This document shows positions 1 to 64,000 of a stretch of DNA of 64,000 nucleotides, piece by piece. Made by a program: the position numbers and the translations under genes. The notes beneath the pieces were generated by a model. The model was not told where the DNA came from, made no database searches, and saw nothing but the letters and a program-made list of their open reading frames with translations. Source of the stretch: an uncultured Rhodospirillaceae bacterium (GTDB lineage Bacteria; Pseudomonadota; Alphaproteobacteria; UBA2966); the NCBI GenBank assembly GCA_964528595.1, contig CAZGTM010000008.1:1133-65132 (forward strand), read 5' to 3'. Within the stretch, counting starts at the first letter, position 1. Each line of letters begins with the position of its first letter.

Positions 1-552
1 AAGGTTCCGGGCTTGGCAAAACTTCGCGATACGCCGTTCTGCCTCTGCTTTGGTGGCTTCGTACTGGTTGCCTTTCACGTCTCCCGGCTCGGAAAGACGC
101 TCAAAGGCGACGCCGTTCTCGACCGGCGCGGCATAGGCCGTGCTGACATAATTCAGGCGGACCGGTTGTTTGAAACTTTCGAGGTACTTGAGCAAATTCT
201 CGGTGCCACCGACGTTGGTGGCATAAACGTCGCCGCCCCCGTTGCTCTGATCCTCAAAGGTGGCGGCAAAGTGCCAAACATCGGTCGTCGTGGCGGCAAT
301 ACGTTCCGCGTCGCATTCTCCAAGGCCGCAGCCTGACGCCCGCACGTTGCCGTCGATGCTGGTGAAACTGGCCGCGGGATCTTTGGGAAAATCTCTGTGC
401 GTTCCGCCAATCCTGTCGATCGTCGGAAGAAGCGATCGTTCCGGCGCGTTTCGCACCAGGGCGAACACCTGCAATCCCTGGCGCAACAATTGGGCGGTAA
501 AAAATGCGCCGAGAAATCCCGTTGCGCCGGTGACGAATGCGGTCCTGGCCAT
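1..552 (-). CDS. NAD(P)-dependent epimerase/dehydratase family protein, N-terminal portion only (gene runs off the window start)
   Basis: Reverse-strand translation from the ATG (complement of 550-552) gives MARTAFVTGATGFLGAFFTAQLLRQGLQVFALVRN..., a Rossmann GxxGxxG N-terminus. The frame stays open to position 1. The ATG overlaps the TGA of the upstream methyltransferase (ATGA coupling). Absent from the ORF track because it is partial. Confidence 0.6.
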   Translation of the reverse strand, partial: MARTAFVTGATGFLGAFFTAQLLRQGLQVFALVRNAPERSLLPTIDRIGGTHRDFPKDPAASFTSIDGNVRASGCGLGECDAERIAATTTDVWHFAATFEDQSNGGGDVYATNVGGTENLLKYLESFKQPVRLNYVSTAYAAPVENGVAFERLSEPGDVKGNQYEATKAEAERRIAKFCQARNL

Positions 553-1706
553 CAGAGACCGGTCTTGGGTTTTTCGGCCGAAATCAACGTATAAAGGTAA
601 GTCGTCGGGGTCACTTCGACGTTGGTGAACCGGGCCTCGTCGAGCATGCGGGATACCTCACCGTAGGACCGGATCTTTCCGGCCGGGCTGATGAGCTGCA
701 TCAGCAGTGAAATGGCGAACGTTTCGTCGGGCGTATCCGCCGATGTCCGCATTGTTTCGTAGATCAGCAAACGCCCTCCCGGCGGCAGTGCCTTGAAGGC
801 TTTGCGCAGCAACAGCTTTACCGTGTCGTCGGGCCAATCGTGCAGCACCCGCATCATGATGATGGTGTCTGGACCCTCGGGGAAATCATCCCGGAAAAAA
901 TCGCCGGGGAATATTTCGATACGAGAATTGAGGGCTGGGAACGGCGTCAGGTAATCCTGTGCCTGGGCGCAAATCTGCGGCAGGTCGAACAGCACGACGC
1001 CCAAATTCGAATACTGCGAGGTTAACGTCGCGGCTAGGCGCCCGCTGCCGCCGCCGACATCGAGCAGCCATTTGCTGTCGCTGAAGTCATGGTATTCCAT
1101 CAGCAGCAACGCCGGAACGACGCCGCTCTCGTGCATCAGGTCGGCGTAGTTGCTGGAGAGGTTATCGCCGTCGCCGAAAAAGTAGGCGAAATTCGTTGTC
1201 GTCGGTGCGTCTTCGACCAGAGCCGTCTCGAGTTCCCGGCAGGCATCGTAAAGGCTTTCGAACAGTTTGACGTTGGCGCCCTGGTATTCCGGACGGCCCT
1301 TGACGAGATAGGTCGCGGATATCGGCGAGTTGCCGTAGAAATCTCCTTCCTTCTCCAGAAGATTAATGGCGACCAGACTATCGAGAAACAAGGCGCAGGG
1401 GTTTTCGGGAATTTTCAGGTGTTCTCTGAGATGCGCCAGGTTCAATGATTTGTTCGACAGGTAGGTGAAAAGGTCGCGCTTCAGCGCAACGGCCAACAGC
1501 TGAGTTCGAAACGCCCCGGTCATGATGCCGAAGAGTTCCGATTCATGCCGTGTCAGAAGCGAACGGTCAACCTGTTCGCGCTGAAATTGGTCAATCGAAA
1601 TGACGCACCCCCAGTAAATCGAACCACATGTCGTTCCCCGTACCAAACATCGGCCTGCCAACGTCGAACTGACATTGTCAAACCGGGCGGTGCCCCCCAA
1701 AAGCAA
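552..1706 (-). CDS. Class I SAM-dependent O-methyltransferase (family 2 O-MT-like)
   Basis: 384-aa ORF with the SAM-binding motif LLDVGGGSGRLAA plus the downstream O-MT motifs PGGRLLIYE and RVLHDWPD. The true start is possibly the internal MTGAFRTQLLAV at 1523. Translationally coupled to the epimerase gene. Confidence 0.8.
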   Translation of the reverse strand: MLLGGTARFDNVSSTLAGRCLVRGTTCGSIYWGCVISIDQFQREQVDRSLLTRHESELFGIMTGAFRTQLLAVALKRDLFTYLSNKSLNLAHLREHLKIPENPCALFLDSLVAINLLEKEGDFYGNSPISATYLVKGRPEYQGANVKLFESLYDACRELETALVEDAPTTTNFAYFFGDGDNLSSNYADLMHESGVVPALLLMEYHDFSDSKWLLDVGGGSGRLAATLTSQYSNLGVVLFDLPQICAQAQDYLTPFPALNSRIEIFPGDFFRDDFPEGPDTIIMMRVLHDWPDDTVKLLLRKAFKALPPGGRLLIYETMRTSADTPDETFAISLLMQLISPAGKIRSYGEVSRMLDEARFTNVEVTPTTYLYTLISAEKPKTGL

Positions 1707-1707
1707 A

Positions 1708-1807
1708 CTGCCAAATTTAATTTGGCAGCCTGTTTGTTAAACAATAAGTCTTAATTAAACATCTAGGCAATTGAAATATTTCAATAAATAGGAACCGATT
1801 TCCTATT
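1708..1807. promoter_or_regulatory. AT-rich divergent promoter/operator region carrying three perfect palindromes
   Basis: Palindromes: CTGCCAAATTTAATTTGGCAG (1708-1728), TTGAAATATTTCAA (1771-1784) and AATAGGAA-ccgat-TTCCTATT (1787-1807). They lie in an AT-rich island between the divergent O-MT and tusA-like genes of an otherwise GC-rich sequence. Confidence 0.5.
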
Positions 1808-1953
1808 TCGTCCTATCGCTCACGGCAATTTGTGCTAAGGCCGGTTGAAATTAAGAAGATGCTAATATACGATTTCGGCAATGTCGTCGGGTGCGGACGG
1901 GTGTATATTCACCGCAGCCAATTCACCGAACCAAAGACCTGAGGGAACCTACC

Positions 1954-2184
1954 ATGTCGGATTTTGACACCGAACTCGATGCCCGCGGCCTCAACTGCCC
2001 GCTGCCCATTCTCCGCGCCAAGAAAGCCATCACCGGCATGGGGTCCGGCGAGGTTCTCAAGGTCGTTGCCACCGATGCCGGGTCGGTCAAGGATTTCGAA
2101 GCCTTCTGCCGCCAATCGGGCGACGAACTGATGGATTCGACCCAGGACGGCAGCGAATACCACTTCCTGATCAAGAAGGCCTAA
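1954..2184 (+). CDS. tusA: TusA-like sulfurtransferase (SirA/YedF/YeeD family)
   Basis: MSDFDTELDARGLNCPLPILRAKKAI... carries the diagnostic CPxP motif. About 77 aa. The start is taken at the internal Met (1954) of ORF 1891..2184. Confidence 0.8.
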   Translation: MSDFDTELDARGLNCPLPILRAKKAITGMGSGEVLKVVATDAGSVKDFEAFCRQSGDELMDSTQDGSEYHFLIKKA

Positions 2185-2232
2185 TTCGCCGACATACATT
2201 TGAGAGGGCGCGCGTTGACCGTGCGCCCTTTT

Positions 2233-5200
2233 CTATTCGGCGGGCGTAGCGGCCGGCGGCGGGCCGTGGGGTTCGGCTTTATCCTTCGCCGTCTCAAGCT
2301 CGCTGAGTTTGCGGGCGATGTGGCCGGAGGGTTTGGCGAAGCGGGCCAGCAGGAGGTAGAGCACCGGCACGATCAGCAAGCTCAGGACAGTCGCAAAACT
2401 AACGCCGCCGATGATGACGACGCCGAGCGAGCGGCGCGCTTCGGCGCCGGCGCCGGTGCCGATGGCCAGGGGCAGGGCGCCGAACGCCGTGGCGATGGAG
2501 GTCATCAGGATGGGCCGCAAGCGGTTGACGGAGGCCTCCGTGACCGCGGTCAGGATATCCTCCCCCTTGTCGCGCAATTGATTGGCGAACTCGACGATCA
2601 GGATGGCGTTCTTGGCCGTCAGGCCGATCAGCATGATCATGCCGATCTGGCTGTAGACATTGAGCGTCACCCCCTCGATCAGCAGCGCTCCCAAGCCGCC
2701 GGTCACCGCCAGCGGCACCGACAACATGATGATGAAGGGGTGGATGAAGCTCTCGAACTGCGCCGCCAGGGCCAGAAAGACGATAATCAGCGCCATGGCG
2801 AAGGTGAACAGGAGGGAGTTCGAGGATTCGCGGAATTCGCGGCTGGCGCCCGTCCAACTGATGCGGGCTTCGGTGGGCAAGGCCTCGCGCGCCGCGTCAC
2901 CCAGTTCCTCAACCGCTTGGCCCAGCGTATACCCAGGCGCCACCGATGCCGTGATGGTTACCGCCCGCATGCGGTCTGCCCGTTTCAACTCCTGCGCCCC
3001 GGCGCTTTCGCGGAAGTGTACGAGGTTGGCCAGCGGGACGAGAACATTGGTTGACGACGAGCGCACGTAGATGTTGGTGAGATCGTGTGGGCTGGCGCGT
3101 TCCTCGGGTCGGGCCTGCAGGATGACATTGTAGAGTTTGCCGCCCTGATCGAACGTCGTGACGTAGCGCGACCCCAGCAAGGTCTCCAGCGTGCGGCCCA
3201 CTTCTTCAACCGGCACGCCGAGGTCGGCGGCGCGGTTACGGTCGATATCGACGAACAGTTCGGGCCGGCTTTCCTCGAAATCCGAAATAACGTTAATCAG
3301 ACTGGGGATGGACCGTGATTCGTCGATCAACCGGTCGCGCCACTCCTTCAGCGTTTCGTAATCCGGTCCCCCCATCACCATGCGGACCGGTGCACCAAAG
3401 CGGCGGCGGCCCAGACTGGCCGGGCTGACGGCAAAGGCGCGCACCCCGGGCACGGTCATCAGCTTGGGGAAGATCTCCTTGACGACGTCCTTCTGGGCAA
3501 TTTCGCGTTCGCCCCAGGGCACCAGGCGCAGGATGATGAAAGCCTTGTTGACCGGACCGGGCCGGCCCCAGCTCGGCGCCACGATGGTGAGCATCGACCA
3601 GGCGTCGCCGCGCTTGATGATGGGCTGCAGGCGTCCTTCGATCTGGTCGACATAGCGCCGCGTGTAATCCAGGCTGGCGGCGTCGGGCGCCGTGATGGGA
3701 ATGAAGATCGCGCCGCGGTCCTCGATCGGGGCGAATTCCTTGGGCACCACCGTCCATAGGCCGAATGCCACGGCCGACAGGGCGCCTCCCACGGCGACCA
3801 CGACCAGCGGCATGGCAAGCATACGCCCGACCAGCCAGCGGTAGCCCGAATGCATGCCGTCGAACAGACGCTCAGTCAGGCGGTAAAGGCCCGCCTCCTC
3901 GTTGGGGTTGACCAGCAGCTTGGAGCACATCATGGGCGTCAAGGTCAGCGCCACGAAGCTGGAAAACGCCACGGCGGTGGCGACGGCGATGCCGAATTCG
4001 GTGAATAGCCGACCGGTTTCCCCCTCCATGAAGGAGATTGGCACGAACACGGCCACCAGCACGATGGTCGTGGCGATGACGGCGAAGGCGATCTGGCGGG
4101 TGCCGCGCACCGCGGCCAGCAGGGTGTCCTCGCCGTTCTCCATGCGGCGGTGGATGTTTTCCAGAACCACGATGGCGTCGTCGACCACCAGTCCGATCGC
4201 CAGCACCAGCGCCAGCAGGGTGAGGATATTGATCGAGAAACCCAGAGCCGCCAGCACGCTGAGCGAGCCGATGATCGAAACCGGGATGGCGACCGCCGGG
4301 ATCAGGGTGGCGCGCAGGCTGCGCAGGAAGATGAAATTGACGGCGATGACCATCACCAGGGCGATGGAAATGGCGATGAAGACCTCGTAGATCGCCTCGC
4401 CGATGAAGACTGCCTGGTTGTAGGCCACCTCGAGCTTGACGCCGGGCGGCAACGAGCTTTGCAGCTTATCCATTTCGGCGATAACGCCGTTCGCCACCTC
4501 CAGCGTGTTGCCCTTGGACTGCTTGACGACGCCGAGGCCGATGGCGTTGCGGCCCGCCACGCGCAGGTCGGTGCGGTCGTTTTCGGCCCCGAGCTCGATT
4601 TCGGCCACTTCACCTAGACGGACGAAGTATCCGCCCGCTTCCCGCACCACGACATTTTCGAAGTCGGCCACATCGCGCAAACTGGAATCGGTGCGCACGG
4701 ACATTTCTCGTTCGACCGATTCGATGCGCCCCGAGGGCAGCAGCACGTTCTGGCGGCGCAGCGCGGTTTCCACGTCCTGCACGGTCAATTGGCGCGCCGC
4801 CAGGGCGTTTTTGTCGAGCCAAATGCGGATGGCATAGCGCCGCCCGCCGCCGATGCGGATGTTGGCGACGCCGGCGACGATGGAAAGGCGATCCCTGAGA
4901 AAACGGTCGGCGTAGTCGGTGAGTTCCAGGCTGCTCAGGCGGTCGCTGGTCAACGCCAACCACATGATGGAGCGGGCGTCATCGTCGGACTTGGCGATAC
5001 GCGGCGCGTCCGCCTCGATGGGCAGCTGGCGGACGGCCCGGCTGACGCGGTCCCGCACGTCGTTGGCGGCGCTGTCCATGTCGCGCTCGACGCCGAATTC
5101 AATGGAGACGGATGACGACTCTTCCCGACTGGTTGACGTGACGGACGTGATGCCCTCGATGCCGGCGACGGCGTCTTCGATGATCTGGGTTACCTGGCTT

Positions 5201-5379
5201 TCAATAATCGTCGCCGAGGCGCCGCGGTAGACCGTGCTGACGGAGACGACGGGCCGGTCGATGTCGGGCATTTCCCGGACGCTCAGGCGCTGGTAGCCGA
5301 ACAGGCCGAAGATGACGAGCACGAGGCTCATCACCGTCGCCAGAACCGGCCGTTTAATCGATGTATCGGAAAGCAGCAT
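2233..5379 (-). CDS. RND multidrug efflux pump, inner-membrane permease (HAE1/AcrB family)
   Basis: ORF of about 1050 aa with 12-TM AcrB architecture. Canonical N-terminus MLLSDTSIKRPVLATVMSL when started at 5379. The longest ORF extends to 5454 with an Arg-rich leader that I consider non-coding. Confidence 0.93.
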   Translation of the reverse strand: MLLSDTSIKRPVLATVMSLVLVIFGLFGYQRLSVREMPDIDRPVVSVSTVYRGASATIIESQVTQIIEDAVAGIEGITSVTSTSREESSSVSIEFGVERDMDSAANDVRDRVSRAVRQLPIEADAPRIAKSDDDARSIMWLALTSDRLSSLELTDYADRFLRDRLSIVAGVANIRIGGGRRYAIRIWLDKNALAARQLTVQDVETALRRQNVLLPSGRIESVEREMSVRTDSSLRDVADFENVVVREAGGYFVRLGEVAEIELGAENDRTDLRVAGRNAIGLGVVKQSKGNTLEVANGVIAEMDKLQSSLPPGVKLEVAYNQAVFIGEAIYEVFIAISIALVMVIAVNFIFLRSLRATLIPAVAIPVSIIGSLSVLAALGFSINILTLLALVLAIGLVVDDAIVVLENIHRRMENGEDTLLAAVRGTRQIAFAVIATTIVLVAVFVPISFMEGETGRLFTEFGIAVATAVAFSSFVALTLTPMMCSKLLVNPNEEAGLYRLTERLFDGMHSGYRWLVGRMLAMPLVVVAVGGALSAVAFGLWTVVPKEFAPIEDRGAIFIPITAPDAASLDYTRRYVDQIEGRLQPIIKRGDAWSMLTIVAPSWGRPGPVNKAFIILRLVPWGEREIAQKDVVKEIFPKLMTVPGVRAFAVSPASLGRRRFGAPVRMVMGGPDYETLKEWRDRLIDESRSIPSLINVISDFEESRPELFVDIDRNRAADLGVPVEEVGRTLETLLGSRYVTTFDQGGKLYNVILQARPEERASPHDLTNIYVRSSSTNVLVPLANLVHFRESAGAQELKRADRMRAVTITASVAPGYTLGQAVEELGDAAREALPTEARISWTGASREFRESSNSLLFTFAMALIIVFLALAAQFESFIHPFIIMLSVPLAVTGGLGALLIEGVTLNVYSQIGMIMLIGLTAKNAILIVEFANQLRDKGEDILTAVTEASVNRLRPILMTSIATAFGALPLAIGTGAGAEARRSLGVVIIGGVSFATVLSLLIVPVLYLLLARFAKPSGHIARKLSELETAKDKAEPHGPPPAATPAE

Positions 5380-5389
5380 GCGCGACCGC

Positions 5390-6601
5390 CTAGCCCGACG
5401 TGCCGGCGGGCTTTTTCGCCCCCGCCGTCGGCATGCCGGCGGGCTTCTTGGCATCGGAACTGCCGTCCGGCTTCTTCGCTTTGGGTTTGCCGCCTTTCTT
5501 GAAGCCGCCCGGCGGTAGGATTTTGACGGCCTGGCCCTTGCGCACCTTCTGGATGCCGGCGGTGACGACCGGCGTGCCGGCCGCTAGGCCGGACAGGATT
5601 TCGATTTCCCCCTTCACGTGTTCGCCGGTCTTGACGGCGACCTTGTCGGCCTTGCCGTCCTTGATGGCGAAAACATAGCGCGCATCGCTGGAGGCGATCA
5701 GGGATTCTTCCGGTATCAGGATGGCGTTCTTGCGCACCGCCGCCGTGAGCGTGGCGGCCAGGAACATGCCGGGGCGCAGCTTGGCGTGCTTGTTGTCGAA
5801 GTGGGCGCGGATTTCGACCGAACGCGTCACCGGGTCGACCCGGCTGGAAACCGTGCCGACCTTGCCCCGGAACACGTCACCGGGATAGGCGGCGCTGGTG
5901 GCCGAAACCGTCTGGCCTTTCTTGACGAACGCCAGCGCCGTTTCGGGGACGCGGAAATCCACCTTGATGCGGGACGTGTCGTCCAATGTGGTGATTTCGG
6001 TGCCGGGCGTTATCAGGGCGCCGAGGGAGATACGGCGAAGACCCAAGCGCCCCGAAAAGGGAGCCCTGACGACGGTTTCGTCCAACCGGGCTTCGTCGGT
6101 GGCGACCCGCGCCTGGGCGGCCTGCAGCAGACCGAACAGATCCTGGACCCGCGCTTCCGGTACGTTTCGGTTCTTCAGCAGGCGTTTGGCGCGGTCATAC
6201 AATCGCTTGGCGTTGTCCCGGCTGGCGTGGGCCTCGGCCAGTTCGGCGTCGAGCTCGCCGGCTTCCAGTTCCAGCAGCACGGCGCCTTTCTTGACCCACT
6301 GGCCTTCGCGGAAACGGATATTGCCAACCATGCCGGTGACCTTGGCCGTGACGACGACCGCTTCGTTGGCCTGCGCCGTGCCGACGGCATCCACGGTGAC
6401 CACGACGTCGCCGGTGCGCGCCGGCTTGACTTCGACCAGCGCCGGGCGTCCACCGCCGCGGCCACCCTTTTTTGCCGACTTATCGCCGCCGCTTAGCCAC
6501 GGCAGCTTGTCGGCATAGGGGATTTGATCGCGGTACTGCCAGCCGCCGTACCCCATACCCGCAATGACCGCCACGACGACCAACTGGGTGATTACTCTCA
6601 T
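5390..6601 (-). CDS. RND efflux membrane fusion protein (HlyD/AcrA family periplasmic adaptor)
   Basis: 403 aa with an N-terminal TM anchor ([13 protein letters not shown]) and coiled-coil plus beta-barrel adaptor regions. Sits immediately upstream of the RND permease (10-nt gap). C-terminal Lys/Pro-rich tail. Confidence 0.85.
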
Positions 6602-6747
6602 CCGCTATGCCTCACAGTACGCCCGACAAATATCAAGGGCGCGGCAGGTCCCGCGCCGGGCTGGCATTAAAGCGTGAAAACACGGAAAATGACAGCGCCG
6701 CACAGGTTTTCTCACGCTGTCGTTACATCCCGGAAAGGCCCCCGCCC

Positions 6748-7686
6748 GTGACCACTCAGCTCTATTCCCACCCTTCGTTTCTCGACCATCGCACGGGGGA
6801 TTATCACCCGGAAAAACCGGCGCGCCTGACGGCCGTGCTGGAAGCCCTGGGAACGGACGAATTCTCGGACCTTGAACGGCTGGAAGCGCCGCCGGCGGAC
6901 CTCAACCGGCTCGAACTCGTGCATCCGCTCGATTTTGTCAAAGGTGTTCTCGACGCCTTTCCGGATGAGGGCGGGGAGGCCCCGCACCGGCACCTTGATC
7001 CCGACACTGTCGTGTCCAGCGGATCCAAGGAAGCCTCGTTGCGCGCGGTGGGCGCTTTGTGTGCCGCCGTCGACGCCGTTATGGACGGGGCCGCCGATAA
7101 TGCGTTTTGTGCTGTGCGGCCGCCCGGCCACCACGCCGAACCGCGCCGGGCCATGGGGTTCTGCCTGTTCAGCAACGTCGCCATCGCAGCTCAGCACGCC
7201 CGCGCCGAATACGGCTTGACCCGGGTAGCCGTGGTCGATTTCGACGTCCATCACGGCAATGGCACCCAGGCCGCCTTTTGGGACGACGCCGACCTGTTCT
7301 ACGCCTCGACCCACCAGTATCCCCATTATCCCGGCACCGGCGCGGCGGATGAGACGGGCAAGGGCAACATCTTTAATGCGCCGCTGCCGGCGGGAGCGGA
7401 CGGGACGGCATTCCGAGGCGCCATGACCGATTACGTCCTGCCGGCGATGAATAATTTCGCGCCGGAACTCGTGCTGATCTCGGCCGGTTTCGACGCCCAT
7501 GCCGACGACCCGCTGGCCGAACTGAACCTGGTCGAGGAGGATTTCGCCTGGGCCACGCGGGAATTGATGGACTTGGCAGGCATCCATGCCAACGGACGTG
7601 TGGTATCGGCGCTGGAAGGCGGATATGATCTCGCCGCCCTGGGCCGCAGCGCCGCCGCCCATGTCCGTAAATTGATGAGTGCTTAG
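6748..7686 (+). CDS. Histone deacetylase superfamily amidohydrolase (HDAC-like / acetoin-utilization AcuC / acetylpolyamine aminohydrolase-like)
   Basis: [26 protein letters not shown]-terminus. Zn-ligand motifs: [11 protein letters not shown] and [13 protein letters not shown] near the C-terminus. Start taken at GTG 6748; the longer ORF from 6607 adds an Arg-rich leader. Confidence 0.8.
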
Positions 7687-7695
7687 GAGAGAATA

Positions 7696-9111
7696 TTGGA
7701 TTCGGAGGAGTTTCGCCACCACGGCCACCAGTTCGTCGATTGGATGGCCGAGTATATGAACACGGTTTCAGACCAGCCCGTGCGTTCCGGCGTGGCGCCG
7801 GGTGACATCGCAGCCCAGCTGCCGGCATCCGCACCCATGGCCGGCGAGGACATGGCGGATATATTCGCCGACTTCCAAGAGATCGTCATGCCCGGCATCA
7901 CGCACTGGCAGCATCCGCGGTTCTTCGCCTATTTCCAATCCAACACCAGCCCGCCTTCCATTCTGGCGGAAATGCTGATGTCCACCGTGGCCGGCAACTG
8001 CCTGTTGTGGCAGACCTCGCCCGCGGGTACGGAGATGGAAACCCGCATGATGGAATGGCTGGCCGAGATGATCGGCCTGGGCAGTGAATTTGAAGGCGTC
8101 ATCCAGGACTCCGCCTCCAGTGCCACGCTCTGTGCCATTTTAACCGGGCGCGAAAAAGCCACCGGCTGGAAGGTCAACGAGGATGGTTTGGGCGCCGTGC
8201 CGACGCTCGCAGCCTATGCCTCGGTTGAAGCGCATTCCTCCATCGAAAAGGATGTGATGGTTGCCGGTTTGGGGCGCAACAATCTGCGCAAGATCGCCGT
8301 CAATGCGGAGTTTTCAATGATCCCCGCGGAGCTTGAAGCAGCGATCGAAGCCGACGTCGTAGCCGGCATCAAGCCCGCCGTCGTTATTGCCTGCCTCGGC
8401 ACGACGGGGGTCGGCGGCATGGACGATCTGCGCGCCGTTGGCGAGATTTGCCGCCGCCACAATGTCTACCTGCACGTCGATGCCGCCTGGGCCGGCACCG
8501 CTTTGGTGCTCGAGGAAAACCGGCATTTGATCGACGGCATCGAATACGCCGACAGCTTCATTTTCAATCCGCACAAGTGGATGTTCACCAATTTCGATTG
8601 CACCGCCCATTTCGTGCGCAATCCCGGCGACCTCACGCGCACGCTGTCGATCCTGCCGGAATACCTGAAGGGGCGTGAGACCGGCAGCGTGATTGACTAC
8701 CGCGACTGGAGCGTGCAACTGGGCCGGCGCTTCCGGGCGCTGAAGCTCTGGTTCGTCATGCGCAGCTTTGGCGTTGAAGGCATCCGGCAAATTATCGCCA
8801 ACCATATCGCCTGGGCGGCGGAGCTTTACGAGGTCGTCGACGCCGATCCGGAATTCGAGATCATGTCGCCCTTAAGGCTCTCGCTTTTCAGCTTCCGCTA
8901 CCGCCCCGCCGGCATCGAAAATGACAATGACCTGAATGCTTTGAACGAGCGCCTGTTGAATGCCATCAACGACGACGGCCGCACGTATCTGGCCCAGACC
9001 CTGGTCAACGGCCGCTACGTCATCCGCTTCGTGACGGGGCAAACGGCCACGACGCGCGACGATGTCCTGGCGGCCTGGGCGGCGGTCAAGGAGATAGCCG
9101 AAAGTCTATAA
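7696..9111 (+). CDS. Aromatic-L-amino-acid decarboxylase (PLP-dependent group II decarboxylase)
   Basis: 471 aa. The PLP-lysine motif NPHKWMFTNFDC and overall DDC/TyrDC-like sequence. Starts 10 nt after the HDAC-like gene. Confidence 0.85.
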   Translation: MDSEEFRHHGHQFVDWMAEYMNTVSDQPVRSGVAPGDIAAQLPASAPMAGEDMADIFADFQEIVMPGITHWQHPRFFAYFQSNTSPPSILAEMLMSTVAGNCLLWQTSPAGTEMETRMMEWLAEMIGLGSEFEGVIQDSASSATLCAILTGREKATGWKVNEDGLGAVPTLAAYASVEAHSSIEKDVMVAGLGRNNLRKIAVNAEFSMIPAELEAAIEADVVAGIKPAVVIACLGTTGVGGMDDLRAVGEICRRHNVYLHVDAAWAGTALVLEENRHLIDGIEYADSFIFNPHKWMFTNFDCTAHFVRNPGDLTRTLSILPEYLKGRETGSVIDYRDWSVQLGRRFRALKLWFVMRSFGVEGIRQIIANHIAWAAELYEVVDADPEFEIMSPLRLSLFSFRYRPAGIENDNDLNALNERLLNAINDDGRTYLAQTLVNGRYVIRFVTGQTATTRDDVLAAWAAVKEIAESL

Positions 9112-9185
9112 AGATCACCGCATTAGCTCGGTCCTTGCCCCCATCGCGGGGCGGGCCTAAACTCCGGGCGAATTGAGGAGGAATA

Positions 9186-9452
9186 ATGGCCAAGGCCCCG
9201 GAAAAGAGCGGTGAAATACCGCCGGAAATAGCCAAACTGAGCTTCGAGGAGGCCCTGAGCAGCCTCGAGGACATCGTCGAACGGCTGGAAAGCGGCGACG
9301 TCAACCTTGATGGGTCGATCGACATATACACGCGCGGCACCGCCTTGCGGCTTCATTGCGAGGCCAAGCTGAAGGATGCGCAGGCCAAAATCGACAAGAT
9401 CGTCAAGGGGCCGGGCGGCGGTGTTGCCACCGAGCCCGCCGATGCCGACTAG
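9186..9452 (+). CDS. xseB: Exodeoxyribonuclease VII small subunit
   Basis: 88-aa protein: [52 protein letters not shown]. Conserved position upstream of ispA-dxs. Confidence 0.85.
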
Positions 9453-9466
9453 GCTTTCCGAAGAAT

Positions 9467-10357
9467 ATGTCTGAACGACTAGACACCGCACTGCGTGATT
9501 GCGCCGACGATTTGGCGCGTGAACTGAACGCCATCCTGCCCGAGGCGGAAGGCCCGGAATCCCGCCTGCACGACGCCATGCGTTATGCAACGCTGGTTGG
9601 CGGTAAACGTTTGCGTCCCCTGTTGGTTTTGACCAGCGCCGAGCTTTTCGGCGTCGCCCGCTCGTCGGCTTTGCGGGTGGCGTCCGCGGTGGAACTGGTT
9701 CACACCTATTCGCTGATACATGATGACCTGCCCTGCATGGACGACGATGACTTGCGGCGCGGTCAGCCGACCGTCCACAAAAAATATGATGAGGCGACCG
9801 CCGTCTTGGCGGGCGACGCCCTGTTGACCCTGGCGTTCGAGGTGTTGGGGCACGAGACCTGCCATCCGGATCCGCTTGTCAGGGCGCGGTTGGTGCTTGG
9901 CCTGGCGGAGGCTGCCGGCGCCCACGGCATGGTGGCCGGGCAGATGATCGATCTGCAGGCCGAGCAACTGGCCCCGGACGTGAGTACGATTACCCGCTTG
10001 CAGCAATTGAAAACCGGCGCGTTGATCGCCTATTCCTGCGAGGCCGGCGCGATATTGGGCCGGGCTCCGGAGGCGCAAAAACATGCCTTGCACGCCTACG
10101 CTCATGATCTCGGGTTGGCCTTTCAGATTGTCGACGATCTGTTGGACGCGGAAGGCGACGAATCTGCGGTGGGCAAGGCGGTGGGCAAGGACGCCGGCCG
10201 CGGCAAGGCGACATTTGTCTCGGAAATGGGCGTTGAACGCGCCAGAACACAGACGAAAATGCTGGCGGATCAGGCCTCTAGGCATTTGGAACCGTTCGCA
10301 GAAAAGGCCGATTTGTTGCGTGAAATTGCCGCCTTTGTGATAAACCGTAGTATTTGA
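9467..10357 (+). CDS. ispA: Farnesyl/geranylgeranyl diphosphate synthase (short-chain trans-prenyltransferase)
   Basis: First and second Asp-rich motifs LIHDDLPCMDDDDLRRG and FQIVDDLLD. Start at the internal Met 9467 (MSERLDTALRD). Confidence 0.9.
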   Translation: MSERLDTALRDCADDLARELNAILPEAEGPESRLHDAMRYATLVGGKRLRPLLVLTSAELFGVARSSALRVASAVELVHTYSLIHDDLPCMDDDDLRRGQPTVHKKYDEATAVLAGDALLTLAFEVLGHETCHPDPLVRARLVLGLAEAAGAHGMVAGQMIDLQAEQLAPDVSTITRLQQLKTGALIAYSCEAGAILGRAPEAQKHALHAYAHDLGLAFQIVDDLLDAEGDESAVGKAVGKDAGRGKATFVSEMGVERARTQTKMLADQASRHLEPFAEKADLLREIAAFVINRSI

Positions 10358-10380
10358 ACAGTAATTGACGAGTTTTTAAC

Positions 10381-12303
10381 GTGCCGAACACGAGCAAGAC
10401 GCCGCTATTGGATACCGTCGCTGGCCCGCCGGACATTCGGGACTTCGACGACGAACAACTGCGCCAGCTGACGGATGAAGTCCGAACCACCATGATCGAC
10501 GCCGTTTCCAGGACCGGCGGACATCTGGGCGCCGGACTGGGCGTGGTTGAGTTGTCGGTGGCCCTGCATCACATATTCGAAACGCCCACGGACCGATTGA
10601 TTTGGGACGTTGGGCATCAGTCCTACCCCCATAAGATTCTGACGGGCCGGCGCGACCGCATCGGCACCTTGCGCCAGGGCGGCGGCATCTCTGGCTTCAC
10701 CCGGCGCTCCGAAAGTGAGTACGACCCGTTCGGCGCGGCCCACAGTTCCACCTCGATCTCCGCCGGCCTCGGCATGGCGGTGGCGCGCGATCTGGCCGAC
10801 GGCGACAACCGCGTGATCTGCGTCATCGGCGACGGCGCCATGACGGCGGGCATGGCCTACGAAGCCATGAACAACGCCGGGTCCATGTCGAGCCGCCTGA
10901 TTGTCATCCTCAACGACAACGACATGTCCATCGCGCCGCCCGTGGGCGCCATGAGCGCCTATCTTTCCCGCCTGATTTCCTCGCATCCCTATCGGGGTTT
11001 ACGCAACATCGCCAAGCAGGTGGCGCAAAAACTCCCCGACAGCGTCGAACGCACCGCTCGCTTGGCCGAGGAATACGCCCGTGGCATGGCGACGGGCGGC
11101 ACGCTGTTCGAGGAAATGGGCTTTTATTACGTCGGTCCGGTCGACGGTCACAATTTCGACCACCTCCTGCCCGTGCTGCGCAATATCCGCGACAGCGAAC
11201 AGGACGGCCCGGTATTGCTTCACGTCGTGACGCGCAAAGGCCACGGCTACGCGCCCGCGGAAGACAGCTATGACAAGTATCATGGCGTTTCCCGCTTCGA
11301 CGTCGTCACCGGCGCACAGGAAAAACCGACGCCCAATGCGCCGAGCTATACCGGCGTTTTCGCCAACTCCCTGATCGCCCAGGCCGAATTGGACGACCGA
11401 ATTGTGGCGGTAACTGCAGCCATGCCGTCCGGCACCGGTATTGATAAATTTTCCGAACTGTTTCCCGAGCGCAGTTTCGACGTCGGGATCGCAGAACAGC
11501 ATGCGGTGACCTTCGCGGCGGGCATGGCGACGGAAGGCTACAAGCCCTTCGTCGCAATCTATTCGACATTCCTGCAGCGCGCCTACGATCAGATCGTGCA
11601 CGACGTCGCGCTGCAAAGCCTGCCCGTCCGGTTTGCCATTGACCGCGCCGGCCTGGTCGGCGCCGACGGCGCCACGCACGCCGGCGCCTACGATCTTGCC
11701 TACCTCACCTGCCTGCCGGGCATGGTCGTGATGGCGGCGGCGGACGAAGCCGAGCTTGTCCACATGGTGGCGACGGCTGCCGCCTACGAAGACGGTCCCA
11801 TCGCTTTCCGCTATCCGCGCGGCGAAGGGGTCGGCATCGATCTGCCGGAGCAGGGCGAGGTTCTGGAGATCGGCAAGGGACGAATCTTAAGGGAAGGCAC
11901 CACGGTCGCCATCCTGTCCCTCGGTACGCGCCTCGGCGAATCGCTGAAGGCGGCGGAGGAACTGGCCACCCGCGGGTTGTCGGTGACAGTGGCCGATGCC
12001 CGATTCGCCAAACCGCTCGACCATGGTCTGGTGACGCGCCTGGCGCGGGATCACGAAGTCCTGATCACCATCGAAGAAGGCGGATCCGGGGGCTTCGGCG
12101 CGGCGGTCCTGCATTATCTGGCGACCGAGGGCGCGCTGGATGAGGGCCTCAGGATCCGGCCCATGATGCTGCCCGACGCGTTGATCGACCACGACAGCCC
12201 GGCCAAGCAATACGAGACGGCTGGATTGGATGCCGCCGCCATCGTCGAGACGGCATTGAACGCCCTGGCCGAAGACGACAGCGAAGCCAACGCCCGCGCC
12301 TAA
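10381..12303 (+). CDS. dxs: 1-deoxy-D-xylulose-5-phosphate synthase
   Basis: 640 aa. ThDP-binding [18 protein letters not shown] and [14 protein letters not shown] motifs. Canonical xseB-ispA-dxs operon. Confidence 0.95.
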
Positions 12304-12335
12304 CCATCGAGCCCGATCCGGGCTATATTCACGGC

Positions 12336-13109
12336 ATGACCAAGACGGCGAAAAAGCGGCTCGACCTCCTGCTGGTCGAGCGTGGTTTGGTGGAAAGCCG
12401 GGGTAAGGCGCAGGCCCTGATCATGGCGGGCAAGGTCTATTCGGCCGAGAACCGCCTCGACAAACCCGGCCACCGCATGCCCGAAAACCAGGCCTTGTCG
12501 GTGCGTGGCCAGGACCATCCCTGGGTCAGCCGGGGCGGTCTCAAGCTCGCCCATGGCCTCGACTTTTTCGACATTGATGCAAGTGGCGCGACCGCCGTCG
12601 ACGTCGGTGCGTCGACCGGCGGCTTCACCGACGTGTTGCTGCAGTCGGGCGCGAAAAAGGTCTACGCGGTGGATGTCGGCCATGGCCAGTTGGCCTGGAA
12701 GCTCAGAACGGATGAGCGGGTCGTCGTTTTGGAAAAAACCAACGCCCGGTACCTGACGGCTGACCAGATTCCCGATCCGGTCGACCTGATCGTCTGCGAC
12801 GCCAGCTTTATCGGGCTTCGCACCGTCCTGCCCGCCGCCATGGTGCTGGCCCGGCCGGCGGGGCATCTGGTGGCGCTGATCAAGCCGCAGTTCGAAGTCG
12901 GCAAGGGCCGCGTCGGAAAGGGCGGCGTGGTGCGCGATCCCGAACTGCACCGGGAGGTCTGCGACACCATTTCGGAATGGATCGGGGGCTTGCCGGATTG
13001 GCGGGTCCTGGGCCTGACCGAAAGCCCGATAAAAGGTCCCGAGGGCAACATCGAGTTCTTGATCGCAGCGCAAAAGACCACAGGTATAGACGATGCTTCC
13101 CCTGCATGA
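12336..13109 (+). CDS. tlyA: TlyA-family rRNA 2'-O-methyltransferase (hemolysin A homolog)
   Basis: N-terminal S4 domain (KKRLDLLLVERGLVESRGKAQALIMAG) and an FtsJ-like MTase domain (VDVGASTGGFTD). Conserved position after dxs. Confidence 0.85.
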   Translation: MTKTAKKRLDLLLVERGLVESRGKAQALIMAGKVYSAENRLDKPGHRMPENQALSVRGQDHPWVSRGGLKLAHGLDFFDIDASGATAVDVGASTGGFTDVLLQSGAKKVYAVDVGHGQLAWKLRTDERVVVLEKTNARYLTADQIPDPVDLIVCDASFIGLRTVLPAAMVLARPAGHLVALIKPQFEVGKGRVGKGGVVRDPELHREVCDTISEWIGGLPDWRVLGLTESPIKGPEGNIEFLIAAQKTTGIDDASPA

Positions 13110-13974
13110 CGACAATCCGACCCATATCCGGCCCTATGTCACCTGGACGATAATCGGGCTCTGCGTCGTCATCTTTCTCTGGCAGTTCTCCCTGGATGCA
13201 CGCGGCGGCCGTGAGGCGGTCTATGGACTGGGACTAATTCCGTCGGTGCTGTTCGGCGAAAATCACTTGCCGCCGCAGCTGGCGCATGCGCCCGCCATCC
13301 TCACGCCCATCACCTCAATGTTCCTGCACGGCGGCTGGATGCATCTGATCGGCAACATGCTTTTTCTCTGGGTGTTCGGCAATAACATCGAAGACGCCAT
13401 GGGACATTGGCGCTACATCGGATTCTATCTTCTCGCCGGTCTCGCCGCGGCCGGCGGGCAAATCGCCTCCGACCCGTCGTCCGTCATTCCCATGATCGGC
13501 GCCAGCGGCGCCATCTCCGGCGTGCTCGGCGCCTATTTGATGTTGTACCCGAAAGCCCGCGTTTTGATGCTGGTCTGGCTTGGTTTCCTGGTCACGACCA
13601 TCCGCGTGCCGGCCCTGATCGTCCTCGGGCTTTGGATCGTCATGCAGATATTCAACGCCACGCTGTCGGGCGGCGGTGGAGGCGGCGTCGCCTGGTGGGC
13701 TCACATCGGCGGCTTTATCGCCGGCATGGCGCTCATCCCGTTGTTCCGCCACAAGCACATTCCATTGTTCGGACACGGCTATGAAGGCCACGGGCGCGGG
13801 GGCTTTGCACGGAGCGGCGACGATCCCTCGCGCAAACCGTTCGTGCTGCGCACCGGCGGCGAGCGGCCTGCCGCCTCGACGGCCGCCAAGGGGCCCTGGA
13901 AGCGGCGTAAGAACACGCCGCCGGGACCGCCGCCCCGCCGTAACAAACCCGGACCCTGGGGGCGTCGCCGCTAG
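13093..13974 (+). CDS. Rhomboid family intramembrane serine protease
   Basis: Catalytic GASGAISG serine motif and the downstream AHIGG histidine. Multi-TM. Pro/Arg-rich C-terminal tail. Confidence 0.8.
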   Translation: MLPLHDDNPTHIRPYVTWTIIGLCVVIFLWQFSLDARGGREAVYGLGLIPSVLFGENHLPPQLAHAPAILTPITSMFLHGGWMHLIGNMLFLWVFGNNIEDAMGHWRYIGFYLLAGLAAAGGQIASDPSSVIPMIGASGAISGVLGAYLMLYPKARVLMLVWLGFLVTTIRVPALIVLGLWIVMQIFNATLSGGGGGGVAWWAHIGGFIAGMALIPLFRHKHIPLFGHGYEGHGRGGFARSGDDPSRKPFVLRTGGERPAASTAAKGPWKRRKNTPPGPPPRRNKPGPWGRRR

Positions 13975-13979
13975 CGTCC

Positions 13980-15242
13980 ATGGCGGATCTCGACGTCGAA
14001 GTTTCGCGCCTCGGCGCCCGTGGGGACGGCATTGCGGATAGCCCCAACGGGCCTTTGTACGTGCCGTTTTCGTTGCCCGGAGAACGCTTGCGGGTAAAGC
14101 CCGGCGCCAAGCGGGGCGTGGGGCGAACGGCGAGCGTAGTTGAAATCCTCCAGGCAGCGCCCGAGCGGACCAAGCCCCCGTGTCCGCACTTCGGTGACTG
14201 CGGCGGCTGCGCCCTGCAGCACATGTCCGGGCCGGCGGAACTGACCTGGAAGCGGACGCTGGTCGCCGAGGCCCTGGCGCGCCGGGGATTTAGCGCCGTC
14301 CTCGTCAACGAAGCGCATGCCGTCCCGCTCGGCGCCCGGCGGCGCACAACCTTGCACGCGGTTCGCGCCGGCGGGCGGATAATTCTCGGTTTCAACGCCA
14401 GGGCCAGTCATCGGCTGGTCCCCGTGACGGTGTGCGCCGTGCTTGATCCGCGCTTGAGCGCTTTGATCGAACCGCTACGGGTCTTGGCCGGCCATCTGCC
14501 GATACCCAAGCGGGGGCTGGAACTATCGCTGACGGCCACCGCAGCCGGCGTCGACCTGCTGATCGGCGCGCGGGGATCACCGGAACTCGAGGCGCGGGAG
14601 CAGCTGACCGATTTCGCGCTGGCCCACGACCTGGCGCGGGTTTCCTGGGGTCGGCGGGATCCCGAATTGATTATATTGTCGCAGAGCCCCCAGGTATCCC
14701 TCGGCGGTGTGGCGGTCGTCGTTCCGGCGGGCGGATTTCTGCAGGCCGGGCCAGATGCCGAGGCATTCCTGATCGAACGGGTCGGCGCCTATCTCGGCCA
14801 ACCCCGGAAAGTCGCCGATCTTTACGCCGGGGTCGGAACCTTCGCGCTGAGTTTGGCGGCAGCGGGCGCCCAGGTTTCCGCCTTCGATGGCGACGATACG
14901 GCGATCGCGGCCCTGCAGGCGGCCGTCAACGCCGCCGCCGGACGCCTCAGGGTGACGGCAAAGTCACGCGATCTGGCCGAGCGACCGCTAACTGCAGCCG
15001 AACTGGCGGATTTCGACGCGGCCGTGCTCGACCCGCCGCGCGCTGGGGCGGCGGCGCAGGTTGAAGAATTGTCCCGGTCCGACGTGGCGACAATCGCCTA
15101 CGTCTCCTGCCACCCCGGCACGTTCGCGCGGGATGCCCGGATACTTGTCGACGGTGGCTACGCCCTGATCGACGTCACCCCGGTCAACCAGTTCCAATGG
15201 TCACCCCACGTCGAACTGATCGGCCGTTTTGAAAGGCAATAA
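13980..15242 (+). CDS. 23S rRNA (uracil-C5)-methyltransferase, RlmD/RumA family (TRAM + Fe-S + SAM MTase)
   Basis: Cluster CPHFGDCGGCALQH (4Fe-4S ligands), a TRAM-like N-terminus and a C-terminal SAM motif DLYAGVGTF. Confidence 0.8.
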   Translation: MADLDVEVSRLGARGDGIADSPNGPLYVPFSLPGERLRVKPGAKRGVGRTASVVEILQAAPERTKPPCPHFGDCGGCALQHMSGPAELTWKRTLVAEALARRGFSAVLVNEAHAVPLGARRRTTLHAVRAGGRIILGFNARASHRLVPVTVCAVLDPRLSALIEPLRVLAGHLPIPKRGLELSLTATAAGVDLLIGARGSPELEAREQLTDFALAHDLARVSWGRRDPELIILSQSPQVSLGGVAVVVPAGGFLQAGPDAEAFLIERVGAYLGQPRKVADLYAGVGTFALSLAAAGAQVSAFDGDDTAIAALQAAVNAAAGRLRVTAKSRDLAERPLTAAELADFDAAVLDPPRAGAAAQVEELSRSDVATIAYVSCHPGTFARDARILVDGGYALIDVTPVNQFQWSPHVELIGRFERQ

Positions 15243-15245
15243 CGC

Positions 15246-15818
15246 CTAACGGTCCATGCCGTGGTATTCGGGGTTGGGCATCATGTCGACGGCCAGGGCG
15301 ACGCGGTTGCTCATGTTGAAGAAGCCGGCGACCTCGGCGATTTCCCAGATGTCCGAATCGGAAAAACCGTGGTCGCGCAGACCCTGGCGGTCTTCTTCCG
15401 ACATGTTCTTCGGGTTCTCCGTCAGCTTGACCGCGAAATCGAGCATGGCGCGCTGGCGCGGTTCCAATTCGGCGTTGCGGTAATTCATCACCATCAATTC
15501 GCCCAGCATGGGATCGCCGGAATACTGGCGCACGGCCTGGCCATGGGCGACCAGGCAATAGACGCATTTATTCTCGGACGACACCGCCACGGCGATCATT
15601 TCGCGCTCCAGCTTGCTCAAGCCCCCCTCGCTCAGCATCAACTCGTTGTACATGTTGACGAAGGCGGAAAGCTTCTTCGTGTTCCACGAATAAGCCTGCA
15701 GCACATTGGGAATCATGCCGAGTTTTTCGGTGCATTTGTCGAAGTAGGCCTGCATCTTGTCATCGAGTTCGGCCGGCGGCAGGTCGAGCGCCATGATGTG
15801 GTCGGGCTGTGCGGACAT
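15246..15818 (-). CDS. Carboxymuconolactone decarboxylase family protein (AhpD-like peroxidase-related enzyme)
   Basis: 190 aa with the AhpD-type CxxC motif (ENKCVYCLVAHG). Confidence 0.75.
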   Translation of the reverse strand: MSAQPDHIMALDLPPAELDDKMQAYFDKCTEKLGMIPNVLQAYSWNTKKLSAFVNMYNELMLSEGGLSKLEREMIAVAVSSENKCVYCLVAHGQAVRQYSGDPMLGELMVMNYRNAELEPRQRAMLDFAVKLTENPKNMSEEDRQGLRDHGFSDSDIWEIAEVAGFFNMSNRVALAVDMMPNPEYHGMDR

Positions 15819-15853
15819 GGTGGGGGTCTCCGGTTGGACGAAAATAGAAGGTG

Positions 15854-16927
15854 TTAGTTACCCGTCTGGCCGCGGTGGCGCAACAGGTGATCGGCCAGGG
15901 TGCAGGCCATCATGGCCTCACCGACAGGAACGGCGCGGATGCCGACGCAAGGATCGTGACGGCCCTTGGTCTCCACATCGGTATCGTCGCCGCCGGTCGT
16001 AATGGTCTTGCGCGGCGTCTGGATACTGGACGTCGGTTTGACGGCAAAGCGGACGACGACGTCCTGACCGGATGAAATGCCGCCCAAGATACCGCCGGCG
16101 TTGTTGGAGAGGAATTCCGGCCCGTTCGGTCCGGTGCGCATTTCATCGGCGTTCTGTTCGCCGCTCAGCGCCGCGGCGCCGAAACCGGCGCCGAATTCGA
16201 CGCCCTTGACGGCGTTGATGCTCATCATGGCCGCCGCCAGATCGCCGTCGAGCTTGCCATAGATCGGCGCCCCCCAGCCGGCCGGCACGCCTGAAGCGAC
16301 GATCTCGATCACCGCACCGATGGAGGAGCCGCGCTTGCGGATGGCATCGAGTTCGGTTTCCCAGCGTTTGGCCGCTTCGGCGTCGGGGCACCAGAACTCG
16401 TTCTCACCGATGGCATCCCAATTCCAGGCGTCATAATCCACCCGGTCGTCGCCCATCTGCACCATGGCGCCGCGCACGGACACGCCGTCGCCGAGGATCT
16501 TGCGCGCCACCGCGCCGGCGGCGACACGCACGGCCGTCTCCCGCGCCGAGGCGCGGCCGGAGCCCCGGTAATCGCGCACGCCGTATTTTTCCCGGTAAGT
16601 GAAATCGGCGTGACCCGGCCGGTACTTGTCCTTGATTTCGTCGTAGTCCTTGGAGCGCGCGTCGATGTTGGCGATCTCCAGGGCGATGGGGGTTCCCGTC
16701 GTCAGCCCCTCGAAAACGCCCGACAGTATGTGAACCTCGTCGGTCTCGCGCCGCTGCGTGACGAAGCGAGACGTGCCCGGGCGGCGGCTGTCGAGCCAAG
16801 GCTGGATATCCGCCTCGGTCAGAGGGATGCCGGGCGGCGTACCGTCGATCACGCAGCCGATGGCCGGCCCGTGGCTCTCCCCCCAGGTGGTGACGCGGAA
16901 GAGGTGGCCGAAGGTGTTATGGGACAT
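15854..16927 (-). CDS. aroC: Chorismate synthase
   Basis: [30 protein letters not shown]-terminus and full-length AroC similarity. Start at the internal Met 16927. Confidence 0.92.
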
Positions 16928-16938
16928 CGGTCCGCGAT

Positions 16939-17751
16939 CTAGACGGTGGAAATGTCGGGGGCGTCGACGGCCTTCATGCCGACGACGTGATAGCCGCAAT
17001 CAACGTGGTGGACCTCACCGGTCACGCCCGCCGAAAGGCCGCTCAGCAAGTAGAGGGCGGAGCCGCCGACCTCATCGATGGTGACGTTCCGGCGCAGCGG
17101 CGAATTGAGCTCGTTCCACTTGAGAATGTAGCGGAAGTCGCCGATCCCGGAGGCGGCCAGGGTTTTGACGGGTCCGGCCGAGATCGCGTTGACGCGGATG
17201 TTCGAGCGGCCGAGATCCTCTGCCAGGTAACGTACGCTGGCCTCCAGCGCCGCCTTGGCCACGCCCATGACGTTGTAATGGGGAATGACCTGTTCGGCGC
17301 CGTAATAGGTCAGGGTGATCATGCTGCCGCCCTCGTTCATGATCGCTTCGGCCCGGCGGCACAGCGAGGTGAACGAATAGCAGCTGATATCGAGGCTCAT
17401 CAGGAAGTTTTCGCGGCTGGTGTCGACGTAACGGCCCTTGAGTTCGTCCTTGTCGGAATAGGCGATGGCGTGCACGAGAAAATCGATTTTGCCCCAGGCG
17501 CTTTCCAGCTCGCTGAATACCGCCTCGACGCTGGCCTCGTCGCTGACATCGCAGGGCATGACCATGGTGGAGCCAAGCTGGTCGGCCAGCGGGCGCACGC
17601 GTTTTTCCAAAGCCTCGCCCTGAAAGGTGAAGGCGAGCTCCGCCCCATGTTCCGCCAAGGCCTTGGATATCCCCCAGGCAATGGAGCGATCATTGGCCAC
17701 ACCCATGATCAGGCCCTTCTTGCCCGCCATCAACGATGTCGTGTCCGACAT
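16939..17751 (-). CDS. fabI: Enoyl-[acyl-carrier-protein] reductase (NADH), FabI
   Basis: [19 protein letters not shown]... and YxxxK-type SDR catalytic region typical of FabI. Adjacent to aroC as in many alphaproteobacteria. Confidence 0.9.
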
Positions 17752-17842
17752 ATGTTCCTCGCAATTTCGTACCGAATTTCAAGTGGTTCGCGGCATCGTA
17801 CACCAAAGGCGGGGGGCGTCAAACCAAGGCGGGCCCGCAACC

Positions 17843-18691
17843 TCATACCGCTTCTTGCGCTCCCGCCTGCCGCCCGATGGCGGCGTTAATCTCCGCGCCG
17901 AACAGAAAAACCGCGCCCAAAAGATAGAAAAAGATCATGGCGATAACCACGCCGCCCAGGCTGCCGTAGGTGATGTCGTAATTGTTGAAGTGGCCCAGAT
18001 AGAGCGTAAAGGAGGCCGCCGCAGCGCCCCACAGGACCAAGGTGAGCAGCGCGCCGGGCAGGATCGCCTTCCAGGGCGGCCGCCGGGCGGGCAGCATGCC
18101 GTACAGCGCGCTCAGCAACAACAGGACGAAGGCGACGCCGATCAGGCTGCGGAACGGGCCAAGCTCAAACGCCGGCAAATCGATGAAGCCCAATTGCGCC
18201 GCCGCGTCCTGGCAGAGGATGGGAGCCAGGATCAGCACCGTCACGCTGATCACGATCAGGACGCCGCCGACCATCACCAGGCCGATGCTTTCCAGTCGCC
18301 GCCGCCAAAAGGGGATCGGGGATTTTTCCCCGAAGGCGCGCTCGATACCGGCCCTGGCGCCCTCCACAGCCGAGGCCGCCGTCCAGACAGCGCCCGCCAT
18401 ACCGATGGTCAGCAGGCCGCCGCGCAATTCCTGCAGGACCTGCAGGATCGGTTCCTCGAACACGGCCGCCACGTGTTCGGGCATGTTCTCCAGCACGAAG
18501 GCGACGATCATGGTGCCGGCCTCGGTATTACCGATGAAGCCGGCCAGGGCGACGATGAAAATGAGGAAGGGAAAGAGGGTCAAGAGCGTCATGAAAGCGA
18601 GGTGACCGGCGATCAGGGGGGCGCCATTGCGGATGAATCCCACAAAAGCGGAGCCCAGTACCCGGAATGCGCTGTGACCGATGCGGAGCAT
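17843..18691 (-). CDS. YihY/BrkB family inner-membrane protein (formerly called RNase BN)
   Basis: 282 aa, multi-TM. N-terminal FRVLGSAFVGFIRNGAPLIAGHLAFMTLLTLFPFL characteristic of YihY/BrkB. Confidence 0.75.
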   Translation of the reverse strand: MLRIGHSAFRVLGSAFVGFIRNGAPLIAGHLAFMTLLTLFPFLIFIVALAGFIGNTEAGTMIVAFVLENMPEHVAAVFEEPILQVLQELRGGLLTIGMAGAVWTAASAVEGARAGIERAFGEKSPIPFWRRRLESIGLVMVGGVLIVISVTVLILAPILCQDAAAQLGFIDLPAFELGPFRSLIGVAFVLLLLSALYGMLPARRPPWKAILPGALLTLVLWGAAAASFTLYLGHFNNYDITYGSLGGVVIAMIFFYLLGAVFLFGAEINAAIGRQAGAQEAV

Positions 18692-18800
18692 GAGCGTGAG
18701 AGTAGCGCCTCCCGGCTGTCAAACCCATACCTTTGGGCGTTTTACATTTTGTCGAATAGCGAATGGCGGTACTCTGCCAGCCTTCAAAACGGAGCTTGGA

Positions 18801-19481
18801 ATGACAGAGTACAATTACGCCGATTTCAGCCTGAAGCGCGAGATGCCGCCGTTCGATGAATTCCGCGACCGGCTGCACGCCGGGGAACGGGCGCCGGACT
18901 TCCCGCTGGAGGACCTTGCCAGCGGCGCGACCGTGCAACTGCGGGACTTGTGGAAAAAAGGCCCGGCGATCATCGAGTTCGGCTCCTTCACCTGACCGTA
19001 CTGCGCCATGGCGGCCGAGGCGATGGACGACCTCGCCGACCGCCTGGCGGACCGAGCCGTGAGCTCGGCCTTTCTGTACACTCGTGAAGCCCATCCCGGC
19101 GAAAACTACCGCCACCACACCTCGATGGACGGCAAGCGCGCCAACGCGAGGGCCTTTCAGGAGCATGTGAACCTGAGGCGGCCGATCCTGCTGGACGATC
19201 TCGAAGGCACGGCCCACAAGGCCTACGGTATCCTGCCGAACATGACCTGGATCATCGGCAAGGGCGGCATGATCCTTTACAAGGCCGCCTGGACGGGCGT
19301 CGAAGATGTCGAAGACGCTTTCAACAGTCTGATGGACGGTCACGCCCGGCGCATCAAGGACCAACTGGTGCCTTTCTACAGCGAACGCTTCGCCTGGCGG
19401 ACGCGCGATGAGGACGGCTTCAAGGGCGGCCTGGAACGCGCCGGTCCGCAGGCCGTGTCGGACTTCTACGACAAGGAATAG
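18801..19481 (+). CDS. Candidate selenoprotein: thioredoxin-fold peroxiredoxin/deiodinase-like protein with in-frame TGA (Sec) at codon 18993-18995
   Basis: ORFs 18681..18995 and 19008..19481 share one frame and are separated only by a TGA. Read through, the product is ...APDFPLEDLASGATVQLRDLWKKGPAIIEFGSFT-U-PYCAMAAE... The TGA sits at the catalytic Cys position of the redoxin/deiodinase motif. ATG at 18801 has a GGAG RBS. Confidence 0.6.
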
Positions 19482-19544
19482 CAGGACGCTGTCGGACCGG
19501 GGTTAATTTCATTGAACAAATCGACCCTACCCCCCCCATCCTAT

Positions 19545-19567
19545 CCTTCCCCCGCCAGGGGGGAAGG
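19545..19567 (+). terminator. GC-rich hairpin after the selenoprotein gene (candidate terminator)
   Basis: CCTTCCCC-cgccag-GGGGAAGG perfect 8-bp stem. The downstream T-tract is weak. Confidence 0.4.
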
Positions 19568-19601
19568 AACTCACATTGGAAATTCGCCCAAACATTAAAA
19601 G

Positions 19602-19624
19602 CCCTCCCCCTTGACGGGGGAGGG
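19602..19624 (-). terminator. Rho-independent terminator for the minus-strand 3-HAO operon
   Basis: CCCTCCCCC-ttgac-GGGGGAGGG 9-bp stem. On the minus strand it is followed by CTTTTAATGTTT. Confidence 0.55.
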
Positions 19625-19687
19625 TTGGGTGGGGGTGGGGCCACAAGAACTAAATTGGGTTAGCTGATTTCAGCTCGTGGGTAGGAT

Positions 19688-20251
19688 TTACAATTGGACC
19701 CAGCCATCCGGCGGCGAGCCCTTGCCCGGATGCACGGTACCGCAGTTGGGACACTTGCGCGCTTCCTCGTCTTCGTGGAAGGCGTCGTAGATTTTCGGCA
19801 GGGCCGTGACGATGCCGCTGGGACCGCCGAGGGGCACTTCGATGCGGTGGACGCGGGCCTCGCACTCGAAGCAGTACCACTCGAAGCCTTCCTTCATGCC
19901 GTCCATGCGCGGGCTCTCGACGACGATGCCAACGGACCCTTCCTGCGGCCGTTGCGGCGCGTGGATGGTGTGCGACGGCATCATGAAGACCTCGCCCTCG
20001 CGGATCGGCACGTCATAGATCGCACCGTTGTCGGCGATCTTCAGCATCATGTCGCCCTTCACCTGGTAGAACCATTCCTCCACCGGGTCGTCGTGGAAGT
20101 CGACGCGCGTGTTGGGGCCGCCGACCACCATGACGATCATGCCGCTTTCGTCGTGCAGCAGCTTGTTGTTGACCGGCGGCGTCAGGGACGCCTGGTTGTC
20201 GGCAATCCATTGCTGGAAATTGAAGGGGATCAATGTCGGATGTAACGGCAT
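19688..20251 (-). CDS. nbaC: 3-hydroxyanthranilate 3,4-dioxygenase
   Basis: Cupin core: PFNFQQW, VDFHDDPVEEWFYQVKGDM, MPSHTIHAPQRP. C-terminal rubredoxin-like CxxC...CxxC (WYCFEC...CPNCG). Same length and motifs as characterised HAAO/NbaC. Confidence 0.9.
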   Translation of the reverse strand: MPLHPTLIPFNFQQWIADNQASLTPPVNNKLLHDESGMIVMVVGGPNTRVDFHDDPVEEWFYQVKGDMMLKIADNGAIYDVPIREGEVFMMPSHTIHAPQRPQEGSVGIVVESPRMDGMKEGFEWYCFECEARVHRIEVPLGGPSGIVTALPKIYDAFHEDEEARKCPNCGTVHPGKGSPPDGWVQL

Positions 20252-20288
20252 GGCGGAAACTCCCCCGGTCGATGATTACAGTTGAAAC

Positions 20289-21260
20289 CTATTCGGCGGC
20301 TATATCGTCCGTGACCAGACCGCAGCTTTCAAGGGCTATTTTTGTCCGGACCTTTTCGTCCTCCGTCAAATCGAGCATCGGCCGGCGCACCGGACCTCCG
20401 GCCTGGCCCAGCAATTCCTGCCAGTATTTCTGGTGCGCCTGCGGTTTGCCGCCGGGGCGGGTGCCTTTCAGGGCCTGGCGAACGGGTTCCAGGCTGTCGC
20501 GCACCGTCCGGGCTTCCTCGACGCGGCCGGCGAACGCGAGCTCGGTGTATTCATGCATGCGCCGGTCGGCCTTGGTCTGGATCAGATAAGGGGGGGAGGA
20601 GCAGAGGTAGAGCTGCCAGCCCAGTTCCACGATGTTGTCGAACCATTCATCCTCGGAGGCCGAACTCACCAGTATTTTGTCGCCGGCCAGGCGCGTGAGC
20701 TCGGCGTACATGTCGCGCGGCACGCTGTACTTGATGGCGACGATGTTGTCGAGATCGGCAATGCGGTTGCACAGTTCGGGGCTCATCAGATAACCGCTGT
20801 CGGGATGGCTCCACATGGCGATGCCGAGGCCGGTGCGCTCTGAGATGTAGCGGTAATATTCGTACAAGAGATCATCCCGATCCGCTACGAAATGGAGGAC
20901 GGGCGCATGGACGACGATGTAATCGGCGCCGACGTCCTCGGCATGCCGGGTCAGCTCGAGGACGGTATCCAGGTTCTGGTCTGACACCGACATGATGGTG
21001 TTGCCGGCATCACCGGTGGCCTCGACGGCAAGCTCGAACGTGCGCTTGCGTTCCTCAACGGACATCGAGAAAAATTCGCCCTGCTTGCCGGCGATGAACA
21101 GGCCCTCGATGCCGAGGTCCTCGATCCAGTGGCGGATGTTGGCGCGAAAACCGTCCTCGTCGATGGAAAGATCCGGTTTGAACGGGGTCAGCGCCGCCGC
21201 CCAGATGCCCTTCATGTTCTGCCGCGCATAAGCCTTGGCGTCCTGCTTGTCGTACTTCAT
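20289..21260 (-). CDS. Dihydrodipicolinate synthase/N-acetylneuraminate lyase family (class I aldolase, DapA-like)
   Basis: About 323 aa, TIM-barrel DHDPS-family signature. Start at the internal Met 21260 (MKYDKQD) preceded by GGAGGAG. It overlaps the stop of the upstream Mo-hydroxylase gene by 4 nt. Confidence 0.75.
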   Translation of the reverse strand: MKYDKQDAKAYARQNMKGIWAAALTPFKPDLSIDEDGFRANIRHWIEDLGIEGLFIAGKQGEFFSMSVEERKRTFELAVEATGDAGNTIMSVSDQNLDTVLELTRHAEDVGADYIVVHAPVLHFVADRDDLLYEYYRYISERTGLGIAMWSHPDSGYLMSPELCNRIADLDNIVAIKYSVPRDMYAELTRLAGDKILVSSASEDEWFDNIVELGWQLYLCSSPPYLIQTKADRRMHEYTELAFAGRVEEARTVRDSLEPVRQALKGTRPGGKPQAHQKYWQELLGQAGGPVRRPMLDLTEDEKVRTKIALESCGLVTDDIAAE

Positions 21261-23398
21261 CGATTTTTCTCCTCCGCGGCACGCATGGCGCGCCACACCC
21301 GTTCACTGGTGAGCGGCATGGCCAAATTTTCGACCCCCAGCGGGCTGAGGGCGTCCAGCACCGCGTTCAAGATCGCCGGCGGGGCGCCGATGGTTCCCGC
21401 CTCGCCGACGCCTTTGGCTCCCAGCAGATTAAAGGGCGACGGCGTTTCAAGCGAGCGCAGGCCGATTTCCGGCATATCATCGGCTCTCGGCAGGGCATAG
21501 TCCATCAGCGATCCCGTCAACAGCTGGCCGTCCTCATCGTATACGATACGCTCCATCATCGCCTCGCCCAGGCCCTGGGCGATGCCGCCCATCACCTGAC
21601 CCTCCAGCAACAGGGGATTGACGATGGTTCCGGCGTCATCGACACAGAATAGTCGCTCTACCGAGACGGTGCCGGTCTCCCGATCGACCGAAGCCGTCGC
21701 GACGTAGCAGCCGTTGCCCCAAGCCTCGCCCTCGTTGTGGTAGACCGCCTCCGCTTCCACCGCTTCACCGGGGCTGGCGCGTTGCGACAATTCCAAGGCC
21801 TCCCGGGCGGCCTGCAGCAGGGCGCTGCCGCCGATGGCCGTCGACCGGCTGGCCAGCGCCCCGATCCCGGCCGGCGAGGTTGCGCTATCGCCGAACAAGA
21901 CAGTGATTCGACCGGGATCGATCTCGAAAACGTCGGCGACGATCTGGGCGTAGGCGGTTTGCCGCGCCTGCCCCTGGGAACTTGATCCGGAGGCGGCGGT
22001 GATGGCGCCATCCGCCTCGACCCGCACCCGGGCGCTCTCCCAGCCTTGACCGCTGGGTTCGACATACGCCGAGATGCCGATACCGAACAGCTCTCCGGCA
22101 TCGCGCCGCCGCCGGCGTGACGCCTTCAGTTCGGTATACCCGCTTAATTCAGCCGCCGCTTCCAGGGTGGCCTCCAAATCGCCGGAATCGAGAACGCTGC
22201 CCGTCGTGTGGCGGTGGGGGAACCGGTCCTTGCCGACGACGTTCCGCCGGCGGATTTCCAGGGGGTCGAGGTCCAGCTTCCGGGCGGCGGCATCGACCAG
22301 CCGTTCCATCAGCAAAGCGGCTTCCGGCCGACCAGCGCCGCGATAGATGCCCACCGGCGCGGTATGGGAGCCATGGGCGGCGACATCGATGTCGACGGCG
22401 GCAATATCGTAGGGGCCCGGCAGTATACGCCCCGCGTTCCAGACCGGAACGGCGGCGCTGAAGGGCAGCCAATTGCCCAATGGACACCGGATTTGGGCCC
22501 GCACGGCCAGAAAACCACCCTCCTGTGAAAGTGCCAGTTCGCCCTGGGATTTCGCGCCCCGTCCGTGGCTGGCGCTCAACAGGTCCTCGGCGCGGCTGGC
22601 CACCCATTTGACACAGCACTTGAGTTTGCGGGCGGCGAAGGCGGTCAGAACTTCCTCGGGGTAAACGGACGCCTTCATGCCGAAAGCGCCGCCGACATCC
22701 GGCGCGACCACGCGGATTTGTTCTTCATCGAGGCCGATAATTTCGGCGATATTCCGGCGGGCGCGGTGCGGCGCCTGGCTGGTCGTCCACAGGGTGAGGG
22801 TGTCCCGGTCCTCGCGCCATTCGGCAACCATGCAGCGCGGCTCCATGGGGGAGGGAGCAAGGCGAGGGTGTTCGACCTCGACCTGCACCGTGGAAAACGC
22901 CGCCTCGAAGGCCGCGTCGCAATCGTTCGAGCGCCAATTTTTGGCAATCAAAGCTGTTTCGACGCCATCGCTTTCAAGTTCTTCCAGATCGGCGAAGATC
23001 AGTTCAGCCGCATCGGTTGCCGCCGCCTGGGTGTCCGCGATGACGGCGGCGATGGGTTGGCCGATCGCGGTAACCCTGTTATGCGCCAGAATTGAGGTCG
23101 GCGGAATGCGCATATCCTCGATGAGGGGGTTTACGGGAAGCGAGCCCAGACCGGCGACATCGGCACCACTGATGACGGCCACGACGCCCGGGAAATTGCG
23201 GGCGTCGTCGAGGTCGAGCGAATTGATTTCGGCATGCGCCAGGGGACTGCGGAGAAAGGCGAGGTAGAGGCATCCCGGCGGCGTGACGTCGCCGACGAAC
23301 CGACCGCGCCCCGTCAACAACCGGTCGTCTTCCCTTCGTTTGACGGGCCGCCCGACCCAGTTACCGGGTTGTTCCGAATTATCGGCCAATGCAGTCAA
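21257..23398 (-). CDS. Xanthine dehydrogenase/aldehyde oxidase family molybdopterin-binding large subunit (CoxL-like)
   Basis: 713 aa. The N-terminal GRPVKRREDDRLLTGRGRFVGD motif and Ald_Xan_dh_C-type domains. No 2Fe-2S or FAD small-subunit genes are adjacent. Confidence 0.85.
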   Translation of the reverse strand: MTALADNSEQPGNWVGRPVKRREDDRLLTGRGRFVGDVTPPGCLYLAFLRSPLAHAEINSLDLDDARNFPGVVAVISGADVAGLGSLPVNPLIEDMRIPPTSILAHNRVTAIGQPIAAVIADTQAAATDAAELIFADLEELESDGVETALIAKNWRSNDCDAAFEAAFSTVQVEVEHPRLAPSPMEPRCMVAEWREDRDTLTLWTTSQAPHRARRNIAEIIGLDEEQIRVVAPDVGGAFGMKASVYPEEVLTAFAARKLKCCVKWVASRAEDLLSASHGRGAKSQGELALSQEGGFLAVRAQIRCPLGNWLPFSAAVPVWNAGRILPGPYDIAAVDIDVAAHGSHTAPVGIYRGAGRPEAALLMERLVDAAARKLDLDPLEIRRRNVVGKDRFPHRHTTGSVLDSGDLEATLEAAAELSGYTELKASRRRRRDAGELFGIGISAYVEPSGQGWESARVRVEADGAITAASGSSSQGQARQTAYAQIVADVFEIDPGRITVLFGDSATSPAGIGALASRSTAIGGSALLQAAREALELSQRASPGEAVEAEAVYHNEGEAWGNGCYVATASVDRETGTVSVERLFCVDDAGTIVNPLLLEGQVMGGIAQGLGEAMMERIVYDEDGQLLTGSLMDYALPRADDMPEIGLRSLETPSPFNLLGAKGVGEAGTIGAPPAILNAVLDALSPLGVENLAMPLTSERVWRAMRAAEEKNR

Positions 23399-23436
23399 TT
23401 CCGTTACCGCCCAAAGATTGCGACCGACACCTTGCG

Positions 23437-24240
23437 TTATTGGTGATCGAGCCTCAAGCCCTTGATCTGAAGTTCCCCGGCGTTGCAGGGGGGCCGGTCC
23501 GGCTTGGCAGCGGCCCGGATCAGTTTCGGCGGCGGTGGAACTCCGGATATTTCGAGAATCAGTTTCCGTCGGATGGCGCGGGCAAAATCCTTGAAGCCAT
23601 CGGCCACGATAACGAAGGCGCCGGGGCCGCCGATAACGCAGTCCTCGAAATAAGCGTCCAGATTGAGTAATTGCGACAGGCGGTAGGGGCCGGGGCGCTG
23701 GTTGATGATGGGCAGACCGTTGATGGTGATGCCGGCGGACACGGCCCGGTCGCGGGCCGGCGCCACGACGTCTCCCTTGTTGTTCGGCCCGTCGCCGGAG
23801 ATGTCGATGATGCGACGGCGGGAGTCGAAGCCGTTGCCGTCAAAGCTCGGCGCCAGGGTATCGAGCAAGGCGCTGATCGACGTCCAGAATTCAGTTCGAA
23901 TTTGGGGTCGGCCGACGGCTTCGGCGAATCGGGCGGCACTTTTGGCATCCGAGAGTTCGGTCCAATTCACCAGAACCCGCTGGACGCCCGGCCCGGCCCA
24001 TTCGACGTAAGCCACGGCGATGCGCCCGAAGCGGCCGCTTCGAATGGCCGCGATGACGTCCCGGTGCCTGAGGGCATTGACGAAGCCCTGCCGTTGCAGT
24101 CTTGCTTCCTTGCGATCCATGCTGCCGGAAATATCCGCCGCCAGGATCAGCTCCAGATCAACCTGACGCGCCACGGCTGTCTGTCCGTCGGCAACCGTCC
24201 AGATCAAGGCAACGGCGGCAAGTAGAAATCGACCTTGCAT
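23437..24240 (-). CDS. Secreted von Willebrand factor A domain protein (DUF1194-like)
   Basis: Signal peptide MQGRFLLAAVALIWTVADGQTAVA and a MIDAS motif DISGSM. Start at the internal Met 24240. Confidence 0.65.
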   Translation of the reverse strand: MQGRFLLAAVALIWTVADGQTAVARQVDLELILAADISGSMDRKEARLQRQGFVNALRHRDVIAAIRSGRFGRIAVAYVEWAGPGVQRVLVNWTELSDAKSAARFAEAVGRPQIRTEFWTSISALLDTLAPSFDGNGFDSRRRIIDISGDGPNNKGDVVAPARDRAVSAGITINGLPIINQRPGPYRLSQLLNLDAYFEDCVIGGPGAFVIVADGFKDFARAIRRKLILEISGVPPPPKLIRAAAKPDRPPCNAGELQIKGLRLDHQ

Positions 24241-24277
24241 CAAGCACCTGTCCGCAATCCGGCGCCGCCGGCCGGGG

Positions 24278-25336
24278 CTATTTCTTCTTGAGGCCCTTTC
24301 GCACATCGTAATCGTTGCCCGGCGCCCAATCCTTCACCAGATGGGTGAACGCCTTGTCGTTTTCCGGCAGGACGATGCGCAGCGTCATATGCTGGTCGCC
24401 CCGCACACCCGTCTTGCGTTCGGCGACCCCCTTGCCCCGCAGGCGCAAGCGCGTGTTGGTGTTCGAGCCTTTCGGTACCGTGAGGCTGACCGGCCCGTCG
24501 ATGGTGGGAACCTCAATATGGGCGCCTAAAACGGCCTCCTGGATGGTGACCGGTAGTTCGACGTGGATGTCCTGACCGACCTGAACGAATACAGGGTGCG
24601 GGAGAATGTTGATTTCCACCAAGGCGTCGCCGGCGGGTTTGGCCCCGAGACCCGTCTTGGCCGCTTCGCCCATGCCCTTGAGGCGGATGATCTGACCTTC
24701 CTCCACGCCGGCGGGAACGGCGACGTAGACATCCTTGCCGTTCTTCAGCGTCAGCCGCTTCTTGCCGCCCTTGATGGCGTCCAACAGGCCGATTTCCAAC
24801 TGGTAGCGGTGGTCGCCTGCCTTGCCCTTCGGCTGGTCTTCCCGGCTTTCCTTTTTGCCGCGGAAAAACGGCTGAAAGATATCGCTGGCGGAAAATCCGC
24901 CGAAGCCGAAATTTTCGAATGCGGCCGCTTCGACCTTGGTTTGCTCGGACGCCGTTGCCGTCGCCTGCGGCGCCTCCGCACTGGCGGCGTTCGCCGCAGA
25001 AGCGGTCGCCGAGGCCTTTTCCGATTGTCCGCGGTTGCCGGTCGATTTGCGTTGAGCGCTGCGGGGTTTGGCCCTGGAGCGTTTTGCGCCCGATTGGCGG
25101 AAATTGGTCTGGTGTTTACCCGATGCGTCGATTTCGCCCCGGTCGAAACGGCTGCGCTGGCGGGCGTCGCCCAACAGGTGGTAGGCCGCGGCGACTTCCT
25201 TGAAGCGTTCGGCGGCCAGCACGTCGCCTTGTTGGCGGTCCGGGTGCCATTGCTTGGCCAGCCGCCTGTAGCTTTGTTTGACCTCGGCCTGGCTCGCGCC
25301 GCGCGAAACGCCGAGGACTTCATAGGGATCTAGCAT
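24278..25336 (-). CDS. J-domain protein with DnaJ C-terminal substrate-binding domains (CbpA/DjlA-like co-chaperone)
   Basis: N-terminal J domain with HPD (YRRLAKQWHPDRQ). A Gly/Ala/Ser-rich linker. A C-terminal DnaJ_C region (GEAAKTGLGAKPAGDALVEINILPHPVF). Confidence 0.8.
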   Translation of the reverse strand: MLDPYEVLGVSRGASQAEVKQSYRRLAKQWHPDRQQGDVLAAERFKEVAAAYHLLGDARQRSRFDRGEIDASGKHQTNFRQSGAKRSRAKPRSAQRKSTGNRGQSEKASATASAANAASAEAPQATATASEQTKVEAAAFENFGFGGFSASDIFQPFFRGKKESREDQPKGKAGDHRYQLEIGLLDAIKGGKKRLTLKNGKDVYVAVPAGVEEGQIIRLKGMGEAAKTGLGAKPAGDALVEINILPHPVFVQVGQDIHVELPVTIQEAVLGAHIEVPTIDGPVSLTVPKGSNTNTRLRLRGKGVAERKTGVRGDQHMTLRIVLPENDKAFTHLVKDWAPGNDYDVRKGLKKK

Positions 25337-25510
25337 GGCGCGCCCACTTACCCCCTTGGTTTTGAGTTCAGGCGGGATGATGCGTGAGACGGTTCTGGTC
25401 GTATGTTAAGGCGGCATTTTACCGCTGCGAAGGTCATTTTCGCGTGTTGAATCATACCAAATTATTAACGCCTGTGGATTTGCCGGCGGCGGCGGCCCGA
25501 GACCCGGAAT

Positions 25511-28429
25511 TCAGGGCATTTTCTTGTTCTTTTCCCAGGATTCTGTAAGCCGTTGGGCGCCCACCAGTTCGTGGGGCAGCATTTCGGCGCGCAGTTCGCC
25601 AAGGAAGCGCTTGGCGGTCTGGTGTCCGTTGTCGGCCGCCAGCGACCACCAGAGATAGGCGCGGGCCAGATCCTCGTCCACGCCGGCGCCGTCGCGATAA
25701 AGCCCGCCGACATAGAACTGGGCGTCCGGATCGCCCTTTTCCGCCGCCGGTAGCCAAAGGTCCAGGGTGGCCTCGTAGTTGCGCGCGCGGTAAGCCAGCA
25801 GTCCGGCATCCAGAATTCCGGAGGGCGGCGGGGCGGAATTCGGTGACGTCGATACCGCAATGGTTTCCGGCGCCAGGGCGGCGGTACGCACGGATTTCCC
25901 ACCCGTTTCCAGTTCGTTGAAGCCACTGCCCGAACCCTCGGCGGCTTCCTTTATCTCTGCCGCCCGGGCCTCGGCCACGATGACCGGCGAGGGCGGTTTG
26001 GGCAGTGCGGGGGGCGTGGGTTTGGCGGCTTCAACCTTGGGCGCGTCCTGCTGTTCGGTTTCGTCGGTTGTGACCGAAGCGGGCGGCGGCGGCGCGGCGG
26101 CCGGTTTTTCCGCTGGCACCGACTTGTTCGCTTCGTCTATTAGGACCTGGGACGGCGGAACCGGTTCGGCGGGCAACGCGGCAGCCGTTTGCGTGCGGGC
26201 CTCCTCGACGAGGACCGGTGAGGGCGGTACGGCTTGGGGGGCGGCGGCCTTCAATCTTTCGGCTATTTCGGCCTTGCGCTTCTCTTCTTCGGCCTTCAAT
26301 TCCGCGGCGGCATCGGCCGCCGCCTGCCGTTTTGCCTCATCGGCTTCGCGCTTCTCCGCCTCGGCCCGCAATCTGGCGGCAACCTCGGCCTCGGCCTTCC
26401 GTTTCGCTTCTTCGGCTTTGCGCTGAACCTCGGCTTCCGCTTCCGCCTTGATACGGGCTTCTTCCGCCCTGCGTTTCCGCACCTCTTCTTCTTCGGCTTT
26501 GCGTTTGGCATCGGCGGCAAGTTGCTTTGCCGCTTCGGCCTTGCGCTTGGCTTCGGCTTCCGCCTCGGCTTCCGCCTTGAGGCGGGCGTAAAGTTCTTCG
26601 GCCCGGCGTTTTTCCTCAGCCAGGCGTTTTTCTTCTTCCTCCCGGCGTTTACGCTCGGCTTCCGCAACCGCCCGCGCTTTAGCCTCTTCCGCTGCCTTGC
26701 GTTTCTCCTCCGCCAGGCGCCGTGCGTCAGCTTCCCGCTTGGCCGCATCCGCCTTGGCTTTTTCCAGCGCTGCTACTTTCCGCCTGGCTTCGGCTTCCGC
26801 GGCAATTTTTTCGGCCGTGCGCGCCGCTTCCTCCGCCCGGACGCGCTCCTCCTCCTCGGCCTTCTTTTCGGCGGCAATGCGCGCCTTGGCTTTGAGGATT
26901 TGCAACTCGGCTTCCTTGCGCCGCTCCTCGGCTTCCTTACGCGCCGTTTCCGCCGCCTCTTCGATCAGGATGGGCGAGGGCACGGCTTGGCGTTTGGCGA
27001 TGGCGGCGGCGAGCTCCTGCTCGGCCTTGCGTGCCTCCGTTTCGGCTGATTTGGCGGCATTACGGACTTTTTCCGCTTCCGCGACGGCGATCTTGGCAAT
27101 CCGTTCCTGCTCGGCCAACAGGACTTCCGCCGCCTTGCGGCGTTCCTCCGCCTTGGCCACGGTCGCTTCGAGGTCCTTGCGTTTGCGTTCGGCCTCGGCA
27201 ATCGCGGCCTCGGCGGCACTGCGCCGGTTTTCGGCATCGATCCGGCGCTGTTCCGCTTCCTCGGCGGCCGTTTCGGCGGCAGTGCGCGCGACCTGGGCCC
27301 GAACCGCTTCCGTCGCCTTGCGTTCGGCTTCCTCCTGGGCAGCCAGGGCGGCGGCCTTTTCCTCTTCCAGTTTTGCCGCCGTCACTTCCGCCGCACGGCG
27401 GGCCGCCGCCGCCGCGGCTTCGGCGGCATTGCGGGCGGCCTGGGCGCGGGCGATATCGGCGGCTTTGCGGTCTTTCTCGGCTTTCGCGGCATCCTCGGCC
27501 GCCTTCAATTCCATGGCCCGGCGTTCAGCCTGGGTGACCTCGCTGGACTGCTGGGCGGCCGCCGCAACGCGGGTGGCTTCGTCCCTGGCGGCTTCCGCCT
27601 TGACGGCCTCGGCGCGCGCCGCCTCCGCCTTGGCGGCTTCTTCCTGCAACTTTTCTTCGGCCAGCCGTTTGGTGTCTTCTGCCAGTCGCTTGGCTTCCTC
27701 CGCCAGGCGTTTGGCTTCGGCTTTGCGGCGGATTTCAGCGGCGCGGCGTTCCGCTTCAGCCTGTTTGCGGGCGGTTTCCGCCTTGCGCGCCGCCTCGGCT
27801 GCCTCCGCCGCCTGCTTTTTCGCTTCGGCTGCGGCTTCGGTGGCGCGTTTTTCGGCTTCGCCGGAATCAGGCGGGGTATCGGTGGGTGCCGGTGTCACGC
27901 CCTTAGAGATCAGTAGGGCCAGCTTTTCCATTGCCTTGCGATTTCCCAGACGCGAGGCCTGGTAGTACCAACTCAGGGCGGTGACATCGCTTTTTTCGAC
28001 GCCGACGCCGTTTTCAAACATCAGGCCGAGGTTGTATTGCGCAATATGGTGGTTCTGTTTCGCCGCCCGCGTGAACCACTTGGCCGCTTCCTTGGGATCC
28101 TTGGAGGTGCCCTGGCCACGCAGATACATATTCCCGAGATTGGCCTGGGCCCGGGCAAAGCCTTGCTCGGCGGCTTTACGGTACCAGATCAGGGACTGCT
28201 TGAAATCCTTGGGTACGCCTTGGCCGACCCGGTAGAGGTGGCCGATGTTTCGTTGTGATGCCGGGTCGCCCTTTTCCGCCAGCGGCAGCCATTCCTTATA
28301 GGCCTTGGCGTAGTCGCCGATTTCATAGGCGGCGAGGCCGGCGGCAAAATCGGCGCGCGCCGGAGCTGCGGCGGCAAACGACAGCACCGCCGTAACAAGA
28401 AGGGCGTAAAGAAATCGTACTGAAGTCAC
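25511..28429 (-). CDS. Secreted Sel1-repeat protein with a long E/A/K/R-rich coiled-coil core and a Pro-rich segment
   Basis: 972 aa. A signal peptide, then N-terminal Sel1 repeats (GDPASQRNIGHLYRVGQGVPKDFKQSLIWYRKAAEQG...). About 570 aa of AEAKRLAEEAKRLAEDTKRLAEE-type low complexity, then a PPSPV Pro-rich stretch. C-terminal Sel1 repeats (GDPDAQFYVGGLYRDGAGVDEDLARAYLWW). Confidence 0.8.
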   Translation of the reverse strand: MTSVRFLYALLVTAVLSFAAAAPARADFAAGLAAYEIGDYAKAYKEWLPLAEKGDPASQRNIGHLYRVGQGVPKDFKQSLIWYRKAAEQGFARAQANLGNMYLRGQGTSKDPKEAAKWFTRAAKQNHHIAQYNLGLMFENGVGVEKSDVTALSWYYQASRLGNRKAMEKLALLISKGVTPAPTDTPPDSGEAEKRATEAAAEAKKQAAEAAEAARKAETARKQAEAERRAAEIRRKAEAKRLAEEAKRLAEDTKRLAEEKLQEEAAKAEAARAEAVKAEAARDEATRVAAAAQQSSEVTQAERRAMELKAAEDAAKAEKDRKAADIARAQAARNAAEAAAAAARRAAEVTAAKLEEEKAAALAAQEEAERKATEAVRAQVARTAAETAAEEAEQRRIDAENRRSAAEAAIAEAERKRKDLEATVAKAEERRKAAEVLLAEQERIAKIAVAEAEKVRNAAKSAETEARKAEQELAAAIAKRQAVPSPILIEEAAETARKEAEERRKEAELQILKAKARIAAEKKAEEEERVRAEEAARTAEKIAAEAEARRKVAALEKAKADAAKREADARRLAEEKRKAAEEAKARAVAEAERKRREEEEKRLAEEKRRAEELYARLKAEAEAEAEAKRKAEAAKQLAADAKRKAEEEEVRKRRAEEARIKAEAEAEVQRKAEEAKRKAEAEVAARLRAEAEKREADEAKRQAAADAAAELKAEEEKRKAEIAERLKAAAPQAVPPSPVLVEEARTQTAAALPAEPVPPSQVLIDEANKSVPAEKPAAAPPPPASVTTDETEQQDAPKVEAAKPTPPALPKPPSPVIVAEARAAEIKEAAEGSGSGFNELETGGKSVRTAALAPETIAVSTSPNSAPPPSGILDAGLLAYRARNYEATLDLWLPAAEKGDPDAQFYVGGLYRDGAGVDEDLARAYLWWSLAADNGHQTAKRFLGELRAEMLPHELVGAQRLTESWEKNKKMP
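26150..27860 (-). repeat. Low-complexity coding repeat (GC-rich GCn/GAn codon reiteration encoding E/A/K/R)
   Basis: Reiterated gcggc/ttcgg/cttgg units. They generate many overlapping spurious ORFs on both strands in the ORF track. Confidence 0.7.
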
Positions 28430-28464
28430 TGTCTCTCGATGTATTCAGTTTAAACCGGATAGCA

Positions 28465-28935
28465 TCAGTTCTGAATCTTCCAGGTGCCGTCAGGTTGGCG
28501 GCAGGCCGTACCGTAGGCTTCCTCGGTTCGGCCGCCGACGGTGATGGTCTGCTGGAACTCCCGGCAGTACGTACCTTGCGCGGTTTGGTAGGTTCGCTGC
28601 GGCGTTACCGTACCGCTGTTGCCCGAATCCGGGTTTTTCCAAGTGTTCGAGGTGCCGGAAGGTTTGGTTTCCAAAGTCGCCTGCTGAGTGCGATTCAAAT
28701 ACATCATGTCGGCACGGTCGAGGGTCTTGCCGACGCTGGAGCCGGCCAGCGAACCAAGCAGCGCGCCCATGGCGATACCGACGTCCCGGCCCTTGCCTTT
28801 GCCCAATTGAGCGCCCGCGACGGCGCCGACGGCAGCACCTACGACGGTGCCGATTTTTTCCTTTTCACCCGCACCCTCGCACGCAGCAAGAGACAGAACG
28901 ATGATGCCGATGGCGGCGAATCTGACGTATTTCAT
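28465..28935 (-). CDS. Outer-membrane lipoprotein, glycine-zipper (17-kDa surface antigen / SlyB-like) family
   Basis: Lipobox LSLAAC, a Gly-zipper (GAAVGAVAGAQLGKG...GIAMGALLGSLAGSSVG) and a C-terminal Cys pair. Confidence 0.75.
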   Translation of the reverse strand: MKYVRFAAIGIIVLSLAACEGAGEKEKIGTVVGAAVGAVAGAQLGKGKGRDVGIAMGALLGSLAGSSVGKTLDRADMMYLNRTQQATLETKPSGTSNTWKNPDSGNSGTVTPQRTYQTAQGTYCREFQQTITVGGRTEEAYGTACRQPDGTWKIQN

Positions 28936-29149
28936 ACCTGACTATGCCCCCTAAAGCATTGAGATCATTAATATTTCTATACCTTTGGCGGTCCAACCCC
29001 TCGAGCCGCCGATCCGCCGTCGGAGTATAACAGCAAGCGGCGGCGCAAGGAGAGAGATTTTGCTACCATGACGACCCCGAAAATTGGCCTGTAAGGTCGA
29101 CATTCCTTGAGCGGCACTCTAAAAATGGCCCGCCAGCCGCGTAAGTGCG

Positions 29150-29794
29150 GTGGCTTCCAGAGGACCTTATGAACGGATTAGAGCAGAAATATGGCGGGCG
29201 GCGGTGAGTGACCTAGAAGATCCGTTTGAGCGGTTTGCCGGCTGGCTTGAAGAAGCGGCCGAGACCGAACCCAATGACCCGACCGCCATGGCGCTGGCGA
29301 CCGTCAATGCCGACGGCGCACCTTCCGTGCGCATGATCCTGCTTAAAGGTTCCGACGAACGCGGCTTTGTCTTCTATACAAATTTGGAGAGCCGTAAAGG
29401 GGACGACCTTGCCGCCAATCCTCGGGCCGCCTTGTGCTTCCATTGGAAGAGCCTGCGCCGGCAGGTCCGTATCGAGGGCGTGGTGGAAGCCGTTTCCGAC
29501 GAGGAGGCGGACGCCTACTTTGCCAGCCGTCCCCGCGACAGCCGCATCGGGGCCTGGGCGTCCGACCAATCCCGGCCCATGGCGGGACGTTTCGACCTCG
29601 AGAAAGCCGTCGCCAAGTACGCCGCCAAGTACGCCATCGGTGATATTCCCCGCCCGCCGCATTGGTCCGGCTACCGCATCGTGCCGGCACGCATTGAGTT
29701 CTGGCGCGACCGCCCGTTCCGGCTGCATGAGCGACTGGTCTTTAGCCGAGAGCCCGGCGCGGATACCTGGCGCACCGAAATTTTGTTTCCCTGA
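29150..29794 (+). CDS. pdxH: Pyridoxamine 5'-phosphate oxidase
   Basis: [24 protein letters not shown], the RIEG motif, and a C-terminal [31 protein letters not shown] start. Confidence 0.88.
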
Positions 29795-29796
29795 GG

Positions 29797-30768
29797 TTGG
29801 AGAGTTCTGGAATTTCGATGACGGAAAACCCATCCGCAAGCAGCCAGCAGACAAACACCACCGTCGGCGCCATCGACCCCCAGAAAGCGCGCCTGATGCG
29901 CTGGGCGACTTACGCTTCGGTCAGCGTGGCGACGATCCTCATCGCCATCAAGATGTGGGCCTGGCTGGCGTCTGATTCGGTGGCGCTGCTGAGTTCGCTT
30001 GTCGATTCGATCCTTGATGTCGTGGCATCGATGGTGAGTTTGATCGCGGTGCGTCAAGCGCTGGAACCGGCGGACGACGAGCACCGTTTCGGCCACGGCA
30101 AGGTGGAATCCCTGGCCAGTATGGGCCAGGCGGCCTTCATCGGCGGCTCCGCCGTATTTCTGGTTTTCGAAGCGGGCCACCGGCTGATCCGCCCGCAGCC
30201 CGTCAGTCACGGTGAAATCGGCATCATGGTGATGGTTGTCTCGATCGCACTAACGCTGCTCCTCGTCCTGTTCCAAGGCTATGTCGTGCGCAAAACAGGC
30301 TCCATCGCCGTCTCGGCGGACAGCCTGCATTACCGCAGCGATCTGCTGGTCAACGTCGGCGTTATTGTGGCGCTGCTCGCCGTCATGCTGCTCGACTGGC
30401 AGATCGTCGACGCCTTGGTGGCCTTCGCCATCGCCGGCTACATCCTGCGCGGCGCCTGGACCATCGCCCGGCAGTCGTTCGACATGCTGATGGACCGCGA
30501 ATTTCCCGATGAGGAACGCCGCCGCATCCGCGACATCGTCATGGCGCACGAGGAGGTTTACGAAATGCACGACTTGCGCACCCGCTCCTCGGGCGTGAAC
30601 TCCTTTATTCAGTTGCACCTCGAACTGGACGATGAATTGACGCTGTTGCGGGCCCACGAAATAGCGGACGAAGTGGAGCTCAAAATTCGCATGGCCTATC
30701 CGGGTTCCGACGTTATCATCCATCAGGATCCGCAGGGCGTTCAGGAAGCTCACCGCAGCTACATCTGA
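29797..30768 (+). CDS. Cation diffusion facilitator family divalent-metal efflux transporter (FieF/MMT-like)
   Basis: Six-TM CDF core with HRFGHGKVESLASMGQAAFIGGSAVFL... and a C-terminal cytoplasmic domain. Confidence 0.85.
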   Translation: MESSGISMTENPSASSQQTNTTVGAIDPQKARLMRWATYASVSVATILIAIKMWAWLASDSVALLSSLVDSILDVVASMVSLIAVRQALEPADDEHRFGHGKVESLASMGQAAFIGGSAVFLVFEAGHRLIRPQPVSHGEIGIMVMVVSIALTLLLVLFQGYVVRKTGSIAVSADSLHYRSDLLVNVGVIVALLAVMLLDWQIVDALVAFAIAGYILRGAWTIARQSFDMLMDREFPDEERRRIRDIVMAHEEVYEMHDLRTRSSGVNSFIQLHLELDDELTLLRAHEIADEVELKIRMAYPGSDVIIHQDPQGVQEAHRSYI

Positions 30769-30800
30769 GTGTCGGCGGCAAAGCGTAACGGGGTCGTCAG

Positions 30801-32345
30801 ATGATCACGGAAGATCAGACCGAGGTTGTCCGGTTTCTCTCAGACCCCTTGTCGTACGGGACCGGCGCGGACGGCGTTCAGCGCATCGATACGCACGGCG
30901 CCGTCGTATTCCTGACCGGTGATCGCGCCTACAAAATGAAGCGCGCGGTCTATTTCGAATACATGGACTTCTCGACCTTGGCGCGGCGTGAGCGGTTTTG
31001 CCGGGCCGAGGTCGAACTCAATTCCCGCACCGCGCCGGATCTCTACATCGGCGTTGTCGCCGTTACCCGGAGTCCGGAAGGATCTTTCGCTTTGAACGGC
31101 GGGGGCGAGGCCGTCGAGTGGCTCGTCGAAATGCACCGTTTCGAGGAAAGCGGCGTTCTGGACAAAGTGGCCTTGCGCGGCGAATTCGACGATCGTCTGG
31201 CGGCCCAGCTGGCGGAGACGGCCTGCGATTTTCTCGCATTCGCCGAGGTCCACCGGGAAGAGGACGCTTGTGACACGATCGCCGATATCGTCGCGGAAAC
31301 CGCCCGGCTGTTGCCGGAAGGCGTGGGCTCGATGTTTGAAAAGGACGACGTCGACAGATTGACGAGGGCGCAGCGCGGTGCCGTCGAACGCCTGGGGCCT
31401 TCCTTGGAAGCACGCAGGCTCAACGGCTTTGTGCGCCACGGCCACGGTGATTTCCACCTGCGCAATGTTTGTCTGATCGATTGCCGGCCGACGCTGTTCG
31501 ACGCCATCGAGTTTAACGACCGGCTGGCAATTTCGGACGTCCTCTACGACTTGGCGTTCTTGCTGATGGATCTCATCCACCGGAACCTGGGCGCCCAGGC
31601 CAATCTGATCCTCAACCGTTATCTGGAGCGCACCGGCGATTACGTGGGCATCGAGTTGCTGTCGTTGTACCTCTCCGTACGGGCGGGGATACGGGCCTTT
31701 ACCGCGGTTCCCGCCGCCGCCAGCCAAAGCGACCCGGAAGTCGCCGAGCGCGTGCGGGTGGGCGCCAGGGAATATCTCGCCCTGGCCGCCGGTTTCCTCG
31801 AGCGGTCACGGCCAACCCTGGCCGCCGTCGGCGGCTTGTCGGGCAGCGGTAAATCCACCCAGGCCAAGGTTGTGGCACCGCTGCTGCCCGGGTCCGCGGG
31901 CGGTGTTGTCCTGCGTAGTGACGTCATGCGGAAGACCATGTTGGGCAAAGCGGAGACGGAACGGCTCGGTCCCGAAGGGTATTCACGCGAGATGTCCGGC
32001 CGGGTGTACGAGGCTTTGCGCTCGACCGCCGCAAAGCTCCTGGCCGCCGGACATTCCGTCGTGGTCGATGCCGTGCATGCCAACGAGGCGGAGCGCACCG
32101 CCATTGCCGCCGTCGCTGCGGCGGCTGACGCCGATTTTACCGGATTGTGGTTTACGGCGGAGCTCGAGACCATGGCGGCGCGGATCGAAAAACGCACGCA
32201 CGACGCCTCCGACGCCACGGTCGAGGTTTTGCGGCAACAAAGCGGCTACGATTTGGGCGACTTAACCTGGCGTCGAATTTCGACGGACGGCAGCAAAGAA
32301 CAGACATCTCGCCTCGTCAGGGAGGCGCTTGGGCGCGCGTCATGA
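30801..32345 (+). CDS. Bifunctional protein: N-terminal aminoglycoside-phosphotransferase-like kinase fold plus C-terminal P-loop (AAA_33/gluconate-kinase-like) ATP-binding domain
   Basis: N-terminal APH-like region (HGDFHLRNVCLID catalytic loop). C-terminal Walker A GGLSGSGKST. Confidence 0.65.
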   Translation: MITEDQTEVVRFLSDPLSYGTGADGVQRIDTHGAVVFLTGDRAYKMKRAVYFEYMDFSTLARRERFCRAEVELNSRTAPDLYIGVVAVTRSPEGSFALNGGGEAVEWLVEMHRFEESGVLDKVALRGEFDDRLAAQLAETACDFLAFAEVHREEDACDTIADIVAETARLLPEGVGSMFEKDDVDRLTRAQRGAVERLGPSLEARRLNGFVRHGHGDFHLRNVCLIDCRPTLFDAIEFNDRLAISDVLYDLAFLLMDLIHRNLGAQANLILNRYLERTGDYVGIELLSLYLSVRAGIRAFTAVPAAASQSDPEVAERVRVGAREYLALAAGFLERSRPTLAAVGGLSGSGKSTQAKVVAPLLPGSAGGVVLRSDVMRKTMLGKAETERLGPEGYSREMSGRVYEALRSTAAKLLAAGHSVVVDAVHANEAERTAIAAVAAAADADFTGLWFTAELETMAARIEKRTHDASDATVEVLRQQSGYDLGDLTWRRISTDGSKEQTSRLVREALGRAS

Positions 32346-32448
32346 CGTCGCAGCCCCGGCGTAGATTACCGCTTGGCAATTACATGAGACGTCCCAACGT
32401 GTTAAGTATCTAAGGAACGATTGCTGTAGGCAGCAAAGGGAGGCGAAT

Positions 32449-33318
32449 ATGGCGATCAAGACAATCCTTATTCCGATGAGCGGGATGGCCGGGATTTCGG
32501 CGCCGCTGGACGCGGCCTTGACGGTCGGCAGGCGGCTCGGTGCGCATGTCGAAGCGTTGCATGTCGCCATCGATCCACGTGATTCCGTGGCCTATGTCGG
32601 CGAAGGCATGACCAGCGCCATGATCGAGGACGTCATGGCCAGCGCCGAGCGCGAGGCCAACGAAAGGCGCGCCCGCGCCCGCGAACGTTTCGCCGACGCC
32701 TGTACGCGCTGCAGCGTCAGCGAAACTACCACGCCTTCGGCCGACGGCGGTGGCACGGCGCATTTGGAAGAGGTCGTGGGCCGCGAAGAAGATTATGTCG
32801 CCTCACGCGGCCGGTTGGCCGACCTGATCGTTGCCTGCCGTCCGCAGGACGATGACGATGCGGCGCCTTCCGCCACGTTGGAAGCGGCCTTGATGGACAC
32901 CGGCCGACCGGTGCTTGTCGTCCCGGCCGGCGAGACCATAGAGAATTTGGGCAAAACCATCGCCATCGGCTGGAACGGCAGCCCGGAATCGGCGCGCGCG
33001 GTCAGCGCTGCGCTACATTTTCTCGGGGAAGCCGAAACCGTTGTGGTATTGGAGGTGGAGGAAGCCGGTAAACACGGCCCGAGCGCTGAGGATGTGGTCG
33101 AATATCTGGCCTGGCACGGCGTCACCGCTAGCAGCCGGGACGTGCAAAGCGGCGCGGGTTCGGTGGGCGAGAGCCTGCTGGCCGCAGCGGCGGAAGCCGG
33201 CGCCGATATGGTCGTCATGGGCGCCTACACCCACAGCCGCATCCGCCGGCTGATATTCGGCGGCGTGACGGGCGATGTATTGAGGACGGCATCGGTGCCG
33301 GTCTTGATGGCGCACTAG
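32449..33318 (+). CDS. Tandem universal stress protein (UspA family)
   Basis: Two Usp domains. The second ends with the ATP-binding-type motif VVMGAYTHSRIRRLIFGGVTGDVLRTASVPVLMAH. Confidence 0.8.
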   Translation: MAIKTILIPMSGMAGISAPLDAALTVGRRLGAHVEALHVAIDPRDSVAYVGEGMTSAMIEDVMASAEREANERRARARERFADACTRCSVSETTTPSADGGGTAHLEEVVGREEDYVASRGRLADLIVACRPQDDDDAAPSATLEAALMDTGRPVLVVPAGETIENLGKTIAIGWNGSPESARAVSAALHFLGEAETVVVLEVEEAGKHGPSAEDVVEYLAWHGVTASSRDVQSGAGSVGESLLAAAAEAGADMVVMGAYTHSRIRRLIFGGVTGDVLRTASVPVLMAH

Positions 33319-33349
33319 AGCGCCGTCTTTGGAGTGAATTGGTCAACGA

Positions 33350-34090
33350 ATGAATAACGCCGAACGCAGAACCTTAATCCTCACCGGCGCCAGCCGGGGT
33401 ATCGGCCACGCCACGGTCAAGCGCTTCAGCGCCGCCGGCTGGCGGGTCATCACCTGCTCGCGCCAGGAATTTTCCGAAAACTGCCCCTGGGAAGCGGGGC
33501 CCGAGGATCACGTCGTCATCGACCTATCGAGCATGGAAAATCTGGCCAAGGGCGTGGAAACTCTGAAGGAACGCCTCAACGGCGGGCCATTGCATGCCCT
33601 GGTCAACAACGCGGCGATTTCGCCGAAAGGTCCGAACGGTGAACGCCTCGACTGCCTCAATTCCGAAATGATTCTCTGGCGGGACGTCTTTCACGTCAAT
33701 TTCTACGCCCCCATCGTGTTGGCCCGCGGCTTGTTCGAGGAACTGAAGGCCGGCCAGGGCAGCATCCTCAACGTTACGTCCATCGCGGGCAGCCGCGTCC
33801 ATCCCTTTGCCGGGGCGGCCTATTCGACCTCCAAGGCAGCGTTGGCGTCATTGACCCGCGAAATGGCGGCTGATTTCGGCCCGCACGGCGTGCGCGTCAA
33901 CGCCATCTCGCCGGGCGAAATCGAGACGGCGATGATCGGACCGGAATACCAGGCGCTGGCCGACGAAATCCCCATGCACCGGCTGGGCCGGCCGGAAGAG
34001 GTCGCCTCCATGATCTACGTGTTGTGTTCCGAGCAGTCGTCCTACGTCAACGGATCCGAAATCCACATCAACGGCGGCCAGCACGTTTGA
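33350..34090 (+). CDS. SDR family NAD(P)-dependent oxidoreductase
   Basis: TGASRGIG cofactor motif. The YSTSK catalytic motif. PGEIETAM. Confidence 0.85.
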   Translation: MNNAERRTLILTGASRGIGHATVKRFSAAGWRVITCSRQEFSENCPWEAGPEDHVVIDLSSMENLAKGVETLKERLNGGPLHALVNNAAISPKGPNGERLDCLNSEMILWRDVFHVNFYAPIVLARGLFEELKAGQGSILNVTSIAGSRVHPFAGAAYSTSKAALASLTREMAADFGPHGVRVNAISPGEIETAMIGPEYQALADEIPMHRLGRPEEVASMIYVLCSEQSSYVNGSEIHINGGQHV

Positions 34091-34264
34091 CCGCCGGAGA
34101 AATCGGCGTGGTTTCCCTTGATTTAGGCGGCTCCTTGTATCCGCCGGACCCATGCAATTTCTGCGGATTTGAATTGCAAAAAAATCACACGTCGTAATTC
34201 CGAATTAGGCCTATATGGGGCTCAAGACATTACTTGTTCTGGCTCATTTCAGAGGAGACCCATC

Positions 34265-34501
34265 ATGGCCGGTCAGAATGAAATCAACCCGGTAACGCCT
34301 TTCTCCGGATTTGTCGTGACCACCAGTGAAATCATTGCCCCCGTAGCGAGCTCGATCGCCAACGGTTTGATTTACCTATCCGGAAAGGTCACCGAATATC
34401 TTAACCGCGACCATGCCATGAGTGCACCGGCGCCCGCGCCGCACGTCTCCCTGGTCGTCACCCCCGGCAATTTTGTGACGGACGCGTTTACGCGCCGCTA
34501 G
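34265..34501 (+). CDS. Hypothetical small protein (78 aa), no recognisable family
   Basis: ATG 34265 is preceded by GAGGAGACC at ideal spacing. The ORF is followed 20 nt later by a canonical terminator. The longer ORF from 34169 lacks an RBS. Confidence 0.45.
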   Translation: MAGQNEINPVTPFSGFVVTTSEIIAPVASSIANGLIYLSGKVTEYLNRDHAMSAPAPAPHVSLVVTPGNFVTDAFTRR

Positions 34502-34521
34502 ATAGTCGCAAATCGAAAGAA

Positions 34522-34552
34522 AAGCCCGCTGTTTCAGCGGGCTTTTTATTTG
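34522..34552. terminator. Bidirectional rho-independent terminator
   Basis: AAGCCCGCTG-tttc-CAGCGGGCTT stem followed by TTTTATTT on the plus strand. Lies between convergent genes (orphan ORF and ABC permease). Confidence 0.8.
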
Positions 34553-34571
34553 GGAGTGGCCTCAGGCCCGA

Positions 34572-35423
34572 TCAGCCGGGCGTGAGACCGCGAAGACGTT
34601 CGTTGCGACGGCGCAGCAGTTCAAGCGTCGTCAAAAGGGCAATGGAAATCATCACCAAGATCGTCGCCACCGCCAGGATGGTCGGACTGATCTGTTCACG
34701 AATGCCGGCCCACATCTGGCGCGGAATGGTGCGTTGTTCAAAGCCCGCCAGGAACAGCACCACGACAACCTCGTCGAACGATGTGATGAAGGCAAACAAA
34801 GCGCCGGAAATCACGCCCGGCAAGATCAGCGGCATGGTGATCTTAAAGAACGACGTTGTCGGGTTGGCGCCGAGATTGGCGGCCGCCCGGGTCAGGGAAT
34901 TGTCAAAGCCGATCAGGGTGGCCGTTACGGTGATCACCACGAACGGCGTGCCCAGGACCGTGTGCGCCAGGATAATGCCCAGGAAGGATTGGTCCAGGCC
35001 GATGCTGGAATAGAAGAAATACATGCCGGCGGCCGAAATGATCAGCGGCACGATCATCGGCGAAATCAGCACGCCCATGGTCAGCGCCCGATACGGCATA
35101 TGCGGTTTGCTCAAACCCAAAGCTGCCAGCGTGCCGAAAAAGGTCGCCAGGATGGTCGAGGCGATGGCGATGATGAAACTGTTCTTGACCGAATGGGTCC
35201 ACTGGGTGTTGGTGACGAAGTCCTCGTACCAGCGCAGGGAGTAGGCATCGGGATCGAACGAAAGCATGCCTTGGGTAAAGGTGAAGTAGGGCTCCACGTT
35301 GAAGCTGAGCGGGATGATGATCAGGATGGGCGTGATCAGAAACACGAATATGCAGGCGCAAATGAAGCGGAACGTGTAATACCACGTCGTCTCGAGGGGC
35401 CCTGCGTAACTTGGTAATGCCAT
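34572..35423 (-). CDS. ABC transporter permease (PotC/PotI-like, polyamine-type)
   Basis: 283 aa. EAA-like loop region AAANLGANPTTSFFKITMPLILPGVISGALFAF. Confidence 0.85.
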   Translation of the reverse strand: MALPSYAGPLETTWYYTFRFICACIFVFLITPILIIIPLSFNVEPYFTFTQGMLSFDPDAYSLRWYEDFVTNTQWTHSVKNSFIIAIASTILATFFGTLAALGLSKPHMPYRALTMGVLISPMIVPLIISAAGMYFFYSSIGLDQSFLGIILAHTVLGTPFVVITVTATLIGFDNSLTRAAANLGANPTTSFFKITMPLILPGVISGALFAFITSFDEVVVVLFLAGFEQRTIPRQMWAGIREQISPTILAVATILVMISIALLTTLELLRRRNERLRGLTPG

Positions 35424-35427
35424 GGCT

Positions 35428-36693
35428 CTATCCCAACCGCATGTTGTCGACGCCGACGATCTTGTTGTAAATCAGATACAGCGCCAGCACCGAGAACAGC
35501 AGCAGGGCACCCAGAGCTCCCGCCAAACCCCAGTTCAGGGAAGACTGCATGTGATAGGCGATCTGGTTCGAGATCAAAGTGCCGTCCGTGCCGCCGACCA
35601 GGGCCGGCGTGATGTAATAACCGATCGACAGAATGAAGACGAGAATGCTGCCGGCGCCGATGCCCGACAAAGTTTGCGGCACGTAGACCCGGATAAAGGC
35701 GACCACCGGGTTGGCGCCCAACGACAGTGCCGCCCGCATGTAACTCGGCGGGATCGTCTTCATCACGCTGAACAGTGGCAAGACCATGAAGGGCAGCAGA
35801 ATGTGCGTCATGGCGATAACCGTACCGGTGAGATTATGTATCAGCTGCAGCCTGTTTTCGTCGCCCACCAATCCAAAGAAAACAAACAGGTCGTTTAGAA
35901 CGCCCTGGGATTGAAGCATGGCGATCCAGGCGGTAGTGCGCACCAGCAGCGAGGTCCAGAACGGCAGCAGCACGAAGATCATCAGCAGGTTCGAATAGCG
36001 CACCGGCAAGGTCGCCAGCAAATAGGAAATCGGGTAGGCGAGCACGACGCAGATCAGCGTTATGGCAAGACTGATGGCGAACGTGCGCATGAACAGCATG
36101 CCGTAAATCCGGCGTTTTTCTGGCTGCATCACGATATCGCCGGTGGTGTTGTCGTATTTCATGTCCACCGCGTTGAGATAATAGCCGATCGTGTAGGGGG
36201 CCGTGTTGCGCTTGATGACCGTCCAGGTTTCCACTTCCTTCCACTTGCGGTGCATTTTCAGCACGATGGGCTTGTAGGGGCCTTCCTTGACTTTTTTGGA
36301 TTTGCGGGCGGAGCCGGTAATCATGCCGCGAAGACCGGATTTCTCATAATTCAGCCGCGTCGCCACCTTGCCGATCTCACGGGACTTGGCCCCGGCCTGC
36401 AGGTCCTGGATCAGGGCCGCGAAAACCGGCTCCTCCGGCAGGTCCTTGCCGTCCCAGTCCTTCAGCGCTTCGGTGGTTTTGGGCATCAAGGTGCTGACAT
36501 GCCAGTTATCGACGCTGCGCATGGTCATATCGAAGATGGGAATGAGGAAAGAAAAAAGAATAAATATGAATAGAGGGGCCACCAGAAGCAGGGCACGCAC
36601 CCGGCTTCGGCGCATGGCTTTGTTCAGGCTGGCTTTCAGGGGCCGGCCGTCGGCCGCAAGGACAACTCCGTTTGCCGTCGTATCTTCAGCCAT
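35428..36693 (-). CDS. ABC transporter permease (PotB/PotH-like, long form)
   Basis: 421 aa. LSLGANPVVAFIRVYVPQTLSGIGAGSILVF permease signature. 4-nt gap to the downstream permease. Confidence 0.85.
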   Translation of the reverse strand: MAEDTTANGVVLAADGRPLKASLNKAMRRSRVRALLLVAPLFIFILFSFLIPIFDMTMRSVDNWHVSTLMPKTTEALKDWDGKDLPEEPVFAALIQDLQAGAKSREIGKVATRLNYEKSGLRGMITGSARKSKKVKEGPYKPIVLKMHRKWKEVETWTVIKRNTAPYTIGYYLNAVDMKYDNTTGDIVMQPEKRRIYGMLFMRTFAISLAITLICVVLAYPISYLLATLPVRYSNLLMIFVLLPFWTSLLVRTTAWIAMLQSQGVLNDLFVFFGLVGDENRLQLIHNLTGTVIAMTHILLPFMVLPLFSVMKTIPPSYMRAALSLGANPVVAFIRVYVPQTLSGIGAGSILVFILSIGYYITPALVGGTDGTLISNQIAYHMQSSLNWGLAGALGALLLFSVLALYLIYNKIVGVDNMRLG

Positions 36694-36794
36694 TCAATTC
36701 CCCATCGAAATAAAGCGCGCCGGACGTCGTTGGAAATTTCTTGTTGGTTGGATTGCGGGGCAGGCGAACCTGCCCCGCGCACCAATGTCGAGCC

Positions 36795-37898
36795 TTACTT
36801 CAGCAACCAAGCTGCGAAACGTTCATTCATTTCGTCAGCATTGTCCGCCCACCAGGAGAAATTGGTGAGGAAACCCTGATCGGCATATTTGGTCGGCATG
36901 TGCGGTCCCATTTCGATGCCGAGAGTGGCATGCTTGGAAACCATCGGACCGGAGGACTTGCGGGCCGGGCCGTAGGAAATGAACTTGGCCTGATCGGCCA
37001 GACGCTGTGTGTCGGTCGCGAATTTCACGAACTTCATCACGGCGTCGATGTTCTTACCCTTGGCGGAAACCGCCCAGCCATCGATGTCCAGGACCTGACC
37101 GTCCCAGAGCATGGAGAAAGGCTGCTTTTCCTCGGCGATGGCGGAGAACCAACGACCGTTGTAGCCCGTGCCGAACACGGCTTCGCCGTCGGCCAGCAAC
37201 TGCGGGGGAACGGCGCCTTCCGTCCACCAGATCACGTCCTTCTTGATGGTCGCAAGTTTGTCGAACGCGCGGTCCTTGCCTTCGTCGGTGTCCAGAACGT
37301 CATAGATCTTGCTCAGCGGAACGCCGTCTGCGATCAGCGCCCATTCGAGGTTGTTAATCGGTTTTTTCTGCAGGGTGCGCTTACCCGGGAAGTTCTTGGT
37401 ATCGAACACGTCAGCCATGGTTTTGGGCTGCTTGCCGCCCCAGGCATCGCTGCGATAAGCAAAAACGGTCGAGTAAATGATCTGCGGAACGAAGCATTCC
37501 GAAAGCAGCGTGCCTTCAAGGAAATCCTTGGAAGCAGGGGTGCCGTCGGGCGCCTTTGCCATTTCCATGTCGATATCGATCGGACGGAACATGCCTTCGT
37601 CACAGCCGGTGATGGCGTCGGACAGAACCACGTCGACCAGATCCCAGGTGACGTTTCCGGCTTCCGTCTGGGCACGCATTTCGGCCAGACCGCCGCTGTA
37701 ATCAATGGAATTGATCTTCACGTCGGGGTTCTTTTTCATGTACGGCTTGTGATAGGCGTTCATTTGGCTGGCCGTGTAGGCGCCGCCCCATGAAACGACA
37801 TTCAGGTCGACAGCCTGGGCCGTCGTCGCCAGACCGGCAAAGGCAATGCCCGCGACTGCAAGAGTTGATAATTTCAGCAACTTACTCATTTGATACAT
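36795..37898 (-). CDS. ABC transporter periplasmic substrate-binding protein (PotD/PotF-like, polyamine-type)
   Basis: Signal peptide MSKLLKLSTLAVAGIAFAGLATTAQA. Family-1 SBP fold with SWGGAYTASQ. Confidence 0.8.
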   Translation of the reverse strand: MYQMSKLLKLSTLAVAGIAFAGLATTAQAVDLNVVSWGGAYTASQMNAYHKPYMKKNPDVKINSIDYSGGLAEMRAQTEAGNVTWDLVDVVLSDAITGCDEGMFRPIDIDMEMAKAPDGTPASKDFLEGTLLSECFVPQIIYSTVFAYRSDAWGGKQPKTMADVFDTKNFPGKRTLQKKPINNLEWALIADGVPLSKIYDVLDTDEGKDRAFDKLATIKKDVIWWTEGAVPPQLLADGEAVFGTGYNGRWFSAIAEEKQPFSMLWDGQVLDIDGWAVSAKGKNIDAVMKFVKFATDTQRLADQAKFISYGPARKSSGPMVSKHATLGIEMGPHMPTKYADQGFLTNFSWWADNADEMNERFAAWLLK

Positions 37899-37991
37899 CC
37901 TCCTTGTTGGTATCGGTATTTTTGTTAAGCGTTCTACTATCCTTGTCTGCCGAGCTTGGTGACGCGGACCAAGCCCTCTATCCGTTGACGG

Positions 37992-39098
37992 CTACGCGTC
38001 CAGTGCCCGGCAATCGTCGGCTTCCCAGCCGATTTGCGTGACCTCCCCTTCCTTGAGGTGAACATGGCCGTGAGAGTTTGGAACCTTCACGATGAATTCG
38101 TCGTTGCCGGAAAGACTGACCCGGCTGCGAATGTGGTCTCCCAGATAAATAAGCTCCACCACCTTCGCTTCCAGCGAGTTGGCTGAACTTTCCTTGGCCG
38201 CCCCGATGGTGGTGCGTTCCGGGCGGAGCGATAATGTCGTCCGCGATCCGACTCCGTCGATATTCACGGCAAGCGCTTTGACCATGCCGCCGCCGCCTTC
38301 CAGCTCCACTTGGCAATAGTCCCCGTTGACTTCCTTCACCTCGCCGTAAAGTCGGTTGTTCTCGCCTATGAAGCCGGCGACGAACGCATTCAGAGGTTTT
38401 TCATAAAGCTCATCGGGTGGCGCCAGTTGCTGGACGATGCCGTCATCGAACACCGCGATGCGGTTGGACATGGTCAGCGCTTCCGACTGATCGTGGGTAA
38501 CGTAGACCATGGTGACCTGCAGGTTCTCGTGGATATGCTTGATCTCGTACTGCATTTCCTCGCGCAGGTTCTTGTCCAGGGCGCCGAGCGGTTCATCCAT
38601 CAACACCAGGCTGGGTTCGAACACCAGGGCCCGGGACACGGCGACGCGCTGCTGCTGACCGCCCGACAATTGCGCCGGTCGGCGGTCGCCAAAGCCGCCG
38701 AGACGCACCATGTCGAGCGCCCGGTTGACCTTTTCGCTGACCTCGGATTTGCCCATGCCGCGCACTTCCAGGGGGAAGGCGAGGTTTTCGGCCACCGTCA
38801 TGTGGGGGAACAGCGCGTAATTTTGGAAGACCATGCCGATGCCGCGCTTGTGCGGGGGCACGTTATTGATGGGGACGCCTTCCAGGTAAATTTCGCCGTG
38901 GGTGGCCGGTTCGAAGCCCGCCAACATCATCAGGCAGGTTGTCTTCCCTGAGCCGGATGGGCCGAGCATCGTGACAAACTCGCCTTTTGCCACATCCAGA
39001 TTGAAATCTTTTACGACAAGCGTTTCACCATCGTAACTCTTTTGCACTGATTCAAAACGAACCAGTGGCTCCGACCCGTCAGACATTAATTCCACCAT
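37992..39098 (-). CDS. ABC transporter ATP-binding protein (PotA-like)
   Basis: Walker A GPSGSGKTT, the signature LSGGQQQRVAVSRAL, Walker B LVLMDEPLGALD, and a C-terminal TOBE-like regulatory domain. Confidence 0.9.
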   Translation of the reverse strand: MVELMSDGSEPLVRFESVQKSYDGETLVVKDFNLDVAKGEFVTMLGPSGSGKTTCLMMLAGFEPATHGEIYLEGVPINNVPPHKRGIGMVFQNYALFPHMTVAENLAFPLEVRGMGKSEVSEKVNRALDMVRLGGFGDRRPAQLSGGQQQRVAVSRALVFEPSLVLMDEPLGALDKNLREEMQYEIKHIHENLQVTMVYVTHDQSEALTMSNRIAVFDDGIVQQLAPPDELYEKPLNAFVAGFIGENNRLYGEVKEVNGDYCQVELEGGGGMVKALAVNIDGVGSRTTLSLRPERTTIGAAKESSANSLEAKVVELIYLGDHIRSRVSLSGNDEFIVKVPNSHGHVHLKEGEVTQIGWEADDCRALDA

Positions 39099-39303
39099 CC
39101 CCGCTATGTCATTTGGCCTGACTTTGTTGCCAGTGCCGGCTTTTTATTTTGTTCAATTAAACCTAACACGGAAAATTCTTCAAACAGAACCGAGAATATC
39201 GAATATTTCCTGTGCCTGGCTCAAATTGGCTAGGTTGGAGCCTAACACCGGTTTTGATCTTGATTTTGTCTCAGGAGCGACAGGTTCGGAGCCAAATGCG
39301 CAT

Positions 39304-40227
39304 ATGACCATGGAATATTTACGCAAACACTGGCGGGGGGATCTCCCGTTTGCGCTGACCTTTTGGGTCAATCTGGTGCTTTTGCGCACCCTCATCGTCT
39401 ATCTCGAAGACTTCGTCCATCCGCCGTTTCTGGAGAAGTCGGCGGCGGTCATTGCCTTGTCGTTTCTCTATTTTCTGGTGTTCGACGTGGTCGTTCTGAT
39501 CTGGCAAGTCAGGGGGACGATCAAGGCCAGCGACCGTTACGCCGCCGCGTACGGTTCGCCGATCATGGTCACGGGATCGCATTTCGGCATCGCCGTCTGC
39601 CTGTTGTTCACCGGATTTGCCAGCCATACGTCGTATCAGTCACTGTTTGTCAAAGACAGTTCAAACAGCGAAAACCGGTTGTCGTGGAGCCACAGCCTGC
39701 TCGGCGACTACACCCTGACGCCCGCCCGCGATAATTCGCGCATTCATGTCGAAGGCGATTTCAGGATCGGCATTTCCGACGAACTGGCGGGCATGCTGGA
39801 GAAGATGCCGTCGGTTGGCGCCATCGTTCTGACCAGCAATGGCGGACGGGTCACCGAAGGCCGCCGGCTGGCTCAACTGTTCAAAAAGTCGAACCTGGAT
39901 ACCTATGTTTACGGCGAGTGCAAATCAGCCTGCACGACGGCCTTCATCGGGGGCCGGAAGAGGGTGCTGGGGCCCCGCGCCAAACTTGGATTCCATCAGT
40001 TCAGTCTGGACGGCGCTTATTTCAATCCCTATGTCGACGCCGAAGCCGAGCAGAAAATCGATCTGGACTTCTACACCCTGCAGGGCATCGGCAACGAATT
40101 CCTGGAAGAGGTTTTTCAGGCCACCCATAACGAGATGTGGTTCCCCGAGCCGGAAGCCCTGCGGGCCGCCGGCGTAATCCACCAAATCCTGCCGGAGAAT
40201 GAGGATTTCCGAAAGTCGGATTGGTAA
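39304..40227 (+). CDS. Membrane protein with C-terminal ClpP/crotonase-fold (NfeD/SppA-like, COG3904-like) domain
   Basis: N-terminal TM helices. C-terminal SNGGRVTEGRRLAQLFKKSNLDTYVYGECKSACTTAFIGGRKRVLGPRAKLGFHQ resembles the serine-protease-like S49/ClpP core. Start taken at Met 39304; the longer ORF from 39106 is unlikely. Confidence 0.45.
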   Translation: MTMEYLRKHWRGDLPFALTFWVNLVLLRTLIVYLEDFVHPPFLEKSAAVIALSFLYFLVFDVVVLIWQVRGTIKASDRYAAAYGSPIMVTGSHFGIAVCLLFTGFASHTSYQSLFVKDSSNSENRLSWSHSLLGDYTLTPARDNSRIHVEGDFRIGISDELAGMLEKMPSVGAIVLTSNGGRVTEGRRLAQLFKKSNLDTYVYGECKSACTTAFIGGRKRVLGPRAKLGFHQFSLDGAYFNPYVDAEAEQKIDLDFYTLQGIGNEFLEEVFQATHNEMWFPEPEALRAAGVIHQILPENEDFRKSDW

Positions 40228-40306
40228 CGGAACAGCTAGGGGTGCCGGCGGCCATTGCGGCTTCCGCCGGCCCGAACCGGCGGCGCCACGATGGAGCCGG
40301 TCTTGG

Positions 40307-40741
40307 TTACGTCGTACAGGCTTTGGCGCCGGCCGGGCGTTCGGGCGCGTTATCGAGAAGGCTCTTCAAGGCGCTTTCGCTGGTTTGCGCCACGACGCGC
40401 GCCAGTTCGCCTTTCGGCGAGAGCATGACCAGCGTCGAGCGCCTGACGACCCTCAGCTTTTTCGAAATCGGGGAACCTGCGTGAATATCCCAATCAGCAT
40501 ATATAAAGGCGATGTTCCTGTCGTAGTCGGCGTTGCCTGATCTCAGTTGCCGGATCACACGGACCTGGCGCTGGCAGGTGCCTCACCACTTGGCGCCGAA
40601 ATCAAGGACGACCGAACAGCCCTTGGCCAGCGCCGCATCAAGTGCCTTCGGCGAATAGGGTGTGTCCCCGTTCCCCGCGTTCGCCGCCGTGGCGCCCATT
40701 AGCGCCAGGGCGCCCGCGGCCAGCATTCCAATTTTATTCAA
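40307..40741 (-). CDS. Candidate selenoprotein: periplasmic thioredoxin-like protein (Trx/TlpA-like, CcdA partner) with in-frame TGA (Sec) at 40583-40585
   Basis: Minus-strand frame continuous from TTG 40741 (RBS GGAGGAG 6 nt upstream, 3 nt after the ccdA stop). Read through, the product is (M)NKIGMLAAGALALMGATAANA|GNGDTPYSPKALDAALAKGCSVVLDFGAKW-U-GTCQRQVRVIRQLRSG...VVRRSTLVMLSPKGELARVV... It has a signal peptide and the Trx motif W-C-G-P-C with the first Cys replaced by TGA. The ORF track reports only the 83-aa part after the stop. Confidence 0.6.
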
Positions 40742-40759
40742 TTTCAACTCCTCCCCATC

Positions 40760-41524
40760 TCATATCGAAACGGATAGATCCTGTAACCAGAGCGGCAGGA
40801 TATTCAAAACACGGCCCTCCAGCCAATGGTCAACGCCCAATAAAATGCCCACGCCGACACACAAAAACGTGATCCCCAGGACGGGTTTGGCGCGCTCGGA
40901 AAGGTATCCGAACGCTTTTTGCCGTCGCTGGATGACTTCGCGGGCGCCGAAGGCCAGCGCCAGGATGACGCTGGAGACACCCAGCGCGAAGGTCGCCATG
41001 ATGCCACCGGCCCAGGCCAGGCTTTCCCCTTGCGAGGCCAGCGCGATGGCGCCGCCCAGCGTGGGGCCGATGCAGGGCGACCAAATCGCCCCCAGCAGAA
41101 AGCCGCCGATGAACTGACCGCCGAGGCTGGTGGCCGCGCCGCCCGCCTCGAGTCCGCGCAGACCCGTATCGGCGCGGGCGGCGAATACCGCGGTTAGGGC
41201 CGCAAAGCCGTCATTCAGGCGCGGCACCAAAAGAACCACGCCAAAACCGATCATCAACCAGGCGCCCGTCGTGGTCATCAGGCGTTGATCGAGACCGATG
41301 GACGCCCCCGCCACCAGCACAAACATGCCGACCACGACGAAGGACAGGCTGAGGCCCGCAGCCATGACCAGCGGCCCCCGCCGGTCGGCCTGCAGCGAAG
41401 AGGCCAGCACGATGGGCAGCACAGGCAGAACGCAAGGATTGATCAGCGTCAGCAACCCGGCGAGATATCCCAACACCAGTTCAAGCACCGCAGTCTCCAA
41501 ATTTCGACCGTCAAATAGAGACAT
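40760..41524 (-). CDS. ccdA: Cytochrome c-type biogenesis / thiol-disulfide electron-transfer membrane protein CcdA (DsbD beta-domain family)
   Basis: Two conserved Cys in TM segments: LINPCVLPVLP and AIWSPCIGPTLGGA. Six TM helices. Confidence 0.88.
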   Translation of the reverse strand: MSLFDGRNLETAVLELVLGYLAGLLTLINPCVLPVLPIVLASSLQADRRGPLVMAAGLSLSFVVVGMFVLVAGASIGLDQRLMTTTGAWLMIGFGVVLLVPRLNDGFAALTAVFAARADTGLRGLEAGGAATSLGGQFIGGFLLGAIWSPCIGPTLGGAIALASQGESLAWAGGIMATFALGVSSVILALAFGAREVIQRRQKAFGYLSERAKPVLGITFLCVGVGILLGVDHWLEGRVLNILPLWLQDLSVSI

Positions 41525-41809
41525 GAAAGCCGGATTGGCTTCCAGTCACTTTTCCTTCATCAAAACCAGAATTTTTTCATCTGTGTCGCCGGGACGGCGT
41601 CGCCTTGAGCAAATAATAACTATTTTCGAAGGAACGTCTGGAAGCGGGCTGGAAAATCAATTTTCATCGCCTACACCTAACGCGGCGCAAAGCGCCGGTG
41701 AACATACGAAATGGATATGGGCTCATCGGTCGGCGGTCCCTTTTTTTGTGCTTTGTGTCTATTGTGCGATTGGGAATGGTCAATCAAGACACCGGACATC
41801 ATTGTCGGT

Positions 41810-43609
41810 CTAAATATCCTCCAGTCCAGCTTTCCTCAGGCCGTCAATCAGGTCCTCCTGGCAGGAAATCCGATAGTCGCCAATGATATTGGCAAGGTCC
41901 GGGTAGGCAGCCTGGAGAGCCTCGCACTCGGCTCGGGCATCTTCCACCTGCCCCAGATGGGCGAGTGCGGCGATGCGTACAGCCGCAAAGTGAAAGATCT
42001 GTGAACTACCGGTGGCCGACCCTTCAAAATTTCGGGCCTTGGTTGACATTTCAAGAGCACGGTCATAGTCGCCAAGGGAAAAATGAGCTATCACCAAAGC
42101 ATCTAAAAACTGATGTGCCAGAATGTCGCGCGGGCTCAGGCGCATGGCCGCTTCTATATGTTTGATGCCTTCATTGGCACGTCCGACATACACCAAAGCC
42201 CGCCCGAGTGTGCTCCGGATGGAGGCTGAATTTGGATTGACGGCCAGGCCTTGCTCCAGGACAGGCAAGGCTTGCTCAAGCCGGCCCAGGATGCAGCCCT
42301 GCATCACCAACACAGCACCAAGTCCCCAATAGGTATTTACATCGTCGTGACCCAATTCAACAGCTCTGCGCCCTTCCGCAATTGCTTCGTCGAATGTGGC
42401 GGAACGATTCTCGGTGATGTTTGTGTAGGCCTGCATGCCCAGGGCTCGTGACACCCCAGTATGTGCCTGCGGTAGATTGGGATCGAGCGAAATCGATTGG
42501 CGAAACAAATCCTCCGATTTTGCGAGACTTTCGGGTGTTGGACGTACTAAGCCCTGCATCCCTCGCTGGTATAGGTCCCACGCATCAATGTTTGCCGGAT
42601 GTTTGCGAATGGACCGCTCGCGTTCAGCCCGGGTAAGTTCGGGTTCAATGGCTCCGGCGACAGTTCCGGTTATCTCGTCTTGGAGGTCGAATATGTCTAT
42701 GAGATTTCTGTCGTAGCTTTCAGCCCAGATATGGCTGCCTGTGGAACCATCTATTAGCTGAGCCGAAATCCGCAATCGGTCCCCGGCTTTTCGAACGCTA
42801 CCTTCAAGCACATAGCGCACATTCAAATCCTTTGCGACGTCGCGAAGGTCGGGCGATTGCCCCTTGTAGGAGAAGGTCGAGTTGCGGGCTGTCACTTGAA
42901 GCCATCCGATCCGCGACAAGGCAGTGATAATGTCTTCGGTGATGCCGTCTGAAAAATACTCCTGTTCCAGATCACTAGACAAATTGTCGAACGGTAACAC
43001 TGCAATCGCCGGTTTTTCAGGCGCCGCTACTGAAGAACCAGTTTTGATTGGTTCTATCCCGACACGATATGCGCGGATCGGCAATTCGATGTTTTTGACA
43101 CGATGTTCGCCCATATCCTCGACAGTAATGTCGAGCCGGTGACGAACCTGATCAGCGACGATGCCGGTCAGGCAGATGCCACCCGGTTCTGCCAGGCTTT
43201 CCAACCGTGCGGCTATATTGACGCCGTCACCATAAATTTCACCATCGTCATCAATAACCTCACTCATATGGATCCCGATGCGGAACAACAGGCGCTGATC
43301 TTCCGGTATATCCCTGTTCTCGTCCCGGAACCGACGCTGAACTTCGACGGCCATTTCGACGCAACCGACGACGCTGCCGAATTCAGCAAGGATCGCATCT
43401 CCGGCATAATGGTTTACCTTGCCTCCCCGGCCCTCAATGGCGCGGGTCAGCGTGGATAGTCCGGAACGTAGCGCCTCGTGCGTGGCGTCTTCGTCTAGCC
43501 CTGTTAGTCGTGAATACCCTGCAACATCGGCATAAAATATAGCTGCCAGTTTTCGCTGGTATGGTTGGTCCGCCATATGCCTCCCCCAGGCATAGATCTT
43601 CATGATCAT
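41810..43609 (-). CDS. Class III adenylate/guanylate cyclase catalytic domain fused to TPR repeats
   Basis: N-terminal CHD (FYADVAGYSRLTG...GDAILAEFGSVVGCVEMAVEVQ...GIHMSEVI...GDGVNIAARLE) followed by a TPR-like C-terminal half. Confidence 0.8.
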   Translation of the reverse strand: MIMKIYAWGRHMADQPYQRKLAAIFYADVAGYSRLTGLDEDATHEALRSGLSTLTRAIEGRGGKVNHYAGDAILAEFGSVVGCVEMAVEVQRRFRDENRDIPEDQRLLFRIGIHMSEVIDDDGEIYGDGVNIAARLESLAEPGGICLTGIVADQVRHRLDITVEDMGEHRVKNIELPIRAYRVGIEPIKTGSSVAAPEKPAIAVLPFDNLSSDLEQEYFSDGITEDIITALSRIGWLQVTARNSTFSYKGQSPDLRDVAKDLNVRYVLEGSVRKAGDRLRISAQLIDGSTGSHIWAESYDRNLIDIFDLQDEITGTVAGAIEPELTRAERERSIRKHPANIDAWDLYQRGMQGLVRPTPESLAKSEDLFRQSISLDPNLPQAHTGVSRALGMQAYTNITENRSATFDEAIAEGRRAVELGHDDVNTYWGLGAVLVMQGCILGRLEQALPVLEQGLAVNPNSASIRSTLGRALVYVGRANEGIKHIEAAMRLSPRDILAHQFLDALVIAHFSLGDYDRALEMSTKARNFEGSATGSSQIFHFAAVRIAALAHLGQVEDARAECEALQAAYPDLANIIGDYRISCQEDLIDGLRKAGLEDI

Positions 43610-43883
43610 TCTAGAGTCAGTTGGTCAGATAACAATGGGTTTGGAGAAGTTGGAGTTAAAGCGTGAGTCTGTTTTGGGTCATCATCGGACCCGCACACCA
43701 GCATCAACAAATGGTCTTTACGCCCATCAAAGCGGATCTCGGTTCTCAGGAGCTCCGCATTCCAGCGCAAAGTTGACCGGCAAAAAAACCGAGGTGCACC
43801 GACGTGGCGGGAAAATTGTTTGCTAGCCACTAAGCGACATGCAACTTTCTGAAGCGGTGAATAGCTCGGGGGGGTAAATACGC

Positions 43884-44324
43884 ATGACCAGCAAACTCTA
43901 CTTTGAAGATATCCAAGTGGGCGACAAATTTGTCGGCGATACGGTCGTCGCCGAACGGGAGAAAATGCTGTTCTTCGCTGAAGAATTTGATAACCAACCG
44001 ATGCATCTCGATGTGGATGCCGCACGGGCCATGGGCTTAAAAGACATCATTGCCCCCGGGGCCTACATATTCGCCCTGAACGCGAAATCACAGCGGGCCA
44101 TTTGGAAACGTCTTCATATGCTGCCCAGTGGACTTGGCATCAGCGTCAGTTTTTTGTTGCCGGTGTATGCCGAGGACACGCTAACCGCGCAGCTGGAGGT
44201 TCTAGCAACGCGACAGAGCAGCAAACCGGGACGCGGTTGGATCGACACAAAAGTGACGATTAGAAATCAAAGCGGTGATGTCGCCGTCGACTGCGAAGCA
44301 GCACTACTGTTGGTTGGCAGGTAG
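43884..44324 (+). CDS. MaoC-like (R)-specific enoyl-CoA hydratase/dehydratase hot-dog protein
   Basis: 146 aa. FEDIQVGDKF...FAEEFDNQPMHLDVDAARAMG typical of the MaoC/PhaJ family. Confidence 0.8.
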   Translation: MTSKLYFEDIQVGDKFVGDTVVAEREKMLFFAEEFDNQPMHLDVDAARAMGLKDIIAPGAYIFALNAKSQRAIWKRLHMLPSGLGISVSFLLPVYAEDTLTAQLEVLATRQSSKPGRGWIDTKVTIRNQSGDVAVDCEAALLLVGR

Positions 44325-44448
44325 CGTTCGCAAATGACCGCAATAGGTTGCTTGCCGACGACCGCAGCGGCTTGGAGAGTTTTGCGGCAGGCGACGAAAA
44401 GCGAAAGACCAGGCTACTCGCGTGGGGCCAAAAGCAAGATCGGCCCCC

Positions 44449-45831
44449 TCAGCGCAGGCCTTCCTTCGCGACATGTGCTTCCGTCTCGTCGAGGGCTTTG
44501 CCAAGCCGGCTGATCATCTCACCGATTTCCGCTTCGGAAATTATCAGCGGCGGACACAGGCCGATGTTGTCGCCCATGGCGCGGACGATCAGGCCGTGGT
44601 CGGCGGCGCGGTCGGCGAGGTAGGGGCCGACGCCCTGACTGGGATCGAAGCTGCGTTTTGAGCCCTTGTCGGCGACCAACTCGAGCGCGCCGATAAGGCC
44701 GATGCCGCGGGCCTCGCCGACCAGGGGATGATCGCCCAGCGCCTTCAATCCCTGCTGCAGGCGCGGGCCGACGGCGGCGGCATGCTCGAAAACCTTGCGT
44801 TCAGCCAGCAATTCAAGGTTCTTGTTGGCCACGGCGGCGGCAACGGGATGGCCGGAATAAGTAAAGCCGTGGCCGAAGATGCCGATGCGGTTGCTCTCTT
44901 CCTTGACCCCTTGATAGATCTCCTCGCTGATGACGACGGCGGAGATCGGCAGGTAGGCCGACGAGAGCGCCTTGGCGACGGTCATGGTGTCGGGCTTGAT
45001 GCCGAAGGTCTGGCAGCCGAACGGATTGCCGGTGCGGCCGAAGCCGCAGATGACCTCGTCATCCAGGAACAGGACGTCGTGTTTGGCCAGCACAGCCTGG
45101 ATTTTCTCGAAGTAAGTGGCCGGCGGCACGATCACGCCGCCCGCGCCCATGACGGGCTCGGCGATGAAGGCGGCGACGGTCTCCGGGCCTTCGTCAACGA
45201 TCAGCTGGTCCAGGTTGGCGGCCAGGCGGTCGGCGTATTCCTCTTCCGTTTCGCCGTCCTCGGCGCCGCGGTAGTGGTGCGGACAGTCGGTGTGGATGAA
45301 GCGTTCGAACGGCACGTCGAAGGAGCGGTGGTTGTTGGGCAGGCCCGTTAGGCTGGAGGCCACCAGCGTGATGCCGTGGTAGGCGCGCTGGCGCGAGACG
45401 ATCTTCTTCTTCTCGTGCTTGCCGCGCGAATTGTTGTAGTACCAGACCATCTTGATCAGGCTGTCGTTGGCCTCGGACCCGGAATTGGCGAAAAAAACCC
45501 GGCCGCCGTCGATCGGCACCATCGTGTTTAAGCGTTCGGCGAGGTCGATCGCCGGGTTCGTCGATTTGTGCGCGAACGTGTGATAGTAGGGCAGCTTCCT
45601 CATCTGTTCGGCGGCGACTTCGACCAGTTCCTCGACGCCGAAGCCCAAGGCGGTACACCACAATCCGGCCAGGCCCTCGATATATTCCTTGCCCGTGTCG
45701 TCATAGACATAGACCCCCTTGCCGCTGTCGATGATCAGCGGACCCTTTTCCTCGTGCACGGCCAGGTTTGTGTAGGGGTGCAGGACGTTGGCGATATCGC
45801 GCGCGGCGGGTGAGTTGACCCGGTCAGACAT
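44449..45831 (-). CDS. Class III (omega) aminotransferase, aspartate aminotransferase superfamily
   Basis: 460 aa. PLP-fold-type-I omega-TA pattern including GLWCTALGFG and the lysine region SFDxxxGxxVAKALSSAYLPI-type. Beta-alanine/putrescine--pyruvate-TA-like. Confidence 0.8.
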   Translation of the reverse strand: MSDRVNSPAARDIANVLHPYTNLAVHEEKGPLIIDSGKGVYVYDDTGKEYIEGLAGLWCTALGFGVEELVEVAAEQMRKLPYYHTFAHKSTNPAIDLAERLNTMVPIDGGRVFFANSGSEANDSLIKMVWYYNNSRGKHEKKKIVSRQRAYHGITLVASSLTGLPNNHRSFDVPFERFIHTDCPHHYRGAEDGETEEEYADRLAANLDQLIVDEGPETVAAFIAEPVMGAGGVIVPPATYFEKIQAVLAKHDVLFLDDEVICGFGRTGNPFGCQTFGIKPDTMTVAKALSSAYLPISAVVISEEIYQGVKEESNRIGIFGHGFTYSGHPVAAAVANKNLELLAERKVFEHAAAVGPRLQQGLKALGDHPLVGEARGIGLIGALELVADKGSKRSFDPSQGVGPYLADRAADHGLIVRAMGDNIGLCPPLIISEAEIGEMISRLGKALDETEAHVAKEGLR

Positions 45832-45982
45832 AAGCGTGCTCCATTTACGGATAGAGAAACATGGTCGGGGCGCCGGTTCGGCGGTCCGCGAATAGAACGA
45901 CTTTCCCGCGGCTCTGTCAAAGATCGATTGGTCACATTACCATGCGGGCGGGATCAACAGGATTGAGAGCGGAAACCAGGTC

Positions 45983-46915
45983 ATGAAGGCGGAGGAATTC
46001 GATTTAAGCCTCGACGGCGGCGTCACATTGCATGCCTACCGCTGGGAGCCCGAGGGAACACCAAAAGCCGTCATCCAAATCGTCCACGGCATGGCCGAGT
46101 ATGCCGCCCGCTACGCCAGGTTTGCCCAAGCGGCGACAGCCGAGGGTTACGCCGTCGCAGCACTGGATCTGCGCGGTCACGGCAAATCGGCGGCCTCGCC
46201 CGACGACTGGGGATTTTTCGCCGAGCGCGACGGCTGGAACAAAGTCGTCGGTGATCTGGCGGCGCAGTGTAAATGGATCAACTCCGAATACCCGGACCGG
46301 CCGGTGTTCCTGTTGGGGCATTCCATGGGCTCGTTCCTGGCGCAGCAATTGATGATCGAGCACGGCGGCGATTATGCGGGCGTCGTCCTGTCGGCCTCGA
46401 ACGGGCCCGTCGGGCCGCTGGGCGCCGTGGGCGCGTTTCTCGCCCGGCTGGAGGTGCTGCGGTTGGGGCCAAAAGGCATCAGCGGGTTGCTGGGCGCAAT
46501 GTCGTTCGGCGCTTTCAACAAGCCCTACAAACCGCCCCGGACGGATTTCGACTGGCTGTCGCGCGACGACGCCGAAGTCGACAGGTACGTCGCCGATCCG
46601 CTCTGCGGCTTTGATTTCCGCGCCAGTTCCTGGCGCGACATGATCGACGCCTTGGGCCGCCTTTACGGCACGGCGGCGTTGGCCCGTATCCCCAAGGATT
46701 TACCGGTCTTCATCCTGGCCGGGACGAACGATCCGGTCGGCAACATGACCAAGGGCGTCGACAAGCTGATCGCCGTCTACCAGGGCGCGGGGCTTGCGGC
46801 CGTCGAAAGCAAGTACTACGACGGCGCGCGCCACGAAATCCTCAACGAAACCAACCGGGACGAAGTCACGGCGGACATCCTGGGCTGGCTGGACCGGGTG
46901 GCTCCGCAGGTTTGA
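45983..46915 (+). CDS. Alpha/beta hydrolase (lysophospholipase/monoacylglycerol-lipase-like)
   Basis: Nucleophile elbow GHSMGS and the HGMAEY oxyanion region. 310 aa. Confidence 0.75.
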   Translation: MKAEEFDLSLDGGVTLHAYRWEPEGTPKAVIQIVHGMAEYAARYARFAQAATAEGYAVAALDLRGHGKSAASPDDWGFFAERDGWNKVVGDLAAQCKWINSEYPDRPVFLLGHSMGSFLAQQLMIEHGGDYAGVVLSASNGPVGPLGAVGAFLARLEVLRLGPKGISGLLGAMSFGAFNKPYKPPRTDFDWLSRDDAEVDRYVADPLCGFDFRASSWRDMIDALGRLYGTAALARIPKDLPVFILAGTNDPVGNMTKGVDKLIAVYQGAGLAAVESKYYDGARHEILNETNRDEVTADILGWLDRVAPQV

Positions 46916-47060
46916 AAGAACGCGATTTCGCGTCCTAGGCCTAGTTTTTCACTGGCCTGTGCGTTGCCGCGCGGGCAATATTCCTGCGGGCGGGCGTCTT
47001 CAACGGCGGCAGCGCAATTAGAAAAAACTCAAGACAACGGCGAGGCGAAAGGAATTCCCC

Positions 47061-48698
47061 ATGAAAGGACTGATGCAGGATTGGCCGCTGCTGATCTCAT
47101 CCCTGATCGACTATGCGAAGGATTATCACGGGGACCGCGAGATCGTGTCGCGCACCGTCGAAGGCCCGATCCACCGCTACACCTATGCGGACGCGCACGG
47201 ACGCTCCAAGCAATTGGCCAACGCCCTTGGCAAGCTGGGCGTCAAGCTGGGCGACCGCATCGCGACGCTGGCCTGGAACGGCTATCGCCACTTCGAGCTT
47301 TACTACGGCGTTTCCGGCAGGGGCGCGGTGCTCCACACCATCAATCCGCGGCTTTTTGCCGAACAGATCATCTACATCGTCAATCATGCGGAAGACGACT
47401 ACATCTTCACCGATCTGACGTTCGTTCCGCTGTTGGAGCAGTTGCACGACAAGTTCGAAGGCGTGAAGGGCTTCGTCATCATGACCGACGAAGAGCACAT
47501 GCCGGAAACCAGCCTGCCCAACGCGCTGTGCTACGAGACGCTGCTGGCGGCCGAAAGCGCCGACTACGACTGGCCCGAATTCGATGAAAATACCGCCTCG
47601 TCGCTGTGTTACACCTCTGGCACCACCGGCAATCCCAAGGGCGTGCTCTATTCGCACCGCTCGACCGTGCTGCACAGCTTCATCGTCTGCATGACCGACA
47701 CCTTGGCGCTGTCGTCCATGGACACCGTGCTGCCCGTGGTGCCGATGTTCCACGCCAATTGCTGGGGCATCGCTTACGCCGGGCCGATGTGCGGCACCAA
47801 ACTGGTGTTTCCCGGCGCCGGCATGGATGGCGCCAGCGTCTACGAAATGCTGGAAAGCGAAAACGTCACCATGACGGCGGGCGTACCCACCGTCTGGCTG
47901 ATGCTGCTCAACCACATGCGCGAGAACAATTTGACGCTGACCGAGCTCAAACGCGTGGTCTGTGGCGGTTCGGCGGCGCCGCGCGCCATGATCGAGGAAT
48001 TCGAGGAAGCCCACGGCGCGCGCATGGTTCATGCCTGGGGCATGACGGAAATGAGCCCCATCGGCACCTGCGGCACGCTCAAGACCGGCATGGAGGATCT
48101 GCCGGCCAAGGAGCGCTACGACATCCAGGAGAAACAGGGACGCGGCATTTACGGCGTCGAAATGAAGATCGTGGATGACGGGGGCGCCGCCCTGCCTTGG
48201 GACGGCGAAGCCTTCGGTGACTTGCTGGTGCGCGGCCCGGCCATCTGCTCGGGCTACTTCAAGGAAGAGGGCGGTAAGGTCCTCGACGACGGCAACTGGT
48301 TCACCACGGGCGACGTCGCCAACATGGACGGCGAGGGCTACATGCAGATCGTCGACCGCTCGAAAGACGTCATCAAGTCGGGCGGCGAGTGGATCAGTTC
48401 GATCGATCTGGAAAACACCGCCGTCGGTCATCCCGAAGTCGTCGAGGCCTGCGTCATCGGCGTCTATCACCCGAAATGGGACGAACGGCCCTTGCTCTTG
48501 ATTATTAAATCGGAGGGCAGCGAGCTCGATAAGGACGGCATGCTGGCCTATCTCGACGGTAAGATCGTCAAGTGGTGGATGCCCGACGACGTGGTCTTTG
48601 TCGACGAACTGCCGCACACGGCGACGGGCAAGTTGCTGAAAGCGGCGCTGCGCGAGGAATATCAGGATTACAAACTGCCGACGGCCGAGAGCGCCTGA
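47061..48698 (+). CDS. AMP-dependent acyl-CoA synthetase (fatty-acid--CoA ligase family)
   Basis: AMP-binding motif [19 protein letters not shown] and the C-terminal [16 protein letters not shown] motif. The equally long antisense ORF (47097..48740) has no motifs. Confidence 0.88.
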
Positions 48699-48716
48699 CC
48701 GCTTGACGCCGCCGCC

Positions 48717-49712
48717 ATGACCAGCCTCGATCCCCGTCATCCGCTATTCGAGGACGGGCGGCGAGGTCTGTTTGCCTTGCGCTATCCCGAACTCTGGCTG
48801 GCCGGCGGAATGGTCATGGTCATGCTGGTGCTGGCTGGTGTCCTGGGCGCGCCCATCGTTTTTCCGGCGGGCACCAGCCTCAATTTTCTCGGACTGCACT
48901 ATTCGCTGCCGGTGGCGATGCCGTTGGCCTGGTTCGCGCTGGTTTTGTTCGCCCGGGCAATGGGATTTTCCGATCGCCGGGACGATGTCCCGTGGTCCCA
49001 AAGAATCCTGCGCTACCTTTCGTTCATCGTCAGCCTAAGCGTCGTGATCTGGTGTCACCTCAACATCAAGCTTTGGCTGCCACTCCTCAATCCGGCGTCG
49101 TTCGACGCAGCCTACCAGGCCAGCGACCTCTGGCTGGGGCCGCTGGTCGGGGGCATGACCTGGATCCGAGCCGAGGTGGCCGGGTACGTCCCAACGGTCG
49201 ATACATGGTACCTGTTTTTTTTCATCTTCCTGTTCTTCGCCTCGTTCGTCTATCACGCGGTGTTTGACGAAAAGAACCTGAGCCGTGTTTTTCTGGCAAT
49301 CCTGCTGATAGAGACCATCGGACCGTTTTGTTACCTCATCGCGCCGGCGGCCGGACCGTTCATCTATGAGCCCAGCGTCAACCAGGTGGCGCACATGAAC
49401 CAACAGGTGATGTGGCAGGCGCATCAGGACATCCGTAGCCTCGGGACCGCTTGGCTGGCCGAAAACGGCCGCTACTACCTGCCAGCCGGGCTGGCGGCGA
49501 TGCCGTCGTTGCATGCCGGCGCCCCGTGGATCTTCGTCCACTACCTATACAAGGCGCGTTCGACACTGCTGCCGATCAGCCTGCTGATGTTCGCTTGGAT
49601 CCTGATCGAGGCCGTCGTGGCCAAATGGCACTATGTGGTCGACCTGCCCGCTGGCATCGTCCTGGCGATCATCTGCATCTGGCTGTCGGAGCGGTTCCAC
49701 ACCGCCGAATAA
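48717..49712 (+). CDS. PAP2_C-type (sphingomyelin/IPC-synthase-like) integral membrane protein
   Basis: Multi-TM protein with the C-terminal motifs PSLHAGAPW and KWHYVVDLPAG. These resemble the SGHT and HYxxDV motifs of sphingomyelin-synthase/PAP2 phosphotransferases. Confidence 0.5.
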   Translation: MTSLDPRHPLFEDGRRGLFALRYPELWLAGGMVMVMLVLAGVLGAPIVFPAGTSLNFLGLHYSLPVAMPLAWFALVLFARAMGFSDRRDDVPWSQRILRYLSFIVSLSVVIWCHLNIKLWLPLLNPASFDAAYQASDLWLGPLVGGMTWIRAEVAGYVPTVDTWYLFFFIFLFFASFVYHAVFDEKNLSRVFLAILLIETIGPFCYLIAPAAGPFIYEPSVNQVAHMNQQVMWQAHQDIRSLGTAWLAENGRYYLPAGLAAMPSLHAGAPWIFVHYLYKARSTLLPISLLMFAWILIEAVVAKWHYVVDLPAGIVLAIICIWLSERFHTAE

Positions 49713-49714
49713 TC

Positions 49715-52042
49715 TCAAACGTCGGCAACATCAGGGGGTTGTGCCGGCACGGTAAAACTGATGGTCGTGCCCATGCCCTCCTTGCTGGCGGCGGATATAT
49801 TGCCGCCATGTTTTTCGACGAAATCCTTGCAAAGCAGCAGTCCGAGCCCGGATCCGGTTTCGCCGTCGGTGCCGGGGGTGGAGTGGTTGGCATCGATCCG
49901 GAACAATTGATCCAGGTGCTCGTTACTCATGCCGATGCCGGTATCGGTGACGGTGAAAGTGATTTGCCCGTTCTGTGATCGGCCGTGAGCGGCTTCGGCG
50001 CTTACGACGACGCCACCTCGGGGCGGCGTGAACTTAATCGCGTTGCTCACGAGATTTCGTATGACTGTGGTCATCATGTCGGGGTCCGCGACGAACTCTA
50101 TTTCGCCCGGCAGCAAATTCACCTTCACGCCTTTCAAATCGGCCACATCCCGGAGTCCATCCATTCCGGCGTCAAACAGGTCGCTGGTGGATAACGTCTC
50201 GGGATTGATCTTGACCGTGTTCATTTGCGACCGGCCCCAGGCCAAAAGGTCTTCGAGGAGCTGATAGAGTTTACGGCCGCTGGTGCTCACCGAATGCGCC
50301 ATATCCAGCATTTCCTCGCGGCTCATTTCCCCGCCCATGCGGTCGATCAAATCGGCATAGCCAATCATGACGTTGAACGGATTCTTCAGATCGTGGGCGA
50401 TGATCGAGAAGAATCTGCTTTTTTGCTGGTTGAGCAACAACAACTCGTCGCGTTGCCGAGCCAATTCCAGTTCCACCAGTTTGCGGTCCGTGATGTCGCG
50501 GCTTACGCCCATCAGCGTTTCCGGCTCGCCAAGTTCATCGCGGACCAGGATGGCGGCGGCATGGACATGTGCGATGCCGCCGTCGGCCCGAACAATCCTG
50601 TACTCGATATCGAACTCGTCGTCGTCGGAAAAGACGCGATCCAATGCTTCCCGGACGCGGCCGGCGTCTTCCGGATGCAGGCTGTCGAGAAAATCGGCCG
50701 CCGCCTCGCCGGTATAGGTCCCCGGCGCCAAACCCCAGATTTCGTGGTTACGGTCGTCCCAGTAGTGGCTGCCGTCCTTGATATTCCATGAAAAGGTGCC
50801 GATGCCGCTGGATTTCAGCGACAAACTCAGCCTTTCCTCGCTTTCCCTAAGTACCTGCTCGGCCTTTTTCAGTTGGGTAATATCGTGGATTTGGCCGAGG
50901 ATAAACTGCGGTGCGCCGTCGGAATCGCGAAGATGGGCGGAAAAGACCCTGGCCCAGATGACATCTCCATCCTTGTGGACGTAACGTTTCTCCAGCACGA
51001 AGTTGTCCAGCGATCCGGCCTCTGCCTTTTCATCGAGCGATTCGGTCGGGCCGACATCATCCGGGTGCGTGACATCGCGCCAGTTCATCTGCAGAAATTC
51101 CGGCTCCGAATATCCCAGGATATCGCAGAAGGTTTGATTGACCTTCAGATAGGAGCCGTCGACGCCGTGCAAGGCCATGCCGGCGGCGCTGGTCTCGAAG
51201 GCGCCGCGAAACTGTTCCTCGCTTTGCCGGAGTTCGATTTCCGCCCGACGGGCGCGTTCTTCCGTTTCGACTTGTTCGGTGACTTCCCGCCCCGTCCCCC
51301 GATAACCCTGGAACTCACCATTGTCGTCGTAAACCGGACGGCCACTGATCGACAGCCACACCGAACGCCCGTCTTCTAGGATGTATTCGTAACAAAAATC
51401 GCGGAACGGGTTACGGGCTTCCAGGCACGCCAAGTGCTCCTGCCAACTGTCGTCATCAGCATTGGCGGCAATTTCGTAACGGGTTTTACCGAAAGATTCC
51501 TTAGCGCCGCCTTCGGTAACGTTGAGCAGGCGTTCCGACAATTGCGTAAACCGGTGTTCCGCGTCGGTCTCCCAAACCCAGTCCGACGTCGACGCGGCGA
51601 AGTCCCGGAAACGTTCCTCGCTTTGTTGCAGGGCCTCGGCCGACTGCCTGCTCGTCGTGATGTCGGTGTAGGTAACGACCAGGCCGTCGTCCGGTGTTTG
51701 ATTGACTAGCGCTTCGTAGGTGTTTTCGCCCCGGACTGTTATTTCAGTACGCGACTGGGTTTGGTCCCAAATCAGGTCGAGTCTTTCCGCCGCCAGCTTC
51801 GCGGGGACTCCGTCCCCGAATTCACCTCTTTCGGCAAGGTACAAAGTCAGATCGATATTGGGCATGCCGAGCTTCAGGAACCCTTTGGGAAGCTGGAGGA
51901 TTTCTTCGTATTGATCGTTCCAAAGGACAAGGCGGCGGGCGCTGTCAAACATCGCCACACCTTGTGAGATGTGTTCCAGAACTACCGCCAGGAGGTCAGA
52001 TTTTTCCGTCAATCCCTTTGCTCCCGCGCCGTCCACGGGCAT
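49715..52042 (-). CDS. Multi-PAS sensor histidine kinase
   Basis: Several PAS/PAC units. HisKA (FFSIIAHDLKNP). HATPase_c (TVTDTGIGM...GSGLGLLLCKDFVEKHGG). Confidence 0.9.
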   Translation of the reverse strand: MPVDGAGAKGLTEKSDLLAVVLEHISQGVAMFDSARRLVLWNDQYEEILQLPKGFLKLGMPNIDLTLYLAERGEFGDGVPAKLAAERLDLIWDQTQSRTEITVRGENTYEALVNQTPDDGLVVTYTDITTSRQSAEALQQSEERFRDFAASTSDWVWETDAEHRFTQLSERLLNVTEGGAKESFGKTRYEIAANADDDSWQEHLACLEARNPFRDFCYEYILEDGRSVWLSISGRPVYDDNGEFQGYRGTGREVTEQVETEERARRAEIELRQSEEQFRGAFETSAAGMALHGVDGSYLKVNQTFCDILGYSEPEFLQMNWRDVTHPDDVGPTESLDEKAEAGSLDNFVLEKRYVHKDGDVIWARVFSAHLRDSDGAPQFILGQIHDITQLKKAEQVLRESEERLSLSLKSSGIGTFSWNIKDGSHYWDDRNHEIWGLAPGTYTGEAAADFLDSLHPEDAGRVREALDRVFSDDDEFDIEYRIVRADGGIAHVHAAAILVRDELGEPETLMGVSRDITDRKLVELELARQRDELLLLNQQKSRFFSIIAHDLKNPFNVMIGYADLIDRMGGEMSREEMLDMAHSVSTSGRKLYQLLEDLLAWGRSQMNTVKINPETLSTSDLFDAGMDGLRDVADLKGVKVNLLPGEIEFVADPDMMTTVIRNLVSNAIKFTPPRGGVVVSAEAAHGRSQNGQITFTVTDTGIGMSNEHLDQLFRIDANHSTPGTDGETGSGLGLLLCKDFVEKHGGNISAASKEGMGTTISFTVPAQPPDVADV

Positions 52043-52177
52043 TTTCGCCCATTTCCCGGGTCCGTGGCGAGTCCGATTACGCTTCGGTGATCAAGGCCTC
52101 TTGCCAACGCTTCATACATTAAGAGTAAGATAGTTCAATCAGTTCGTTTAAGTATTTCTCGCGAACAACACAGGGGG

Positions 52178-53308
52178 GTGTCGGTTGTGACAACTGTGCT
52201 AACGGAATCCGGGCCGGTGGACGTGACGGCGGGCCCGGGCGGCGTTGACCAGCTTTGGCTGTCGACGCAGGAGACGGAAGCCGTATCCGGCTGGAGCCTG
52301 AAACCGGAAGGCTTGTGCCGAGGCGACGTTTGCATGCCCGTGCCGGGTGGCCAGGCGGACGAATACGTCCGCGACGATGTCATAAATCTGGCGGCGTTCT
52401 GGCGGCGTATGGACAAGCCTTTGGCCCACAGCCGCAACGGCGAGGTTTGGGCCTTTGGTGAAAGCGCAGGCGATCGGACGGCGACATTGAGATCGCTGGA
52501 TGCGCCGGAGTTTACGTTGCCCGACTTGGACGGCAAGGCTCACAGCCTGTCGGATTATCGCGGCAAGAAGGTTTTCTTAGCGACCTGGGCATCCTGGTGA
52601 GGCTGTCGTGCTGATCTGTCCGTGTGGCAGAAAATTTACGACGATTATCGGGACCGGGACTTCATTTGCATCGCCGTGGCGATGGACAACGATGTTGAGG
52701 CGGCACGCCCCTGGATCGAGGAGGCCAACCCGACCTATCCGGTGCTGATCGATCGCTTTCACCGGCTGGCCGATCTTTACAACATGGTCAACGTGCCGCA
52801 GGCGGTGTGGATCGACGCTGCCGGCAGGATCGTGCGGCCGACCGAAAATGCCGGTGCGTTCGAAGGCTTCCGAGCGTTCGACTTCGAGACCATGACGATG
52901 CCGGACGAGGTCACTGCCACGGTCAAAGGTGCCAAGGCGACCTACGCTGCCGCGGTAGCGGATTGGGCCGAAAAAGGCGCCGACAGCGTTCACGTTTTCG
53001 CGCCGGAGGAGGCCGAGGCCCATCTGGAGGCGCCGAACGAGGATGTCGCCCGAGCGCACGTTTTGTTTCGCCTGGGATTGCACCTAGGTCAGCTTGGCCA
53101 CCAAGATGAGGCCGACGAAGTTTTGGCCCTGGCCAGTGAGCTGCATCCCGACTCCTGGACGATCTGGCGCCAGACCGCCGAAAAACTCGAGAACGGGTTG
53201 GCGGCGGGGCCGGCATTCTGGCAACGCGTTCAGGCCCTGGGTGAACGGCACTACTATCGGCCGGTCGACATGGCCGGCATGCCAAGAGAAGGACCGCCGA
53301 CGCGTTGA
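52178..53308 (+). CDS. Candidate selenoprotein: redoxin (TlpA/AhpC-TSA family thiol-disulfide oxidoreductase) with in-frame TGA (Sec) at 52598-52600, plus N- and C-terminal extensions
   Basis: ORFs 52178..52600 and 52622..53308 share one frame and are separated only by a TGA. Read through, the product is ...LDAPEFTLPDLDGKAHSLSDYRGKKVFLATWASW-U-GCRADLSVWQKIYDDYRDRDFICIAVAMDNDVEAARPWIEEANPTYPVLID... This matches the TlpA/redoxin pattern APxFxLxDLxGKxxxLxDxxGKxVxLxFWASWCxPC with Sec in place of the first Cys. The start is uncertain (GTG 52178 or 52187). Confidence 0.55.
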
Positions 53309-53327
53309 CCCGGGCCGCTTGCTTCAG

Positions 53328-54230
53328 CTACGCCAGGCGGTACGCACTTTCAAGCGCGGGCGGTCCGTCGCACCTGGCGCGGCCGGTTTCGACCATATGG
53401 ACGAGGTGTGCGTGGACGGAGCGTTGGGCTGCCGGGTGCAGAAACGCCGGCACATCGGCGTACATCACCTCAACCATATTGGCGATCGTGGCTTGATCGT
53501 TTTCAAGGCAAGCCAGTATCTGGGCTTCGCGTTCCTCGCGATGGGCGATGTAGGCTTCGACGAACGGTTTGGGCGCAGTGATGGCCGGCCCATGGCAGGG
53601 GCGGTAAATCTTGTCGTCCCGCTTCAAGAGCAGCCTGAGGCTCCGCATGTAAGCCTGCATGTCGCCGTCGGGCGGGACGATCACCGTGGTCGACCAACCC
53701 ATCACATGGTCGCCGGTGAACAGCGTCTTTTCTTCCCGCAGGGCGAAGCACAGGTGGTTGGAGGTATGGCCCGGCGTATGCACCGCCTCAAACGACCATG
53801 CGTCTCCCTCGACGATATCTCCGTGGCGCAAGGTGTGGTCCGGGCTGAAATCGTGATCCGCCCCTTCCTCGATCTGACCTCCCGATTCCGGACGGCCCGA
53901 GCCATGCGGCCCGAAGCCATAGGTCGGCGCGCCCGTCTTTTTCTTCAAGAGGCGGGCGGCGGGGGAATGATCACGATGGGTGTGCGTGACCAGAATATGA
54001 CTGACCCTGACGCTATCGAGCGCCGTCAGCAGGGCATCGACGTGGGTTGCCAAATCGGGACCGGGATCGATGACCGCCACATCCCGCCCGCCGACGATGA
54101 ACGTGCCGGTCCCGTTGTAGGTGAACGGACCGGGATTTTCGGCGATGACTCGCCGGACCAGCGGCGAAAGGGGTTGGGACGCGCCGTAATCGACGTCATC
54201 CTCCCGAACGAAGGGGATTTCGGCACTCAT
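53328..54230 (-). CDS. MBL-fold metallo-hydrolase
   Basis: The HxHxDH motif (VTHTHRDH) and the downstream HTPGHTSNH. Start at the internal Met 54230. Confidence 0.85.
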   Translation of the reverse strand: MSAEIPFVREDDVDYGASQPLSPLVRRVIAENPGPFTYNGTGTFIVGGRDVAVIDPGPDLATHVDALLTALDSVRVSHILVTHTHRDHSPAARLLKKKTGAPTYGFGPHGSGRPESGGQIEEGADHDFSPDHTLRHGDIVEGDAWSFEAVHTPGHTSNHLCFALREEKTLFTGDHVMGWSTTVIVPPDGDMQAYMRSLRLLLKRDDKIYRPCHGPAITAPKPFVEAYIAHREEREAQILACLENDQATIANMVEVMYADVPAFLHPAAQRSVHAHLVHMVETGRARCDGPPALESAYRLA

Positions 54231-54514
54231 GGAACGGATTGTTTCTCCGAAAATTGACCGCGACCAGGATCCCCATACTAGCGGCATACGGCACCGCGTC
54301 GCACGCGTTTCCGGCACCGTCAAAAAATTGAATTGATCACCGTTCCAATCGCCGTTTCAACGCAGACTTGCAATTGACGGAACTGATGTGGTCTATTCGG
54401 CGCGCGCGGGGCGAGACCAACCAATACAGGTGGACGGTAAAACGTTGGTATTGGGGCGTCATGTCGGGGACAGCCACCTCCACTCACTTGGGTGGCATCC
54501 CATGAAGGTGAAGA

Positions 54515-57181
54515 ATGTCGAGCCCTGCGGGTAGTGGTACATTTGGGGGTAGAGAGGCCGGGGAGGAGCTCGATTCAGAGCCCTTGACCCAAGCGGTCAG
54601 TGATTTCCCGGTCGCCGTGGTGATCCATGTCGGCGGCGTCATCCGCTATGCCAATCTCGCGGCGGCGCGACTGCACGGGATGGAGAGACCGTTTTCCCTT
54701 ATCGGCTGCCAGGCACGCGAATTCGTTCACCCCGACGATTTGAACCAAGCGTTGGAACGTGGCAGGCAGGTGCGCCAGACGGGCATCGCAGCGCCGCCCT
54801 TGGACCTTCGGCTACGGCGCCAGGATGGCCGGTACGTGCCGGTCCAGTCCCACATCTCGCTCACGCATTTCAAAGGCGAAGCTGCCGTTTTGGCGGTTTA
54901 CAGCGATATCTCCGAAAAAAAGGAGGCCGAAGAGGCGCTCCGTCAAAGCGAGGCAAATCTGCGCTACGCTATGGACGCCACCCAGGAAGCGCTCTACGTC
55001 CACCACGACGGAAAGATACTCGGTTTTAATGATCGCCTGCTCGACATGTTTGGTTACGACGCGGAGGAGATAAGCAAAAAAAACGTGATGGAATTCGTTG
55101 CGCCGAGGTATTTGGAGAAGGTCCAAAGGCAACTGAACATCCCGGGCGACGGATTTTACGAATCCGCGATGCTGCACAAAGACGGGCGTGAAATTCCCGT
55201 CGAGGTATCGGTCAAAATCAGAGAAGAAGACGACCGGGCCCTAAGATACGTCGCGGTCCGGGACATCTCAGAGCGTTTCCGGGCGGAACAAAAACTTCGC
55301 GAACGCGAGCGTATGTTGTCGGAAGCTCAGCGCATCGGACGCATCGGTCACTGGCGGATGATGGCCGATCTAAACAAGGTGGAATGGTCGGATCAGATGT
55401 ACGCTATTTACGGCATGGATCCCGAAAATTTCGATATGTCATTTAACGGCGTCTCATCCCGGGTTGATCCCGAGGGCCTCAAGAAAGCGCTTGAGGACCG
55501 GCAGGCCGCCATCACCTCGGGCGAGCCCTACACGTTTCAGTATGGCTTCACCACGCCCTCGGGCGAGAGAAAAGTGATCCGGGGCGAGGGCAGGCCCGAG
55601 TATGACGAAACGGGAAAGTTACATTCGATCTTCGGCGTTTCGCAGGATGTGACCGAGCGAGTACAAGCGGAGATCGAACTCAGCGAAAGCGAGGAGAGGT
55701 TCAGAACGCTTCTGGAGGCCGCTCCAATTCCCCTCGTGATCTCGGTGGAGGGGAAATTTGTTTACGCCAACACGCCGGCCCACGAACTCTTGGCGGTTCC
55801 TGACGGCGAACTGCTTGGCCGGGCGCCGGAAGATTTCTACGTCGACAAAGCGCTTTGTGAACGCGCCTTCGAAATGGTTCGGATGGATGGTCAGATCGCA
55901 AATCTCGATGTCGAGATGCACCGGACAGATGGCGTCCTAATTGGAACCTCCATCAACTCCAAGCGCGTGCGTTACGCGGGCCATGAGGCCGTGTTTACCG
56001 GCATCGTCGACCTTTCCGATTTGCGCACCGCCCAGGCCCAGCTTCACCAGGCGCAGAAAATGGAGGCGGTCGGTCAGCTGACCGGCGGAATCGCCCACGA
56101 CTTCAATAATCTGTTGGCCGTCATCCTCGGCAATGCTGAGATGGTCGTGGAGGATGTGGGCGAGGGCGTCGTGCCGCCCGTCGAAATCGCAAATTCGATT
56201 GTTACGGCGGCGGAACGCGGTGCCGGTCTCACCGACCAACTCCTCGCGTTTTCACGCAAACAGACTTTGGCGCCCGAAGCCATCAAACTCAACGATCAGG
56301 TCGAGCAGCTGGTTGAATTGTTGCGCCGGACCTTGGGTGCGACGATCGAGGTGAAGATATCCGGCGAGGTCCGGTTGTGGACGGCACTGGCCGATCCCGG
56401 CCAATTTCACAACGCGCTGTTGAACATGGCGGTCAATGCGCGTGACGCCATGCCGGACGGCGGCAACCTTCTGATCGAAACCAGGAATGTCCATGTCGAC
56501 GGGTCGTCGGCGGCCGGCCAGGCGGGATGCCCCGTGGGGGACTACGTATTGCTGGCGGTTTCGGACACCGGCAGCGGCATGCCGCAGGAGGTGGTGGAGC
56601 GCGTATTCGAGCCTTTCTTCACGACAAAGGATCCGGGAAAGGGCACCGGCCTTGGACTAAGCATGGTGTTCGGCTTCGCCAAGCAATCTGAAGGGCATGT
56701 CGAGGTGGACAGCGAAGTAGGTGAGGGTACGACCATTAATTTGTACCTCCCGCGCGCTACATCGGGGGAGAAATTTGGACCAGAGGACCGGGAGCCGGTA
56801 ATCCGGTCGGATAAAGGTGAACTTATTCTGGTGCTTGAAGACAGCGCGGAGGTGCGGGATTTGGTAACGGCGCATTTGCGTTCGCTTGGCTACCGGGTGT
56901 TGGAGGCTGGGAGCGGAGACGAAGCGTTGCAGTGCCTTGCCGAGGATCGAAAAGTGGATTTGCTGCTTTCGGATGTGATCCTGCCCGGCGGTATGACGGG
57001 CCCCGATGTCGCCCGTTCCGCCTTGGACCGGAACCCGGCCCTGAAGATTATATATATGTCCGGATACACGGATGATGTCGTGCTGGATAACGGGAAATTG
57101 GACGGCGATTACGTCCTTTTGCAAAAACCCTTCCGTAAACAGGATCTGGCCGAAACGGTAAGCCGGATCTTGACGATCTGA
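54515..57181 (+). CDS. Hybrid sensor histidine kinase/response regulator with multiple PAS domains
   Basis: Several PAS/PAC units. HisKA (GGIAHDFNNLL). HATPase_c (DTGSGMP...GTGLGLSMV). C-terminal receiver (ILVLEDSAEVRD...DLLLSDVILPGGMTG). Confidence 0.9.
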   Translation: MSSPAGSGTFGGREAGEELDSEPLTQAVSDFPVAVVIHVGGVIRYANLAAARLHGMERPFSLIGCQAREFVHPDDLNQALERGRQVRQTGIAAPPLDLRLRRQDGRYVPVQSHISLTHFKGEAAVLAVYSDISEKKEAEEALRQSEANLRYAMDATQEALYVHHDGKILGFNDRLLDMFGYDAEEISKKNVMEFVAPRYLEKVQRQLNIPGDGFYESAMLHKDGREIPVEVSVKIREEDDRALRYVAVRDISERFRAEQKLRERERMLSEAQRIGRIGHWRMMADLNKVEWSDQMYAIYGMDPENFDMSFNGVSSRVDPEGLKKALEDRQAAITSGEPYTFQYGFTTPSGERKVIRGEGRPEYDETGKLHSIFGVSQDVTERVQAEIELSESEERFRTLLEAAPIPLVISVEGKFVYANTPAHELLAVPDGELLGRAPEDFYVDKALCERAFEMVRMDGQIANLDVEMHRTDGVLIGTSINSKRVRYAGHEAVFTGIVDLSDLRTAQAQLHQAQKMEAVGQLTGGIAHDFNNLLAVILGNAEMVVEDVGEGVVPPVEIANSIVTAAERGAGLTDQLLAFSRKQTLAPEAIKLNDQVEQLVELLRRTLGATIEVKISGEVRLWTALADPGQFHNALLNMAVNARDAMPDGGNLLIETRNVHVDGSSAAGQAGCPVGDYVLLAVSDTGSGMPQEVVERVFEPFFTTKDPGKGTGLGLSMVFGFAKQSEGHVEVDSEVGEGTTINLYLPRATSGEKFGPEDREPVIRSDKGELILVLEDSAEVRDLVTAHLRSLGYRVLEAGSGDEALQCLAEDRKVDLLLSDVILPGGMTGPDVARSALDRNPALKIIYMSGYTDDVVLDNGKLDGDYVLLQKPFRKQDLAETVSRILTI

Positions 57182-57232
57182 CATATGAATGATGGTCGAT
57201 ATCAATTACCGGCCCGTCAGGGGCGCCATTAG

Positions 57233-59617
57233 ATGAGGGCGTTGGAACGGACAATTTGGGTGCCCGCCGGCATATTCGTTGCGTTGGCGCTGGCGTTGTC
57301 ATGGCTGTGGCAGGTCAACGACGCCAACACGGCGGCGCGTATCCGCTCGAACACGGCTCTGGTGGCGGAACAGATCTCGGTCCGCCTGGATTCACTCATC
57401 TCCGCGCGTCTCACGTTGGCGGAACATTTTCGCCGCGAATGGGCCGGCCGGGATGAATCCGATCAGGCTTCTTTCGTTCGCGAAGCACATTCGCTGCACA
57501 AGTTGTTCCCAAATTTCCAAGCCATAAGCTGGATCGACAACGACGGCATGATTCGCTGGGTCACGCCGCTCAAAGGCAACGAAGCGGCACTGGGGCTGAA
57601 TATCCGCCGACATGCCTTCGCCGGCCCCGTTCTTGCCGCCGCGGAAAAAAGCGGTACGACGCAAGTGACGCCGCCCATCGACCTGGCCCAGGGCGGCAAG
57701 GGTTTCGTCGCCTATGGCCCGCTGAAGAACAGGAACGGCGCCGCCGGGTTCATTAATCTCGTATTCCGCATTCATCCCCTGATACGGACTGCCGTGGAAT
57801 CCAGCGCGGCGGATGATTACATCCTCGCCATCTCGGACGGCGAGTTTCCCGTCTTTGGCGCAGCCTCTGCCGAAGGCGCAAACGCTGAGACGGTCCGACG
57901 CCATTTCACGATTGCCAACCGGACCTGGACGATTTCGCTTCGGCCCACGGCTGCCCACCTTGCGTCAAATTCGTCGCAGACCGTCAAGGTCATCCTTTTG
58001 TTCGGCTTGGTCCTCTCCGCCGTGTTGGCGTTCGTGCTCCGGCTGTACCTCCTGCGGCAGGAGGGCCGAAAACTGGAAATCGTTGAGCGCAGATGCATTG
58101 AAAGCGAACTCGTCCGTTCCCAGGAGCGCTTCCGCGATCTGGCGGAAACCAGCTCTGATTTCTTTTGGGAAATGGATGCTGATCTCAGGGTTTCAAACGT
58201 TTCCGCGAAGTGGTCGGATATAACCGGCGTGCCGAGAGAGCAGGTTATCGGTACGATCCAGGGACCCGGCGACGCGGGTGACCTGCCGCAATCGGTCTGG
58301 GACGCCCATCTCGCCGACTTCGAGGCACGCCGGGCGTTCAGCGAATTTCGCTACCCGCAACAGCATGCGACGCGCGGCACCATTTGGCTGTCGTCAAGCG
58401 GCAAGCCGGTGTTTGATGACAAAGGAAATTTCACCGGATATCGCGGCACGGGACGGGATGTTACCGACCGAAAGCGCGCGGAGGAAGCTCTCGAGGAAAC
58501 CCTGGCCGAGTTCAGCGCCGTCATGGAAGCGATAAATTACGGCGTACTCTTTATGGATGCCGATCTTCGGGCGCGGATCGCCAACAAGGCGTTCCAGAAG
58601 ATGTGGAACTTCCCGGACGAATTGATCGAGAGACAGGCGACCATGAAGGAATTCGTCGAGCAAAACCGGCACACCGGCCTTTATCCTGTGCGCGACGAAG
58701 ATTTCGACGATTATGTGGCGGAGCGGGTGGCGCGGGTTCGTCAGGGCGCTATTCCGCCGACCGAAATGGTCCGCGCTGACGGGGTCGTACTGCTGTATCA
58801 GTGTTATGCCCTGCCGAACGGCGGCCGCATGCTGACCTATTTCGATATTACCGAGCGCAAGAAAATCGGTGACAGCCTTAAGATCGCCAAGGAGAAGGCG
58901 GAGTATGCGGACCGGGCCAAAACGGAGTTTCTCGCCAACATGAGCCACGAGCTGCGGACACCCCTGAATTCGATCATCGGTTTTTCCGAAATACTCAAAA
59001 TCGAGGCGTTCGGCCCCATCGGGGACGTCAAGTACCGGGAATATGCCTCCGATATCAACGCCTCTGGCAGTCATCTTCTGGAGTTGATTGGTGACATCCT
59101 CGATGTATCGAAGATCGAAGCGGACCAGCTGGAATTATCCGAGAGCGTCTTGGATCCCGGAGAACTGGTGGACAGCTGCCTGCGCATGATGCGGGAGCGG
59201 GCCAACCGCGGTGGCATCAGCCTGGAAACCGAAGTTCGCGTTAGTCCGACGCACTTCGTCGGGGATGCCGTCCGCCTGAAACAGATCATCCTCAATCTGC
59301 TTTCCAACGCCATCAAATTTACGCCGGCCGGGGGATCGGTCAAAGTCGCCGGGTTTCTGGAAGACGATGGGCTGACGATCCAGGTTTCGGATACCGGGGT
59401 CGGTATCGCGCCGGAGGACATGGTCAAAGTGATGACGCCGTTCCAGCAGGTGCTGCGCGATCATGATCGGGCTTCGGAGGGCACGGGGTTGGGCGTTCAT
59501 CTCTGCAATTCCCTGACCGAGTTGCACGGGGGTGAGTTTTCCATGGAAAGCTGCCCCGGCAAGGGAACCACCGTAACCCTCAGGTTTCCACCGGAACGAT
59601 CGGTACGTCTCACTTAA
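57233..59617 (+). CDS. Sensor histidine kinase with N-terminal periplasmic sensing domain (CHASE-like), TM, PAS domains, HisKA and HATPase_c
   Basis: TM1 after MRALERTIWVPAGIFVALALALSWL, a second TM near aa 250, and PAS units. HisKA (MSHELRTPLNSIIGF). HATPase (DTGVGIAPEDM...GTGLGVHLCNSL). Confidence 0.88.
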   Translation: MRALERTIWVPAGIFVALALALSWLWQVNDANTAARIRSNTALVAEQISVRLDSLISARLTLAEHFRREWAGRDESDQASFVREAHSLHKLFPNFQAISWIDNDGMIRWVTPLKGNEAALGLNIRRHAFAGPVLAAAEKSGTTQVTPPIDLAQGGKGFVAYGPLKNRNGAAGFINLVFRIHPLIRTAVESSAADDYILAISDGEFPVFGAASAEGANAETVRRHFTIANRTWTISLRPTAAHLASNSSQTVKVILLFGLVLSAVLAFVLRLYLLRQEGRKLEIVERRCIESELVRSQERFRDLAETSSDFFWEMDADLRVSNVSAKWSDITGVPREQVIGTIQGPGDAGDLPQSVWDAHLADFEARRAFSEFRYPQQHATRGTIWLSSSGKPVFDDKGNFTGYRGTGRDVTDRKRAEEALEETLAEFSAVMEAINYGVLFMDADLRARIANKAFQKMWNFPDELIERQATMKEFVEQNRHTGLYPVRDEDFDDYVAERVARVRQGAIPPTEMVRADGVVLLYQCYALPNGGRMLTYFDITERKKIGDSLKIAKEKAEYADRAKTEFLANMSHELRTPLNSIIGFSEILKIEAFGPIGDVKYREYASDINASGSHLLELIGDILDVSKIEADQLELSESVLDPGELVDSCLRMMRERANRGGISLETEVRVSPTHFVGDAVRLKQIILNLLSNAIKFTPAGGSVKVAGFLEDDGLTIQVSDTGVGIAPEDMVKVMTPFQQVLRDHDRASEGTGLGVHLCNSLTELHGGEFSMESCPGKGTTVTLRFPPERSVRLT

Positions 59618-59630
59618 ACCGGGGCTTTGC

Positions 59631-62600
59631 TCAAACGCTGCCCGCGGCGGCCAACAGTGAGGCATTACCGCCCGCGGCCGTAGTGTCGATACAGAGGTGG
59701 CGCTCAAGCAGCAGCGCGCCGGGCGGCGGCAGTTCGGATATCAGCGGAACAATTGGGCCATCGCGCTCGGCCAGGGCCATACGGTAGGGCTTGATCGCCT
59801 CGGGCGACGCCCACCACAGGACGGCCTGAAAGCCTGACGTTGTTTGCAGGGCAGGGGGCGTCGGCCGACCGTCGAGTAGGGCTGCGGCAGCGTCCGGAAT
59901 GTCGAGATCCAGGTTTGCCAAACTCAGATCGGGAGCGGCAAGCAACACCCGGTTTCCCGCCGACAATGCCACTTGCGCCTGCGTGATTGCCATATCCGCC
60001 GTTGGCCCCAGGCAGAGAATGGTTCCCCTCGGATGATGGCTTAAACGGTTCGACTCGCCGGTCGGGCCTGGCAGGGAGAGCGATGGGGCCGGTTCACGCG
60101 CGGGCAGAGGGCCCCCCGTCAGGCTGTCCAATGCGGACTGAAGTTCTTCCGCCCCGATTTCGCGCGCCTGTGGAGGCGCCCCGTTGGCAGCGTGTTCTAT
60201 GGTGAAGTTGGCGACATAGTGGGGACCGCCCGCTTTCGGTCCGGTACCGGAAAGTCCTTCGCCGCCGAACGGCTGAGAGCCGACGACGGCGCCGATCTGG
60301 TTTCGGTTGACGTAGATGTTGCCGGCGTGAACGCGCTCGACTACCTGTTGGACGCGCGAATCAACCCGGGTGTGAAGTCCGAACGTCAGGCCGTAGCCCT
60401 TCGCGTTGATGCGGTCGACGACGTTATCGAGGTCGGCGGCGTCAAACGTCGCAACGTGCAGCACCGGCCCGAATACCTCCCGTTCGATATCCTCGATGCC
60501 GTCGACGCGGATGACGCAAGGGCTCGCGTAAAGGCCGTGATCCGGAATTTCGAGGATCTTCAGCAGGCGTTTGTCCCGCCGCGCCAACGCCACGTGTTTG
60601 TCGATCATTGCTTTGGCGTCGCGGTCGATCACGGGTCCGATATCGGTGGCGATATCCCAGGGATCGCCGATTTTCAGTTCGTCCATGGCGCCGAACAACA
60701 TCTCCAGGGTGTGGTCGGCGATGTCACTTTGCAGGTAAAGGACGCGTAGGGCCGAACAGCGCTGGCCGGCGCTTTGGAAAGCCGATGCCAGCACGTCCCG
60801 GACGACCTGTTCGGGTAAGGCGGTCGAATCGACGATCATGGCGTTGAGGCCACCGGTTTCGGCGATCAGCGTGGCGCCGGGCGCTGCGCTTTTTGCCATC
60901 GTCCGGTTGATCAGCCGGGCGGTATCGGTCGAGCCCGTAAAGCACATGCCGGCGAGACGCGCATCGGCGGAAATGGCGGCGCCGACGACCGGCCCGTCCC
61001 CCGGCAAGAGGTGCAGGACGTTATTCGGGATACCCGCCTCATGCAGCAGCGCGGCGGCGCGGGCGGCGATCAGCGGCGTTTGTTCGGCGGGCTTGGCGAT
61101 CACGGCATTCCCGGCGGCCAGGGCGGCGGCGACCTGGCCGGTGAATATGGCCAGGGGGAAATTCCAGGGCGATATGCAGCCGATGATGCCGCGGGGCGTC
61201 GAGTGCGGGTCGAGGCGATCGGCTTCAGCGGCGTAGTAGCGCAGAAAATCGACGGCTTCGCGGACTTCGGCGATGGCGTCGGGCAACGTCTTTCCGGCCT
61301 CACGGCTGCACAGCGCGAAAAACTCTTCGGCATGCGCTTCATAGAGGTCTGCTGCGGCGTGTAGAACGGCCGCTCTGTTCTCGGCGGAGCGGCTCGACCA
61401 ACCAGAAATTCCGGCTTCGGCACTTGAAAAGGCCGCTTCAATGTCCGCTGCGCCTGATGGGACGACGAACCCGGCAATATCCCCGGGCGATGCAGGGTTA
61501 CGGACCTCGAACGATGAGCCAGGGCTTTCCGTCCCGCCGCCGGTTGTCGGCACAGCGTGCCATTGGTGGGAGTGATATTTGTTCCGTTGCCGGTCGATGT
61601 CGCTCAGCGTTGCGGTGTCCGTGAAATCCCAACCCTTGGCATTTATTCGTTCCTTTCCGAATATTGCGGCGGGCCGAGTTACCGATGGATTGGCATACTG
61701 GCCGGCAGCGTCCTCGAGTTGGCCGAAGGGGTCAGGCGCCACCGCCGCCGGCGCTACCTCGGGATCGACCACGCGGTTGACGAACGAACTGTTGGCGCCG
61801 TTTTCGAGCAGCCGGCGCACCAGATAGGCCAGCAGGTCGCGGTGCCGGCCGACCGGGGCGTAGATGCGGCAGGCCCGGCCTTTGTCCTCGCGCATGACCC
61901 GGTGGAGCGCCTCCCCCATGCCGTGGAGCCGCTGAAATTCGAAAGGCGTGTCATCATCCGCCATATGCAGGATAGCGGCGGCGCTGTGGGCGTTGTGCGT
62001 GGCGAACTGCGGATAAATCCGATCCGTCATGGCCAACAGGCCGCGGGCGCAGGCGAGATAACAGGCGTCAGTCGCCGACTTCCGCGTAAAGACCGGAAAG
62101 CCGTCCAGGCCCAGGACTTGCGCCCGCTTGATTTCGGCATCCCAGTAGGCGCCTTTGACCAGGCGCACCATGATGCGGCGGTCGTGGCGTGCGGCCAAGG
62201 CGTGGAGCCACTCCAGCACCGGCAAGGCGCGCGCACTGTAGCTCTGGATCACGACGCCGAAGCCGTCCCAGCCGGCCAGAGCCGGGTCGGCGAGAACGCT
62301 TTCGATGACGTCGAGCGAGGGATCGAGGCGGTCGGCTTCCTCAGCGTCGATGTTGAAGCCGATATTGGCCGATTTTGCCAGTGACGCCAGAGCCAGGACG
62401 CGCGGTGTCAATTCGGTTCTGATGCGGTCGCGCTGCGTCGCCTCGAAGCGGGGGTGAAGGGCTGACAGTTTGACTGAAATACCGGGGTTCTCACGCAGCT
62501 CTTCGGAATGGGCCTCTTTGGCAAGGGCCGTAATGGCCGAGGAATAGGCGAGATGGTAGTGCCGGGCGTCTTCTTCCGTACAGGCGGCTTCCCCAAGCAT

Positions 62601-63200
62601 GTCGTAGGAATAGGAATAACCCTTGGCCTCCATGCCACGGGCCCGTTCGATGGCCTCTTCGATCGAGGTGCCGAGCACGAACTGGCGACCCAACTCGCGC
62701 ATCGCCTGCGATGCCGCCGTGCGGATAACGGGTTCGCCGAGCCGCTTCAGGGCGCCGCGCAACACGCCGGCCAGCGTATCGCCGTGCACGTCGAGCACCT
62801 TGCCGGTCAGCATCAGGCCCCAGGTCGAGGCATTGACCAGCGACGAACTGGAATGGCCGAGATGACGGCCCCAGTCCGACGGTGCGATCTTGTCCTCGAT
62901 CAGTTGATCGATGGTCAGTGTATCGGGGACGCGCAGAAGGGCTTCGGCCAGGCACATCAGGGCGACGCCCTCCCGGGTCGAAAGGCCGTATTCGGAGAGA
63001 AACACTTCCATCAGGCCCGGACTGCCCGCCGACCGGATGGCGCGCACCAAATCTGCCGCGTCGGTGTCGATGGTAGCGCGTGCCGTGCGCGAAAGGCCCG
63101 CCTTTTCCACGAGTTCCGGCACGATGGTTGCCTCATCGGCCAAGTACATGGCCTGTATGCGCTGCCTCAGTTCCGGCAAGTCAGGTTTCGCCGATGACAT
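59631..63200 (-). CDS. putA: Bifunctional proline dehydrogenase / L-glutamate gamma-semialdehyde (P5C) dehydrogenase
   Basis: 1189 aa. N-terminal PutA arm/alpha domain, PRODH barrel, and an ALDH domain with the catalytic Cys region. Divergent Lrp-type regulator downstream. Confidence 0.95.
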   Translation of the reverse strand: MSSAKPDLPELRQRIQAMYLADEATIVPELVEKAGLSRTARATIDTDAADLVRAIRSAGSPGLMEVFLSEYGLSTREGVALMCLAEALLRVPDTLTIDQLIEDKIAPSDWGRHLGHSSSSLVNASTWGLMLTGKVLDVHGDTLAGVLRGALKRLGEPVIRTAASQAMRELGRQFVLGTSIEEAIERARGMEAKGYSYSYDMLGEAACTEEDARHYHLAYSSAITALAKEAHSEELRENPGISVKLSALHPRFEATQRDRIRTELTPRVLALASLAKSANIGFNIDAEEADRLDPSLDVIESVLADPALAGWDGFGVVIQSYSARALPVLEWLHALAARHDRRIMVRLVKGAYWDAEIKRAQVLGLDGFPVFTRKSATDACYLACARGLLAMTDRIYPQFATHNAHSAAAILHMADDDTPFEFQRLHGMGEALHRVMREDKGRACRIYAPVGRHRDLLAYLVRRLLENGANSSFVNRVVDPEVAPAAVAPDPFGQLEDAAGQYANPSVTRPAAIFGKERINAKGWDFTDTATLSDIDRQRNKYHSHQWHAVPTTGGGTESPGSSFEVRNPASPGDIAGFVVPSGAADIEAAFSSAEAGISGWSSRSAENRAAVLHAAADLYEAHAEEFFALCSREAGKTLPDAIAEVREAVDFLRYYAAEADRLDPHSTPRGIIGCISPWNFPLAIFTGQVAAALAAGNAVIAKPAEQTPLIAARAAALLHEAGIPNNVLHLLPGDGPVVGAAISADARLAGMCFTGSTDTARLINRTMAKSAAPGATLIAETGGLNAMIVDSTALPEQVVRDVLASAFQSAGQRCSALRVLYLQSDIADHTLEMLFGAMDELKIGDPWDIATDIGPVIDRDAKAMIDKHVALARRDKRLLKILEIPDHGLYASPCVIRVDGIEDIEREVFGPVLHVATFDAADLDNVVDRINAKGYGLTFGLHTRVDSRVQQVVERVHAGNIYVNRNQIGAVVGSQPFGGEGLSGTGPKAGGPHYVANFTIEHAANGAPPQAREIGAEELQSALDSLTGGPLPAREPAPSLSLPGPTGESNRLSHHPRGTILCLGPTADMAITQAQVALSAGNRVLLAAPDLSLANLDLDIPDAAAALLDGRPTPPALQTTSGFQAVLWWASPEAIKPYRMALAERDGPIVPLISELPPPGALLLERHLCIDTTAAGGNASLLAAAGSV

Positions 63201-63350
63201 GTCGCTCCCGCCGTCAGGTTCAGTGGTTAGATCAATTTACCGCCCATTTATTGTGACCCGTTCACGCTAGGATTTGGTCCTGAATACCTTGCAAAACGTA
63301 GGTATATTCACTAAATTATCAGAAATTTACGTTATAAAAACACTAGAAAA

Positions 63351-63809
63351 ATGTCAGAATATAGTGAATTAGACCAAATTGACTTCCGCATTCTGGTCGA
63401 ATTGTCCAACCGGGGCCGCCTGACCGTGACGGAATTGGCGGCGCGCGTCGGCTTGTCCAAGACGCCCTGTCAGGCCCGCATGAAGCGCCTTGAGAAGGAG
63501 GGCTACATTCGGGGCTACCGCGCCGTCATCGACCAGAAGCGCCTCGGCATGACCCATGTGGCGTTCGTCGAGGTCAAATTGTCCGATACCACGGCCCCCG
63601 CGCTCGAGGCCTTCAATCGAGCCGTGCTGAGCATCGTCGATATTGAACAATGCCACATGATCGCCGGCGGTTTCGACTATCTTCTCAAGGTCCGCACGCG
63701 CGGCATGGAGGCCTACCGCCGGCTGCTGGGCGAGGAAATTTCGCGGCTGCCCCACGTCGCGCAGACCAGCACCTACATGTCGATGGAGGAGGTCAAGGAT
63801 CTGGCCTGA
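63351..63809 (+). CDS. putR: Lrp/AsnC family transcriptional regulator (PutR-like proline-responsive activator)
   Basis: HTH_AsnC (LDQIDFRILVELSNRGRLTVTELAARVGLSKTPCQARMKRLEKEGYIRGY) plus a RAM domain. Divergent from putA across an AT-rich 150-bp region. Confidence 0.88.
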   Translation: MSEYSELDQIDFRILVELSNRGRLTVTELAARVGLSKTPCQARMKRLEKEGYIRGYRAVIDQKRLGMTHVAFVEVKLSDTTAPALEAFNRAVLSIVDIEQCHMIAGGFDYLLKVRTRGMEAYRRLLGEEISRLPHVAQTSTYMSMEEVKDLA

Positions 63810-63827
63810 GCAGCGGCCGCCGGAAAC

Positions 63828-64000
63828 CTAAACGATAACGTCTTCCAACGCCTTGGGATGCTGGGTGATTTGCTCACAACCGTCGTCGGTTACGATAAAG
63901 CTGTCGCCAACTTGCGCCCGAAACGATTTTTCAACACTGACCGATCCGTCAACGGCGAAAACCATACCTGGCTGTAGAACCGTCTTGTCGCCGTACACGA
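63828..64000 (-). CDS. M24 family metallopeptidase (Xaa-Pro aminopeptidase/creatinase-like), C-terminal end only
   Basis: The minus-strand frame ending at TAG (63828-63830) reads ...VYGDKTVLQPGMVFAVDGSVSVEKSFRAQVGDSFIVTDDGCEQITQHPKALEDVIV*, the typical M24 C-terminus. It extends beyond the window end. Confidence 0.55.
   Translation of the reverse strand, partial: VYGDKTVLQPGMVFAVDGSVSVEKSFRAQVGDSFIVTDDGCEQITQHPKALEDVIV

Follow-up and report, generated by a model that had tools for sequence, protein, structure and literature searches.

Three unlinked thioredoxin-fold genes of an uncultured marine alphaproteobacterium most likely decode an in-frame UGA as selenocysteine

Introduction

Three kinds of thioredoxin-fold selenoprotein, described since 2005-2008 and already catalogued, bear directly on the DNA considered here: the deiodinase-like proteins, the thioredoxin-like (Trx-like) proteins and the UGC-containing TlpA/ResA-like proteins (NCBIfam NF041054). 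All three are listed as selenoproteins in the literature (PMC1088965, PMC2398784, PMC13188914). The original prediction for this locus had stated that Trx-fold selenoprotein families are known mostly from metagenomic surveys, and the same three papers bear this out.

Here we analyse a 64-kb stretch of DNA (the window) in which three genes are interrupted by an in-frame TGA. The source had been supposed to be cultivable; this part of the prediction did not hold, as the DNA is a JGI metagenome contig (Ga0105010_1000083) and the nearest genomes are uncultured Rhodospirillaceae metagenome-assembled genomes (MAGs) with ~93% and 87% nucleotide identity.

Results

Each TGA replaces the catalytic cysteine of a redox motif

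The interval under study, 18681-53308, begins at the earliest start codon of gene 1's N-terminal ORF and ends at the stop of gene 3. The three predicted in-frame TGAs were found at 18993 (+), 40585 (-) and 52598 (+), and in all three genes the reading frame resumes past the TGA as a conserved domain. The genes and their UGA codons are as follows.

18801..19481, + strand: gene 1, putative deiodinase-like/Prx-like thioredoxin-fold selenoprotein of 226 aa including Sec65 (Pfam, structure match, TGA in homologues)
18993..18995, + strand: gene 1 UGA (Sec) codon, EFGSFT-U-PYC (aligns with the Cys of homologue P0007 and with the Dio3 Sec site)
40307..40747, - strand: gene 2, putative small thioredoxin-like selenoprotein, predicted to be secreted, 139 aa from the ATG at 40726 (Pfam Thioredoxin and Thioredoxin_7)
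40583..40585, - strand: gene 2 UGA (Sec) codon, DFGAKW-U-GTC (TGA in loci L005-L007, L015-L017 and L101-L107)
52178..53308, + strand: gene 3, putative ResA/TlpA-like "UGC-containing" selenoprotein of ~376 aa, start uncertain (NF041054, Pfam, ResA structures)
52598..52600, + strand: gene 3 UGA (Sec) codon, WASW-U-GCR (aligns with the first Cys of WASWCGCR)

In every case the TGA occupies the catalytic Cys of a redox motif, lining up with the first Cys of Cys-form homologues. It had further been argued that the interruptions are TGA only, never TAA or TAG. This is true of all three genes but is weak evidence taken alone, because TGA closes 21 of the ~44 ordinary genes in the window; chance is excluded because the TGA falls on the catalytic residue and is kept in other genomes. 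Codon-usage and GC3 screens of the window returned no further TGA-interrupted genes, the other hits being antisense shadows or adjacent genes, although these screens are insensitive since genes 2 and 3 themselves ranked low in them.

Gene callers take UGA as a stop, and public annotation of the three genes (JGI, ENA, NCBI, Logan) therefore consists of fragments only, each gene being cut into two ORFs: 64 and 157 aa for gene 1, 47 and 83 aa for gene 2, and 63-140 and 228 aa for gene 3. Taken literally, these calls would describe truly split genes, in which translation ends at the UGA and a second initiation further along yields another polypeptide, the two together forming the thioredoxin fold. 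An ATG or GTG does lie 4-9 codons past each UGA, which is why the callers find a second ORF. However, such products would lack the catalytic nucleophile as well as the conserved stretch that separates UGA from restart (PYCA, GTCQRQVRV and GCRADLS), the Cys forms are single chains, and the constrained RNA element described below fits a SECIS and not a ribosome-binding site. We consider split genes extremely improbable.

Gene 1 is related to deiodinases and keeps its TGA across phyla

Gene 1 starts at an ATG preceded 6 nt upstream by GGAG and ends at a TAG, and its context at the UGA is EFGSFT-U-PYCAMAAEAMDDLADR. Pfam profiles AhpC-TSA (PF00578; 40 bits, above the cut-off) and T4_deiodinase (PF00837; 37.2 bits against a cut-off of 27) both match it, and the best match among solved structures is Dio3 (4tr3), where the U aligns with the Sec site of the mouse enzyme (Cys in 4tr3). 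The NCBIfam model NF038285 (deiodinase_rel) matched gene 1 with 65.6 bits over part of the profile against a cut-off of 250, making it a non-member of that family. The nearest known kind is that of the bacterial deiodinase-like and Prx-like UxxC selenoproteins from the Sargasso Sea and GOS surveys (PMC1088965, PMC2398784). Gene 1 and the deiodinases have FGSxT-U-P in common; whereas the animal iodothyronine deiodinases continue as UPPF, gene 1 reads UPYC, a UxxC motif with a resolving Cys, and it differs from them also in a conserved C-terminal extension (...VPFYSER.AW...AGPQAV.D).

The TGA is kept in 80/80 homologous loci from GTDB genomes at 43-97% identity, and these loci are distributed over at least six phyla, including Proteobacteria, Acidimicrobiia, Acidobacteriota and Chloroflexota. 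Among the best 120 proteins only one Cys form was found in this clade. FGSFTCPYC is the Cys version of the motif. Judged from these sequences, Sec appears to be almost obligatory within the gene 1 clade.

Gene 2 is a small thioredoxin-like protein, in part of its family next to CcdA

Two Pfam profiles recognize gene 2, Thioredoxin (PF00085; 27.7 bits against 23.5) and Thioredoxin_7 (29.1 against 27), and NCBIfam holds no specific model for it. Thioredoxins carry W-C-x-x-C where gene 2 has W-U-G-T-C: the motif aligns with W-C-P-V-C of thioredoxin structure 5zpv, the U falling on the first Cys. Besides the ATG, alternative starts are possible at the TTG codons at 40741 and 40747. The hydrophobic N-terminus ends in ANA, which read by eye constitutes a putative export signal.

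Searching 1.84 billion proteins with the 91-aa stretch following the Sec identified 112 family representatives (E<=1e-3). These include Cys forms of 130-145 aa, which carry Tat-like RR signals, together with truncated fragments; WC[STG]TC occurs at the motif in 44 Cys homologues, and a further conserved Cys is present close to the C-terminus in the majority of Sec forms. Compared with known Trx-like UxxC selenoproteins, gene 2 belongs to a small family of its own. In a scan for loci with a four-sequence alignment the TGA was kept in 7/7 metagenome loci (L101-L107); with the three close relatives L005-L007 the count is 10/10.

Directly upstream of gene 2 lies a membrane transporter gene.

40760..41524, - strand: CcdA/DsbD-type membrane thiol-disulfide transporter gene (Pfam DsbD_TM, 50.5 bits against a cut-off of 27.1)

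In having a putative export-type N-terminus and following a DsbD_TM gene, gene 2 may resemble the CcdA/DsbD-coupled periplasmic reductases (ResA, TlpA and the C-terminal domain of DsbD). The linkage is not universal but holds in about half of the lineages examined: CcdA adjoins the gene 2 homologue in L005, L101, L102 and L106, and does not in L103-L105. Since the CcdA stop shares the frame of gene 2, we also considered a CcdA-thioredoxin fusion made through a second Sec. It was rejected on two grounds: L101 does not keep the frame relation, and the stop is followed by a signal-peptide-like start.

Gene 3 matches the UGC-containing family from end to end

Gene 3 comprises three parts: an N-terminal domain, the thioredoxin fold that holds WASW-U-GCR, and a helical/TPR-like domain at the C-terminus. 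It shares this motif and three-part architecture with the UGC-containing TlpA/ResA-like selenoprotein and aligns end to end with NCBIfam NF041054 (WAxxUGC_long; E = 2.9e-82, 276.8 bits, profile positions 6-349 of 354). The score narrowly misses the curated cut-off of 300 bits, as would suit a divergent representative of the wider UGC-containing family, and the WAxxUGC[R/K] motif is present within a ResA/TlpA-type thioredoxin fold. Pfam assigns AhpC-TSA and Redoxin, and alignment with solved ResA structures places the U on the leading Cys of the CxxC while opening a gap of one residue in the motif. A literature search on "WAxxUGC" gave no match.

Full-length members of the family, including a protein so named by NCBI, are 45-59% identical to gene 3, which forms a diverged marine alphaproteobacterial branch in comparison. 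About 85 full-length Cys homologues have WASWCGCR. Every one of the relatives closest to gene 3 (66-100% identity) is entered in the databases as a 228-aa fragment, which suggests a Sec form, and the TGA is kept in L002-L004, L108, L109, L111 and L112 (5/5 after merging near-identical assemblies).

The interrupted reading frames are real and under purifying selection

Had a TGC or TGT been misread as TGA, the interruptions would be sequencing or assembly errors. The same three TGAs, within identical sequence, were found in independent assemblies of the same population that came from different samples and different pipelines (JGI 3300007765 and 3300009405, ENA ERZ23499079 and ERZ23499040, Logan SRR9166049 and SRR8062333). 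In particular, the gene 1 TGA is unchanged in L012-L014 and the gene 2 TGA in L015-L017. The TGA is also present in diverged relatives. Error is thus refuted by the independent assemblies, and the probability that we leave to it is negligible.

Real TGAs could still mark pseudogenes, that is, three independent nonsense mutations, and the two fragments per gene given by the callers would suit that reading. The prediction had called such a coincidence improbable, and the data agree. The same TGA is found in every homologue and across phyla; dN/dS is 0.05-0.36 upstream and downstream of the TGA in each gene, well below 1 on both sides, so that the downstream halves are not neutral; there are no other stops or frameshifts; and the interruption sits exactly on the catalytic residue in 3/3 genes. 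Pseudogenes are effectively refuted and, in our estimate, exceedingly unlikely.

Synonymous variation collapses at the expected SECIS position

A bacterial SECIS was taken to be a stem-loop ~16-37 nt downstream of the UGA with a G in the apical loop. Such an element is represented in genes 2 and 3 by a conserved CGUGU hairpin, and in gene 1 by excess RNA structure and sequence constraint at the same place.

18996..19052, + strand: gene 1 SECIS-like structured region (folding z, synonymous constraint)
40550..40568, - strand: gene 2 putative SECIS hairpin core CCAGGUC-CGUGU-GAUCCGG (loop CGUGU 21 nt past the UGA)
52615..52631, + strand: gene 3 putative SECIS hairpin core UCUGUC-CGUGU-GGCAGA (loop CGUGU 20 nt past the UGA)

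In all three families synonymous variation drops sharply over codons +6 to +11, corresponding to 18-36 nt past the TGA. Here, the fraction of identical codons is 0.69 for gene 1 and 1.00 for both gene 2 and gene 3, against a background of ~0.3-0.55. On this sequence comparison, the position of the synonymous constraint is where a bacterial SECIS hairpin belongs.

Single-sequence folding was uninformative. Within 50-70 nt past each TGA it gave z values of -1.9 to +0.6, and in this GC-rich DNA the hairpin energies at the three TGAs were no better than at random TGAs. Because an equally good bSECIS-like hairpin follows 27-31% of random TGAs in the window, this approach provides no evidence here.

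Genes 2 and 3 have the hairpin core UCCGUGUG in common, whose only two copies in the window lie 21-22 nt past the TGAs of these genes; likewise, the 8-mer TCCGTGTG has only two sites in 128 kb of searched strand, namely the gene 2 and gene 3 hairpins. The gene 2 hairpin nucleotides CAGGTCCGTGTGATC are kept in relatives at 49-59% protein identity. In gene 3 an outer stem lengthens the hairpin to 52604-52643, and in L108 a U.G pair of its stem is replaced by C-G. As in the bacterial SECIS of the E. coli fdhF type (bSECISearch model, Zhang and Gladyshev), both hairpins lie directly past the UGA, with a small loop, the apical loop at +20-21 nt and a G in the second loop position. What sets them apart from bacterial SECIS elements is a CGUGU loop closed by C-G that is common to two unrelated genes and conserved in both families. 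Neither hairpin matched a curated RNA family in Rfam.

For gene 1 the signal takes another form. Compared with synonymous shuffles, folding after the UGA gave z = -2.84 for this DNA and a mean of -1.11 over 81 homologues, and excess structure was confined to the region directly after the UGA, the rest of the gene being near 0. The strongest synonymous constraint was located at 19011-19028 (GCGGCCGAGGCGAUGGAC), the identical-codon fraction being 0.35-0.51 elsewhere in the gene. Two alternative 5-bp helices can be drawn around an invariant AUGGA, each ~80% paired with covariation; three hand-specified helices were each ~79-80% paired and none was clearly preferable. RNAalifold on 39 gene 1 homologues returned no consensus hairpin.

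The decoding machinery appears to lie outside the window

The prediction had noted that the window lacks sel genes and tRNA-Sec, and neither a tRNA, an Rfam family nor a sel gene was detected in its 64 kb. Extending the search to flanks of 10 kb and 7.8 kb, on the same and a longer contig (~82 kb in all), revealed no selA, selB, selC or selD. If the three genes are selenoprotein genes, the Sec machinery would be encoded elsewhere, as the prediction had it. A selC nested inside selB is reported for Alphaproteobacteria (PMC8124441). At one MAG locus (L040), a tRNA-Sec gene (ARAGORN; Rfam RF01852, 71 bits) is situated ~600 nt from a gene 1 homologue.

The lack of visible Sec machinery over ~82 kb would suit a decoding of UGA that involves no selenium, whether by reassignment to Trp, Gly or Cys or by suppression through a near-cognate tRNA, the products being full-length non-selenoproteins. 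Some database homologues do have W at the site (P0223, WASWWGCR; P0276 and P0342, WWSTC), and these records probably reflect gene calling with an alternative code. Against such readthrough, TGA serves as the ordinary stop of 21 window genes, whose lengths agree with their Pfam domains, so there is no global reassignment of the code; genuine full-length homologues carry Cys at the site and in no case Trp or Gly; RNA constraint is position-specific and at SECIS distance in all three families; and there is the tRNA-Sec gene beside one homologue. We regard selenium-free decoding as very unlikely, though less so than the other alternatives weighed above.

Discussion

Taken together, conservation of the TGA in homologues and independent assemblies, purifying selection, the collapse of synonymous variation at the SECIS position and the shared hairpin make recoding of UGA as Sec well supported, and with it the proposal that standard ORF calls split these genes. 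From this comparative evidence we conclude, with a probability of roughly 0.93, that the window holds three genuine, unlinked selenoprotein genes of an uncultured marine Rhodospirillaceae-like alphaproteobacterium, the UGA most likely being decoded as Sec by the standard bacterial route.

According to this model, the UGA at the nucleophilic position of each thioredoxin-fold motif would specify selenocysteine. The SECIS hairpin just past it would, as established for bacteria, recruit SelB with Sec-tRNA(Sec), and the SelB-borne Sec-tRNA(Sec) would outcompete release factor 2. Gene 1 would then produce a UxxC protein of the deiodinase-like/Prx-like type. Gene 2 would encode a small exported thioredoxin-like protein, also with a UxxC motif, which the upstream CcdA membrane electron transporter probably keeps reduced in the periplasm. 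The gene 3 product would be ResA/TlpA-like, with an unusual U-G-C motif between extra N- and C-terminal domains. In each case Sec would be more nucleophilic than the Cys it replaces, whether the reaction is thiol/selenol-disulfide exchange or the reduction of peroxides.

No new mechanism is implied, since Sec decoding in Alphaproteobacteria and these families are both established. The value of the finding lies in annotation: the three genes and hundreds of homologues are stored in JGI, ENA, NCBI and Logan as fragments without the catalytic residue, and for genes 1 and 2 there is no curated model to rescue them. Trx-fold selenoprotein families first known as anonymous ocean reads are now assigned to hosts, namely uncultured Rhodospirillaceae MAGs. 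The locus also shows cleanly how suppressed synonymous variation can by itself reveal a SECIS signature.

The presence of three such genes within 64 kb suggests a broader and more doubtful proposal, namely that, among alphaproteobacteria, this lineage has an unusually large set of thioredoxin-fold selenoproteins and that two of its families, the gene 1 clade and the CcdA-coupled periplasmic seleno-thioredoxin of gene 2, are effectively invisible to annotation. We would sooner expect this to fail than to hold. If it is true, the C-CGUGU-G hairpin loop would be a preferred SelB-binding module and could be used as a probe to enumerate such genes.

Three in-frame TGA codons at thioredoxin-fold active sites

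Six-frame translation with TGA marked placed the three codons exactly within the FT-U-PYC, W-U-GTC and W-U-GC motifs (U, selenocysteine, Sec) named in the original prediction:

18801-19481, + strand: gene 1, EFGSFT-U-PYC, TGA at 18993
40307-40726/40747, - strand: gene 2, DFGAKW-U-GTC, TGA at 40585
52178-53308, + strand: gene 3, WASW-U-GCR, TGA at 52598

Pfam thresholds were exceeded by gene 1 for AhpC-TSA and T4_deiodinase, and by gene 2 for Thioredoxin and Thioredoxin_7. Nearly all of gene 3 matched NCBIfam NF041054 ('ResA-like WAxxUGC motif-containing protein'; E = 2.9e-82), and the gene is a member with a score of 276.8 bits, slightly below the curated cut-off of 300. Gene 1 is not a member of NF038285 (65.6 bits versus 250), and no specific curated NCBIfam model was found for gene 1 or gene 2. 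When compared with solved structures, the Sec site of gene 1 aligned with the Sec position of mouse Dio3, that of gene 2 with the first cysteine of a thioredoxin WCPVC motif, and that of gene 3 with the first cysteine of the ResA CxxC, a one-residue deletion generating U-G-C. The genes are spaced 12-21 kb apart amid unrelated housekeeping genes, and in a related MAG the contig with gene 2 is not the one that carries gene 1 and, apparently, gene 3; they therefore do not form an operon.

The TGA codons are conserved and flanked by sequence under purifying selection

A TGA alone is weak evidence for recoding because it terminates 21 of the window's ~44 ordinary genes; this use as an ordinary stop also rules out a global reassignment of UGA. 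Comparison with homologues decides the matter. Among the best 120 database proteins for gene 1, almost all are fragments (150-190 aa) beginning with the first methionine past the motif, and one full-length relative has FGSFTCPYC. At the DNA level, TGA occupied the Sec codon in 80/80 of the best loci from GTDB genomes (43-97% identity), which span Alpha-, Beta- and Gammaproteobacteria, Acidimicrobiia, Holophagae, Terriglobia, Chloroflexota, Marinimicrobia and Bacillota. The gene 2 family comprises full-length forms with Cys at the Sec position (WC[STG]TC, 130-145 aa, RR-type signals) as well as 70-84-aa fragments, and TGA was present in 7/7 metagenome loci (49-59% identity) and three close relatives. 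Gene 3 relatives sharing 66-100% identity are fragments of 228 aa, and full-length relatives (45-59%) all carry WASWCGCR; TGA was found in every further locus read as DNA (L002-L004, L108, L109, L111 and L112; five once near-identical assemblies are merged). A few database homologues (P0223, P0276, P0342) have Trp in place of Sec (WASWWGCR, WWSTC), probably a TGA translated by a gene caller under genetic code 4 or 25.

Assemblies made from other samples and by other pipelines contained the same TGAs as the window, and dN/dS was 0.05-0.36 both upstream and downstream of each. Together with the retention of TGA in homologues, these results exclude sequencing error, pseudogenes and truly split genes for practical purposes, and bear out the argument that three independent nonsense mutations are unlikely.

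A SECIS-type signature downstream of UGA

Bacterial SECIS elements are modelled with a UGA-to-loop distance of 16-37 nt and a G in the loop. Single-sequence folding after the TGAs was uninformative for all three genes. Synonymous constraint was measured for each family as the fraction of same-amino-acid pairs that use the identical codon, per codon bin. This fraction jumped in all three families at codons +6 to +11 past UGA (nt +18 to +36), coinciding with the expected apical part of the SECIS: it reached 1.00 for genes 2 and 3 and 0.69 for gene 1, versus 0.25-0.71 (mostly 0.3-0.55) in other bins.

Genes 2 and 3 carry a hairpin with the same loop, C-CGUGU-G, located 21 and 20 nt past UGA, respectively, in a stretch where the proteins are unrelated (QVRVI versus DLSVWQ). 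The 8-mer TCCGTGTG occurs only twice in the window (both strands), both times at these hairpins; the probability that two copies would by chance share an offset from two of the three candidate codons is estimated, to an order of magnitude, at ~1e-8. Pairing is kept through stem changes in a gene 2 homologue (G.U to A-U, L105) and a gene 3 homologue (U.G to C-G, L108). For gene 1, the 60 nt past UGA fold better than synonymous-codon shuffles (z = -2.84 in the window; mean -1.11 over 81 homologues, versus -0.38 to +0.10 in six other segments), with covariation in helices flanking an invariant AUGGA; homologue alignments did not fix a single SECIS structure among the candidate helices.

The conserved TGAs, purifying selection and constraint at SECIS distance strongly support the proposal that UGA is read as Sec in genes 1-3, to which we assign a probability of about 0.93. 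From established knowledge, SelB and Sec-tRNA(Sec) would be recruited to the hairpin past the UGA.

Sec machinery

No sel gene, tRNA or Rfam match was found in the window, nor in the 10 kb past its end and 7.8 kb before its start. The only tRNA in ~330 kb of scanned homologous loci was a tRNA-Sec (anticodon TCA; Rfam RF01852, 71 bits versus a cut-off of 47) in L040, a betaproteobacterial MAG contig (JBQTJF010000227.1):

L040:2753-2848, - strand: tRNA-Sec, ~600 nt downstream of the gene 1 homologue at L040:1501-2157

This is one piece of linkage evidence, from another MAG than the window's. Rhodospirillales are documented to decode Sec, and in some cases selC lies within selB (PMC8124441).

The window also encodes a small TusA-family sulfur carrier (1954-2184, + strand; CPxP motif; Pfam TusA, 81 bits), solitary, with an O-methyltransferase gene on one side, an RND efflux pump on the other, and no YedE/YeeE or selD partner nearby.

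Predicted functions

Gene 1 likely encodes a UxxC oxidoreductase of peroxiredoxin/deiodinase fold with a conserved C-terminal extension. Gene 3 is likely ResA/TlpA-like, its fold lying between an N-terminal domain that contains CxxxxC and a C-terminal TPR-like domain; its U-G-C centre would form a strained selenenylsulfide.

Gene 2 likely specifies an exported seleno-thioredoxin. It is directly preceded by a DsbD_TM (CcdA) gene, and electrons probably reach its product by way of CcdA. This gene pair is found again in four homologous loci (L005, L101, L102, L106) and is absent in L103-L105. Sec forms of gene 2 (window, L005, L101, L103-L105) have a conserved cysteine 2-4 residues from the C-terminus (AKACTT, AASCS, AEACSS, SKPCTG; Cys137 in the window, codon 40316-40318, - strand), absent from the Cys forms and from L106/L107; it may act as a third residue in redox chemistry or metal binding. 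The CcdA stop, a TGA at 40760-40762 (- strand), shares its frame with gene 2, whose Sec codon lies 59 codons downstream, and is likewise in frame in L005. A CcdA-thioredoxin fusion through a second Sec is unlikely, because L101 lacks this frame relation and the stop is followed by a signal-peptide-like start.

An AhpD-like/CMD protein (15246-15818, - strand) has an intact CVYC motif. Sec forms of this family (CxxU) are known; thus not all candidate redox families in this genome use Sec.

Host and relation to known selenoproteins

The window (GC 0.56-0.65) matches marine contig Ga0105010_1000083 (108,268 bp; JGI metagenome 3300007765), and many other marine metagenome assemblies contain nearly identical contigs. 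Within the GTDB collection, the closest genomes are MAGs bearing the name 'uncultured Rhodospirillaceae bacterium', including the syntenic CAYOAD01 and CAYFKJ01 (GCA_964343605.1; ~93% and ~87% nucleotide identity around gene 1, respectively). The host is therefore an uncultured alphaproteobacterium, and not 'cultivable' as originally described.

GC falls to ~0.565 at 36000-44000, versus 0.60-0.65 elsewhere, in a region containing an ABC transporter, the CcdA-gene 2 pair and a TPR/guanylate-cyclase-like gene. The genes downstream of gene 2 are not the same in the window and in relative L005 (DUF3299, ZrgA, MacB-type ABC), a sign of possible rearrangement or transfer in this region. An AT skew of -0.36 at 24-28 kb is due to the gene for a 972-aa protein (25511-28429, - strand) whose two ends carry Sel1-type repeats and whose central ~600 aa are nearly all Ala, Glu, Lys and Arg; no Pfam match was recorded for this protein.

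A groundwater deltaproteobacterial MAG contig (L059) carries two TGA-containing paralogues ~1.2 kb apart (~494 and 1684), one with an animal-deiodinase-like FGSIT-U-PPF and the other of the UPYC type; a third copy lies on another contig of the MAG (L072). Selenoproteins with UxxC or UGC motifs are named in the Sargasso Sea and GOS surveys as 'Deiodinase-like', 'Prx-like 1-3', 'Prx-like (UGC-containing)' and 'Trx-like 1-3' (PMC1088965, PMC2398784). Genes 1-3 are new members of already known families, here in an uncultured organism, and the chief value of the analysis lies in the annotation gap it exposes and in a clear SECIS signature.

What the first reader, a model, noticed from the sequence alone, without database searches (positions are those of the whole stretch)
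18801..19481. In-frame TGA at the catalytic position of a deiodinase/peroxiredoxin-like thioredoxin-fold gene (FGSFT-U-PYC)
Two ORFs in the track (18681..18995 and 19008..19481) share one reading frame and are separated by a single TGA at 18993-18995. Translating through gives one 226-aa thioredoxin-fold protein. The TGA falls exactly where redoxins carry their peroxidatic or catalytic Cys: ...GPAIIEFGSFT-[TGA]-PYCAM..., preceded by the APDFPLEDLASG...V.L.DL pattern. FGS.TUP is also the active-site signature of iodothyronine-deiodinase-like selenoproteins. A stop at this exact residue with a Cys three residues later (UxxC) is the classic footprint of a selenocysteine codon, not of a pseudogene. 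A downstream stem-loop candidate lies 20-45 nt after the UGA (CGAGG...CCUCG). Automated annotation would truncate or split this gene.
Basis: partly seen in the sequence, partly recalled or inferred. Interest (0 to 1): 0.85.

Follow-up and report, generated by a model that had tools for sequence, protein, structure and literature searches.

The report
Selenocysteine codon in deiodinase-like gene
The apparent stop codon inside this bacterial gene is almost certainly read as selenocysteine, giving one 226-residue redox enzyme related to thyroid-hormone deiodinases. The reading is correct, but it adds a member to a selenoprotein family first described from ocean metagenomes in 2005.

Summary
One frame runs from ATG 18801 to TAG 19481, broken only by TGA 18993-18995 (codon 65) in the motif EFGSFT-U-PYC.

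- The same gene, TGA included, is base-identical in six independent assemblies.
- 59 of 60 species-level genomes from at least six bacterial groups carry TGA at exactly this codon. Both flanks show coding-type conservation.
- Full-length relatives carry Cys at that position.
- In all 60 sequences, nt 10-60 after the UGA fold more stably than synonymous recodings. The one close Cys (TGC) form has no hairpin.
- In two Burkholderiales-type MAGs the orthologue lies within about 2 kb of tRNA-Sec, and in one of them next to selB.
- TGA is otherwise the commonest ordinary stop here.

This matches the known "deiodinase-like protein" selenoprotein family (PF00837, UxxC), whose function is untested. selA/B/C/D were not found in about 78 kb around the gene, and the rest of the genome could not be searched. 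Two further in-frame-TGA redox genes in the window support selenocysteine use by this organism.

The parts
18791..18794 (+). Shine-Dalgarno-like GGAG, 6 nt before the start codon
   Evidence: Read directly from the sequence.
18801..19481 (+). Complete coding sequence of the deiodinase-like selenoprotein: 226 residues including U65, stop TAG
   Evidence: Translation. The start is supported by the conserved M-x-x-YNY N-terminus in 59 homologues. Pfam T4_deiodinase and AhpC-TSA both score above their gathering cut-offs.
18978..19004 (+). Active-site motif F60-G-S-F-T-U65-P-Y-C68. It sits at the end of a beta strand and the start of helix alpha1 in the model of the Cys homologue.
   Evidence: F60, G61, T64, U/C65 at 90% or more; P66 invariant. 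Secondary structure. U65 aligns with the Cys that replaces the catalytic Sec in the Dio3 and Dio2 crystal constructs (Sec170 and Sec130 per PMC11592359).
18993..18995 (+). In-frame UGA, read as selenocysteine (codon 65)
   Evidence: TGA at the same codon in 59 of 60 genome loci. The gene is base-identical in six assemblies. Homologues carry Cys here.
19004..19049 (+). SECIS-like hairpin inside the coding sequence. Lower stems are 19004-19008/19045-19049 and 19010-19014/19040-19044. The upper stem is 19019-19023/19033-19037, or alternatively 19016-19020/19031-19035. The apex is around 19021-19032 and contains the near-invariant AUGGA.
   Evidence: -29.9 kcal/mol, z -3.1. No synonymous recoding out of 200 is as stable, and the segment ranks in the top 1% of 51-nt windows of its own gene. 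Pair counts are 72-79% against 29-57% for slid controls, with both-side changes at 27-45, 30-42 and 22-48.
19077..19103 (+). Y93-T-R-E96-A-H98-P-G-E motif, the counterpart of the deiodinase Y-I-(E/D)-E-A-H-P-S-D segment at the edge of loop-D. H106 follows at 19116-19118.
   Evidence: E96, H98 and P99 are invariant; Y93, R95 and H106 are at 90% or more. Alignment to Dio3 and Dio2. The relay residues are named in PMC11592359.

Best explanation
The gene at 18801-19481 is a single gene for a soluble, thioredoxin-fold selenoprotein of the bacterial deiodinase-like family.

Decoding. UGA-65 is recoded as selenocysteine. A hairpin in the mRNA 10-57 nt downstream acts as a bacterial SECIS. It recruits SelB, GTP and Sec-tRNA(Sec) to the ribosome when the UGA is in the A site, so translation continues to TAG 19481.

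Chemistry (inferred). The selenolate of U65 sits at the N-terminus of helix alpha1 and is the attacking nucleophile. The oxidised intermediate (selenenic acid or Se-X) is resolved by C68 to an intramolecular selenenylsulfide, which a thioredoxin or glutaredoxin system then reduces. The conserved S62, T64, Y93, E96, H98 and H106 network, homologous to the deiodinase proton relay, handles protons.

Shown here: the single reading frame, the conservation of the UGA, the Sec/Cys pairing, selection for a downstream hairpin, the homology to deiodinases, and Sec machinery next to orthologues in two other genomes. Inferred: actual Sec insertion in this organism, the catalytic cycle and the substrate. 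The substrate is most likely a peroxide or another small oxidant or disulfide; a halogenated aromatic is possible.
For:: one frame, a single TGA.

the gene is identical, TGA included, in six assemblies from six samples.

of 787 homologues, 119 of the best 120 clusters are 150-190-aa fragments that start just after the TGA. The exception is P0007, a full-length form with FGSFTCPYC.

59 of 60 species-level genome loci have TGA at this codon. They come from Alphaproteobacteria, Beta- and Gammaproteobacteria, Acidobacteriota, Acidimicrobiia, Myxococcota and Thermomicrobiaceae.

nucleotide diversity at codon positions 1/2/3 is 0.32/0.22/0.55 upstream of the TGA, against 0.16/0.16/0.46 in the 36 codons after it and 0.26/0.20/0.52 further downstream. 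No locus has a stop in the 55 codons upstream.

the wider family has 1061 clusters, and most have Cys at the U column.

the hairpin is more stable than synonymous recodings in 60 of 60 sequences, mean z -2.05. For the window it is -29.7 against -20.6 kcal/mol.

the TGC form folds at -6.2 kcal/mol, z +1.1.

tRNA-Sec lies about 0.6 kb (L037) and 1.9 kb (L046) from the orthologue. In L046 a SelB C-terminal gene (PF25461, PF09107) adjoins it.

TGA terminates 29 of 62 ordinary genes here, so the code is standard.

two more in-frame-TGA redox genes lie in the same window.
Against: No selA, selB, selD or tRNA-Sec lies in the window or within 10 kb on either side. The rest of this genome could not be searched.

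The exact SECIS register and apical loop are unresolved. RNAalifold found no consensus hairpin, and two exclusive registers score alike.

The apex differs from the GUCCGUGUG apex shared by the other two candidate Sec genes in the window.

The 60 sequences are related, so the 60/60 result is not 60 independent trials. Only one close Cys form was available as a control.

No Rfam family matches.

The structure model is of the 53%-identical Cys homologue, not of the window protein.

No biochemical data exist for any member of the family (PMC13188914).
Confidence: 0.9

Rival explanations
1. The TGA is a nonsense mutation, or an assembly or sequencing error, in a decaying Cys-type redoxin gene (a pseudogene).
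For: Gene callers treat it as two ORFs. One related locus, L068, does look N-terminally degraded.
Against: The gene is identical, TGA included, in six independent assemblies. TGA sits at the same codon in 59 species-level genomes across at least six bacterial groups. Variation on both sides of the TGA is coding-type, and no locus has a second stop. An independent nonsense mutation at one codon in 59 lineages is not credible.
Confidence: 0.01
2. Translation really stops at UGA-65. The locus makes a 64-residue peptide and, from ATG 19008, a separate 157-residue protein, possibly acting as a split thioredoxin fold.
For: An ATG lies 4 codons after the TGA. Most database entries are exactly this 150-190-aa product. 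Some termination at Sec codons is normal in bacteria (general knowledge).
Against: The split would cut the fold between strand beta1 and helix alpha1 and remove the catalytic residue. The post-TGA Met is not at a fixed position among homologues, whose called starts vary (MAAE.., MDDL.., METL..). No ribosome-binding site is evident before 19008 (sequence). Full-length Cys forms exist as single chains. Selection for a hairpin right after the UGA is unexplained by this model.
Confidence: 0.04
3. UGA-65 is read through as a standard amino acid (Trp, Cys or Gly), either by a suppressor tRNA or because the organism uses a reassigned genetic code, not as Sec.
For: No Sec machinery was seen in the 78 kb examined. 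UGA reassignment does exist in some uncultured bacteria (general knowledge).
Against: TGA is the commonest ordinary stop here, ending 29 of 62 genes in and around the window. The UGA aligns with the catalytic Cys/Sec of a redox family. Orthologues sit beside tRNA-Sec and selB. All three in-frame TGAs in the window fall at the first Cys position of a redox motif. Both patterns are typical of Sec codons and not of a reassigned code.
Confidence: 0.03

Closest known systems
Bacterial 'deiodinase-like protein' selenoprotein family (Zhang & Gladyshev 2005, Sargasso Sea, PMC1088965; GOS 2008, PMC2398784; listed as PF00837, UxxC in the 2026 review PMC13188914)
   Same: PF00837 match above the gathering score, a UxxC motif, an in-frame UGA paired with Cys in homologues, a stem-loop directly after the UGA, and a marine metagenome origin.
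   Different: No difference in kind was found. New here: the clade around this gene is almost exclusively Sec (59 of 59 informative species genomes; 119 of the best 120 clusters), it spans at least six bacterial groups, and in two Burkholderiales-type MAGs it sits in a cluster with other UxxC selenoprotein genes, tRNA-Sec and, in one of them, selB.
Vertebrate iodothyronine deiodinases Dio1-3 (structures 4TR3/4TR4 Dio3, 9H48 Dio2)
   Different: There is no N-terminal membrane anchor. Loop-D is 9-12 residues shorter, so it lacks the central part implicated in thyronine binding. A Cys three residues after Sec (UPYC) replaces UPPF or UPSF. There is an extra C-terminal helical region (residues ~165-226). 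The SECIS is bacterial and lies inside the coding sequence, not in a 3'-UTR. Sequence identity is only about 18%.
NCBIfam NF038285 'deiodinase_rel' (deiodinase family protein, 347-position model)
   Same: It is the best NCBIfam hit and covers the catalytic domain (residues 28-163).
   Different: 65.6 bits against a cut-off of 250, and only the C-terminal half of the model matches. This is a different subfamily. No curated NCBIfam model covers this clade, which explains why NCBI records name the truncated products 'hypothetical protein'.
TlpA/ResA/DsbE-type thiol-disulfide oxidoreductases and BCP-type peroxiredoxins (PF00578 AhpC-TSA, PF08534 Redoxin)
   Different: The family profile matches these proteins only over the N-terminal half, at E values at least eight orders of magnitude weaker than for Dio3. 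The protein has no signal peptide or membrane anchor, unlike TlpA and ResA. It lacks the Pro of the peroxiredoxin PxxxT/SxxC signature (I58 at that position; sequence, with the motif from general knowledge).
Escherichia coli fdhF-type bacterial SECIS
   Same: A hairpin within the coding sequence begins about 10 nt after the UGA, with its apex about 30-40 nt downstream. One fold has a bulged U below a small G-containing loop (fdhF features from general knowledge).
   Different: The apical sequence is different (AUGGA conserved, partly because it encodes the invariant Met75). No GGUC-type loop is present. The register is ambiguous, and binding to SelB is untested.

Membership tests
Bacterial deiodinase-like selenoprotein family (PF00837, UxxC) | Match to Pfam PF00837 (T4_deiodinase) at or above the gathering score | tested here: met
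   37.2 bits against a cut-off of 27, residues 20-162 on profile positions 68-217 (U replaced by C).
Bacterial deiodinase-like selenoprotein family (PF00837, UxxC) | In-frame UGA aligned with Cys in homologues (a Sec/Cys pair), with conserved flanks | tested here: met
   P0007 has FGSFTCPYC. Most of 42 full-length relatives have Cys at that column. TGA occurs in 59 of 60 genome loci. Diversity on both sides is coding-type.
Bacterial deiodinase-like selenoprotein family (PF00837, UxxC) | UxxC redox motif | tested here: met
   U65-P-Y-C68. The +3 Cys is present in all 59 Sec forms.
Bacterial deiodinase-like selenoprotein family (PF00837, UxxC) | Stable stem-loop immediately downstream of the UGA | tested here: met
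   -29.9 kcal/mol, z -3.1. More stable than synonymous recodings in 60 of 60 sequences. Absent from the TGC form.
Bacterial deiodinase-like selenoprotein family (PF00837, UxxC) | Small apical loop containing a conserved guanosine at a defined place (bacterial SECIS consensus) | tested here: inconclusive
   G33 and G34 are near-invariant and lie at or next to the apex. Two registers fit about equally well, RNAalifold gave no consensus, and these bases also encode the invariant Met75.
Bacterial deiodinase-like selenoprotein family (PF00837, UxxC) | Sequence relationship to the published members (AACY01143874; MFL2763324.1) | not testable with these tools
   Those accessions cannot be fetched here. 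Assignment rests on the shared Pfam family and motif given in PMC1088965 and PMC13188914.
Selenocysteine-decoding organism | selA, selB, selD and tRNA-Sec (selC) in the same genome | tested here: inconclusive
   None in the 64-kb window or in the called genes from about 3.4 kb before to 10 kb after it. The rest of the genome is unavailable. Indirect support: tRNA-Sec, and in L046 also selB, lie beside orthologues in L037 and L046. Two more in-frame-TGA redox genes lie in the window.
Iodothyronine deiodinases (Dio1-3) | Thioredoxin fold with peroxiredoxin-like additions; closest solved fold | tested here: met
Iodothyronine deiodinases (Dio1-3) | Active site G-S-x-T-U-P with Sec as the nucleophile | tested here: met
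   FGSFT-U-P aligns with FGSCT-C(U)-P of Dio3 and FGSAT-C(U)-P of Dio2.
Iodothyronine deiodinases (Dio1-3) | Proton-relay residues Tyr, Glu, His, His at the edges of the Dio insertion (Dio2 Tyr157, Glu160, His162, His182; PMC11592359) | tested here: met
   Y93, E96, H98 and H106 align with them. E96 and H98 are invariant; Y93 and H106 are at 90% or more.
Iodothyronine deiodinases (Dio1-3) | Full-length omega loop (loop-D) that contributes to thyronine binding | tested here: not met
   A 9-residue gap against Dio3 and a 12-residue gap against Dio2 lie between HPGEN and YRHH.
Iodothyronine deiodinases (Dio1-3) | N-terminal transmembrane anchor | tested here: not met
   The N-terminus MTEYNYADFSLKREMPPFDEFRDRLHAGERAPDF is polar and charged. 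The model of the homologue has no long N-terminal helix. No transmembrane predictor was run.
Iodothyronine deiodinases (Dio1-3) | Reductive deiodination of iodothyronines | not testable with these tools
   This needs an enzyme assay.
NCBIfam NF038285 deiodinase_rel | Whole-protein score at or above the curated cut-off (250 bits) | tested here: not met
   65.6 bits.
Peroxiredoxins (AhpC/TSA) | Pfam PF00578 above the gathering score | tested here: met
   40 bits against 26.
Peroxiredoxins (AhpC/TSA) | Active-site signature P-x-x-x-T/S-x-x-C (general knowledge of the family) | tested here: not met
   S62 is at -3, but the -7 position is I58, not Pro. The profile matches peroxiredoxins far more weakly than deiodinases.

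The most novel reading that the evidence does not exclude
This almost exclusively Sec-containing clade keeps the whole deiodinase catalytic apparatus: Sec plus the Ser/Thr/Tyr/Glu/His/His relay. Its members could therefore be true cofactor-free reductive dehalogenases, acting on iodinated or brominated phenolics in sea water and soil, and not peroxidases or disulfide reductases. On that reading they would be the bacterial ancestors of thyroid-hormone deiodination chemistry and a second, non-corrinoid route of reductive dehalogenation in aerobic bacteria.
Probability: 0.12. Interest if true: 0.75.

Novelty: new member of a known kind. Interest (0 to 1): 0.35.

Why it matters
Practically, the gene is mis-annotated everywhere it occurs. 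It appears as a 64-aa and a 157-aa ORF, or as a truncated 'hypothetical protein', and no curated NCBIfam model rescues it. Hundreds of selenoprotein genes are therefore invisible in MAG annotations.

Biologically, it marks this uncultured Rhodospirillaceae-like marine bacterium as a selenocysteine user, with at least two and probably three selenoprotein genes in 64 kb.

It also shows that the bacterial deiodinase-like family is widespread, nearly always Sec, and retains the proposed deiodinase proton relay. That makes it a tractable soluble model for deiodinase chemistry and a candidate for testing whether deiodination predates animals. None of this is surprising to a selenoprotein specialist.

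Tried and rejected
- RNAalifold on the 60 aligned downstream segments returned only a trivial 2-bp structure. I then tested named structures and a synonymous-recoding control.
- Rfam found nothing at gathering thresholds. At E up to 10 it returned only spurious miRNA-type hits to the intergenic palindrome.
- A mechanical scan for ORF pairs joined by TGA gave more than 200 pairs in this GC-rich window and was useless as a detector. The two other candidates came from split gene calls.
- Neighbour-gene clustering over the 60 loci was dominated by spurious antisense ORFs of the gene itself. It showed no partner conserved across phyla, so I infer no operon partner.
The Cys homologue P0007 was modelled instead.
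- The afdb50 fold library was unavailable.
- The look-up of the 1073-aa ORF at 2233-5454 failed, probably because the called start differs.
- Walking the contig for sel genes reached only 10 kb beyond each end of the window and found none.
- Pseudogene, sequencing error, split gene and code reassignment were each considered and rejected, as set out under the rival explanations.

Full report
**Observation**

The window has ORFs at 18681..18995 and 19008..19481 in one frame, separated only by TGA 18993-18995. Translation from ATG 18801 gives MTEYNYADF...GPAIIEFGSFT*PYCAMAAE...DFYDKE*. That is 226 residues if the TGA is counted as a residue, ending at TAG 19479-19481. A GGAG lies 6 nt before ATG 18801. 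In 59 homologues an M-x-x-YNY N-terminus begins about 64-65 codons before the TGA, so 18801 is the start, not the mechanical ORF start at 18681.

Two ORFs joined by a TGA are common in this 61% GC window. The adjacency alone means nothing, and the case rests on what follows.

**Is the TGA real and conserved?**

The whole gene, TGA included, is base-for-base identical in six assemblies from six different samples (L001, L002, L003, L006, L007, L008). Gene callers split it into 64 aa + 157 aa there.

A search of 5.8 billion proteins with the read-through sequence found 787 homologues. Of the best 120 clusters, 119 are 150-190-aa products that cover only the part after the TGA. One, P0007, is full length with FGSFTCPYC.

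I then scanned one genome per species (GTDB), using patterns taken from the C-terminal half so that the scan was blind to the Sec/Cys site. It returned 60 loci, and 59 have TGA at exactly this codon inside ...EFGS(F/I/L/Y)T-TGA-P(Y/F)C.... They come from Rhodospirillales and other Alphaproteobacteria, Beta- and Gammaproteobacteria, Acidobacteriota, Acidimicrobiia, Myxococcota and Thermomicrobiaceae. The sixtieth locus (L068) lacks the N-terminal half.

Nucleotide diversity at codon positions 1/2/3 is 0.32/0.22/0.55 in the 36 codons before the TGA. It is 0.16/0.16/0.46 in the 36 codons after it and 0.26/0.20/0.52 further downstream. No locus has a stop in the 55 codons upstream. Both halves are therefore translated in one frame. 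Sequencing error and pseudogene are excluded.

**Standard genetic code**

TGA terminates 29 of 62 called genes in and around the window. UGA is therefore not generally reassigned in this organism.

**Sec/Cys pairing**

An exhaustive HMMER search with the Cys form found 1061 clusters. Of 42 full-length relatives at about 26-38% identity, most have Cys at the aligned column (FGS.TCP..), and a few have Ala, Gly or Ser.

**Downstream RNA structure**

The 60 nt from the UGA fold into an extended hairpin of -29.9 kcal/mol, z -3.1 against dinucleotide shuffles.

Because the region is coding, I controlled for the protein sequence. For each of the 60 sequences, nt 10-60 were compared with 200 recodings that keep the peptide and the gene's own codon usage. 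The native sequence is more stable in 60 of 60 cases, with mean z -2.05. For the window the values are -29.7 against -20.6 kcal/mol, and 0 of 200 recodings are as stable. The segment is also among the most stable 51-nt windows of each gene (mean rank 6%; 1% for the window gene). The sequences are related, so this is not 60 independent tests.

The one close Cys form (TGC; L071) folds at -6.2 kcal/mol, z +1.1.

Named-structure counts give 72-79% paired cells against 29-57% when partners are slid. Both-side changes occur at synonymous positions, for example columns 30-42 (G-C to C-G in 8 sequences), 27-45 and 22-48. It is incompatible with the minimum-free-energy register, and RNAalifold found no consensus. 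A hairpin with its apex about 29-40 nt after the UGA is supported, but its exact apical loop is not.

**Sec machinery**

No tRNA gene is predicted in the window. No SelA, SelB or SelD domain appears among the called genes from about 3.4 kb upstream to 10 kb downstream of the window. The rest of the genome could not be reached.

Two species-level MAGs do show the link. In L037 (Betaproteobacteria) and L046 (Burkholderiales), a tRNA-Sec (anticodon TCA) lies about 0.6 and 1.9 kb from the orthologue. In L046 it adjoins a gene with SelB beta-barrel and winged-helix domains. These loci also carry a DsbA-like gene (FSD(F/Y)V-TGA-PWC) and a Prx-like gene (YRGHW-TGA-PYC).

**What the protein is**

Pfam gives AhpC-TSA (40 bits) and T4_deiodinase (37.2 bits), both above their cut-offs. 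The relationship to deiodinases is specific. A profile of the family hits mouse Dio3 at E 1.8e-20 and Dio2 at 4.7e-16 over residues 22-162. The next hits (ResA/TlpA-like) are at least eight orders of magnitude weaker and cover only the N-terminal half.

U65 aligns with the Cys that replaces the catalytic Sec in the Dio3 and Dio2 crystal constructs. The Dio2 residues proposed as a proton relay are Ser127, Thr129, Tyr157, Glu160, His162 and His182 (PMC11592359). They align with S62, T64, Y93, E96, H98 and H106, which are invariant or at least 90% conserved.

There are four differences from the animal enzymes:
- There is no membrane anchor.
- Loop-D is 9-12 residues shorter.
- A Cys lies at +3 (UPYC).
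- There is an extra C-terminal helical region.

NCBIfam's deiodinase_rel model scores 65.6 bits against a cut-off of 250, so no curated model covers this clade.

**Mechanism**

The decoding part (UGA plus an in-frame SECIS hairpin, SelB and Sec-tRNA) follows from the evidence above and from established knowledge of bacterial Sec insertion.

The chemistry is inferred from the fold and motifs. The selenolate of U65 at the N-terminus of helix alpha1 attacks the substrate. C68 resolves the oxidised selenium to a selenenylsulfide, and a thiol system recycles it. The substrate is unknown. A peroxide or disulfide is the conservative guess. Because the deiodinase relay is conserved, dehalogenation remains a live minority possibility.

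**Comparison with what is known**

Bacterial deiodinase-like selenoproteins were reported from the Sargasso Sea in 2005, as 4 Sec and 6 Cys sequences in Pfam00837, each with a bacterial SECIS (PMC1088965). The GOS data of 2008 list the family again, with 22 selenoprotein sequences (PMC2398784). The 2026 review lists the family as 'Deiodinase-like protein, PF00837, UxxC' and says the functions of such families remain largely unknown (PMC13188914). The present gene fits that family on every feature I could test.

This is therefore a new member of a known kind. Three increments come from this work:
- The clade is almost exclusively Sec across at least six bacterial groups.
- The relay residues are conserved.
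- The gene clusters with tRNA-Sec and, in one genome, selB in Burkholderiales-type MAGs.

**Other selenoprotein candidates in the window**

The first lies at 52187-53308 (+). TGA 52598-52600 interrupts ...KVFLATWASW-U-GCRADL.... With C in place of U, the protein scores 276.9 bits against NCBIfam NF041054 'ResA-like WAxxUGC motif-containing protein' (cut-off 300). Cys homologues read TWASWCGCR, and many homologues are truncated at the same point.

The second lies at 40307-40726 (-), just downstream of a DsbD_TM gene. TGA 40585-40583 interrupts a signal-peptide-bearing thioredoxin-like protein at ...DFGAKW-U-GTCQRQ.... An 89%-identical relative keeps the TGA.

The 9-mer GTCCGTGTG occurs exactly twice in the 64 kb, 21-22 nt after the U of these two TGAs and in different reading frames. 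In the WAxxUGC gene it forms the apex of a hairpin with a CGUGU loop. This looks like a shared SECIS apex, and it independently supports Sec decoding in this organism. The deiodinase-like gene's apex is different.

**Verdict**

It is a new member of a known family and is of moderate-to-low interest.

Noticed in passing
window 52187-53308 (+), TGA at 52598-52600: A second selenoprotein gene, called as two genes (137 aa + 228 aa, both with weak AhpC-TSA hits). Read through, it gives ...KVFLATWASW-U-GCRADL.... With C in place of U it scores 276.9 bits on NCBIfam NF041054 'ResA-like WAxxUGC motif-containing protein' (cut-off 300). Cys homologues read TWASWCGCR, and many homologues are truncated to 228 aa. 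It corresponds to the 'Prx-like (UGC-containing)' family of the GOS study (PMC2398784).
   Followed up: yes
window 40307-40726 (-), TGA at 40585-40583; DsbD_TM gene at 40760-41524 (-): A third candidate: a thioredoxin-like protein with a signal peptide, split into 47 aa + 83 aa by a TGA at ...VVLDFGAKW-U-GTCQRQ... (WCxxC becomes WUGTC), immediately downstream of a CcdA/DsbD-type membrane protein. Only two close homologues were found, both truncated. An 89%-identical relative (L077 2318-2752) keeps the TGA and the frame. L046 1076-1501 (-) has a thioredoxin-like gene with WCPTC in the same position next to a CcdA-like gene; I did not align it to this candidate.
   Followed up: partly
window 40556-40564 (-) and 52618-52626 (+): The 9-mer GTCCGTGTG occurs exactly twice in the window (0.5 expected). 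Each copy lies 21-22 nt after the U of one of the two other in-frame TGAs, in different reading frames. In the WAxxUGC gene it forms the apex of a hairpin (UCUGUC-CGUGU-GGCAGA). It is possibly the organism's preferred SECIS apex. The deiodinase-like gene does not share it.
   Followed up: partly
L037 (JBQTJF010000227.1) 238-4348 and L046 (DATDCR010000015.1) 1958-6638: A selenoprotein gene cluster in two Burkholderiales-type MAGs: DsbA-like (FSD(F/Y)V-U-PWC), deiodinase-like (FGSFT-U-PFC) and Prx-like (YRGHW-U-PYC) genes, then tRNA-Sec. In L046 a SelB C-terminal gene directly adjoins the tRNA.
   Followed up: partly
window 19520-19645: A 126-nt intergenic element between the convergent deiodinase-like and 3-hydroxyanthranilate dioxygenase genes. 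C-rich and G-rich arms fold into a branched structure of -75.7 kcal/mol (z -5.7). It is single copy in the window and absent from the relatives whose gene product is 94-97% identical. Three independent assemblies break inside it. The only Rfam matches are spurious miRNA-type hits. It may be a bidirectional terminator or a strain-specific repeat.
   Followed up: partly
window 25511-28429 (-): A 972-residue called gene with no Pfam hit on record, conserved in all assemblies of this contig, next to a glycine-zipper/17-kDa-antigen-like gene.
   Followed up: no
window 15246-15818 (-): An AhpD/CMD 'peroxidase-related enzyme' (TIGR01926, 218.6 bits) with a CVYC motif. This is the Cys form of a family that also has Sec (CxxU) members according to PMC13188914.
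   Followed up: partly
L068 (JAYGEF010000262.1) 3001-3438: The only one of the 60 genome loci without the TGA site. Only residues 83-223 match, and the upstream frame does not encode the N-terminal half. It is possibly a decayed copy.
   Followed up: no

What the first reader, a model, noticed from the sequence alone, without database searches (positions are those of the whole stretch)
19688..24240. Unusual operon: secreted VWA protein, Mo-hydroxylase large subunit (no small subunits), DapA-like aldolase, 3-hydroxyanthranilate 3,4-dioxygenase
Four minus-strand genes are tightly packed. The Mo-hydroxylase large subunit and the DapA-like gene overlap by 4 nt. The DapA-like and 3-HAO genes are 38 nt apart, with a terminator after 3-HAO. 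Only 3-HAO (NbaC/HAAO) belongs to a known tryptophan/2-nitrobenzoate route. The usual partners are missing: ACMS decarboxylase, the aminomuconate enzymes, kynureninase. Instead there is a DHDPS-family aldolase and a CoxL/XdhB-like molybdopterin subunit that has no adjacent 2Fe-2S or FAD subunit genes. This could be a non-canonical branch, for example hydroxylation of a quinolinate/picolinate-like N-heterocycle formed from ACMS, with aldolase cleavage of a downstream product. It could equally be a mis-grouped set of genes.
Basis: partly seen in the sequence, partly recalled or inferred. Interest (0 to 1): 0.6.

Follow-up and report, generated by a model that had tools for sequence, protein, structure and literature searches.

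The report
Undescribed 3-hydroxyanthranilate breakdown gene module
Three tightly packed genes (a molybdenum oxidoreductase subunit, an unusual DapA-like enzyme and a 3-hydroxyanthranilate ring-opening dioxygenase) form the core of a gene module found in hundreds of bacterial species, and it probably breaks down this tryptophan-derived compound by a route nobody has described.

Summary
On the minus strand lie DUF1194/VWA (23437-24240), a CoxL/XDH-type Mo large subunit (21257-23398), a DHDPS-family gene (20289-21260, ATGA overlap with the Mo gene) and a bona fide 3-HAO (19688-20251), followed by a terminator. The 64-kb window has no CoxS/CoxM, ACMSD or kynurenine-pathway genes.

Synteny shows the last three genes are not mis-grouped. 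The DHDPS-like protein is a very conserved subfamily (>70% identity in at least 548 species). In 67 non-redundant loci, 3-HAO lies nearby in 57. The gene just upstream is either this Mo subunit (26 loci) or one specific NAD-aldehyde dehydrogenase (29 loci), never both (p=1e-9). Frequent further partners are LysR, an AspDH homologue, a formamidase-like hydrolase and a transporter. ACMSD does not appear among the conserved partner genes. DUF1194 is not part of the module.

Best reading: an uncharacterised, ACMSD-independent 3-hydroxyanthranilate catabolic module, in which the Mo enzyme oxidises an aldehyde intermediate and takes its FeS/FAD subunits in trans. The DHDPS-like enzyme keeps the Schiff-base Lys but has lost the catalytic Tyr and the Ser/Thr motif, and probably processes the ring-opened product. 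The chemistry is inferred.

The parts
19688..20251 (-). 3-hydroxyanthranilate 3,4-dioxygenase (NbaC/HAAO type), 187 aa
   Evidence: Pfam PF06052 6.8e-45. NCBIfam NF009763 239 bits (cut-off 220) and TIGR03037 211 bits (cut-off 146). Aligns end to end with C. metallidurans HAO 1YFU (1.2e-53); the Fe-ligand, substrate-binding and Cys4 positions are conserved.
20289..21260 (-). Divergent DHDPS/NAL-family protein, 323 aa: the hub of the conserved module. Not a DapA.
   Evidence: Pfam PF00701 1.8e-34; no NCBIfam equivalog reaches its cut-off. Homologues are 72-96% identical in at least 548 species. Lys177 aligns with the Schiff-base Lys of N-acetylneuraminate lyase, but Trp150 replaces the catalytic Tyr and Lys59-Gln60 replace the Ser-Thr of GSTGE.
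21257..23398 (-). Xanthine-dehydrogenase/CoxL-family molybdopterin large subunit, 713 aa (TTG start; alternative TTG at 23389), with no FeS or FAD subunit genes nearby
   Evidence: Pfam Ald_Xan_dh_C, MoCoBD_1 and MoCoBD_2. Best NCBIfam match is glyceraldehyde dehydrogenase alpha, 562 bits, below the 790 cut-off. Loop IYRGAGR (no Cys, so not a CO dehydrogenase); Gln208, GGAFGMK and Glu666 are invariant. dN/dS is 0.15-0.18 against close relatives. Stop and start overlap the next gene as ATGA.
23437..24240 (-). DUF1194 (VWA-like) protein with signal-like N-terminus. A co-directional neighbour, not part of the conserved module.
   Evidence: Pfam PF06707 1.4e-72. DISGS motif and hydrophobic N-terminus seen in the sequence. 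Found next to the module only in the window, L001 and L007.
24278..25336 (-). DnaJ/CbpA-like co-chaperone, co-directional and 37 nt upstream of DUF1194. Possibly the first gene of the transcription unit; not part of the conserved module.
   Evidence: Pfam DnaJ + DnaJ_C. The only sigma70-like match in the 18500-26000 scan lies upstream, at 25478-25451. The same order occurs in L001.
19602..19624 (-). Intrinsic-terminator-like hairpin after 3-HAO (CCCTCCCCC-GTCAA-GGGGGAGGG followed by CTTTTAATGT)
   Evidence: Terminator scan; sequence.
19545..19567 (-). Second, similar GC-rich hairpin (CCTTCCCCC-CTGGC-GGGGGAAGG), lying between the convergent genes
   Evidence: Sequence. The motif YCCCCCN5GGGGGR occurs only at these two places in the window; 0.07 matches are expected by chance.

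Best explanation
The Mo large subunit, the DHDPS-like gene and 3-HAO form the minimal core of a widespread, so far undescribed bacterial module for breaking down 3-hydroxyanthranilate (3-HAA) without ACMS decarboxylase.

Proposed steps:
1. 3-HAO opens the ring to 2-amino-3-carboxymuconate semialdehyde (ACMS). The enzyme identity is shown by sequence; the activity is not measured.
2. The divergent DHDPS-family enzyme keeps the Schiff-base lysine but has a rebuilt active site. It acts on ACMS or a close derivative by deamination and/or C-C cleavage and yields a short semialdehyde (inferred).
3. The Mo subunit is the catalytic part of an aldehyde oxidoreductase that oxidises an aldehyde of this pathway. 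It does the job that one specific NAD-aldehyde dehydrogenase does in the sister version of the cluster (inferred from gene displacement). It must take its 2Fe-2S and FAD subunits from genes elsewhere in the genome (inferred).

Fuller versions of the cluster add a LysR regulator, an aspartate-dehydrogenase homologue, a kynurenine-formamidase-like hydrolase and an ABC or TRAP transporter. The window carries a stripped-down version with no regulator gene next to it. DUF1194 and the DnaJ-like gene are only neighbours.
For: Conserved synteny:
- The DHDPS-like subfamily is 72-96% identical in at least 548 species representatives.
- Among 67 non-redundant loci, 3-HAO lies within 10 kb in 57, mostly directly downstream.

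Gene displacement:
- The Mo subunit sits directly upstream in 26 loci. One ALDH orthologue (63-100% identical to the Bosea copy) is present in 29. Both together occur in 0, neither in 12 (Fisher p=1e-9).
- ALDHs found in the Mo-type loci are 27-38% paralogues.
- Chelatococcus (L087) and Chelativorans (L046) carry the Bosea-type operon LysR<, X, DHDPS, HAO, LivK-type ABC transporter (with a formamidase-like hydrolase inside the operon in L087, upstream in L046) and AspDH, with the Mo subunit where Bosea has the ALDH.
- The two types are interleaved on a tree of the DHDPS-like protein.

Coupling:
- The Mo stop overlaps the DHDPS-like start by 4 or 1 nt in 14 of 24 loci.
- In Sneathiella the DHDPS-like gene sits inside the Mo operon: L, DHDPS, CoxG, CoxS, CoxM.
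- All three further Mo homologues looked up are followed by the DHDPS-like gene.

The Mo subunit looks functional:
- MoCo-binding motifs and the catalytic Glu are invariant.
- dN/dS is 0.15-0.18.
- Its best curated relative is an aldehyde-oxidising enzyme.
- The ALDH it alternates with is closest to SSADH/KGSADH-type semialdehyde dehydrogenases, not to 2-hydroxymuconate-semialdehyde dehydrogenases.

3-HAO has all defining residues.

In the fully enumerated Bosea-type and Sneathiella-type operons every gene falls into a named family, and none of these is ACMSD.

Precedent from general knowledge: DHDPS-family enzymes that release a semialdehyde, which a dehydrogenase then oxidises. Examples are KdgD + KGSADH, Pyr4H2C deaminase + KGSADH, and archaeal KDG aldolase + Mo glyceraldehyde oxidoreductase.
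Against: - No biochemical or genetic data exist for any member. Seven full-text searches found no paper on this cluster.
- The substrate of the DHDPS-like enzyme is unknown. It lacks the catalytic Tyr of the family, so even aldolase-type chemistry is uncertain.
- No FeS or FAD subunit gene lies in the 64-kb window, and none lies near 23 of 26 Mo-type loci. How electrons leave the Mo centre is unexplained.
- The closest solved relatives include quinoline 2-oxidoreductase, and the active-site loop is Qor-like, so heterocycle hydroxylation is not excluded.
- Mutual exclusivity could reflect two alternative routes rather than one reaction.
- Many of the ALDH-type loci come from one genus (Bosea), so the counts are not phylogenetically independent.
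- ACMSD could be encoded elsewhere in these genomes.
- In the window the module has no regulator or transporter, so its role there could differ (detoxification, NAD supply).
Confidence: 0.55

Rival explanations
1. ACMS cyclises to quinolinate (or a picolinate-like compound). The Mo enzyme hydroxylates this N-heterocycle, and the DHDPS-like enzyme cleaves a later ring-opened product.
For: Quinoline 2-oxidoreductase and 6-hydroxypseudooxynicotine dehydrogenase are among the closest solved homologues, and the loop YRGAGR resembles Qor's YRGVG. Some related loci (L058, L067, L081) carry a Qdo-like 3-hydroxy-4-quinolone dioxygenase (3IBT, 2.4e-79) and an FAD monooxygenase, so N-heterocycles do enter this pathway upstream.
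Against: An NAD-dependent aldehyde dehydrogenase cannot hydroxylate a pyridine ring, yet it replaces the Mo subunit at the same operon position in 29 loci while every other partner stays the same. The clusters hold no hydroxypyridine-processing enzymes (decarboxylase, 2,5-dihydroxypyridine-type dioxygenase, maleamate enzymes). The best curated family match is an aldehyde oxidoreductase.
Confidence: 0.15
2. The Mo large subunit is a non-functional or moonlighting remnant in this lineage, because it has lost its FeS/FAD partners. Only the DHDPS-like gene and 3-HAO matter here.
For: No CoxS/CoxM lies within 19 kb on one side or 40 kb on the other. The Mo gene evolves about three times faster than its two partners: 75% against 95% amino-acid identity to L001, and dN/dS 0.18 against 0.05. 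Six loci have the DHDPS-like gene and 3-HAO with neither the Mo subunit nor the ALDH.
Against: The reading frame is intact, and the MoCo-binding motifs and catalytic Glu666 are invariant. dN/dS of 0.15-0.18 means clear purifying selection, similar to neighbouring DUF1194 and TrmA. Translational coupling is retained. The orphan state is the norm for this subfamily across many genera (23 of 26 loci), which argues for subunits supplied in trans rather than decay.
Confidence: 0.1
3. The genes are functionally unrelated neighbours. 3-HAO simply makes quinolinate for NAD synthesis, and the other two genes belong to other processes.
For: In the window the genes sit among housekeeping genes (aroC, fabI, pdxH, dxs) with no regulator or transporter. 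Bacterial 3-HAO is known to serve NAD biosynthesis in some species (general knowledge).
Against: 3-HAO accompanies the DHDPS-like gene in 57 of 67 loci spanning Alpha-, Beta- and Gammaproteobacteria, usually directly downstream with gaps mostly under 50 nt. It is usually under a LysR regulator with a transporter, which is a catabolic layout.
Confidence: 0.05

Closest known systems
Canonical bacterial 3-hydroxyanthranilate / 2-nitrobenzoate lower pathway (NbaC-NbaD-NbaE-NbaF..., the kynurenine lower pathway of Burkholderia/Cupriavidus)
   Same: It starts with the same enzyme, 3-HAO/NbaC, with all catalytic residues conserved. It includes an aldehyde oxidation step and is typically a regulated catabolic operon.
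   Different: There is no ACMS decarboxylase, no 2-aminomuconate deaminase (RidA family), and no 4-oxalocrotonate decarboxylase, hydratase or DmpG-type aldolase. In their place are a divergent DHDPS-family enzyme, an SSADH-like ALDH or a Mo oxidoreductase, and often an AspDH homologue.
DHDPS-family enzyme plus semialdehyde dehydrogenase pairs: KdgD + KGSADH (glucarate), Pyr4H2C deaminase + KGSADH (hydroxyproline), archaeal KDG aldolase + Mo glyceraldehyde oxidoreductase (non-phosphorylative Entner-Doudoroff pathway)
   Same: A Schiff-base DHDPS-fold enzyme is encoded next to an aldehyde-oxidising enzyme. In the archaeal case that enzyme is also an XDH-family Mo enzyme, and it is the best curated match of the window's Mo subunit.
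   Different: Sequence identity to any characterised DHDPS-family member is low (best PDB E-values 1e-22 to 1e-26). The catalytic Tyr and the Ser/Thr carboxylate-binding pair are replaced. The partner is an aromatic ring-cleavage dioxygenase, not a sugar-acid or proline enzyme.
Form II CoxL-like / quinoline 2-oxidoreductase-type Mo hydroxylases (heterotrimers L+M+S)
   Same: The same three Pfam domains, the catalytic Glu, the Gln and the GGxFGxK motif, and a YRGxGR loop without the CO-dehydrogenase Cys.
   Different: The protein is about 75 residues shorter through family-wide deletions. It is usually encoded without M and S subunits (23 of 26 loci) and is translationally coupled to a DHDPS-like gene.
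Metazoan ASPDH = 2-aminomuconate reductase (bioRxiv 10.64898/2026.06.05.730449)
   Same: An AspDH-family protein is linked to 3-HAO and the kynurenine lower pathway. In the bacterial clusters an AspDH homologue co-occurs with 3-HAO in 34 of 57 loci.
   Different: The window itself has no AspDH. The bacterial cluster protein (checked in the Sneathiella copy) keeps the catalytic His at the prokaryotic aspartate-dehydrogenase position, not the shifted position that the preprint ties to 2-aminomuconate reduction. The preprint does not treat bacterial clusters.

Membership tests
3-hydroxyanthranilate 3,4-dioxygenase (NbaC/HAAO) | Score above the curated equivalog cut-off | tested here: met
   NF009763: 239 bits against a cut-off of 220. 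TIGR03037: 211 bits against 146.
3-hydroxyanthranilate 3,4-dioxygenase (NbaC/HAAO) | Cupin Fe(II) ligands (His51, Glu57, His95 of 1YFU), substrate-binding Arg47, Arg99 and Glu110, and the C-terminal Cys4 site | tested here: met
   The alignment to 1YFU shows DFHDDP, VEEWFYQ, HTIHAPQRP, TRVD, VVES, WYCFEC and KCPNCG matching the corresponding segments. The residue numbers are from memory of the published structure.
3-hydroxyanthranilate 3,4-dioxygenase (NbaC/HAAO) | Converts 3-HAA to ACMS | not testable with these tools
   Needs an enzyme assay.
DapA (4-hydroxy-tetrahydrodipicolinate synthase) | Curated equivalog score, catalytic Tyr133, the Thr44-Thr45 pair of GTTGE, and Arg138 | tested here: not met
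   TIGR00674: 80 bits against a cut-off of 206. Trp150 aligns with the catalytic Tyr, GKQGE replaces G[ST][ST]GE, and Ser155 sits five residues after that position, where DapA has Arg138.
DHDPS/NAL superfamily (class I Schiff-base aldolase fold, PF00701) | Full-length Pfam match and a conserved Schiff-base lysine | tested here: met
   PF00701 1.8e-34, covering 2-286 of 289 profile positions. Invariant Lys177 in AIKYS aligns with the Lys of N-acetylneuraminate lyase in GVKF.
DHDPS/NAL superfamily | Catalytic Tyr (Tyr133 in DHDPS, Tyr137 in NAL) as proton relay | tested here: not met
   Invariant Trp150 occupies that column in all 16 aligned members; His152 is invariant two residues on.
Xanthine dehydrogenase / CoxL-family Mo hydroxylase, large subunit | Ald_Xan_dh_C + MoCoBD_1 + MoCoBD_2 domains, the Mo-site Gln, the GGxFGxK motif, and the catalytic Glu near the C-terminus | tested here: met
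   for the domains. Q208, G236-K242 and E666 are invariant in 14 orthologues and align with the CoxL/Qor equivalents.
Xanthine dehydrogenase / CoxL-family Mo hydroxylase, holoenzyme | Adjacent 2Fe-2S (CoxS-like) and FAD (CoxM-like) subunit genes | tested here: not met
   None in the 64-kb window. Present near only 3 of 26 orthologous loci. Whether they are encoded elsewhere in the genome could not be tested.
Aerobic CO dehydrogenase (form I CoxL) | Active-site loop AYxCSFR with the Cu-binding Cys; curated score | tested here: not met
   The loop is IYRGAGR. TIGR02416: 459 bits against a cut-off of 991.
Archaeal glyceraldehyde dehydrogenase alpha subunit | Curated equivalog score | tested here: not met
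   NF041018 is the best match but scores 562 bits against a cut-off of 790.
Canonical nba / kynurenine lower-pathway operon | ACMS decarboxylase and aminomuconate enzymes encoded with 3-HAO | tested here: not met
   Absent from the window and from the enumerated related operons.
DUF1194 (VWA-like) | Pfam match; conserved association with the module | tested here: inconclusive
   Family membership is met (PF06707, 244 bits). Association with the module is not met: it is seen only in the window, L001 and L007.

The most novel reading that the evidence does not exclude
The module could be a quinolinate synthase run in reverse. The DHDPS-like enzyme would hydrate ACMS and cleave its C3-C4 bond, releasing the aspartate-derived half as iminoaspartate/2-aminofumarate (or oxaloacetate + NH3) and the other half as a C3 aldehyde (malondialdehyde or malonate semialdehyde). 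The cluster's aspartate dehydrogenase would reduce iminoaspartate to L-aspartate. The Mo enzyme or the SSADH-like ALDH would oxidise the C3 aldehyde. All seven carbons and the nitrogen of 3-HAA would reach central metabolism with no decarboxylase.

This reading gives each conserved partner its native chemistry. The AspDH (Sneathiella copy) keeps the prokaryotic catalytic His position. The ALDH is of the short-semialdehyde type. The extra Lys59 in the carboxylate-binding motif could bind the 3-carboxylate. It is inference only.
Probability: 0.2. Interest if true: 0.8.

Novelty: new variant of a known kind. Interest (0 to 1): 0.62.

Why it matters
3-Hydroxyanthranilate is the branch point between NAD synthesis and complete oxidation of tryptophan. 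The only bacterial lower pathway on record goes through ACMS decarboxylase.

A second route, present in hundreds of species (Bosea, Rhizobium, Mesorhizobium, Bradyrhizobium, Stappia, Ruegeria, Sneathiella and marine Rhodospirillales) and built around an unusually conserved DHDPS-fold enzyme with a rebuilt active site, would:
- add a new enzyme function to a well-studied superfamily;
- explain a large set of proteins now annotated as 'dihydrodipicolinate synthase family', 'aspartate dehydrogenase' and 'CO dehydrogenase large subunit';
- give a rare natural case of a Mo oxidoreductase and an NAD dehydrogenase swapping at one pathway step.

It also bears on the 2026 finding that animal ASPDH works in the kynurenine pathway. 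Bacteria link the same family to 3-HAO, perhaps with different chemistry. Orphan CoxL-like large subunits are common and unexplained, and this subfamily offers a defined pathway in which to study how they obtain electron-transfer partners.

Tried and rejected
1. The Mo subunit as truncated (713 aa against gene calls of 774-782 aa): rejected. Orthologues measured from the conserved RRED motif are about 700-720 aa, and the shortening relative to CoxL/Qor comes from family-wide deletions.
2. The Mo subunit as a decaying pseudogene: rejected (dN/dS 0.15-0.18).
3. DUF1194 as a CoxE-like VWA maturation factor for the Mo enzyme: rejected. It has a signal-like N-terminus and no conserved synteny with the module.
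4. ALDH and the Mo subunit as merely co-occurring: the first clustering seemed to show seven loci with both. Identity analysis showed those ALDHs are unrelated paralogues, 27-38% identical.
5. My first greedy ORF caller picked antisense shadow ORFs in these GC-rich loci and under-counted the DHDPS-like gene and 3-HAO. I redid it with a codon-position GC rule and cross-checked with tblastn.
6. Literature: seven full-text searches found no paper on this cluster. The GapMind paper does not mention 3-HAA. A Ruegeria transcriptome paper only lists SPO1774.
7. The cluster AspDH as a 2-aminomuconate reductase like human ASPDH: not favoured, because the His sits at the prokaryotic AspDH position in the Sneathiella copy. 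This was not tested properly, as no human sequence was at hand.
8. Rfam and tRNA scans of the window found nothing.
9. A SECIS-like fold after the in-frame TGA at 52601 is no more stable than shuffled sequence.
10. Searching whole genomes for the missing CoxS/CoxM was not possible.


Full report
**What is in the window.**

Five co-directional minus-strand genes run from 25336 to 19688 with very short spacers:
- a DnaJ/CbpA-like gene (24278-25336);
- DUF1194 (23437-24240; signal-like N-terminus and a DISGS metal-site motif);
- a xanthine-dehydrogenase/CoxL-family molybdopterin large subunit (21257-23398, TTG start, 713 aa);
- a DHDPS-family gene (20289-21260);
- 3-hydroxyanthranilate 3,4-dioxygenase (3-HAO, 19688-20251).

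The Mo gene's TGA overlaps the ATG of the DHDPS-like gene (ATGA). The DHDPS-like stop and the 3-HAO start are 37 nt apart, with a GGGGGAG ribosome-binding site. A 9-bp GC-rich hairpin with a T-run follows 3-HAO at 19624-19602. Pfam and NCBIfam confirm every family assignment. The only addition is that the DnaJ-like gene may belong to the same transcript.

No CoxS, CoxM, CoxG, AspDH, ACMSD or kynurenine-pathway gene occurs anywhere in the 64 kb (tblastn with the Sneathiella cluster proteins; Pfam of the other coding-like ORFs).

**Is the grouping real?**

I used the DHDPS-like protein as the anchor. It belongs to a remarkably conserved subfamily. The best 120 database hits are 74-100% identical and come from Sneathiella, Pelagibius, Ferrovibrionaceae and many metagenomes.

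I fetched 80 loci with 10-kb flanks and analysed them in two ways: tblastn with reference proteins and de novo ORF clustering. Among 67 non-redundant loci with at least 4 kb on both sides:
- 3-HAO is present in 57, mostly directly downstream;
- an orthologue of the window's Mo subunit is directly upstream in 26;
- a LysR regulator, an AspDH-family protein (38 loci), an alpha/beta hydrolase and either a LivK-type ABC or a TRAP transporter are frequent.

DUF1194 accompanies the module only in the window and its two nearest relatives (L001, L007), so it is a neighbour and not a member. The Mo stop overlaps the DHDPS-like start by 4 or 1 nt in 14 of 24 loci. Three further Mo homologues, picked from a protein search, are each followed by the DHDPS-like gene. 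The trio is thus a conserved module, and the mis-grouped reading is rejected for it.

**The key comparative result.**

In Bosea, Bradyrhizobium, Rhizobium, Mesorhizobium, Arenicellales and others, the position upstream of the DHDPS-like gene (or the end of the same operon) holds a 477-aa NAD-dependent aldehyde dehydrogenase. All these ALDHs are 63-100% identical to each other. They occur only in loci without the Mo subunit. The ALDHs that happen to lie in Mo-type loci are 27-38% paralogues.

The contingency is 26 loci with the Mo subunit only, 29 with the ALDH only, 0 with both and 12 with neither (Fisher p=1e-9). Chelatococcus caeni (L087) and Chelativorans (L046) carry the full Bosea-type operon with the Mo subunit exactly where Bosea has the ALDH. 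On a neighbour-joining tree of the DHDPS-like protein the two types are interleaved, which suggests several independent swaps (the tree has no support values).

The simplest reading is non-orthologous displacement: the Mo enzyme and the ALDH catalyse the same step, an aldehyde-to-acid oxidation. Two further points fit this reading. The Mo subunit's best curated relative is archaeal glyceraldehyde dehydrogenase alpha (562 bits, below cut-off). The ALDH is closest to succinate- and ketoglutarate-semialdehyde dehydrogenases rather than to 2-hydroxymuconate-semialdehyde dehydrogenases. The latter point hints that the substrate is a short semialdehyde made after C-C cleavage, rather than ACMS itself.

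**The Mo subunit.**

It is not a CO dehydrogenase: the active-site loop is IYRGAGR, with no Cys. It is not truncated either. Orthologues are about 700-720 aa, and the roughly 75-residue difference from CoxL/Qor comes from deletions shared by the whole subfamily. Gln208, GGAFGMK and the catalytic Glu666 are invariant.

Against two close relatives, its dN/dS is 0.18 and 0.15. This is three times that of the DHDPS-like gene (0.05) and 3-HAO (0.05), but far below 1. So the gene is functional but less constrained.

CoxS and CoxM genes lie near only 3 of 26 orthologous loci. In Sneathiella the order is L, DHDPS-like, CoxG, CoxS, CoxM, with the DHDPS-like gene embedded in the Mo operon. Curvivirga keeps CoxG only. 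The missing small subunits are therefore typical of this subfamily. Where these genomes encode the electron-transfer subunits could not be tested.

**The DHDPS-like enzyme.**

It matches PF00701 over its full length, but no curated equivalog. Its best solved relatives, N-acetylneuraminate lyases and DapA, are distant (E 1e-22 to 1e-26).

The profile alignment shows three things:
- Lys177 sits at the Schiff-base position;
- an invariant Trp150 replaces the catalytic Tyr, with an invariant His152 two residues on;
- Lys59-Gln60 replace the Ser/Thr pair that binds the pyruvate carboxylate.

It is therefore a member of the fold family but not a DapA, and its active site has been rebuilt.

**3-HAO and the upstream funnel.**

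3-HAO passes both equivalog cut-offs. It conserves the Fe ligands, the substrate-binding Arg/Glu and the Cys4 site of the C. metallidurans enzyme.

Several related loci add enzymes that would produce 3-HAA:
- an alpha/beta hydrolase with an HGGYW motif, whose solved relatives include kynurenine formamidase (4E11, 1.7e-13);
- in Rhizobium and Mesorhizobium, an FAD monooxygenase plus a close homologue of 1H-3-hydroxy-4-oxoquinoline 2,4-dioxygenase (3IBT, 2.4e-79). On an 8-hydroxy-4-quinolone this enzyme would yield N-formyl-3-HAA (inference).

This supports 3-HAA as the hub metabolite, fed by variable funnels.

**Mechanism.**

Shown: gene identities, conserved synteny, the displacement pattern, purifying selection and the active-site changes.

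Inferred: 3-HAO makes ACMS. The DHDPS-like enzyme processes ACMS or its oxidised form. The Mo enzyme or the ALDH oxidises a pathway aldehyde.

The most economical specific scheme is a reverse of quinolinate-synthase logic. The C3-C4 bond of ACMS is hydrated and cleaved by a retro-aldol reaction, giving iminoaspartate (or oxaloacetate + NH3) and a C3 aldehyde. AspDH reduces iminoaspartate to aspartate. The ALDH or Mo enzyme oxidises the C3 aldehyde.

This scheme gives every partner its native chemistry. The cluster AspDH (Sneathiella copy) keeps the catalytic His at the prokaryotic aspartate-dehydrogenase position. A June 2026 preprint shows that human ASPDH, whose His is shifted by two residues, is a 2-aminomuconate reductase. 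I rate this specific scheme at about 0.2, and the general module reading at about 0.55.

**Comparison with the known, and novelty.**

The canonical bacterial route from 3-HAA uses ACMS decarboxylase, aminomuconate-semialdehyde dehydrogenase, a RidA-type deaminase and the 4-oxalocrotonate branch. Apart from 3-HAO itself, none of these is found here or in the enumerated related operons.

The closest functional analogies are pairs of a DHDPS-family enzyme and a semialdehyde dehydrogenase: KdgD/KGSADH, Pyr4H2C deaminase/KGSADH, and archaeal KDG aldolase with Mo glyceraldehyde oxidoreductase (general knowledge).

Seven full-text searches found no description of this cluster. I classify it as a new variant of a known kind: an aromatic ring-cleavage catabolic operon with a new enzyme set. 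The window's copy is a stripped-down form with no regulator, transporter or AspDH, set among housekeeping genes.

**Limits.**

- There are no experimental data.
- ACMSD and the CoxS/CoxM genes could lie elsewhere in these genomes.
- The counts include many Bosea species.
- The tree is a simple NJ tree.
- The residue numbers for reference enzymes are from memory.

Noticed in passing
window 52178-53308 (+): One reading frame is interrupted by a single TGA at 52601-52603. The TGA falls exactly at the first redox-Cys position of a thioredoxin-fold motif (FLATWASW*GCRADL), and the Pfam AhpC-TSA/Redoxin matches are split across the two halves. This is either a selenocysteine redoxin-like protein or a pseudogene. 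A hairpin follows the TGA but is no more stable than shuffled sequence (z=0.27).
   Followed up: partly
window 19545-19567 and 19602-19624: Two similar GC-rich hairpins (CCTTCCCCC-N5-GGGGGAAGG and CCCTCCCCC-N5-GGGGGAGGG) sit 35 nt apart between the convergent 3-HAO gene and a 157-aa ORF. The motif occurs nowhere else in the window; 0.07 matches are expected by chance.
   Followed up: partly
L058, L067, L081 (Rhizobium/Mesorhizobium), about 2.5-4.5 kb upstream of the DHDPS-like gene: An FAD monooxygenase, a close homologue of the cofactor-free 1H-3-hydroxy-4-oxoquinoline 2,4-dioxygenase Qdo (3IBT, 2.4e-79) and a formamidase-like hydrolase precede the ALDH, DHDPS-like and 3-HAO genes. This suggests a funnel from an 8-hydroxy-4-quinolone (related to xanthurenate or 4,8-dihydroxyquinoline) into 3-HAA.
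   Followed up: partly
L088 (Curvivirga) 13096-13560; L005 (Sneathiella-like) 10968-12733: In Sneathiella, CoxG, CoxS and CoxM follow the DHDPS-like gene in the same operon. Curvivirga keeps only CoxG after the DHDPS-like gene, with no CoxS or CoxM within 10 kb.
   Followed up: no
L023 9147-10004 and 11574-13259: In one Rhodospirillaceae MAG, the gene that overlaps the DHDPS-like start by 4 nt is a Peptidase_C26/glutamine-amidotransferase-like amidase instead of the Mo subunit or the ALDH. A GMC oxidoreductase lies convergent to 3-HAO.
   Followed up: no
L054 and L065, 11.5-14.3 kb: In two Rhodospirillales/Stellaceae MAGs, an acyl-CoA-dehydrogenase-fold protein (Pfam Acyl-CoA_dh_2; possibly a flavin monooxygenase) and a 517-aa protein with no significant domain follow 3-HAO. 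They might make 3-HAA from anthranilate. In L065 the DHDPS-like gene is split into two ORFs (10001-10645 and 10703-10981), either a frameshift or an assembly error.
   Followed up: no
L029, L033, L036, L044, L056, L057, L070 (Binatia / 'Syntrophobacterales' MAGs): DHDPS-like proteins 70-74% identical to the window's occur without 3-HAO, the Mo subunit or the ALDH within 10 kb. They sit next to a LuxR-type response regulator, a predicted multi-pass membrane protein (by eye; not run through Pfam) and an unannotated ~460-aa signal-peptide protein, a different and unexplained context.
   Followed up: no
window 25511-28429 (-): A 972-aa secreted Sel1-repeat protein has terminal Sel1 repeats flanking about 700 aa of Ala/Glu/Lys/Arg-rich low-complexity sequence. 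This produces a strong local AT skew of -0.56.
   Followed up: no
window 34000-44400: A stretch of lower GC (0.53-0.57, against about 0.63 elsewhere) holds a Pot-like ABC transporter, a DsbD-like membrane protein, a 599-aa TPR protein with a weak adenylate/guanylate-cyclase match and several ORFs with no Pfam match. It may be horizontally acquired.
   Followed up: no
window 19008-19481 (+): A 157-aa ORF with coding-like codon composition, convergent to 3-HAO, has no Pfam match. It is conserved in the two closest relatives (cluster c39; a 152-aa gene call in L001).
   Followed up: no
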